Positions 1 to 28,107 of a DNA stretch of 28,107 bases are shown here, piece after piece. Made by a program: the position numbers and the translations under genes. Where the stretch lies: positions 1 through 28,107 of the IMG/VR virus record IMGVR_UViG_3300037264_006520. One strand, written 5' to 3'. Under the pieces are notes generated by a model. It was not told the origin of the DNA. It saw nothing but the letters and a program-made list of their open reading frames with translations, and did no database searches. The DNA comes from a virus. Lineage: Duplodnaviria > Caudoviricetes. Within the stretch, counting starts at the first letter, position 1; each line of letters opens with the position of its first letter.

Positions 1-1
1 A

Positions 2-70
2 AAAGAAAAGTTCATGGAGCTTTTTGGGATTATTCTTTTGATTAATAAAGCGAGAGCTAATAAATTATGA
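2..70 (+). CDS. 3' end of an upstream gene (partial, KEKFMELFGIILLINKARANKL*)
   Basis: Frame open from base 2 to TGA 68-70, overlapping the ATG at 67 (ATGA coupling). Confidence 0.35.
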   Translation, partial: KEKFMELFGIILLINKARANKL

Positions 71-264
71 CCGCCTTTGAAAACATCAAAGTTGATTTTC
101 TAGTTAAATGCGCAAAATGCGGGCATGAATTTCATGATGCTCGAGCAAATGGAGAATGGATTCAAGATCCATCCTCCTTTAGTCCATTAGGCTTTGTTTG
201 GGGAAATGTAGTTTATATTCATCCTTGCCCGGTATGTCTTAAAAATGCTGTGGATTCAAATTAA
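67..264 (+). CDS. Small zinc-ribbon-like hypothetical protein
   Basis: 65 aa with two CxxC pairs (CAKC, CPVC); tightly packed with neighbours. Confidence 0.6.
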   Translation: MTAFENIKVDFLVKCAKCGHEFHDARANGEWIQDPSSFSPLGFVWGNVVYIHPCPVCLKNAVDSN

Positions 265-266
265 AT

Positions 267-623
267 ATGATAAACGATAGAGAAATTAATTCTAAAACTC
301 CTTGGGATGCTGTAAAACAAAGCACTATTTATGTTACAAATAAATGTAATTATCTTTATTATCCAATTTTTATTTGCACAGAAACAATCGATGACAAGCA
401 TGTCTCTTGTTATGGCGTAACCGTTCCAGATTTGCCCGGCTGTTATTCGGCTGGCAGTACATTAGAGGAGGCGATCGAAAATGCTATGCAAGCCATACAA
501 TGCCATATAGAAGGATTGAAAAAGGATAATGAACATATACCCGAAATTGGATCATTAGAAACGCATTTAGCCAATCCTGAATTTGAACGCGATTACTTCG
601 CGATTGTTAAAATCAATCTATAA
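267..623 (+). CDS. hicB: HicB-family antitoxin-like protein (UPF0150 fold)
   Basis: Signature YGVTVPDLPGCYSAGSTLEEAIENAMQAIQCHIEGL...IP; no C-terminal DNA-binding domain; start uncertain. Confidence 0.8.
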   Translation: MINDREINSKTPWDAVKQSTIYVTNKCNYLYYPIFICTETIDDKHVSCYGVTVPDLPGCYSAGSTLEEAIENAMQAIQCHIEGLKKDNEHIPEIGSLETHLANPEFERDYFAIVKINL

Positions 624-651
624 TAAAACTAAAAGGCAAAACGGAGCAAAC

Positions 652-930
652 ATGCTAAAAAAACTTATAAAACTCTGGAAAACAGAAAAACTTCGGGAAA
701 ACATGCTCGGCGGCGAGCTTTATCGCGAAGTAAACGACGGGAAATCTTCGGCTTTTCTTAAAAGGGCGCTAAATGTTTTAAAAGACGGCAAAAAAATAAG
801 CGTTTTTAAAACGCTAAGCAGCAATTATGTTTTGCTTTCATATGAAGATATTGATCTTTTAAATAAAGATTTTGAAAAGATGCAGGCTTATTTGGGAATT
901 ACGGAAGACAATAAGATTGTTAAAAATTAA
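652..930 (+). CDS. Hypothetical protein (92 aa)
   Basis: GGAG at 643-646 before ATG 652; this start avoids the overlap with hicB that the 583 start has. Confidence 0.6.
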   Translation: MLKKLIKLWKTEKLRENMLGGELYREVNDGKSSAFLKRALNVLKDGKKISVFKTLSSNYVLLSYEDIDLLNKDFEKMQAYLGITEDNKIVKN

Positions 931-952
931 AATCAATGCGTAATTCAACAAA

Positions 953-2380
953 ATGGCTTTTAATGCTGGGCACAGTCGCGATATAACAAGAAGAATTTGC
1001 CATTTATCATTTTATGAATTCGCTAAGCGCGCATGGAAATATGTTGAAACGGATGAATATATCGATGGATGGCATATACAATGCATTTGCGAACATCTAC
1101 AGGCTCTTTATGAGCACCGCCTACCAACCAATAGACTACTAATAAATATCCCGCCACGCACCGGCAAATCGCTTCTAGGAATGTCGCTTTTCCCCGTGTG
1201 GGTTTGGATAAGAGACCGGAAATCTAAATTATTTACCGGCTCCCATTCTTCCGACAACTCTACGCGCGATGCTGTACGCTCAAGAAATTTAATGAACGGC
1301 GAATGGTTTCAATATCACTGGGGAGATTTGATCCAATTCAAAAGCGATCAAAATCAAAAAACATGGTATGAAAATGCTGAAGGAGGCGTGAGATTAAGCT
1401 TTACTACTGGCGGCGATACAACTGGAAGCGGCGGTAATTGCGTCGGATTAGATGACCCCTTGGATATTAGAGACAGATATTCAGACGTCGTTGTACCGCA
1501 ATTGAATGAATGGATGGGTAAAGGATTAGGAAGCCGATTAAATAACAAGTTAATCGATCCCATGTATGTCATTATGCAGCGGCTTGTTGAAAACGACCCT
1601 TCAGGGCATATATTAGCGACACAGCGTCATTTATGGACACACCTATGTTTGCCAATGGAATTTGAAGAAGAAAGGCGTTGTATTACGCCAATTTTTACTG
1701 ATCCAAGAACAAAAGAAGGCGAAATTTTATGGCAAAAAATAACTCCAGCAGAATTGGAAATAATAAAGCTTGATCAAGGCACCGATTATTCTGGGCAATA
1801 TCAGCAGCGCCCAAGTACTTTGCAGGGAAATATTTTCAAGCGCAGTTGGTGGAAATATTTTTCAAAAACCGACGGCTTGCAATTTGATTTTAAAATCCAA
1901 TCATGGGACACGGCTTGGGAAACTAAAAAAGAAAATGATAATTCAGTTTGTATAACATTTGGCGTTATTGGAAATAGAATTTATGTAATCGATATTTTTG
2001 TGGCAAAAATGGAGTATGTAGAGCTTAAGCAAAAAATATTCCAACTTTGCAATGAACATAATCCTATTGCTATTTTGGTCGAAGATGCCGCCTCCGGTAA
2101 AGCAGCAATACAAGAATTAACCGGAGATACTATGTTGCCTATAATAGCGATTAAAGTGGCTGGAGGTGCGTCAAAAGATGTTAGGGCGCGTTCTTGTACG
2201 CCACCCATTTTAAATGGTCAAGTATTTTTAATGCAGGAAATAAATGGTTTGCATGATTTTGTAGAGGAGCTATCTATATTTCCAAACGGTAAACACGACG
2301 ATCGTGTGGATGCTTTTTCACAAGGGATAAATTATATTCGGGCTAATTTTGGCGGCAGTCCGACGATTAGTATTATTTAA
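953..2380 (+). CDS. terL: Terminase large subunit
   Basis: Walker A INIPPRTGKS, Walker B-like VGLDDP, coupling motif IMQRL, YQQRP, nuclease residues SWDTA and HDDRVDA; upstream of portal. Confidence 0.95.
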   Translation: MAFNAGHSRDITRRICHLSFYEFAKRAWKYVETDEYIDGWHIQCICEHLQALYEHRLPTNRLLINIPPRTGKSLLGMSLFPVWVWIRDRKSKLFTGSHSSDNSTRDAVRSRNLMNGEWFQYHWGDLIQFKSDQNQKTWYENAEGGVRLSFTTGGDTTGSGGNCVGLDDPLDIRDRYSDVVVPQLNEWMGKGLGSRLNNKLIDPMYVIMQRLVENDPSGHILATQRHLWTHLCLPMEFEEERRCITPIFTDPRTKEGEILWQKITPAELEIIKLDQGTDYSGQYQQRPSTLQGNIFKRSWWKYFSKTDGLQFDFKIQSWDTAWETKKENDNSVCITFGVIGNRIYVIDIFVAKMEYVELKQKIFQLCNEHNPIAILVEDAASGKAAIQELTGDTMLPIIAIKVAGGASKDVRARSCTPPILNGQVFLMQEINGLHDFVEELSIFPNGKHDDRVDAFSQGINYIRANFGGSPTISII

Positions 2381-2398
2381 AATTAACGAGGAAAATTT

Positions 2399-2722
2399 AT
2401 GATTAAAATTTTTAATCCTTCCTTGAAAATTAATAAGGAAATTATTTTTCTTCCAGTCTCAAAAGAGGAAAGAATAACTTTATTCGACCAAGGAAATGGC
2501 ATTTATGATGTTAAATTCAAATTATACGCAACACCAACCAGTATCAATTTAGTAAGATTTTGGAAGAAAAATAAAGAAAATAATGTTATTAGCATTATAG
2601 ACCAAAAAGAAAATGTAAATCTTGATTTTAAATATGCCGAATTAATTGGCCAATATAAGCCTAATCAAAATATGGATGGGCTTATAGAAATTCAATTTCG
2701 AGCCCGGAATGAATCCCCTTAA
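2399..2722 (+). CDS. Hypothetical protein between terL and portal
   Basis: 107-aa ORF with its own GAGG SD; no recognisable motif. Confidence 0.6.
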   Translation: MIKIFNPSLKINKEIIFLPVSKEERITLFDQGNGIYDVKFKLYATPTSINLVRFWKKNKENNVISIIDQKENVNLDFKYAELIGQYKPNQNMDGLIEIQFRARNESP

Positions 2723-2778
2723 ATTAAAACATGGCTTTGCCCGATTTCTTTTAGTATCATAATAAAAAAGCCTTTCAT

Positions 2779-2802
2779 AACAATAATAAGAATAAAAATA
2801 AA
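2779..2802 (+). promoter_or_regulatory. (AAN)8 leader tract of portal gene
   Basis: AAC AAT AAT AAG AAT AAA AAT AAA, followed by ACAGGCGT-ATG. Confidence 0.6.
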
Positions 2803-2810
2803 ACAGGCGT

Positions 2811-4550
2811 ATGTTCAAAAGTTTATTCGGCAAACCAAAGCTGTCGGAATTGGGCGACACATTTTCCAGCAATCTAAAAAATAAAATATACGCACAAAGC
2901 GCATATCCGGTTGCTAATTCTTCTAAATATGGATTTTTAGATAAAAGCAGAGATTTTTTAGCAAACATTTTGCAAAGAAAAGTCAATAATTCGGGCGTGA
3001 CACAAGGATTGCCATTATGGTCGACCGGCGATAAGCCAGTACTTTATAGTTCAGAGGCTGTTCTTTATTACTTAGAATGCGCGCCAGTTGCTACGGCTGT
3101 TGATAAGATAGCCATGGATGTTGCATCTATTCCCCCTCTAATTTACAGCAAAAAACACAAAGAATTTATTTGCGAACATCCGGTTTTAGAATTATTGCAA
3201 TCACCAAATACAGACATAACTTTTACGGAATTCATGCATTCGCTGTCAAGCTGGTATTTAATTTCTGGTAATAGTTATATAAATGGAACTGGTTATATTG
3301 AAAATCCACCCAAAGAAATTCGCGTTTACCCTTCACAATCAACCTCGATTATTGTTGGTATCGATGGTTATGCGCAAAATTATACTGCTCGTTTACTTGG
3401 ATTAGTTGATACATTCAATCGCACAGAAGTTATAAATTACGGGCGTTCAAGATTTAGATTTTATGCCAATGAATTTAAAGAGCTTTATCATATTAGGACG
3501 TTCAATCCGCAAGTTAGTTCTAATATGGCTTATGGTTTGTCACCGCTTAACGCTATTTATTATGAAATGCGGCAATATATAGAGGCGGCAAAATATAATT
3601 TAAGCGTATTGGAAAGGCAGTCTAAATTAAGCGGTATATTCAAAACCAAGACGGTATTAATGCCAGAAATGCGTAAGCGTTTAGAAACCCAAATGCAAAA
3701 TATGTATAGTGGCTCCACAAACGCGGGGCGAAATATGCTTATCGATGGTACGGATATGGAGTTTCAAGATTTGATGGTGGGTGGTCGCGATATGGATTAT
3801 GTGAAAATGCGCGAACAAGTTACCAAGTCGATTTACAAGGCTTTAAAAATTCCTTTGCCATTGGTCAGCGAAGAATCGATGACATATTCAAATTTGGAAG
3901 GCGCTAAAATCTTATATTACAAGCAGTCCGTATTGCCTTTGCGTAGACGAATAGACGAAGAATTAACCAACTTTTTGATGCCGCGTTATGATAATAAAGA
4001 CAATGATTTGATTATAACATTTAACGAGCATGACGTTCCGGCTATGGAATCGGATCGTAATGAGCAGGCAAAAATCAAAAAGGATATTGGAATATTTACA
4101 CCGAATGAACTTAGAAAATTGTTTGCTTATACAGAATTGGAAGGCGGTCAAAATTTATATGGAAAATTTGGCGATACGCCTATTGCTGTTGATACGGATG
4201 ATAAATTTCATACTGGCGAAGAATTAGATAAGCCAGAACCGTCAAGAGATAACGAAATGCCACATAAACCGGCGGATGATGGAGTCGACACTTATGTCGG
4301 TCAAGGGCAAAGTGATCTTGAAAACGATATCGATTTAGAACCTGATTTAAGCGATGATGGAAAAAAATCATTATATAAAAAATCCATGGAAGACTATGAT
4401 GAATATGATCTATTGAGCATCGAAGATAAAAAAAAGATTCGTGAAAAATATATCGGATTTCTTCGTAAGCAAAAATATAGAAACAATAAGCCAAAATATT
4501 CAGAAGATGAAATTAACGACATGGCGTTGACAATTTATGGCCCTAACTAG
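2811..4550 (+). CDS. Portal protein, HK97 family, with acidic C-terminal extension
   Basis: HPVLELLQSPN, LISGNSY, YGLSPL, YSGSTNAG, TYSNLE, FTPNELR motifs; position after terL. Confidence 0.95.
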   Translation: MFKSLFGKPKLSELGDTFSSNLKNKIYAQSAYPVANSSKYGFLDKSRDFLANILQRKVNNSGVTQGLPLWSTGDKPVLYSSEAVLYYLECAPVATAVDKIAMDVASIPPLIYSKKHKEFICEHPVLELLQSPNTDITFTEFMHSLSSWYLISGNSYINGTGYIENPPKEIRVYPSQSTSIIVGIDGYAQNYTARLLGLVDTFNRTEVINYGRSRFRFYANEFKELYHIRTFNPQVSSNMAYGLSPLNAIYYEMRQYIEAAKYNLSVLERQSKLSGIFKTKTVLMPEMRKRLETQMQNMYSGSTNAGRNMLIDGTDMEFQDLMVGGRDMDYVKMREQVTKSIYKALKIPLPLVSEESMTYSNLEGAKILYYKQSVLPLRRRIDEELTNFLMPRYDNKDNDLIITFNEHDVPAMESDRNEQAKIKKDIGIFTPNELRKLFAYTELEGGQNLYGKFGDTPIAVDTDDKFHTGEELDKPEPSRDNEMPHKPADDGVDTYVGQGQSDLENDIDLEPDLSDDGKKSLYKKSMEDYDEYDLLSIEDKKKIREKYIGFLRKQKYRNNKPKYSEDEINDMALTIYGPN

Positions 4551-5451
4551 GAAACAAAGCAAAGAAAGAAAAGATAGACTTAAACGCGCAGCGATAGGTT
4601 TAGCGTTAAAGTTAAAATATGAAAAAACGCTTAAAAGCCGGATGGCAAGCTATTTTGATAAGATTATAAAAGACTTTGAAAGACAATATAAACTTCATGG
4701 AATCGCAATTAATCCCATAGAATACCAGGAAAAATTAGAAAACTATCTTATAGAGCATCATATTAAAGTTGCGGGAAAATTTTCACATGCATCAAGAGAT
4801 CAGCTCGGTCTTCCTATAAACAATTCAGAAATTCAAAAAAAATTAGACGCTAATATAAAGCATTATGCTATTCAAAGGGCGCATTCGATTAGTCATGATA
4901 TGACCGAAACAACAAGGGATAATATTGATAAATCGCTTAGGATGGCTTTTGCTGATGCAACAAAGCAAGAATTAGAAATCAGTCATATAGTTATAGCAGG
5001 ATTAGCTGCCGATAGACTAAGAGCGAAATTTCATGGAAGAGAAACCACTATTGCAATCACCGAAACAAATACAGCGGCAGAAAAAGGTAAAAAAATTGAA
5101 CATAATACATTGCTTGATTTAGATGCTAAATTTAAAATCGAAAGCGAAGATAGAGATACGGACGATGAAGAATGGGAGATAGAAGAAGGCGAAGAAAGAG
5201 GGTGGGAAGAAGCTGGTATTATAGCCTTTTCAGTTTTAGCATCCGGCGCTAAAAAAATGTGGACTGCTGTTTTAGATGATCATACTAGGGAATGGCACGC
5301 AGAAGCTGATGGGCAGGTTGTAGATGCAGATGAACCTTTCATTGTAAATAATGAAGAGCTTATGGAGCCAATGGACGATAGCCTAGGCGCATCTGATGAT
5401 AATATTTTAAATTGTCGGTGCAGTTCGGACATTACTTACGAAGAAGCATAG
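4537..5451 (+). CDS. Minor head protein, Mu gpF / SPP1 gp7-like
   Basis: IAITET, KMWTAVLDDHTREWHAEADGQ and terminal NCRC motifs; overlaps the portal stop. Confidence 0.9.
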   Translation: MALTRKQSKERKDRLKRAAIGLALKLKYEKTLKSRMASYFDKIIKDFERQYKLHGIAINPIEYQEKLENYLIEHHIKVAGKFSHASRDQLGLPINNSEIQKKLDANIKHYAIQRAHSISHDMTETTRDNIDKSLRMAFADATKQELEISHIVIAGLAADRLRAKFHGRETTIAITETNTAAEKGKKIEHNTLLDLDAKFKIESEDRDTDDEEWEIEEGEERGWEEAGIIAFSVLASGAKKMWTAVLDDHTREWHAEADGQVVDADEPFIVNNEELMEPMDDSLGASDDNILNCRCSSDITYEEA

Positions 5452-5528
5452 ATTTTTAATATAGTAATTTTAAAAACATTTACATTAATCAATTGGTTGT
5501 GTTTAAATAACTTAAACATCCTTAACAT

Positions 5529-5543
5529 AATAACAACAAGAGG
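5529..5543 (+). promoter_or_regulatory. (AAN)4+AGG leader/RBS of protease gene
   Basis: AATAACAACAAGAGG 7 nt before ATG 5551. Confidence 0.65.
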
Positions 5544-5550
5544 ATTTTAT

Positions 5551-6714
5551 ATGCCCAGCTCGATAGAACATTCCGCTCGGATCAACGAACCGTCGAAATA
5601 TGAAAAAATTAGGCGAAAAAATGACGAATTTGGAACGGGCATACATGTAATTTATGGTGTGCTCAAAAATGATAATACCGAAGTACAGGCAATTCATTTT
5701 GATAAAACCAAATTTACTGCGGCAGAAGCTAAAAAATGGTTATCAGAGCATGATTATAAGCCAATTGAATTTGTAGCGGCTACTGAAAAATCCAACATTG
5801 TTGAGATTGAATATAAAAGCTTTTCTTTCAAAAGCGATTCTTTCGAAGAAAGTAAAGGAAATGATGGCAACTTTGGGATTATAAAAGGATATGCGTCAAC
5901 TTTTGGCAATATTGATCTAGGTGGTGATATTGTTGAACGTGGAGCTTTTGTTAAGTGCTTGGAAAAATATGCGCGAGAAGGGAAAAATATTCCAATGTAT
6001 TTCCAGCATAGCCATATGGATATCATTGGCGGATTTGATCCAAGAAAAACTTATGAAGACGAAAAGGGCTTGTATTTTGGCGAAGGTAAAATCAATCTTG
6101 ACGTTACGCGCGGCAGAGATGTTTATGCGCTTGCTAAACAAAAAGTTCTGTGTGAAATGTCAATTGGTTATATGGTCAATGACGCAGAATTTGAACCTTC
6201 GGAAGACGGATATATCAATAGAAGGCTCAAGGAAGTTGATGTAAAGGAAATTAGCGTTGTTGCCAACCCAATGAACCCATTGGCAAGAATGACAGACGTA
6301 AAAAACAAGCTAAAAAATATTGAAAATGAAGAAGTTGGAACTTTAGAAATGGTAACTTTACAAGATATTCAAGCAATTTGTAATAAAAGTCATTTGCCAA
6401 ACGATGAAAAAGCTTATCTTTTAAGAAGATTGCTTCATGATCAAGGCAGCATTTCAAAATCAGCATCAAAATTTATTTCAGAAAGATTTTTTGATGACGA
6501 AAACAATCACTTTGCTAAAGTTAATGAAAAGATAGAAGAAAAGATAGAAGAAAAGAAAGAAGAAATTGCCGTTGATCAAGAGAAAGTTAATGAAAAAAAT
6601 GATTCAAACGTCGAAAATGAATTGAAGAATCTTTTATTAGCTTGCAAAGAGGGGTTGAATAACGATAAAATTGTAGAAGAATTAGCAAAACTGCGTAAAG
6701 CAGTATCAAATTAA
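5551..6714 (+). CDS. HK97-family prohead protease with N-terminal extra domain and charged C-terminal tail
   Basis: GYASTFGNIDLGGDIVERGAF, MYFQH, MSIGY, EISVVANPMNPLA; start moved to ATG 5551 because of the AGAGG SD. Confidence 0.93.
   Translation: MPSSIEHSARINEPSKYEKIRRKNDEFGTGIHVIYGVLKNDNTEVQAIHFDKTKFTAAEAKKWLSEHDYKPIEFVAATEKSNIVEIEYKSFSFKSDSFEESKGNDGNFGIIKGYASTFGNIDLGGDIVERGAFVKCLEKYAREGKNIPMYFQHSHMDIIGGFDPRKTYEDEKGLYFGEGKINLDVTRGRDVYALAKQKVLCEMSIGYMVNDAEFEPSEDGYINRRLKEVDVKEISVVANPMNPLARMTDVKNKLKNIENEEVGTLEMVTLQDIQAICNKSHLPNDEKAYLLRRLLHDQGSISKSASKFISERFFDDENNHFAKVNEKIEEKIEEKKEEIAVDQEKVNEKNDSNVENELKNLLLACKEGLNNDKIVEELAKLRKAVSN
6526..6561 (+). repeat. 12-nt in-frame tandem repeat (EKIE-EKIE-EKKE)
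   Basis: GAAAAGATAGAA x2 plus GAAAAGAAAGAA. Confidence 0.7.
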
Positions 6715-6801
6715 CGGCTTTTGCCGTATCAAGAATTAACGGGCCTCCCCGTATCCAATCAAGCAGTGCCACTGCTGACCTAGCGATGACCATTTGTCAT
6801 C
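6714..6801 (+). promoter_or_regulatory. Four consecutive stem-loops in the protease-capsid intergenic region (putative structured RNA leader)
   Basis: ACGGC/GCCGT 6714-6727; ACGGG/CCCGT 6739-6752; AGCAGT/ACTGCT 6762-6776; GATGAC/GTCATC 6785-6801. Confidence 0.65.
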
Positions 6802-6816
6802 AAATAATAATCTTTT

Positions 6817-6842
6817 AATAACAATAATAATAACAAAAGAGG
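6817..6842 (+). promoter_or_regulatory. (AAN)7+AGAGG leader/RBS of major capsid gene
   Basis: AAT AAC AAT AAT AAT AAC AAA AGAGG, 5 nt before ATG 6848. Confidence 0.7.
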
Positions 6843-6847
6843 TCAAA

Positions 6848-8215
6848 ATGACAGAAGAAGTAAGAATTGTTACGCCGACTAATCCTACCGAAGGAATAGT
6901 TAAATGCGTAGCTGAAATTCGTTCTATGGTCGAAGATAAAAGCAGAACCCAAGGCGAATTGCAAACTAAAATTGACAAAATGGAAAAAGATTTGTCTTCC
7001 TATGAACAAAAAAACCAAGAGTTGTCCGGTAAATTGGCGCAACAGGTTAAAGAAGCAGAAGAACAAAAGAAAATTGTTGATGCCTTGGAGAGAAACGCAT
7101 CTAAAGGCAATACTGCAATTCAAACCAAAGATGGTGTTGAAATTTACAACCCGGAAATGGTTGATGCTTATGATAGATATTTCTGCGCTCGTGATGGCAG
7201 GTCTTTACTCGCCAATGATCCCATTGCAATGAAATATTATCATGGTCATGATTGCAAAATTCAGGCTCCAATCGTCCGCACTTTTGATAAGAAAGATGCT
7301 TCTTTATTCCACAGCACCAAAAATGTTCGCGAATTAGAGCATAAATATTTGCGTACTGATGTTAACGATTTTGGTGGGTTTTTGGTACCGCCAGAATTTA
7401 TGCCGACTTTGATCCGTCGTTTAACCGAAGTTTCACCGGTTAGGCAATATGCTTCAAGCAGAACTACTTATTCCAACGAGTTGGATGTGCCAGTACGTAA
7501 CGTACTCGTCACCGGTCAGTGGGGATATGAAGGCGCTACTAGCATCGCTAATGGTAGCTCGCAATATACCCGCCCCTCAATTCACATGAAAAGATTACAG
7601 GTAACTGTGCCCTTGACTATTGAAGAATTGATGGATTCCCCTTTTGACATGCAGGCCGAGGTTTCTAACGACGTGAACGAAGAGTTTGCGCGCTTGGAAG
7701 GACAAGGCTTTGTAACTGGTGATGACACTCTTCAGGTCGAAGGTTTGATGACCAATTCACAAATTGGTTATACGCCGACCGGTAAAGCAGCTGAATTGAC
7801 CGCCGATAGTTTGCTAACCATGTACGGCGCAATCAAATACCAATCTTATGGCAACCAAATGTACGATCGCACTTATATGTTCAATCGTCGTACTTGGATC
7901 AAAATTTTGCAATTGAAAGATGGTATTGGTCAATACATTTGGGCACAAGGCAATATTGAAAAAGGTATTCCAAATACTATTTTGGGAGCCAGCTATATTA
8001 TTGCTCCTGATATGCCAGATGTTGGCGCTGGAAACTATCCAGTTTTAATGGGAGACTTTAAAAAGGGTTATATGATCGTGGATCGTATGCTTATGTACAT
8101 GGTACGCGATGAAATGACTGTCCCAGGCTTTATTAAATATACATTCATTCGTAGATTAGGCGCAAAAGTAATTTTGCCAGAAGCCTTTAACAAACTAAAA
8201 GTTTCCGTGTCTTAA
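6848..8215 (+). CDS. Major capsid protein, HK97 fold, with N-terminal coiled-coil delta domain
   Basis: GGFLVPPEF, ELMDS..D, FARLEGQGFVTGD, LKDGIGQYIW, TILG, MPD, GDFKKGYMIVDR, RLGAKVILPEA; start at ATG 6848 after AGAGG. Confidence 0.95.
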   Translation: MTEEVRIVTPTNPTEGIVKCVAEIRSMVEDKSRTQGELQTKIDKMEKDLSSYEQKNQELSGKLAQQVKEAEEQKKIVDALERNASKGNTAIQTKDGVEIYNPEMVDAYDRYFCARDGRSLLANDPIAMKYYHGHDCKIQAPIVRTFDKKDASLFHSTKNVRELEHKYLRTDVNDFGGFLVPPEFMPTLIRRLTEVSPVRQYASSRTTYSNELDVPVRNVLVTGQWGYEGATSIANGSSQYTRPSIHMKRLQVTVPLTIEELMDSPFDMQAEVSNDVNEEFARLEGQGFVTGDDTLQVEGLMTNSQIGYTPTGKAAELTADSLLTMYGAIKYQSYGNQMYDRTYMFNRRTWIKILQLKDGIGQYIWAQGNIEKGIPNTILGASYIIAPDMPDVGAGNYPVLMGDFKKGYMIVDRMLMYMVRDEMTVPGFIKYTFIRRLGAKVILPEAFNKLKVSVS

Positions 8216-8244
8216 TTTTAAAAATATAAAGTTAAATAAATCTT

Positions 8245-8265
8245 AATAAAAATAATAATAAGAGG
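8245..8265 (+). promoter_or_regulatory. (AAN)6+AGG leader/RBS
   Basis: AATAAAAATAATAATAAGAGG before ATG 8274. Confidence 0.7.
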
Positions 8266-8273
8266 TTAATAAA

Positions 8274-8786
8274 ATGGCTCAAAGAGATTTACACAACATG
8301 GTGAAAAGCTTTGTTGCAATTCCTACCAGCACTATTTCTACCAACACCACGACTAATGGTGTTGCTATTGATACGCAGGGTTATGATAGTACTGAATTTT
8401 TCATAATCGCTGGTACGCTTGACGCAACTATCGTTTTTACTCCTTCAATTCAGGTGGCTGATGACGCCGGTTTTACCGTTAACGTTAATACCGTTGTCGA
8501 TCCTTTTTTAATCGGTACTACGGCTATTACTGATCCAGGTTCCCCTCCGGGGCCTAATCCGGCTTTTACTAACGCTAATGCCGGTTACGCAACTACTGCT
8601 ATCGCTGACGCGACGCTTAGCGGCGTAGCTTTGGATAGTAATAAAGTCGCGCGTATCGGTGTTTTAAACAAGCAAAGATATGTTAGATTGGTTGAGACTA
8701 GCACAGATAAAACAACCAGCGGCATTATTACCGCTCTTGCTGTTCTTAGCCATCCGCACATGCCTTCTACTCCGAAAGATAAATAA
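8274..8786 (+). CDS. Putative capsid decoration/cement protein
   Basis: Directly after the capsid gene with a strong RBS; beta-rich, AIDTQGY...IQVADD...KQRYVRL pattern resembling jelly-roll cement proteins. Confidence 0.6.
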   Translation: MAQRDLHNMVKSFVAIPTSTISTNTTTNGVAIDTQGYDSTEFFIIAGTLDATIVFTPSIQVADDAGFTVNVNTVVDPFLIGTTAITDPGSPPGPNPAFTNANAGYATTAIADATLSGVALDSNKVARIGVLNKQRYVRLVETSTDKTTSGIITALAVLSHPHMPSTPKDK

Positions 8787-8791
8787 TAATA

Positions 8792-9010
8792 ATGACAAGT
8801 TTAGTAAGAGATGAAGTTGGTGGTAATGATAGGACGAGAGTATTAATGCTTTCGTCCTATCAACTGCCAAATGGCGTGAGTTTAGAAAAAAATCGTTACT
8901 ATGAATTAGATTCAACAACGGCAAATTTTCTAAGACAAAATAAACTTGCCATGTCAGAAAAAAGGCATGTTTATGAAAACAAAATAATTAAAATTAAATA
9001 CGAGGAGTAA
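8792..9010 (+). CDS. Small head-region hypothetical protein
   Basis: 72-aa ORF tightly packed between head genes. Confidence 0.6.
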   Translation: MTSLVRDEVGGNDRTRVLMLSSYQLPNGVSLEKNRYYELDSTTANFLRQNKLAMSEKRHVYENKIIKIKYEE

Positions 9011-9013
9011 ATT

Positions 9014-9505
9014 ATGGCTGTTTTACCTATACCGCCAGCAAAGTGTGAAGTCTTAAATGGCTTCAAACAACCTGCTGATTCTACTAATACCGACCCCGCT
9101 TTTCCAGTTGGCAAAGATAATCAATTATTTTTCTATGGAACCATGGATGTTGGTGGCACTTTAATTACGGCAACCCGTTTTTTGAATGTGTTAAATTCTG
9201 TTAATCCATATTCGATTAGCGTAACTGCAAGCGCTGTTGCTATTTCCGGTAGAACGGCAATAGTTGGTGGAACTGGATTAGCATTGACGTTAGCGGCTCC
9301 GGAACCGGGTGCTTTATGCGACATGTGGCTTGCAAGCATATCGTCTGGCGCAGTTACTGTGAAAACTCCGGCTGGTGTCACTTTTGACGGCACTAACAAC
9401 ACGGCGACGTTCACAACTGGCGGTTTCGAATTGACCGTGGGTTACAGTTCAGCGACCCGTTGGCTAATTGTTTATAACAATGGCGTGACTTTTAGTACGA
9501 CATAG
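9014..9505 (+). CDS. Putative virion accessory protein (beta-rich)
   Basis: GAGGAG SD; Thr/Gly/Ala-rich 163 aa in the head module. Confidence 0.65.
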   Translation: MAVLPIPPAKCEVLNGFKQPADSTNTDPAFPVGKDNQLFFYGTMDVGGTLITATRFLNVLNSVNPYSISVTASAVAISGRTAIVGGTGLALTLAAPEPGALCDMWLASISSGAVTVKTPAGVTFDGTNNTATFTTGGFELTVGYSSATRWLIVYNNGVTFSTT

Positions 9506-9542
9506 TAAATATAAAACTATAAAAATTATAGCGTGAATTTGT

Positions 9543-11438
9543 ATGTCTAGTTTTATCGACAATTTTACAACGCCAGCAGATTATACTTACGATCCAGTTA
9601 AAATGGATATATCTGCTGGCATACTTTCGTTAAAAGAAGATTTAACGAATGTTTACGCGCGCTGGCATTTAAATGATGGAAGCGGGACTAACGTTGCGGA
9701 TAGTTCTGGGAATTCAAGAAATGGAACTACAGTAGGTTCACCATCTTGGGTGGCTGGAAAGCTTAATGGTGCTTTGCAATTGGATGGAACTACACAATAC
9801 GTTGATTGCGGTAATATTGCTAATTTTGAAAGGACGCAACCTTTTTCGGTACAAGCTTGGATTAATCCAAGTTCTGTGACTGGTACGTTAAGAAATATAA
9901 TTTCTAGGAAAAATCATTTATCTCCTTATGAAGGTTGGGACATCTCAATATCATTAGGTAAAATAGAATTTTATTTAATCAATAATTATGACACGAATAT
10001 CCAGATTTATGTAAATACAGTAAATAGTGTAAGCACTGGTAATTGGTATCATTTGGTTTTAACTTACGATGGAAGTTCGACAGCGGCAGGAGTTAAAATT
10101 TATTTACAAAGTGTCGACCAAGCCTTAACCATCAATTCTGATACTTTGAATGCAAGTGCGCTATCTTCAGCCGCTTGCAATATTGGCGCAATAAATAATG
10201 ATCCTACAATGGGTCTTTTTGCAGGAATAATTGATGAATTAAATATTTATAATCGTGTTTTAACACAAGATGAAATAACTTATTTGTACAATACCGGAAC
10301 TGGTAGGGAAAATTTTGTATATTATACAGATAAACCTAGATGCTATAAAACACTTGGTTATATAGATAATATAAAACAATATGTAAATTTTATCGAAACT
10401 TTGGGTGTTGGCAATCAAGGTTCTTGGGGATATCAATTATCTAGAGATGGCATAAATTGGCGATCATGGAACGGTTCTTCTTGGGATATAGCCGGTTATT
10501 CTGATTATAATACGGCAGCAGAAGTTGCCGCGAATATAGGATCATTTTACTTATATCCAAATTATACTTTACGTGTTAATTGTATTGCTCTTAGTGATGG
10601 AAAACAGGATTGCAAATTAGACACGATAGAAATTGATTACAATATAGATTTGCCACTTTCAAAAAATGATATTCCAACGATAGCTAATTTAGTTTGGGAT
10701 ATGTTACTTGCTGATCATAATACACCGAATACTTTTGGCGCTAAGAATCAGAAATTAATACCTTCAGAAACTATAAGCGATTACTACACGGATTTAACAC
10801 CGGTGACAAGCGCGATGGCGCTTGATTCTACCGTTGCAAAGGATGCCACTGTGGCAAAGGACGCCACTGTTGCGAAAGATGCTACAGTCGCAAAGGACAC
10901 GACGGTGGCTAAGGAAGCAACACTTTCCGCGCTTGCTTCTGTTGTAGCATTAGATGCCACGGTAGCCAAAGAAGCCACGTCGGTTTTAATTAAAGCCAAT
11001 ACGGACACAATACCCACAAAAGCCCTTGAAACTACGGCACAATCTATTAAAGCAAACACTGATACGATACCCGGCGTGAAGTCGCAAACTGATAAATTAC
11101 AATTTACAGGCACGAATGATGTGCAAGTGCGTATTAATGATTTGGGTGCATTAACCGCAACCTTCGTCGGCGCTTCTGTTTGGGACACTGTTGCTACTTC
11201 GCATGACATTCCTGATACGTTCGGTCATCTAGTGAATGAAATAGATATTTTGGGCAGCGATAATAATCGATATATAGACCAGTGTGTTTATTCAAACAAT
11301 AGCCTAACTTCTTGTCGGGTGCGGATTTATTCCAACCCAGCAAGCGTGGGCACAACTAGCGATGTGATAGCGACATTTTTAGTAACAGCGACGCAAACCA
11401 ACGGAAAAATGACTACTTTTAAGGAGGTACAGCAATGA
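9543..11438 (+). CDS. LamG/concanavalin A-like domain virion protein with repeat stalk
   Basis: RWHLNDGSGTNVADSSGN, GALQLDGT, FSVQAWI, WYHLVLTYDG, FAGIIDELNIYNRVLTQDEI; DATVAK repeats. Confidence 0.85.
   Translation: MSSFIDNFTTPADYTYDPVKMDISAGILSLKEDLTNVYARWHLNDGSGTNVADSSGNSRNGTTVGSPSWVAGKLNGALQLDGTTQYVDCGNIANFERTQPFSVQAWINPSSVTGTLRNIISRKNHLSPYEGWDISISLGKIEFYLINNYDTNIQIYVNTVNSVSTGNWYHLVLTYDGSSTAAGVKIYLQSVDQALTINSDTLNASALSSAACNIGAINNDPTMGLFAGIIDELNIYNRVLTQDEITYLYNTGTGRENFVYYTDKPRCYKTLGYIDNIKQYVNFIETLGVGNQGSWGYQLSRDGINWRSWNGSSWDIAGYSDYNTAAEVAANIGSFYLYPNYTLRVNCIALSDGKQDCKLDTIEIDYNIDLPLSKNDIPTIANLVWDMLLADHNTPNTFGAKNQKLIPSETISDYYTDLTPVTSAMALDSTVAKDATVAKDATVAKDATVAKDTTVAKEATLSALASVVALDATVAKEATSVLIKANTDTIPTKALETTAQSIKANTDTIPGVKSQTDKLQFTGTNDVQVRINDLGALTATFVGASVWDTVATSHDIPDTFGHLVNEIDILGSDNNRYIDQCVYSNNSLTSCRVRIYSNPASVGTTSDVIATFLVTATQTNGKMTTFKEVQQ
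10824..10913 (+). repeat. Five 18-nt in-frame repeats encoding D(A/S/T)TVAK
   Basis: GATTCTACCGTTGCAAAG / GATGCCACTGTGGCAAAG / GACGCCACTGTTGCGAAA / GATGCTACAGTCGCAAAG / GACACGACGGTGGCTAAG. Confidence 0.9.
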
Positions 11439-11533
11439 GTAGCCTAGGAATTGTGACATGTGGTCTTATCGAAATAGATACATTCTATTACGTAGTGCCT
11501 TTAATCGCAGAATTGCAAAAAATAACTTTTTAG
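11435..11533 (+). CDS. Unannotated 32-aa ORF (MSSLGIVTCGLIEIDTFYYVVPLIAELQKITF)
   Basis: AAGGAGGT SD at 11421-11428 and ATGA overlap with the LamG gene stop. Confidence 0.6.
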   Translation: MSSLGIVTCGLIEIDTFYYVVPLIAELQKITF

Positions 11534-11541
11534 GTTCAGTA

Positions 11542-11916
11542 ATGCAAATAAAGCGCGGCAATAAAGCAGATTTACAATTTATAGTTAAAGACGCCAACGG
11601 GGTTGTTTTAACAAATTTGTCTTCAGCTACGAATATTCAATTTGTATTAAAAAAGAATAAAATCGATCTTGATGAAGATGCGGTTGTTTTAAAAAATTTA
11701 ACAGACGGAATAACAATTGATACGCCGTTGATTGGTAACTGTACAGTTACTTTAACTTCGTTAGATATGAATATACCGGCGCAAAATTATTTTTGGGCTT
11801 TAAAAATTACATTTAGCTCGACAAGCATTCAAGAAGTAAATATTAAAAACCCTAATGTAAGAGATATTCTTTATATTGATTATATTTCGGTGGTAGAGAA
11901 CATAAGCCATGTCTGA
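11542..11916 (+). CDS. Beta-sandwich virion protein (BppU N-terminal-like)
   Basis: MQIKRGNK...LQFIVKDANG..NLS...GNCTVTLTSLD...YFWALKIT; AGGT before ATG 11542; the N-terminus from 11458 looks non-coding. Confidence 0.6.
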   Translation: MQIKRGNKADLQFIVKDANGVVLTNLSSATNIQFVLKKNKIDLDEDAVVLKNLTDGITIDTPLIGNCTVTLTSLDMNIPAQNYFWALKITFSSTSIQEVNIKNPNVRDILYIDYISVVENISHV

Positions 11917-12613
11917 TTTTATAAACCCAAATCCTACAGTTTTGGCATTAGTCAACTGGTCATATAATCAAATTGCTCCACCAGAAATAACTCCAATTGA
12001 TATCGCTGATCTTAAATCGCATTTAAGAATAGACGAGGTCGATGATGGACAAGAGTCATACCTAAATATTTTGATTGGTACCGCGGTTAAATATGCAGAA
12101 AACTATATGAATCGACGGCTTATTACACAAACATGGCGAACATATCGCAATAACTTTTTGGATGAACCGTGTATTGAAATTCAAAGAAATAGATTTCAAA
12201 AATTAACTTTGTTTAAATATTACGACCAAAACGGCGTGCTACAAGATTTATTGCCACAGTTAAATACTATGTACTATATAACTGATGAGCCGGACGGATA
12301 TTCACAAATTATTCCTTTGCCGGGACAAATGTTTCCAAGTATTGGTCAAATACAGCAAAGAAAGCAGGCGGTTATAATCGAATTTAAACTTGGATATGGC
12401 GATTTAAAAACCGATGTACCTAGCCCACTTAAAATGGCTTTATTAAATCACTGTGCTTTTTTATATGCTAACCGCGGAGATAGCGATAATGCCGGCTCTG
12501 AAGCTTCGGGAGGAAGCATAGATAACTCTAGTTTGGCATCAGTACCTAACGCAAGCATGGCAATTTATAATCAATATAGGATTAGGGATTTTGCTACCAA
12601 TGTAACTATATGA
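11909..12613 (+). CDS. Head-tail connector (gp6-like, phiE125 gp8 type)
   Basis: PIDIADLKSHLRID, AENYMNRRLITQTW, GYG...VPSPLKMALL..AFLYANR. Confidence 0.88.
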   Translation: MSDFINPNPTVLALVNWSYNQIAPPEITPIDIADLKSHLRIDEVDDGQESYLNILIGTAVKYAENYMNRRLITQTWRTYRNNFLDEPCIEIQRNRFQKLTLFKYYDQNGVLQDLLPQLNTMYYITDEPDGYSQIIPLPGQMFPSIGQIQQRKQAVIIEFKLGYGDLKTDVPSPLKMALLNHCAFLYANRGDSDNAGSEASGGSIDNSSLASVPNASMAIYNQYRIRDFATNVTI

Positions 12614-12637
12614 AACTTTAGCAGCGCATGGTGATAT

Positions 12638-13027
12638 ATGCCGCGATATTTAACCAAGAAAAAAAGGCTTGAAAAAATAGAAATAGGATCGCTTAACAGT
12701 GGGATAACAATTTTTTTAAGGGAATTAATTTCGCCAGCAGGCAATGATTATAAATATCGAGAAGTTTTTACGCCAAAAAGAAATGTATGGGCATTTATAG
12801 ATACTGTAGAAGGCATCACGGTATTTGATGATGTAAATACAGAGCGCGTAATTACCCATGATTTTTATATATACTATATTAAGAATATAACATTTCAAAA
12901 CTGGCTTGAATATAAAGGCAATAGATACAGAATTTATCACGTAGAAAATTACGGATTAGAAAATAAATTTTACTTATTGCGAACGACATTAACTGGCGAT
13001 AAAGATAAACAGGTTAGCTTGGCATAA
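12638..13027 (+). CDS. Head closure / head-tail adaptor (SPP1 gp16-like)
   Basis: IGSLNSGITI, VWAFI, THDFYI, YKGNRYRI; position after the connector. Confidence 0.8.
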   Translation: MPRYLTKKKRLEKIEIGSLNSGITIFLRELISPAGNDYKYREVFTPKRNVWAFIDTVEGITVFDDVNTERVITHDFYIYYIKNITFQNWLEYKGNRYRIYHVENYGLENKFYLLRTTLTGDKDKQVSLA

Positions 13028-13029
13028 TT

Positions 13030-13539
13030 ATGTTTAATATAAAATTTGAAGAAGATGCTCAAAATAGAAGGGTTATGTTGCAGTTGCAAAAAATGCCAGG
13101 CATGGCAATTAAGGCTGTGAAAATGGGGTTTTTTCGTATCGGAAAAGATTTAGTTCAAGAAGCAAAAAGTTTGATTAATAAAAAACCAAAACACGGAAGA
13201 ACATATTTGAAACATGTCGGGGCTGGTGGTAAAAAATTAAAATCCGCGATTAAACATATTGCATCGGCTCCGGGAGAGGCGCCTGCTGTTATGACTGGTA
13301 AATTACGTGATTCAATTAATTTTACTGTTAATGGAAGCGGTGGAGAAATGGATTTTGGAGTTGACGAATCGAGAAATGGCGTCAAATATGGAGAGTTTTT
13401 AGAATATGAAAATTTAATTGCGCGTACTGGCCAGGGATCTAAAAAAATGTTACCTCGGCCATATATAAGTAAAGCGTATGAAAATAGAAAAGGCAAAATA
13501 GAACAAATTTTTTTAGACGAATTTAAAAAATATATTTGA
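13030..13539 (+). CDS. HK97 gp10-like tail completion/neck protein
   Basis: ASAPGEAPAVMTGKLRDSI, YGEFLEY, KMLPRPYI. Confidence 0.8.
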   Translation: MFNIKFEEDAQNRRVMLQLQKMPGMAIKAVKMGFFRIGKDLVQEAKSLINKKPKHGRTYLKHVGAGGKKLKSAIKHIASAPGEAPAVMTGKLRDSINFTVNGSGGEMDFGVDESRNGVKYGEFLEYENLIARTGQGSKKMLPRPYISKAYENRKGKIEQIFLDEFKKYI

Positions 13540-13548
13540 TTGCTATTA

Positions 13549-13566
13549 AATAATAACAATAATAAA
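13549..13566 (+). promoter_or_regulatory. (AAN)6 leader without SD
   Basis: AATAATAACAATAATAAA then A-ATG. Confidence 0.6.
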
Positions 13567-13567
13567 A

Positions 13568-14656
13568 ATGAAAATAGCAGACATAGTTTATCAATTATTA
13601 GCAGTTTTTCCGCGCTATACGGATTTTTTTAGCGATAATATAAGCATTACTTCGCTAATTCGGTCTGGAGATACTATTACCGCAACTACGGGGTTAGCGC
13701 ATAATTTAATTGACGGGGATCGTGTTTATATTAGCGGGGCTTTGACTTCGATATCGATTAGTTCTTTGACTAGAATTGGAAATGTAGCAAAAGGAATAAC
13801 AGCGAGCAATCATGATTTAACAACTGGTTATCAAACACAAGTACAAATAAGCGGAGCAGATCAAACGGAATATAATGGCGTTCATAGATTTATAAAAGAG
13901 GATAATCGTAGAACATTTTATTATGAAGTTTTAGGAAGCCCAGCGACGCCGGCAACAGGAAGCCCAAAATTAATACAAAATATAAAATCTGGCTATAATG
14001 GATGGCATATTATTACCGTAATAGATGATACAAATTTTTCATTTACAACGACGGCACAAATTGAAAGTCCGGCTTTAGGCAATATAACATGCAAAAAGAA
14101 TTTTAGAATTTCTGGAGCTATAAGTATTGAAAGGGCCATTGAAAGCTATACAAAACAACCCTTGGGAAGTTTTTGGGCCTTTGTTGTTAAGGGATCAAGC
14201 ATAGCCAGCAAAGATAGATATACTTTTAATGACAGCACTAAAACAATTGCTCCTGGTCAGGATTTTAGATCTAAAATTATCGAACCATTTAGTGTTTTTG
14301 TATTTGCCCCAACTTCTGAATCATTGTCGGGAGTTGAGCAGCGCGATCAAATGGAAGATGTTGCGGTAGCGCTTTTTAAAAGTATTTTAAGATTATATTT
14401 GCCAAGCAGTTTTACTGATACGACAAATTACCAAATTGCTTTCGGAAATCACGGAATTTATAGCTATGATTATGCCTATTACATTCATGAGTTTACGTTT
14501 GAAAATCAATATGACTTAACTTATGATGATACTGTAGACACAGACGATAGCGTGGCATTTAGAGATTTAAGATTACAAATGGGTAGCTATTTTGATCCAA
14601 CTTCTGGTATTGTAATTAATACCAATGTGGATTTAGATAATATCCCATTAACATAA
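13568..14656 (+). CDS. Putative tail terminator/neck protein with inserted beta-domains
   Basis: Position between the gp10-like and sheath genes; C-terminal VAFRD motif; two internal H.L..G...ISGA....YNG domains. Confidence 0.6.
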   Translation: MKIADIVYQLLAVFPRYTDFFSDNISITSLIRSGDTITATTGLAHNLIDGDRVYISGALTSISISSLTRIGNVAKGITASNHDLTTGYQTQVQISGADQTEYNGVHRFIKEDNRRTFYYEVLGSPATPATGSPKLIQNIKSGYNGWHIITVIDDTNFSFTTTAQIESPALGNITCKKNFRISGAISIERAIESYTKQPLGSFWAFVVKGSSIASKDRYTFNDSTKTIAPGQDFRSKIIEPFSVFVFAPTSESLSGVEQRDQMEDVAVALFKSILRLYLPSSFTDTTNYQIAFGNHGIYSYDYAYYIHEFTFENQYDLTYDDTVDTDDSVAFRDLRLQMGSYFDPTSGIVINTNVDLDNIPLT

Positions 14657-14666
14657 TAAAATTCCC

Positions 14667-14689
14667 AATAATAAAAATAATAAAGAGGG
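14667..14689 (+). promoter_or_regulatory. (AAN)6+GAGGG leader/RBS of sheath gene
   Basis: AATAATAAAAATAATAAAGAGGG. Confidence 0.7.
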
Positions 14690-14696
14690 ATTAAAT

Positions 14697-16583
14697 ATGA
14701 CAATTAGCTTGCCTGAAGTAACGATTAATATCGTTCCATCTTATCAAAAAACTATCAACCATGCTCAAAAAGTTTTATTTGTAGGTCAAATGACCGCTGC
14801 CGGAACTGCAACTTCCGGGCAATTGTATACGGATATAGATAATGCAAACGGTCAGACGGCATTATTTGGTGCTGCTTCCATGTTAGATTTGGGCATTAGG
14901 GCTTTCAAATCAATTAATAAAAATTCACAAGTTGATGTTATACCGTTAGCCGATGCCAGCCCAGCGGCAGTAGCAGCAACTGGGTCGGTTCAATTTAACG
15001 GAACGGCTAGCGCTGGTGGTTCTTTTACTATTCAAGTGGTAGACATTTCACATCAATATACGGTTACTGTTGGCCTTGGAGATACTGCCGATGATATTGG
15101 CACAGCTTTGGCCGCGCTAATTAACGCTGATGTAACTTGCGCGGTTTCAGCGGTTAATACTTTGGGTGATATTGCTTTGACAGCGAAAGTTCCGGGTAGC
15201 GCAGGAAATTCTATAGTTGTAACCGTCACAGGATCTGCAACGGGTATATCGCATAATGAAATTCCCATGAGCGGTGGAACTGATGGCTCAATTGCTGCTT
15301 CTGGTTCAATCGTTTTTACCGGCGCGCCAACTGCAAACGGTACGTATACTATCGACGTCGGGTCTTCAATCAATAATGAATATACAATTTCAGTAACGAA
15401 TGGCGAAACATTATCGGCTATTGGCGCTGCTCTAGCCGCGGCAATTAACGCCGATACAATGTCGCCAGTGACCGCAATTAACACTACCGGCTCAGTAGCT
15501 TTAACTGCCAAAAATAAAGGCCTAGAAGGAAATTTTATAAGCTTACGCGTTAAAGGAAGCGTTACCGGCGTGACGGTAGCCGTTAATGTAATGTCTGGTG
15601 GTGCTATTAATCCAACTATAACTAATGTTTTCAGCGTTATAACAGATGAAAGATATCAAACTATAGTATGGCCACAAACTTATACTAGTTCAATTTTGTC
15701 TAGCTTTTTAGAATCAAGATTTAATGTTGATAACGATCTTTTGGATGGCGAAGGAATTATCGGCGCGACAGATACTTTTGCCAATCTTCAAACGCTTGGC
15801 AATAGCCTTAATTATAAAACTTTGGTTTATATTGGCGATAAAAAAATAGTTGATACTTATTACAAAGGCGCAAGCATTTTGGAATTAGATTATGTAAGGG
15901 CTTCCGAATTTGCGGCTATTAGAAGCTTAAGATTAACCGAAGGCGCCAATATTTCGCGTTATGTTTTAACTACTACTGGGTTACTGGATAATACTGGAGG
16001 AATGAGTATCGCAAGTCTGCCTTATTTTAATACGCCTTTTTATAATCTTCCGTTGATTGACCCGCAATACGGATTTAGCAAAGATGAAATTACACAATTA
16101 AATACCGCGGGAATTACCGTTTTGGCTAATAATCCAGATGCAACGCATATTATCGCCGGAACAACTATTAGCACTTATAAACGGGACGCCGCCAGCAATT
16201 CAGATGTCACTTTTAAATATTTGGAATACGTAGATACCGCATCCAATGTGCGCGAATATTTTTATAACAACTCGCGCTCTAGATTTGCGCAATGCCGCTT
16301 AACTGCTGGCGATGTAGTGCCGCAAAGAAACATGGTTAATCCAAAAATTATTAGCGCATTTTTTGATGAATTGTATGAAGATTTGGCTAACCAATATGTA
16401 TTAACGCAAACCGGCATAGATCAAACTACTGGTATTGAATTCTTGTCTTATTTCAAGGCAAATAAGACCGTTACATTAGATTTAGAAGTCGGTTCGGCAA
16501 CTGTCACAATGATTGTGCCAATTGTAACTCAATTGCGCAAAATATTTGTGCAAATGCAAGTTGGTTTTTCAACTAATTCATAA
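14697..16583 (+). CDS. Contractile tail sheath, Mu gpL-like, with duplicated domain
   Basis: KVLFVGQM, LFGAASML, LTAKNKGLEGN, MSGGAINP, ISTYKRDAASNSD. Confidence 0.92.
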   Translation: MTISLPEVTINIVPSYQKTINHAQKVLFVGQMTAAGTATSGQLYTDIDNANGQTALFGAASMLDLGIRAFKSINKNSQVDVIPLADASPAAVAATGSVQFNGTASAGGSFTIQVVDISHQYTVTVGLGDTADDIGTALAALINADVTCAVSAVNTLGDIALTAKVPGSAGNSIVVTVTGSATGISHNEIPMSGGTDGSIAASGSIVFTGAPTANGTYTIDVGSSINNEYTISVTNGETLSAIGAALAAAINADTMSPVTAINTTGSVALTAKNKGLEGNFISLRVKGSVTGVTVAVNVMSGGAINPTITNVFSVITDERYQTIVWPQTYTSSILSSFLESRFNVDNDLLDGEGIIGATDTFANLQTLGNSLNYKTLVYIGDKKIVDTYYKGASILELDYVRASEFAAIRSLRLTEGANISRYVLTTTGLLDNTGGMSIASLPYFNTPFYNLPLIDPQYGFSKDEITQLNTAGITVLANNPDATHIIAGTTISTYKRDAASNSDVTFKYLEYVDTASNVREYFYNNSRSRFAQCRLTAGDVVPQRNMVNPKIISAFFDELYEDLANQYVLTQTGIDQTTGIEFLSYFKANKTVTLDLEVGSATVTMIVPIVTQLRKIFVQMQVGFSTNS

Positions 16584-16598
16584 AAATAAAATAAATTA

Positions 16599-16630
16599 AA
16601 TATGGGATATTTCCTTTAAAATCCCACATT
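16599..16630 (+). promoter_or_regulatory. Stem-loop between sheath and tube genes
   Basis: AAT-A-TGGGAT ... ATCCCA-C-ATT. Confidence 0.45.
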
Positions 16631-16639
16631 ATTTTACCT

Positions 16640-16660
16640 AATAAAAATAATAATAAGAGG
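16640..16660 (+). promoter_or_regulatory. (AAN)6+AGG leader/RBS of tube gene
   Basis: AATAAAAATAATAATAAGAGG, identical to 8245-8265. Confidence 0.7.
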
Positions 16661-16667
16661 TATTAAA

Positions 16668-17063
16668 ATGGCAGTCGTAGTCAACAATTGGTCAACACCT
16701 ACACTAGTTATAAATAATCAAGTCGTGTTTATAGTCCCAGGTAGCCTAGAATTTACCGAAGGATTGGGCGAACAAAATGTTCGCACACAATCTGGCGGCG
16801 GTGGAACTGTGCAGCTTGTTTATTCTGATAACGCTGAAACAAAAATAGCCGATGTTAAATTTAAAATATTTAGCACTCCACCAAATATCAATCTTGCGCG
16901 TAGTTGGAAAATAAACGGCAGCAATAATGTTATTAGTGCCACGCATCCAAGCGAAGATATTACTCGCACATTTCCAAGCGCATCTCTAGTTAACCAATAC
17001 ACGATTCAAGCCAGCCCAGAAGGTGTGCTCGAATTAGAATTTAAAACTGCTCAAGCTGTTTAA
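16668..17063 (+). CDS. Tail tube protein
   Basis: 131-aa beta-rich protein immediately after the sheath; ends EGVLELEF. Confidence 0.8.
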   Translation: MAVVVNNWSTPTLVINNQVVFIVPGSLEFTEGLGEQNVRTQSGGGGTVQLVYSDNAETKIADVKFKIFSTPPNINLARSWKINGSNNVISATHPSEDITRTFPSASLVNQYTIQASPEGVLELEFKTAQAV

Positions 17064-17075
17064 TAGAGGTTCAAA

Positions 17076-17528
17076 ATGAAGTTAAAAAAAGAATTTGATT
17101 TTCTTTTACAAGATGAAATTATTTATTCTGACGGGCAGGGTAATGCCGTTAAAACCAAAAAGCTTTTTGTAAAAGCTCCGTCGCCAAAGCAGAAAAAATA
17201 CGCTTATAAATTGCAGCAAAAATTTATGCAGGCGTTAAAAGGCAATTTGGCAGACATGCAAAAAAACAATTCTTCTTCTGCGGCTGAAAGCAAATCGGAT
17301 TCAGAAAAACTTGATGGATCAGCGATTATTACCGCGCTACTGATGTCAAATGTTGATATTAATGATTTCATGGATGATTTGAAATGTCTTCTAACTTCAG
17401 GCTCATGCTTGATAGATGGAAAGGTTGAGCTTATTGAGCTTTGGTTTGAGCAATTTGGATTTGACGATCAAGAAAAATTACTTGGGGAGTATATAGCAAG
17501 TTTTTTGTTACCTTCAGTTATGAGGTAG
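17076..17528 (+). CDS. Tail assembly chaperone (gpG/gpE-like)
   Basis: Between tube and tape measure; AGAGG SD; slippery site near the 3' end. Confidence 0.8.
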   Translation: MKLKKEFDFLLQDEIIYSDGQGNAVKTKKLFVKAPSPKQKKYAYKLQQKFMQALKGNLADMQKNNSSSAAESKSDSEKLDGSAIITALLMSNVDINDFMDDLKCLLTSGSCLIDGKVELIELWFEQFGFDDQEKLLGEYIASFLLPSVMR

Positions 17529-17701
17529 CCGACGATGAAATTGGCGAGTTGGTCGCCAATTTAATGGTTTATTACAAAGGCGCTGTTACTTATAAAGAAT
17601 TTCAAAACATGCCCATTCCAGAAATTTTAAAGCTTCAAGAATATGCGGAAAAAATAAATAAAAAACAGCAGGCAGAATTGGAGCGACAAACAAAAAGGTG
17701 A
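17501..17701 (+). CDS. -1 frameshift extension of the tail assembly chaperone (gpGT/gpE'-like; fusion about 208 aa)
   Basis: In-frame T TTT TTG at 17501-17507; -1 frame open to TGA 17699-17701 (VTFSYEVADDEIGELVANLMVYYKGAVTYKEFQNMPIPEILKLQEYAEKINKKQQAELERQTKR). Confidence 0.8.
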   Translation, partial: FFVTFSYEVADDEIGELVANLMVYYKGAVTYKEFQNMPIPEILKLQEYAEKINKKQQAELERQTKR

Positions 17702-17705
17702 TTAA

Positions 17706-19034
17706 ATGTCTCTCTATAATGTATTAATAAAATTTCTAGGCGTAGATGCTGTTAGTCCGCAGATCAAAAAAATCACCAGTTCAATGGAAACCCTTCAAAA
17801 ACGACTCGCCAAAGGAAGCAGTCATATTAAAGATTTTAGCCGTGCAATGTTAAAAATTTCCGCTGTGCTTGGTGGCGTTGGCATTTATGCTTTAAAAAAT
17901 GCTGATGATTTTGAAATTATGGAAAATCAATTGCGCGCGACAACTGGCTCTTTAGTCGAAGCTAAACAGATCATGGAAAGCATAACTAAATTTTCTTTAA
18001 AAGAACCATTTGCATTTGAAGAAGTATCTGGAGCTGCAAAAGCCTTATCTGCCGCAAGAGTACCTATCAAAGAAATAAATAAATATTTAGATATGTTAGG
18101 AAATATTTCCGCTGGTTCAGGTCAAAAACTTGAATTGTTAACAGAGCAATTGCTTAAAATGAAGGCTGGGCAGCGGCAATATACGATACTAACTCAGATG
18201 GAAAGAGCCGGAATACCACTTAAGACTGAACTATATAAGCTTGCTAAATTGCATGGATATTCTGAACAAGCGTTTGATAAAGCGGCTAAAAAGGGAAAAA
18301 TTAGTTTTGCACTTATACTCGAGGGTTATGCGGAACTTGAAAAAAGATATGCCGGCGCTATGGAGCGGCAAGCGGCAACTATTGAAGGATCGATGAAAAG
18401 GGCTCACAACATGCTAAGGGTTTTTGCAAAAGATTTAGGCGATTCATTGGCTGAGGTTTACGGCATAAAAGAGGGTTTAAAAGGCGCGCTTGATATCGTC
18501 GCTGAATTTGAACCCATTTTTAAAAAATTTTTAAATACAAATCCAGAAATGGTTAAATTAATAAGCAATAGTGTTATTTTTTTAGGCGTTCTTGGCTTGA
18601 TAGGTTATGCGTGCTGGTATATTGAGCGGGGCATAGTTGGCATTAAAATTGCTTTTCTTGCTTTGCGTGGTTTGGCATTAGTGATTTTAGCTAATCCTTT
18701 AGTATTTGCGGCGATAGCGGTATATGCCTTGACGGAAGCTTTTGAAAAATTGTCCGATTTGATTAAAGGAGGCGGACTAGATTGGAGCGGGATAGCTGAA
18801 GGAATTGGCAACATGTTTAAGCATCCTGAGGCCATGTCTTTTGGGGCATTTTTCCCTAATAAACAAGGAGAAGCGTCAATAAACAAAGATGTGGCGACAA
18901 CAAATACTACTCAACAAAAAGTCGGTGTTGATATTACCTTGAAGGGGCTTGTTAATGCTATATCAGCTCTAACGACAACAGGCGCGGCTAATACTTCGGT
19001 AACAAGCAATGGATCAAATAACGCGCCAATATAA
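17706..19034 (+). CDS. Tape measure protein (short)
   Basis: Helical; FSLKEPFAFEEV, LGNISAGSG, GIP, YAGAMERQAATIEG; hydrophobic segments; follows the chaperones. Confidence 0.88.
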   Translation: MSLYNVLIKFLGVDAVSPQIKKITSSMETLQKRLAKGSSHIKDFSRAMLKISAVLGGVGIYALKNADDFEIMENQLRATTGSLVEAKQIMESITKFSLKEPFAFEEVSGAAKALSAARVPIKEINKYLDMLGNISAGSGQKLELLTEQLLKMKAGQRQYTILTQMERAGIPLKTELYKLAKLHGYSEQAFDKAAKKGKISFALILEGYAELEKRYAGAMERQAATIEGSMKRAHNMLRVFAKDLGDSLAEVYGIKEGLKGALDIVAEFEPIFKKFLNTNPEMVKLISNSVIFLGVLGLIGYACWYIERGIVGIKIAFLALRGLALVILANPLVFAAIAVYALTEAFEKLSDLIKGGGLDWSGIAEGIGNMFKHPEAMSFGAFFPNKQGEASINKDVATTNTTQQKVGVDITLKGLVNAISALTTTGAANTSVTSNGSNNAPI

Positions 19035-19056
19035 AATATAGAGTAAATGTAAATTT

Positions 19057-20250
19057 ATGATTAGCTTATTTAACACATTATTTTCCGCAAGCTTCAAAGG
19101 CGTGCCATTTTTAATTGATGGCAGCGATATGTCTGCCGGAAGAAAAACAGTTATTCACGAATACCCAAATAAAGATTTCAGATCGGTTGAAGATTTGGGA
19201 AAAAATTTACGGACATATAATATCCGCGGAGTATTAAGCGCATCAGATGGAATTACATATCGTATTTTAAAAAATGCTTTACAAAATGCTTTTGATACAA
19301 AAAATTCTGGTACTTTTATTCATCCCGTCGATGGCGCTGTAAATGTTTCGTGCACAAATTATACCTTTACAGAAGATTTTTCAAAAACGGGAGAATTAAA
19401 CTTTACTGCATCGCTTCTTGAAAATTTTGAAAATATTTTCCCTACTTCGACTAAGGGTTCATCAAGTTACATAATAGGCTTGATTGCGACTTTGGGTCCG
19501 GTATTAATAAATTTTTTGTCCACTCAATTTACGATGCGTTTTAAAAAAAATGTTCCTGATGCAGCAACTAAGTTAATAAATTTGAATATAGGATTAAACA
19601 ACTTTTCAACACCAGTTAATACCGCCGACAATTCACTCAGTGTTTTTAAAAATAATAGCGCAAATGTTACTGCCAATAGCGTTTCATTAGTTCAAGACTC
19701 ACCATCTTTAGCAAATTCAATTTCCGATTTGCTTTATTCATTTAATAATTTAGCGGTCAATCCTTATGATGGCTATTTGATGAATGCTACAAATTTTGGA
19801 TTTGGTCGTAATGATAGTTTCATCAATCAAAATACTGGTCAATCTATAGAACGATATAATGATCGATTATCTTTAAACTGTACGGTGAACGCATTATTGC
19901 TCATGAACATGTATAGCAATGCTGCGCTTATTATATATTTGGACAATTTGCAATTAGATAAAATTTCGAAAGATTTAGAAAATAAATATCAATATTTACT
20001 AGCAAATAATAATTTAGATAGTGATACGCTCGATCAATTAGAAACACTTCGCAATGAAATGAGAAAATTTTTCAATACAGTGAGCGTTAATATTAGCAAG
20101 GTTATTGAAATAACAATTAATCCAACTCCATTAACGATTTTGCTCTATACATATTACGAAGATTTTGATAATGAAAATGAAATTTTATCATTAAATAAAA
20201 TTTATGATCCAACAAGAATATATGGAAATATTAAAATAGTAACAGTATGA
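19057..20250 (+). CDS. DNA circularization protein, Mu gpN-like
   Basis: ASFKGVPF, GRKTVIHEYP, VEDLG, GTFIHP. Confidence 0.9.
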   Translation: MISLFNTLFSASFKGVPFLIDGSDMSAGRKTVIHEYPNKDFRSVEDLGKNLRTYNIRGVLSASDGITYRILKNALQNAFDTKNSGTFIHPVDGAVNVSCTNYTFTEDFSKTGELNFTASLLENFENIFPTSTKGSSSYIIGLIATLGPVLINFLSTQFTMRFKKNVPDAATKLINLNIGLNNFSTPVNTADNSLSVFKNNSANVTANSVSLVQDSPSLANSISDLLYSFNNLAVNPYDGYLMNATNFGFGRNDSFINQNTGQSIERYNDRLSLNCTVNALLLMNMYSNAALIIYLDNLQLDKISKDLENKYQYLLANNNLDSDTLDQLETLRNEMRKFFNTVSVNISKVIEITINPTPLTILLYTYYEDFDNENEILSLNKIYDPTRIYGNIKIVTV

Positions 20251-21449
20251 ATAACGTAATGACATTAGAGGCAAATGGTGTAACGTACGATGGTTTTACA
20301 AGTGCCAGAACTTCTGTTTGCATGGAAGATTTAAGCGGGGAATTTTCTTTTTCTTCGGTTAATATAAAAAACATTTTCACACCGATAAAAATTGGCGATA
20401 AATGCAAAATTTATGTAAATGGAAAATCAGTTATTAATGGTTATGTGGAAAAAATTGATGCTGATTATGATGTCAAAAGCCACAATATTTTTATTAGTGG
20501 AAGAGATAAGACCTGTGATGTAATTGATAGTAGCGTTGGAGATAAAATAACTTTTTCTGGTGGAATATCTTTAGTCGAAATGACTAAACAAACATTAGCA
20601 AAAATGAACATTACCGGGATAAATGTAAGCACTACCGTGTCGATGGACCCGTTTAAAAGTAGCGAATTGGAAAATTCAGAAGTATGCGAAACAGTTCATA
20701 CTTTTTTATTAAAATACGCAAAAAAAAGACAAGTATTAATGACTACGGATGGAAGCGGAAATATAATTTTTGTTCGCTCATCTAAAAATACAATTAAAAC
20801 AGTTTTAACGTCTAGTTATAATTCAAAAAGTACAATTTTAAATGCGGCTGTAAAATTTGATGATACAAAAAGATTTTATAAATATATTCTCAATTCACAA
20901 GTTAATCCGTCGTCTCTGGGTGACGATCCGTATGAATTGATTAAGGCTGAAAAAGCATATAATGTTGCGGCTGTCGCATATGATACAGATATAAGACCAT
21001 CTAGAACGTATAATTTTCAGGCTGAAACCCCGCATAAAGAAACAGCCACATCGCCTTTGGTAACAAAATGGAGCGACCTTAAGGCTTATTCATCTTCAGC
21101 GATAAAAGCGGCTCCAGACGCCGATAAAAGAACTATATGGGAATCCAATATAAGAAGAGCAAGGGCATTGACTTATACATGTTCTGTATATGGTTTTAGC
21201 CCAATAGATGATCCGAACATTATTTGGAGACCAAATTTGTTGGTAAATGTTATTGATGAAATTTTAAATTTTACTAGCCAGCTTCTTATTAGGTCAGTGG
21301 TTTATGATTATAGTTTAGATGAAGGCTCTAAAACTACATTGGAGCTTGTAGATAAACAAACTTTTGATCTCGAATTAATAGTTGGCATTAAGGAAAAGAA
21401 GACTAAAAGTGGTGCGGTTGAGGGTTATGATTTTAATGGGGTCAAATAA
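20247..21449 (+). CDS. Baseplate hub, Mu gpP (gp44)-like
   Basis: VINGYVE, SGRDKTCDVIDSS, TTDGSGNI, IWRPNLLVNV, GSKTTLEL. Confidence 0.9.
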   Translation: MNNVMTLEANGVTYDGFTSARTSVCMEDLSGEFSFSSVNIKNIFTPIKIGDKCKIYVNGKSVINGYVEKIDADYDVKSHNIFISGRDKTCDVIDSSVGDKITFSGGISLVEMTKQTLAKMNITGINVSTTVSMDPFKSSELENSEVCETVHTFLLKYAKKRQVLMTTDGSGNIIFVRSSKNTIKTVLTSSYNSKSTILNAAVKFDDTKRFYKYILNSQVNPSSLGDDPYELIKAEKAYNVAAVAYDTDIRPSRTYNFQAETPHKETATSPLVTKWSDLKAYSSSAIKAAPDADKRTIWESNIRRARALTYTCSVYGFSPIDDPNIIWRPNLLVNVIDEILNFTSQLLIRSVVYDYSLDEGSKTTLELVDKQTFDLELIVGIKEKKTKSGAVEGYDFNGVK

Positions 21450-21463
21450 TAATAAATATTGTT

Positions 21464-23035
21464 ATGCAAGAAGTAATAAAAACCATCATTAATAAATTAA
21501 GGAATATCGTTAAGCGTGGTTATATTACCGATTCTACAACTAACGATTCAAGCGCTTATTCGGTTATTCAAGTTAGTTTCCACGGCAAGATTTCTAATGC
21601 AGAAAATTATTATCCTTATGGATACACCGCGATGCCTCCCGAACAAACAACGGTTTTGTTGTTTGGCGTTTCTGCGCAAAGCGATAATTTGATCGGTTTG
21701 CCTTATATGCAAAGCGAAAGATGGAAAGGGCTAGAGATAGGAGAAGTTATTTTTGGCAATCCTATAACGCAAAGTTATATAAAATTTTTACAAAATAATG
21801 ATGTAAAATTATTTACAAAAGGTAATGTTAATGTTGATTTTAGCGGATTGACTCCGGCGAGATTGTTAAGTATTGATGCCAATAAGAATTTAAAAACAAG
21901 CGATTTAATTAACTGGGTTCGCACGCATAACTTAACCGTTGTAGATGATACCAATGGCGGCGTTTATGTTGATATGCCGGGTTCAATAATAGAAAACTGG
22001 ACGTTGCCATTATTGTTCGGATCAAATACCGCGTCAATACAAAAATCAGATGCCACGCATGATGGGTATTTAAGCGCTAGTGATTGGGGCATATTTAATG
22101 GCAAAGAACCAGCAATTGCGGTTGGTACGGCTTTTGAATATTGGCGCGGAGATAAGACTTGGCAAGCCCTGAATGCAACTGCTGTTGGGTTAGGCAATGT
22201 AACAAATGATACGCAAACTAAAGCTGCTATTGTTCCTAATACATCCCCGGCTAGCGGACAAATTCTAATTGGCAATGCAGGCGGAACGGCTTATGCTCCG
22301 CAAACTGTTTCTAACGATATATCGTTGACATCTGCTGGAGCTGTAACCATAGCAAATAATGTCGTTACCAATGCAAAATTAGCTCAATCCGGAGCCAATA
22401 CTTATAAGGGTAACAACACAGGAGTTACGGCGAATTTATCTGATATTGCTACTAACACGGCATTTAATCAGTCTTTTGAAACATCAACAGCGAATATAAA
22501 GCCAAATGGGACAGTAAGCGTTGGCGCGCTTTCTACGATACCTCGTGCAGATCATATTCATGCTTTTAGCGCGACGCTGCCCCTTGCTTACAATGCAGCA
22601 ACAGGGGATATATCGTTAGGTGCTAGAAGCGTATTTATATCAGTAGAAACAAGTGTTAATTTTAATAATTATCGCACCAGAAGCATTGGTGCTGCTGGAA
22701 ATTTTAATTTTAACTTTTTTGTTCCGAATGATTTTACATCGTTAGTAGCATGTTATGTCCAAGGATTTGTTTCTGCTGGTGCAGCCACTACTAACAGAAA
22801 TATTGACATAGACGTGCAGTATAATTCTGGCTCTGGACAATTATATAATCAATTTACAGCATCTGATACAGCAACGGTTTATAATTTAACTGGATTAACA
22901 AATAGATTGTTTAATTTACCAGTAACATCATTATTAACGAGTTTAGTGGCTGGCAGCGTTGGTGGAATTAAAGTTACTCATAATACGCTTGGTGGCGGAA
23001 TAGATTATATTGGGGTTTTATTAATCTATGTATAA
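21464..23035 (+). CDS. Baseplate spike, Mu gp45-like, with long fibre-like C-terminal extension
   Basis: N-terminal YPYGYTAMPP...GLEIGEV; about 395 extra residues with YWRGDKTWQ, VGLGNV, VTNAKLAQ and RADHIH motifs. Confidence 0.8.
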   Translation: MQEVIKTIINKLRNIVKRGYITDSTTNDSSAYSVIQVSFHGKISNAENYYPYGYTAMPPEQTTVLLFGVSAQSDNLIGLPYMQSERWKGLEIGEVIFGNPITQSYIKFLQNNDVKLFTKGNVNVDFSGLTPARLLSIDANKNLKTSDLINWVRTHNLTVVDDTNGGVYVDMPGSIIENWTLPLLFGSNTASIQKSDATHDGYLSASDWGIFNGKEPAIAVGTAFEYWRGDKTWQALNATAVGLGNVTNDTQTKAAIVPNTSPASGQILIGNAGGTAYAPQTVSNDISLTSAGAVTIANNVVTNAKLAQSGANTYKGNNTGVTANLSDIATNTAFNQSFETSTANIKPNGTVSVGALSTIPRADHIHAFSATLPLAYNAATGDISLGARSVFISVETSVNFNNYRTRSIGAAGNFNFNFFVPNDFTSLVACYVQGFVSAGAATTNRNIDIDVQYNSGSGQLYNQFTASDTATVYNLTGLTNRLFNLPVTSLLTSLVAGSVGGIKVTHNTLGGGIDYIGVLLIYV

Positions 23036-23276
23036 ATATTACTACACAAGAGAAATTGCTAATGATGCCTATAATATAGACAATCCATTGCGTGTTGACG
23101 GGCTAGGCAGCCAAATATTTTTAGTCGATGAAATAGAAACTTTATTTCCAAATAAAATATTCAAACTATATTGTGGTAATGATTTGGTGAATGTAGTGTT
23201 TTACGATAGCGCGCTAACAGCTAATGAAAAAATTGATTTAGATGCGTGTGTTTATAATCATAAAAATAATTTGTAG
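23028..23276 (+). CDS. Hypothetical protein (possible spike/fibre chaperone)
   Basis: 82 aa; overlaps the spike stop. Confidence 0.6.
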   Translation: MYKYYYTREIANDAYNIDNPLRVDGLGSQIFLVDEIETLFPNKIFKLYCGNDLVNVVFYDSALTANEKIDLDACVYNHKNNL

Positions 23277-23283
23277 GTAAATT

Positions 23284-23508
23284 ATGTCAAGACCAGATGA
23301 ATATTCTATAAAATTAGATAGGGTTAAAAATCAATTAATGCCAAAACTAATTGAATTATATGAAGAAACATTGCAAATAATTACCGAAGTAAAACTTCTT
23401 CCTGATTATGAAGAGCATGCTACAGTATTAGAAAAAAGTAATTTAGATGTTGTAGAAGCTGATTGCGTTGAAGATATTGAATATTTTAGTAATTTTGTTT
23501 GGAAATAA
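23284..23508 (+). CDS. Hypothetical acidic protein
   Basis: 74 aa; AGGT SD. Confidence 0.6.
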   Translation: MSRPDEYSIKLDRVKNQLMPKLIELYEETLQIITEVKLLPDYEEHATVLEKSNLDVVEADCVEDIEYFSNFVWK

Positions 23509-23520
23509 TATTTTAATCCT

Positions 23521-23979
23521 ATGAAAGACATTTTATTAAATAGCGATAATGGTTATTTGGATTTTAGCATTGAAAACGGCGATTTTAAAATGACCGGCGG
23601 TTTTGAAACTGCTATAATCATGTCAATATTGTGCGAGGCGCGCGCATTAGCAAGCGAAGTTCCAACCGCTGAGCTAAGACGTGGCTGGTGGGGTAATTTA
23701 GTCGGTGATTTTGCCAATTATGAAATAGGTTCTAAAATTTGGTTGTTATATCAATCTAAAAGAACGCCCGACACTTTGGCCTTAATAAAAACCTATGCAA
23801 TAAATGCCTTGCAATGGATGATAAATGACGGCTATATTGATAAAATAGATGCTGATTCAAGTTTTATCGAAGATGGAATTTTTTTAATTATAAAATTGTA
23901 TCGTTCTCAAAATTTAGTCGACTCTGTTGGCTTCAAAATTTGGGAACAAACGAATTTGATAAATATAACAACTGCCTGA
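23521..23979 (+). CDS. Baseplate wedge protein, Mu gp46-like
   Basis: ETAIIMSIL, RRGWWG, IGSKIWLL, ALQWMINDG. Confidence 0.92.
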   Translation: MKDILLNSDNGYLDFSIENGDFKMTGGFETAIIMSILCEARALASEVPTAELRRGWWGNLVGDFANYEIGSKIWLLYQSKRTPDTLALIKTYAINALQWMINDGYIDKIDADSSFIEDGIFLIIKLYRSQNLVDSVGFKIWEQTNLINITTA

Positions 23980-23980
23980 T

Positions 23981-24002
23981 AATAATAACAATAAAATGGT
24001 GG
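23981..24002 (+). promoter_or_regulatory. (AAN)5 leader plus TGGTGG RBS of baseplate J gene
   Basis: AATAATAACAATAAA-ATGGTGG before GTG 24007. Confidence 0.55.
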
Positions 24003-24006
24003 TTTC

Positions 24007-25347
24007 GTGCCTATTAATTATCCTGTAAATCGCAATGAAGTTGCCGATCGGATAAAAACCGATATACAAAATTTATTGCCTGAATTAGAACCTTTTCTAA
24101 GAGATAGTTATATTTGCGCTTTGGCTACCGCAGATGCTGGAAGAGTTTACGATCTTTATGTAGCTATAAAGGCATTGCAAAACGAAATGTTTCCAGATAC
24201 AGCTGATGGAAGTTATTTAGATCGTTGGGGAAATTATAAAGGATTAGCGCGCAATCAAGCCACGACAGCCTCTGGATATATTACTGCCTCTGGTATTGCT
24301 GGTACTGTCATATTAAATACGTCTCTATTGCAATCTACCGTCGGAATTTCTTATCAAGTAACCGGGACTGTAGCTATAAGTTCGCAAACATTGATTGTAG
24401 CAAGTATTATTAGAAGCGGGAGCGTGGCAACTGTTACCACTTCAAGCGAGCACGAATTAGCAACCGGAACTATCGTCGCAATCGCAAATTGTGAGCAGAC
24501 AGAATATAACATTACAGCCACGATAACCGTAACTGGAATCACTACTTTTACCTATTTAGTAACTGGTAATCCAGTTACGCCAGCCACTACCTTGGCTACA
24601 ATTAACGCATTGGTGACTGTTGCATCTTTGCCAATTAAATCTCTGGATTATGGTTCCAATACCAATTTGGAAAGTGGTAATGAATTATTTTTTACTACTC
24701 CTATAGCTGGAGTTAATTCGTCTGCTTATGTTCAATATGGCGGTATAAAAGGTGGGACAGATTTAGAAACTGATGATCAATATCGCGCAAGGATTTTATA
24801 CGCCTATCAGCACCCAATTTCTTATTTTAATGACGCTGAACTAGTAACATTATGCGAAACCATCGGTTTCGTAACAAGGGTTTTTGTACAAGATACAACG
24901 CCAGAAGTTGGGCAAGTTACGATTTATTTTGTGTGCGATAAACAATTTTCTGCTGAAAATCCTACGGCAATCATACCAAATGGCGATCAAGTAGCCCAAG
25001 TTTATGAATTGGTCAAAACAATTAAACCCGCGCATGTCGCGGAGGGAGATATTATTGTTGCGGCTCCAGTGCCGTATGTTGTAGATTTTAGTTTTTCACA
25101 ATTAAATCCCAATAATAATTCTATGCAATTAGCGATTGAAGCGAGTTTACAAAATATGTTTGCTGAAATTCCAAGCGTTGGCGTAAATTTGCCAAAATAC
25201 GCATATGAATCCGCTATTTTTCAAACGGTCGATCCTTCAACTGGCGTGCAAGTGACTAGTTTTACGTTAATAAATCCGGTTGTAGATATTATAGTTACTT
25301 CAAATCAATTGCCAGTTTTAGGGAATATAGATTTTAGCAATGTTTAA
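24007..25347 (+). CDS. Baseplate J / Mu gp47-like protein
   Basis: FPDTADGSYLDRWG..KGLAR, GGTDLETDDQYRARIL, GQVTIYF. Confidence 0.93.
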   Translation: MPINYPVNRNEVADRIKTDIQNLLPELEPFLRDSYICALATADAGRVYDLYVAIKALQNEMFPDTADGSYLDRWGNYKGLARNQATTASGYITASGIAGTVILNTSLLQSTVGISYQVTGTVAISSQTLIVASIIRSGSVATVTTSSEHELATGTIVAIANCEQTEYNITATITVTGITTFTYLVTGNPVTPATTLATINALVTVASLPIKSLDYGSNTNLESGNELFFTTPIAGVNSSAYVQYGGIKGGTDLETDDQYRARILYAYQHPISYFNDAELVTLCETIGFVTRVFVQDTTPEVGQVTIYFVCDKQFSAENPTAIIPNGDQVAQVYELVKTIKPAHVAEGDIIVAAPVPYVVDFSFSQLNPNNNSMQLAIEASLQNMFAEIPSVGVNLPKYAYESAIFQTVDPSTGVQVTSFTLINPVVDIIVTSNQLPVLGNIDFSNV

Positions 25348-25349
25348 AT

Positions 25350-25976
25350 ATGAAAAAAGATTTCACACCAAATACGATAGAAGAAAATACACAGTTTTTT
25401 GCTGGTATGCTGCCGAGCGGACAGCCGTTTGATGCTAAAAATATTTACAATTCTAATTTAAGAAAATTGTTAAGGGCTTTTTCCACGGAAGGATTTAGAG
25501 TGCAAAATAAAATTTACGAATTATCAGAAGAATTTGATATTACCAAAACTGTAAATTTGATTGAAGCATGGGAAAGTTTGCTAGGAATACCTGATCAATG
25601 TTTTGATACTTTGCCTATATATTTAACGATTGAGCAAAGACGCCTTCAAGTATTATGCAAATTTGCCAGAATGAATTTAACTACCGAAAAAAACTGGATA
25701 GATTTAGCAAAGTTGTTTGATATTGATATACAGATCATACATCCTAGCGATAACAGTTCTTTTGATTATACGTTTGATTTTCACATGTACGATGATCGTA
25801 AAAATCAGCGTTTTACGATGATTATAAAATTTTTGCACATGGCTGCGCCTGAAAATGTTTTTAATTGCACATTTGATTTTACTTTTGATGACACCGTGCC
25901 ATTTATTATGTGCTTATTTGATCAAGCGCGACCGGCAAATGTGCATATTGTTTATGAATATGAATTAACTCCTTAA
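25350..25976 (+). CDS. Mu gp48-like (DUF2313/YmfQ) baseplate protein
   Basis: LPSG, LIEAWESLLGIPDQC, TIEQRR, CLFDQARPAN. Confidence 0.9.
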   Translation: MKKDFTPNTIEENTQFFAGMLPSGQPFDAKNIYNSNLRKLLRAFSTEGFRVQNKIYELSEEFDITKTVNLIEAWESLLGIPDQCFDTLPIYLTIEQRRLQVLCKFARMNLTTEKNWIDLAKLFDIDIQIIHPSDNSSFDYTFDFHMYDDRKNQRFTMIIKFLHMAAPENVFNCTFDFTFDDTVPFIMCLFDQARPANVHIVYEYELTP

Positions 25977-25995
25977 AAATAAAAATAATAAGAGG
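25975..25995 (+). promoter_or_regulatory. (AAN)6+AGG leader/RBS of tail fibre gene
   Basis: AAAAATAAAAATAATAAGAGG. Confidence 0.7.
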
Positions 25996-26003
25996 AAATT
26001 AAG

Positions 26004-26999
26004 ATGCGTGATATTCCGAATAAGTCAACGGGTGATAAATTTTATCCCTATGAGTGTAATAGTATTACAGCAGAAGAAAAAAACTTGATCACTAGTGCTG
26101 GTATAACATTATCAGAACTAGATTTACAACAACTCGCTAAAGCAATAACAATGTATTCTGGTTCTGGTGATTTTTATACTGATAGTGGAATACCAAATAC
26201 TTATGTTTTATCCGTTATCGGCAGTAAATTAGCTCCTTTTGCTTATGTTAATGGATTGCGAGTTAAATTCCGTCCTACAAATACTTGCACCGCCTCATCT
26301 ACGGTTAATGTATGTGGTTTAGGAGTTAGACCAATTGTAGAAATTGATGGTTCAAGCGCGACACAGGAAGGTGATATTATTTCAGGTCAAGTTACCGAAT
26401 TGGTTTATAACTCGTCAAGCAATAAATTTGAGTTGCAAAGTAAAACACAATCTCATGGGTTTTTAACCGGTGAAATTAAATTTACTATAAATTCTACTCC
26501 GCCTCCAGGTTGGATTTTTTATGTTAATTATCCGCCAAACACAACGACTACAATTGGCGACGCAAGTTCTGGTGCAACAATAAGAGCTAATGATGATTGT
26601 GAACAATTATTTAAAATGATTTGGAATAACACTACATTTCCTAGTGGAAATACTATTTGTCCAATAGATACTGCCCCAATAGGCGCATCTGCTGATGCAG
26701 ATTGGTTGGCGCATAAACGAATTAATTTACCATATATTACCGCACATGCTTTTGGTGCAGCGCAAGGTCATAGGCTTCCCGGAGCGCGCGAGGGAAATAG
26801 GTCGGTGAATTTAACCGAGAAGCAATTGGCAGAACATCACCATGAATATGATCAAACTTTTGGTGATTTTGGTTCACATGGAGATGTGGCAGGATCTTCG
26901 GCTCTTTATGTTCTTCGAAATACCTCAAAAGTAGGTGAAAGCGATCCTATTAGTGTTATACAAGAGACCGTTTATTTTAACGTAATGATGAAATTATAA
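26004..26999 (+). CDS. Tail fibre protein with collar domain
   Basis: DLQQLAKAI, GLRVKFRPTNTCT, collar GEIKF...PPGWI, LTEKQLAEHHH tip motif; follows gp48. Confidence 0.82.
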   Translation: MRDIPNKSTGDKFYPYECNSITAEEKNLITSAGITLSELDLQQLAKAITMYSGSGDFYTDSGIPNTYVLSVIGSKLAPFAYVNGLRVKFRPTNTCTASSTVNVCGLGVRPIVEIDGSSATQEGDIISGQVTELVYNSSSNKFELQSKTQSHGFLTGEIKFTINSTPPPGWIFYVNYPPNTTTTIGDASSGATIRANDDCEQLFKMIWNNTTFPSGNTICPIDTAPIGASADADWLAHKRINLPYITAHAFGAAQGHRLPGAREGNRSVNLTEKQLAEHHHEYDQTFGDFGSHGDVAGSSALYVLRNTSKVGESDPISVIQETVYFNVMMKL

Positions 27000-27009
27000 G
27001 AGGTTAAAA

Positions 27010-27654
27010 ATGGGTAAATTTAAACATACACCAAATGATACTATTTATATTAATAATACTTCTTTTCCATTGTCATTTTTTTTGACAGTTGAACCAGCCT
27101 ATGCTTTGCCTGCCGGAATGATAACGCAATATTACGAACAAACTGTGATTCACAATATTTCAGATGGTGTCACAGGATATAATCTTACTATCCCTTGGAC
27201 CGATGGGGATGGATATATAGCAAATGAAGCGGTTTATATTGCCGCCTATGCAAGTTATCTGAATAGTCTGATCACTTTATCTCAGGCTAAAACGACAAGA
27301 ATTGGGCAAATGCTAGAATATGCATCAGGAATAAAAGTTGGGCATGTGATTGTAAATACTGAGGAGTATTTTTCAGATAGTATCTTTTCATCAAAATTGG
27401 TTAATGAAGATTTAAGCTACACAAGAGTTGGTTTGCCGGTTGGTTATTATGTGAATGATAAAGATTATGTGCAAATACCAATAGGCACGCTTGGAGATTT
27501 GGAAGATATTATCGATAGAATCGTGGAATTGCATTATTTAACCGATATCAATGCCGATGTGCATAGAGCGGCTATCAATGCGCTTTTAACCGTGACAGAT
27601 GTGCAGAATTACGATTTTATTACTGGCGGCGGTTGGCAAACTGTTCCTTATTAA
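27010..27654 (+). CDS. Putative tail fibre assembly chaperone (DUF4376-like)
   Basis: Follows the fibre; TLSQAKTTRI...AAINALLTVTDVQNYD..GW. Confidence 0.6.
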   Translation: MGKFKHTPNDTIYINNTSFPLSFFLTVEPAYALPAGMITQYYEQTVIHNISDGVTGYNLTIPWTDGDGYIANEAVYIAAYASYLNSLITLSQAKTTRIGQMLEYASGIKVGHVIVNTEEYFSDSIFSSKLVNEDLSYTRVGLPVGYYVNDKDYVQIPIGTLGDLEDIIDRIVELHYLTDINADVHRAAINALLTVTDVQNYDFITGGGWQTVPY

Positions 27655-27668
27655 TAAAAATTTTACCC

Positions 27669-27690
27669 AATAATAACAATAATAAGAGGG
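27669..27690 (+). promoter_or_regulatory. (AAN)6+AGGG leader/RBS
   Basis: AATAATAACAATAATAAGAGGG. Confidence 0.7.
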
Positions 27691-27694
27691 TGTT

Positions 27695-27988
27695 ATGGCA
27701 AGATTATTAAACAATGTAAGCGTTGATACCGATGGAATACCGCAGCCGGGCGACGGCGGTTCCAAGCAAATATCTATATGGGGCGCAGATTATGGCGGCG
27801 GATCAGTTACGATTCAAACCTCCCCCGATTTAATTACGTGGATAACATTAAAATATGGCGGCAATCCGGCGGTGTTCACTTCTAATATATCATTAAAATT
27901 GGACAAAATTGGTCAGGGATTTTATATCCGCGCGACTCTAACTGGATCAAGCGGCGCATCAGGCGTTAATGTAGATATGGCGCAATAA
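27695..27988 (+). CDS. Small beta-sandwich virion-associated hypothetical protein
   Basis: GGGSVTIQTSPDLITW...YIRATLTG; strong RBS. Confidence 0.7.
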   Translation: MARLLNNVSVDTDGIPQPGDGGSKQISIWGADYGGGSVTIQTSPDLITWITLKYGGNPAVFTSNISLKLDKIGQGFYIRATLTGSSGASGVNVDMAQ

Positions 27989-27990
27989 TT

Positions 27991-28107
27991 ATGGCAAATG
28001 AACTATCGCAAAATTCACTATATGATTTAATCGATATAAATCTTTTGCATGATTTATTCGGCGATGGCGGTTCATCTGATGTCTGCAATCTTTTGCTAGA
28101 AACCGGA
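27991..28107 (+). CDS. 5' part of the next gene (partial, MANELSQNSLYDL...NLLLETG)
   Basis: ATG 2 nt after the previous stop; frame open to the window end. Confidence 0.55.
   Translation, partial: MANELSQNSLYDLIDINLLHDLFGDGGSSDVCNLLLETG

Follow-up and report, generated by a model that had tools for sequence, protein, structure and literature searches.

Phased AAN tracts in predicted hairpin loops before phage virion genes, a possible binding element for host Hfq

Ten leaders in the structural module of this phage carry an in-phase AAN tract, most often of six triplets, whose own two flanks are complementary to each other. Each of these tracts is predicted to form the loop of a short hairpin, the stem of which covers either the Shine-Dalgarno element (SD) or the start region. 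We tentatively propose that host Hfq reads the loops and represses virion protein synthesis, a model that as a whole we place slightly below an even chance. The window, i.e., the whole stretch of 28,107 nucleotides that was analyzed, comes from a virus record that is about 54% complete.

AAN tracts in the structural module

The initial annotation described twelve AAN runs just before structural genes, and all were found where it had put them, the run it assigned to 8792 spanning 8782-8793. The run at 13549 reaches seven triplets only if the first two letters of the ATG are counted. Runs of at least five triplets occur nine times in the window, all on the plus strand and all in leaders directly before genes, while dinucleotide shuffling of the whole window gave a mean of 0.95 and a maximum of 5 (200 shuffles). 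For runs of at least six triplets, eight were observed against a mean of 0.14 (maximum 3) in whole-window shuffles and 0.09 (maximum 2) when each leader was shuffled separately (35 start windows, 2000 shuffles). The comparison with shuffled sequence suggested at the outset thus sets both length classes far above chance, but not runs of at least four triplets (15 window-wide versus a mean of 7.6 and a maximum of 17).

The third position varies as initially described (T 43, A 12, C 8 and G 6 among the 69 triplets of the 12 runs), and seven runs indeed lead into GAGG. The tracts lie within −32 to −2 relative to the start, and the triplet phase score of the 11 large-gap leaders was 31.0, compared with 10.6 ± 2.0 (maximum 20) in 20,000 composition-matched shuffles. 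The view that tracts fill most sizeable gaps also holds: eleven structural-module genes follow an intergenic gap of at least 27 nt, and ten of them have a tract there, the sole exception being the LamG gene at 9543. Run X2 contained one in-tract change, a third-position T>C at 8247, on a single contig at depth 2, and this may be an error.

Ten leaders of the original set of twelve stand. The run at 8782..8793 (+) consists of tandem TAA stop codons at a coupled gene junction, including the upstream TAA, and the run at 21445..21456 (+) of the stop of the upstream hub gene plus a tandem TAA; both lack a closing stem and were rejected. The names portal, protease, capsid, sheath and baseplate wedge (J) are backed by PHROG matches, whereas those of decoration protein, terminator, tube and fibre derive from position or weak matches.

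Predicted hairpins around the tracts

The earlier account of the leaders overlooked the stem between SD and anti-SD around each tract. In the predicted structures, loops of 16-25 nt (31 nt for portal) are closed by stems of 4-7 bp with energies of −1 to −6 kcal/mol, in which a pyrimidine patch pairs with the SD or the start region. All are on the plus strand, and stem probabilities were computed per leader in native context. The highest value was obtained for the baseplate wedge (J) leader (23970..24004; AACUGCC/GGUGGUU, 21-nt loop, (AAN)5; 0.89), followed by that of the tube gene (16635..16662; UACCU/AGGUA; 0.84), where the loop is exactly 18 nt and consists of (AAN)6, and that of the prohead protease (5518..5545; AUCCUU/GAGGAU, 16-nt loop, (AAN)4; 0.83). 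Stems are also predicted with good probability for the leader of the probable fibre gene at 26004 (25970..25996; UCCUU/GAGGA, 17-nt loop, (AAN)6; 0.71), the sheath leader (14663..14690; UCCC/GGGA, 20-nt loop, (AAN)6; 0.67) and the major capsid leader (6811..6840; UCUUUU/AAAAGA, 18-nt loop, (AAN)7 at 6817-6837; 0.66).

The other four of the ten stems have a probability of 0.33 or less. The leader of 13568, the probable tail terminator, has no SD and a 25-nt loop that holds both (AAN)6 and the AUG (13541..13579; UGCUAUU/AAUAGCA; 0.33). That of 8274, which follows the capsid gene and probably encodes a decoration protein, has a 17-nt loop with (AAN)6 (8239..8267; AAUCUU/GAGGUU; 0.07). In the portal leader (2770..2808), with (AAN)8 at 2779-2802, both the GCCU/AGGC stem (0.06) and the SD are weak, and for gene 27695, which has no Pfam family, the UACCC/GGGUG stem around a 19-nt loop with (AAN)6 (27664..27692; 0.05) faces competing pairings. 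Positions −30 to −9 of the tract leaders have predicted unpaired probabilities of 0.60-0.91.

A stem is predicted in all ten tract leaders and in 5 of 20 other genes of the window (Fisher p = 2e-4), a comparison in which the hairpin was recognized post hoc and a longer loop was permitted for portal; among orthologous leaders of relatives it was found in 19 of 42. Cognate arms pair better than swapped arms, both as duplex (p = 0.002) and as hairpin (p = 0.0015), and native 5′ flanks better than shuffled ones (p = 0.0007). For the seven GAGG leaders alone, the swapped-arm test was borderline (p = 0.049).

Occurrence in relatives, other phages and bacterial genomes

The feature appears, from the sequences compared, to be lineage-restricted. 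Close relative L009 keeps the tract of the 8274 leader with third-position changes. In relatives with 39-65% capsid identity, 42 orthologous leaders were compared and not one has a tract; relatives have U/A-rich leaders in the corresponding positions. P0002-P0004 have 62-79% capsid identity, and no additional close relatives were recovered when P0004, sheath or J served as the query. Among cultured phages, identity to the window's proteins did not exceed 33% for the capsid and 36% for sheath pieces, and none of the 120 loci from an initial broad viral scan (about 3/64 parts) had four or more leader tracts. The genome scan for the window's host returned distant capsids only (29-34% identity), and HicB homologues were too scattered to point to a host. 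ORF 652 gave no lead.

The same leader design was found on virion genes of proviruses G687 and G688 and contig G689, which are from Aeromonas as judged by protein names, and of G690 from Moritella, whose capsids are 22-23% identical to that of the window. Their runs of at least five triplets are mostly inside leaders (6 of 7, 9 of 13, 4 of 6 and 2 of 3, respectively), and those in leaders are all on the coding strand. Seven of 15 structural leaders that lay outside the search-pattern selection have loops of 17-19 nt, as compared with a null mean of 2.0 and a maximum of 6 (400 trials). The stems of the portal orthologues differ on both sides (UCCC/GGGA, GUCC/GGAC and AUCC/GGAU, the last closing a 37-nt double loop with (AAN)12), as do those of the fibre orthologues (UUCC/GGAA versus AACC/GGUU). 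For 18 unselected Aeromonas and Moritella leaders, the swapped-arm test was not significant (p = 0.063) and the shuffled-flank test gave p = 0.013.

HP1-like phages have a smaller tract set. Analogous elements occur in phages of Aeromonas, Moritella, Haemophilus and Pasteurella; an hfq gene was confirmed only in G016. In higher-GC HP1-like phages (Aeromonas, Cronobacter, Vibrio, Salinivibrio, Salmonella), none of the five orthologous leaders compared had a tract. Unrelated phages, one of Firmicutes type by appearance, have lone tracts before genes that probably encode capsids, judging from size and position. Of 25 single leaders with tract and SD in other records, five are predicted to form a stem at least as stable as −1 kcal/mol. 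The motif search also brought up one bacterial hfq leader (L235), which fits a similar motif. No match was seen in most of the host genomes sampled: the strict motif occurred once each in 5 of 401 genomes of G002's phylum versus four times in the window, and a looser pattern matched 53 times in 42 of 251 genomes as compared with about 60 matches, counted by eye, for the reversed control. Both samples cover one phylum, and on these counts tracts as an ordinary host leader style were rejected for it.

Possible readers of the loops and their effect

Host Hfq is the likely reader because its distal face accommodates a circular stretch of 18 nt, made up of six triplet sites (PMC5575007); E. coli Hfq prefers AAN (PMC3936774). 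Following these two papers and PMC4152361, a distal-face site was taken as four to six consecutive AAN or ARN triplets; the tracts contain these, predicted to be single-stranded and inside the ribosome-binding region. Of the Hfq-type regulon initially suggested, a six-fold RNA-level reader with 3 nt per subunit is retained in view of the phase, the six-triplet mode, the ring-sized loops, the recurrence in prophages, the hfq leader and a stretch of the protease leader (5526-5543) that is identical in 16 of 18 positions to amiE6ARN of Pseudomonas. The suggested involvement of Crc and the link to host nutrient state gained no support from the sequence, nor did a phage-encoded Hfq, PF17209 being found in none of nine virus records (0/4 and 0/5), most of them incomplete and the single complete one without tracts.

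In the proposed mechanism, a roughly 18-base (AAN)6 loop would wrap around the distal face of the host Hfq hexamer, and the bound loop would hold the weak stem closed over the SD or start region, keeping ribosomes off and holding back virion protein synthesis. Release would come once Hfq is titrated away, either by abundant late mRNA, with ten sites in the window by itself, or by another A-rich RNA that competes for it. Leaky late transcripts would be silenced and a threshold set for assembly, and structural genes without gaps would follow via translational coupling. Crc would not be required; to our knowledge it is largely confined to Pseudomonadales. Searching the window with Rfam 15 gave no match at the gathering threshold and no CrcZ-like RNA.

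The closest known parallel is Pseudomonas Hfq/Crc at amiE6ARN (PMC6422490, PMC9037510), where an 18-nt A-rich triplet tract also overlaps or abuts the SD and many mRNAs are under one reader, as proposed here; the tract in the phage differs in being a predicted loop closed by an anti-SD stem and in having virion genes as targets. In E. coli, the autoregulation of hfq likewise uses a distal-face ARN/AAN site at the ribosome-binding region, and mutS, cirA and IS10 are cited as further cases of repression by Hfq without sRNA (PMC6348989), but the cases as that source presents them are single genes with shorter repeats and no ring-sized hairpin repeated across an operon.

Ring proteins that wrap phased triplets near ribosome-binding sites are also represented by TRAP in Bacillus, which binds (NAG)11. 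TRAP is an 11-mer gated by tryptophan, with another repeat and spacing, and its site is not a hairpin loop, unlike the tracts here.

Whether Hfq would repress or activate can be weighed from the position of the tracts. Activation, in which the marginal stem is strained or melted, the SD exposed or the mRNA protected, so that virion synthesis needs free Hfq, draws on the same sequence evidence as repression, and it fits stems of merely −1 to −6 kcal/mol and the need of T2 for Hfq for optimal replication (10.64898/2026.06.19.733364). We consider it rather improbable, and repression the more likely effect, since the tracts lie inside the ribosome footprint, where the cited cases of distal-face binding, hfq (PMC6348989) and amiE (PMC6422490), are repressed. 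Circular binding moreover brings the loop ends together (PMC5575007), which would favour closure. Counting against the repression model are the better growth of T2 and P1vir with Hfq and the AAN clusters of P1, which are not associated with under-induction (bioRxiv), as well as the weak stems in 4 of 10 leaders, the absence of tracts from 42 of 42 leaders of relatives and the 20 of 25 single tracts whose stem falls short of −1 kcal/mol.

The tracts might instead be positive enhancers or standby sites for the ribosome and S1, with the weak stem tuning output and Hfq binding incidental. They do provide a predicted unstructured A/U-rich stretch 5′ of the SD, they precede genes that need new initiation, including those of the most abundant virion proteins, and the tract of the 13568 leader may serve initiation since that leader lacks an SD. 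The stemless tracts before probable capsid genes in other phages fit a plain enhancer as well, as do the U/A-rich leaders of relatives and the ACA triplets that raise translation in Salmonella, where strongly expressed genes also have A-rich triplets just 5′ of their SD (PMC3879156). The enhancer ACAs in that source require no fixed position, whereas the tracts here are constrained in phase, length and flank pairing, and neither the strict AAN phase and six-triplet mode nor loops near 18 nt, the (AAN)12 double loop and SD-matched anti-SD arms are predicted by an enhancer, which makes this reading unlikely.

A six-membered ring made by the phage is more improbable still. It could be an Sm-like protein encoded in the portion of the genome that the incomplete record does not cover, or the product of ORF 2399 (2399..2722, +), a basic orphan paralogue of this phage's tail tube that is 35% identical to it, about 20 residues shorter and has a pI of 9.2 versus 5.0. 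The fold of this protein matches tail tubes and Hcp, and by a word-index search the gene is absent between terL and portal in tract-less relatives L002, L003, L006 and L014. We know of no RNA binding by tube folds, and PF17209 is missing from the nine mostly incomplete records; a host factor is suggested by the recurrence of the element at host genes, hfq among them, and in phages whose virion genes are unrelated.

Most improbable of all are neutral origins, i.e., (AAT)n slippage products or tandem stops in AT-rich spacers, and DNA promoter elements, even with AAT making up 43 of 69 triplets, two runs of four being tandem stops and the feature being lineage-restricted. When decay of an (AAT)n array was simulated at 38% change per site, a run of six survived in only 0.3-1.1% of trials, and TAA is in the frame of the upstream gene in only 3 of 10 retained tracts, as judged from coordinates. 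Instead of the even decay over positions expected of a neutral microsatellite, we found biases of strand, gene and position and flank complementarity. Slippage and tandem stops were rejected for all runs except 8782 and 21445, and the original judgment that this is not a simple microsatellite was sound. Promoter-like sites in 1-18000 are no more frequent than expected by chance (76 versus 69 ± 9), and a TATAAATA/ATAAATAC motif upstream of the portal hairpin in G687, G688 and G690 places the hairpin inside the probable transcript, which argues against a promoter element.

A wider form of the Hfq repression model is possible but more doubtful than the model itself. Unrelated phages may have converged on an Hfq-ring hairpin, with (AAN)6 per hexamer, (AAN)12 for two and an SD-locking stem wherever translation within the virion operon starts independently. 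The chaperone would then act as an sRNA-free assembly switch, and late mRNA would soak up Hfq, throwing the switch and also disabling regulation by host sRNAs.

Recent preprints describe how Hfq affects T2 and P1 but give no direct sites, and the tracts are a precisely defined cis-element that is repeated and makes sense geometrically, copies of which occur in culturable Aeromonas and Haemophilus phages. If the Hfq model is true, it would add a translational layer to late-gene control, explain why optimal Hfq sites are kept on the most abundant mRNAs of the phage, and give synthetic biology a compact ribosome-binding part that is gated by Hfq.

AAN tracts in the structural module

The window spans the entire record, a linear viral contig with roughly 54% completeness and 36% G+C that encodes an HK97-type head and a contractile, Mu-like tail. 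The sequencing run in which every sampled word of it occurs is a sediment metagenome, possibly the origin of the contig. All 12 AAN runs that the initial annotation had proposed as a structural-gene regulon were found in its sequence. Ten of the leaders were upheld; the runs at 8782 and 21445 consist of tandem stop codons and were rejected as members. The protease leader, in which a run of n = 4 continues into AGG, was counted among the ten. Runs of at least five triplets number 9 window-wide, against 0.95 expected from shuffled sequence, and 9/9 lie in leaders and 9/9 on the coding strand. Tracts with n of at least 6 occur in 8 of 35 start windows (0.09 expected from per-leader shuffles), while runs with n of at least 4 show no window-wide excess over chance (15 vs 7.6, maximum 17). 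The retained tracts precede 10 of the 11 structural-module genes with a gap of at least 27 nt. Genes with shorter gaps carry no tracts and are presumably translationally coupled.

The triplet phase is well above fixed-composition shuffles (31.0 vs 10.6 ± 2.0, maximum 20 in 20,000). If an (AAT)n array decayed neutrally with the 38% third-position change observed, it would keep six intact triplets in only 0.3-1.1% of trials. As the initial annotation had noted, the tracts are not a simple microsatellite; a neutral or DNA-level origin is very improbable.

In the bacterial genomes sampled, the tract is not a usual feature of gene leaders: a strict motif gave one match each in 5 of 401 genomes from the phylum of genome G002, against four in the window, and a looser motif occurred no more often than its reversal across 251 genomes from G002's class. 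The family of genome G380 (51 genomes), which its HP1-type prophage suggests is Pasteurellaceae-like, has 28 motif matches vs 9 reversed. Sixteen of the 28 precede a gene, six of these being a prophage sheath or fibre gene; others precede one hfq gene, udp, yebC, mepK, an ompW-like gene and transporters.

Elsewhere in the window, 267-623 encodes a HicB-like antitoxin with no HicA within the window; a homologue is on a contig whose length, 33,591, equals that of the contig carrying the closest capsid. A programmed frameshift is possible at 17520-17700, where a T-rich run lies close to the end of the tail chaperone gene; a hairpin (17538-17562) comes next, and then a stretch that stays open until the tape measure gene.

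Predicted hairpins around the tracts

Folding prediction makes each tract the loop of a short hairpin, whose anti-SD stem was absent from the initial annotation and was noticed only after the fact. Pyrimidines make up 78% of the six-base segments 5' of the tracts, and these segments are predicted to pair with the SD or the start region. When the flanks are set at 14 nt, a stem is predicted to close in 10/10 leaders (-1.1 to -5.6 kcal/mol); eight of the loops measure 16-21 nt. The predicted portal loop is 31 nt, and that of the SD-less leader of 13568, a probable tail terminator gene, is 25 nt with the AUG within it. The 5' flanks pair better with their own 3' flank than with that of another leader (p 0.002 and 0.0015; 0.049 for the seven GAGG leaders alone), and native flanks pair better than shuffled ones (p 0.0007). 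A comparable stem was found in 10/10 tract genes, with a longer loop permitted for portal, vs 5/20 other window genes and 19/42 orthologous leaders in relatives. The stems are marginal, because in 50 nt context their predicted probability is 0.66-0.89 for six leaders and only 0.05-0.33 for four.

Tracts in related and distant phages

In the close relative L009, whose capsid C-terminus is 91% identical, (AAN)6 is retained ahead of the probable decoration gene with altered third positions, in a predicted G-U-rich stem of 9 pairs. Among more distant relatives, none of the 42 orthologous leaders examined has more than three triplets, which places the gain of the tract (or its loss elsewhere) inside this clade. 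The tract-less relative L002 has a different structured leader, ~90 nt long and repeated before both portal and capsid (1921-2033 and 9858-9994), with two hairpins common to both copies and a third predicted in one, and an inverted small-gene block between head morphogenesis and protease. A distant relative, L018, carries three tandem tail sheath genes (8526-13504).

The pattern CCY(AAH)5AARRGR retrieved 57 loci, four with three or more leader tracts; three of these (proviruses G687 and G688, contig G689) and the two-tract record G690 were examined further. Protein names in these records come from Aeromonas species and Moritella viscosa, the tail proteins are lambda-like, and capsid identity to the window is 22-23% for G687, G688 and G690. 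Tracts precede terS, portal, protease, capsid, probable tube and chaperone, tape measure, tail tip and fibre. Leaders hold 6/7, 9/13, 4/6 and 2/3 of the runs of at least five triplets (G687 to G690 in order). Primase, endonuclease and lysozyme genes have no tracts in these records, which are 18-40% complete and under-sample early genes. With pattern-selected sites and G689 excluded, a stem is predicted to close in 14/18 leaders (swapped flanks p 0.063, shuffled p 0.013), and the loop length falls at 17-19 nt in 7/15 structural leaders against a null of 2.0 (max 6 of 400). Orthologous stems differ on both sides, at portal (UCCC/GGGA, GUCC/GGAC, AUCC/GGAU) and at fibre (UUCC/GGAA vs AACC/GGUU), and the tail-tip stem CUCC/GGAG encloses two different 18-nt loops. 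The Moritella portal leader has (AAN)12 within a predicted 37-nt loop. A TATAAATA-type motif, which resembles the T4 late promoter, lies upstream of the portal hairpins in G687, G688 and G690 and so places them within the probable mRNA. In L293, L294, L295, L296, L298 and L299, from the Aeromonas and Moritella proviruses, TATAAATA or ATAAATAC is repeated before many genes, resembling a T4-type late promoter, here in temperate phages. Between its protease and capsid genes (L298:~9010-9060), G690 has a further (AAN)6 hairpin, with 20 nt in the loop and no adjoining start codon.

A broad viral scan put the number of single-match stretches at an estimated ~3000; among 120 loci sampled from it, no locus contained as many as four leader tracts. 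Under a stricter pattern 44 loci were retrieved, of which 37 include a leader tract and about half come from one HP1-like prophage group; only 5 of 25 distinct tract-plus-SD leaders had a stem of -1 kcal/mol or better. HP1, F108 and Pmp6 have (AAN)4-5 before sheath, and the HP1 fibre gene follows (AAN)6 in a predicted 9-pair stem; five higher-GC HP1-like relatives examined are without these tracts. In all three phages (AAN)4-5 also precedes an in-frame ATG within the scaffold gene, where translation of a C-terminal scaffolding protein probably begins. There, (AAN)4-6 and GAGG precede the ATG at codon ~196-203 of gene O (HP1, L200:14381; L201:7116; L202:7131; L193:12371). F108 (L201:12596-12650) and L202 further share, between tube and holin, a strong hairpin (~-19 kcal/mol, flanks included), its (AAN)6 loop exactly 18 nt.

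Candidate readers of the tracts

According to the sources cited here, the Hfq distal face forms a circular 18-nt site from six triplet sites (PMC5575007), its E. coli motif is AAN (PMC3936774; PMC4152361), and its binding at the RBS represses hfq (PMC6348989) and amiE (PMC6422490; PMC9037510). The protease leader shares 16/18 bases with the amiE oligo described in the methods of PMC6422490. Hfq is probably the reader of the tracts. A loop of ~18 nt could wrap the Hfq ring, and we infer that its ends, drawn together, would stabilise the anti-SD/SD stem. That Hfq both reads the tracts and represses is a tentative proposal, at somewhat under even chances. Against repression, two reports indicate that T2 and P1vir fare better with Hfq and that P1 AAN clusters show no association with under-induction (10.64898/2026.06.19.733364; 10.64898/2025.12.28.696737). 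Activation through Hfq is unlikely, and a tract serving as a ribosomal enhancer is also unlikely, if slightly less so.

A phage ring protein as reader is improbable. No Hfq-family gene was found in the nine virus records searched, most of them incomplete. One speculative phage-encoded candidate is ORF 2399-2722 (+), between terL and portal, an orphan and basic protein that is a shortened paralogue of this phage's tail tube (35% identical, ~20 residues shorter; pI 9.2, 28% G+C). Its structure model resembles Mu tube and Hcp chains, with no match at E 0.001 or better; DSR2 complexes are low among its fold matches. It could be a non-polymerising ring, a cap, or a decoy for tube-sensing defences such as DSR2.

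Rfam gave no matches in the window, and no account of AAN-loop, SD-closing hairpins on phage structural genes was found in the open-licence literature searched. The tract sites would act like known Hfq distal-face RBS sites, as putative members of that class; the new arrangement is the closed loop, of predicted ring size, repeated over an operon.
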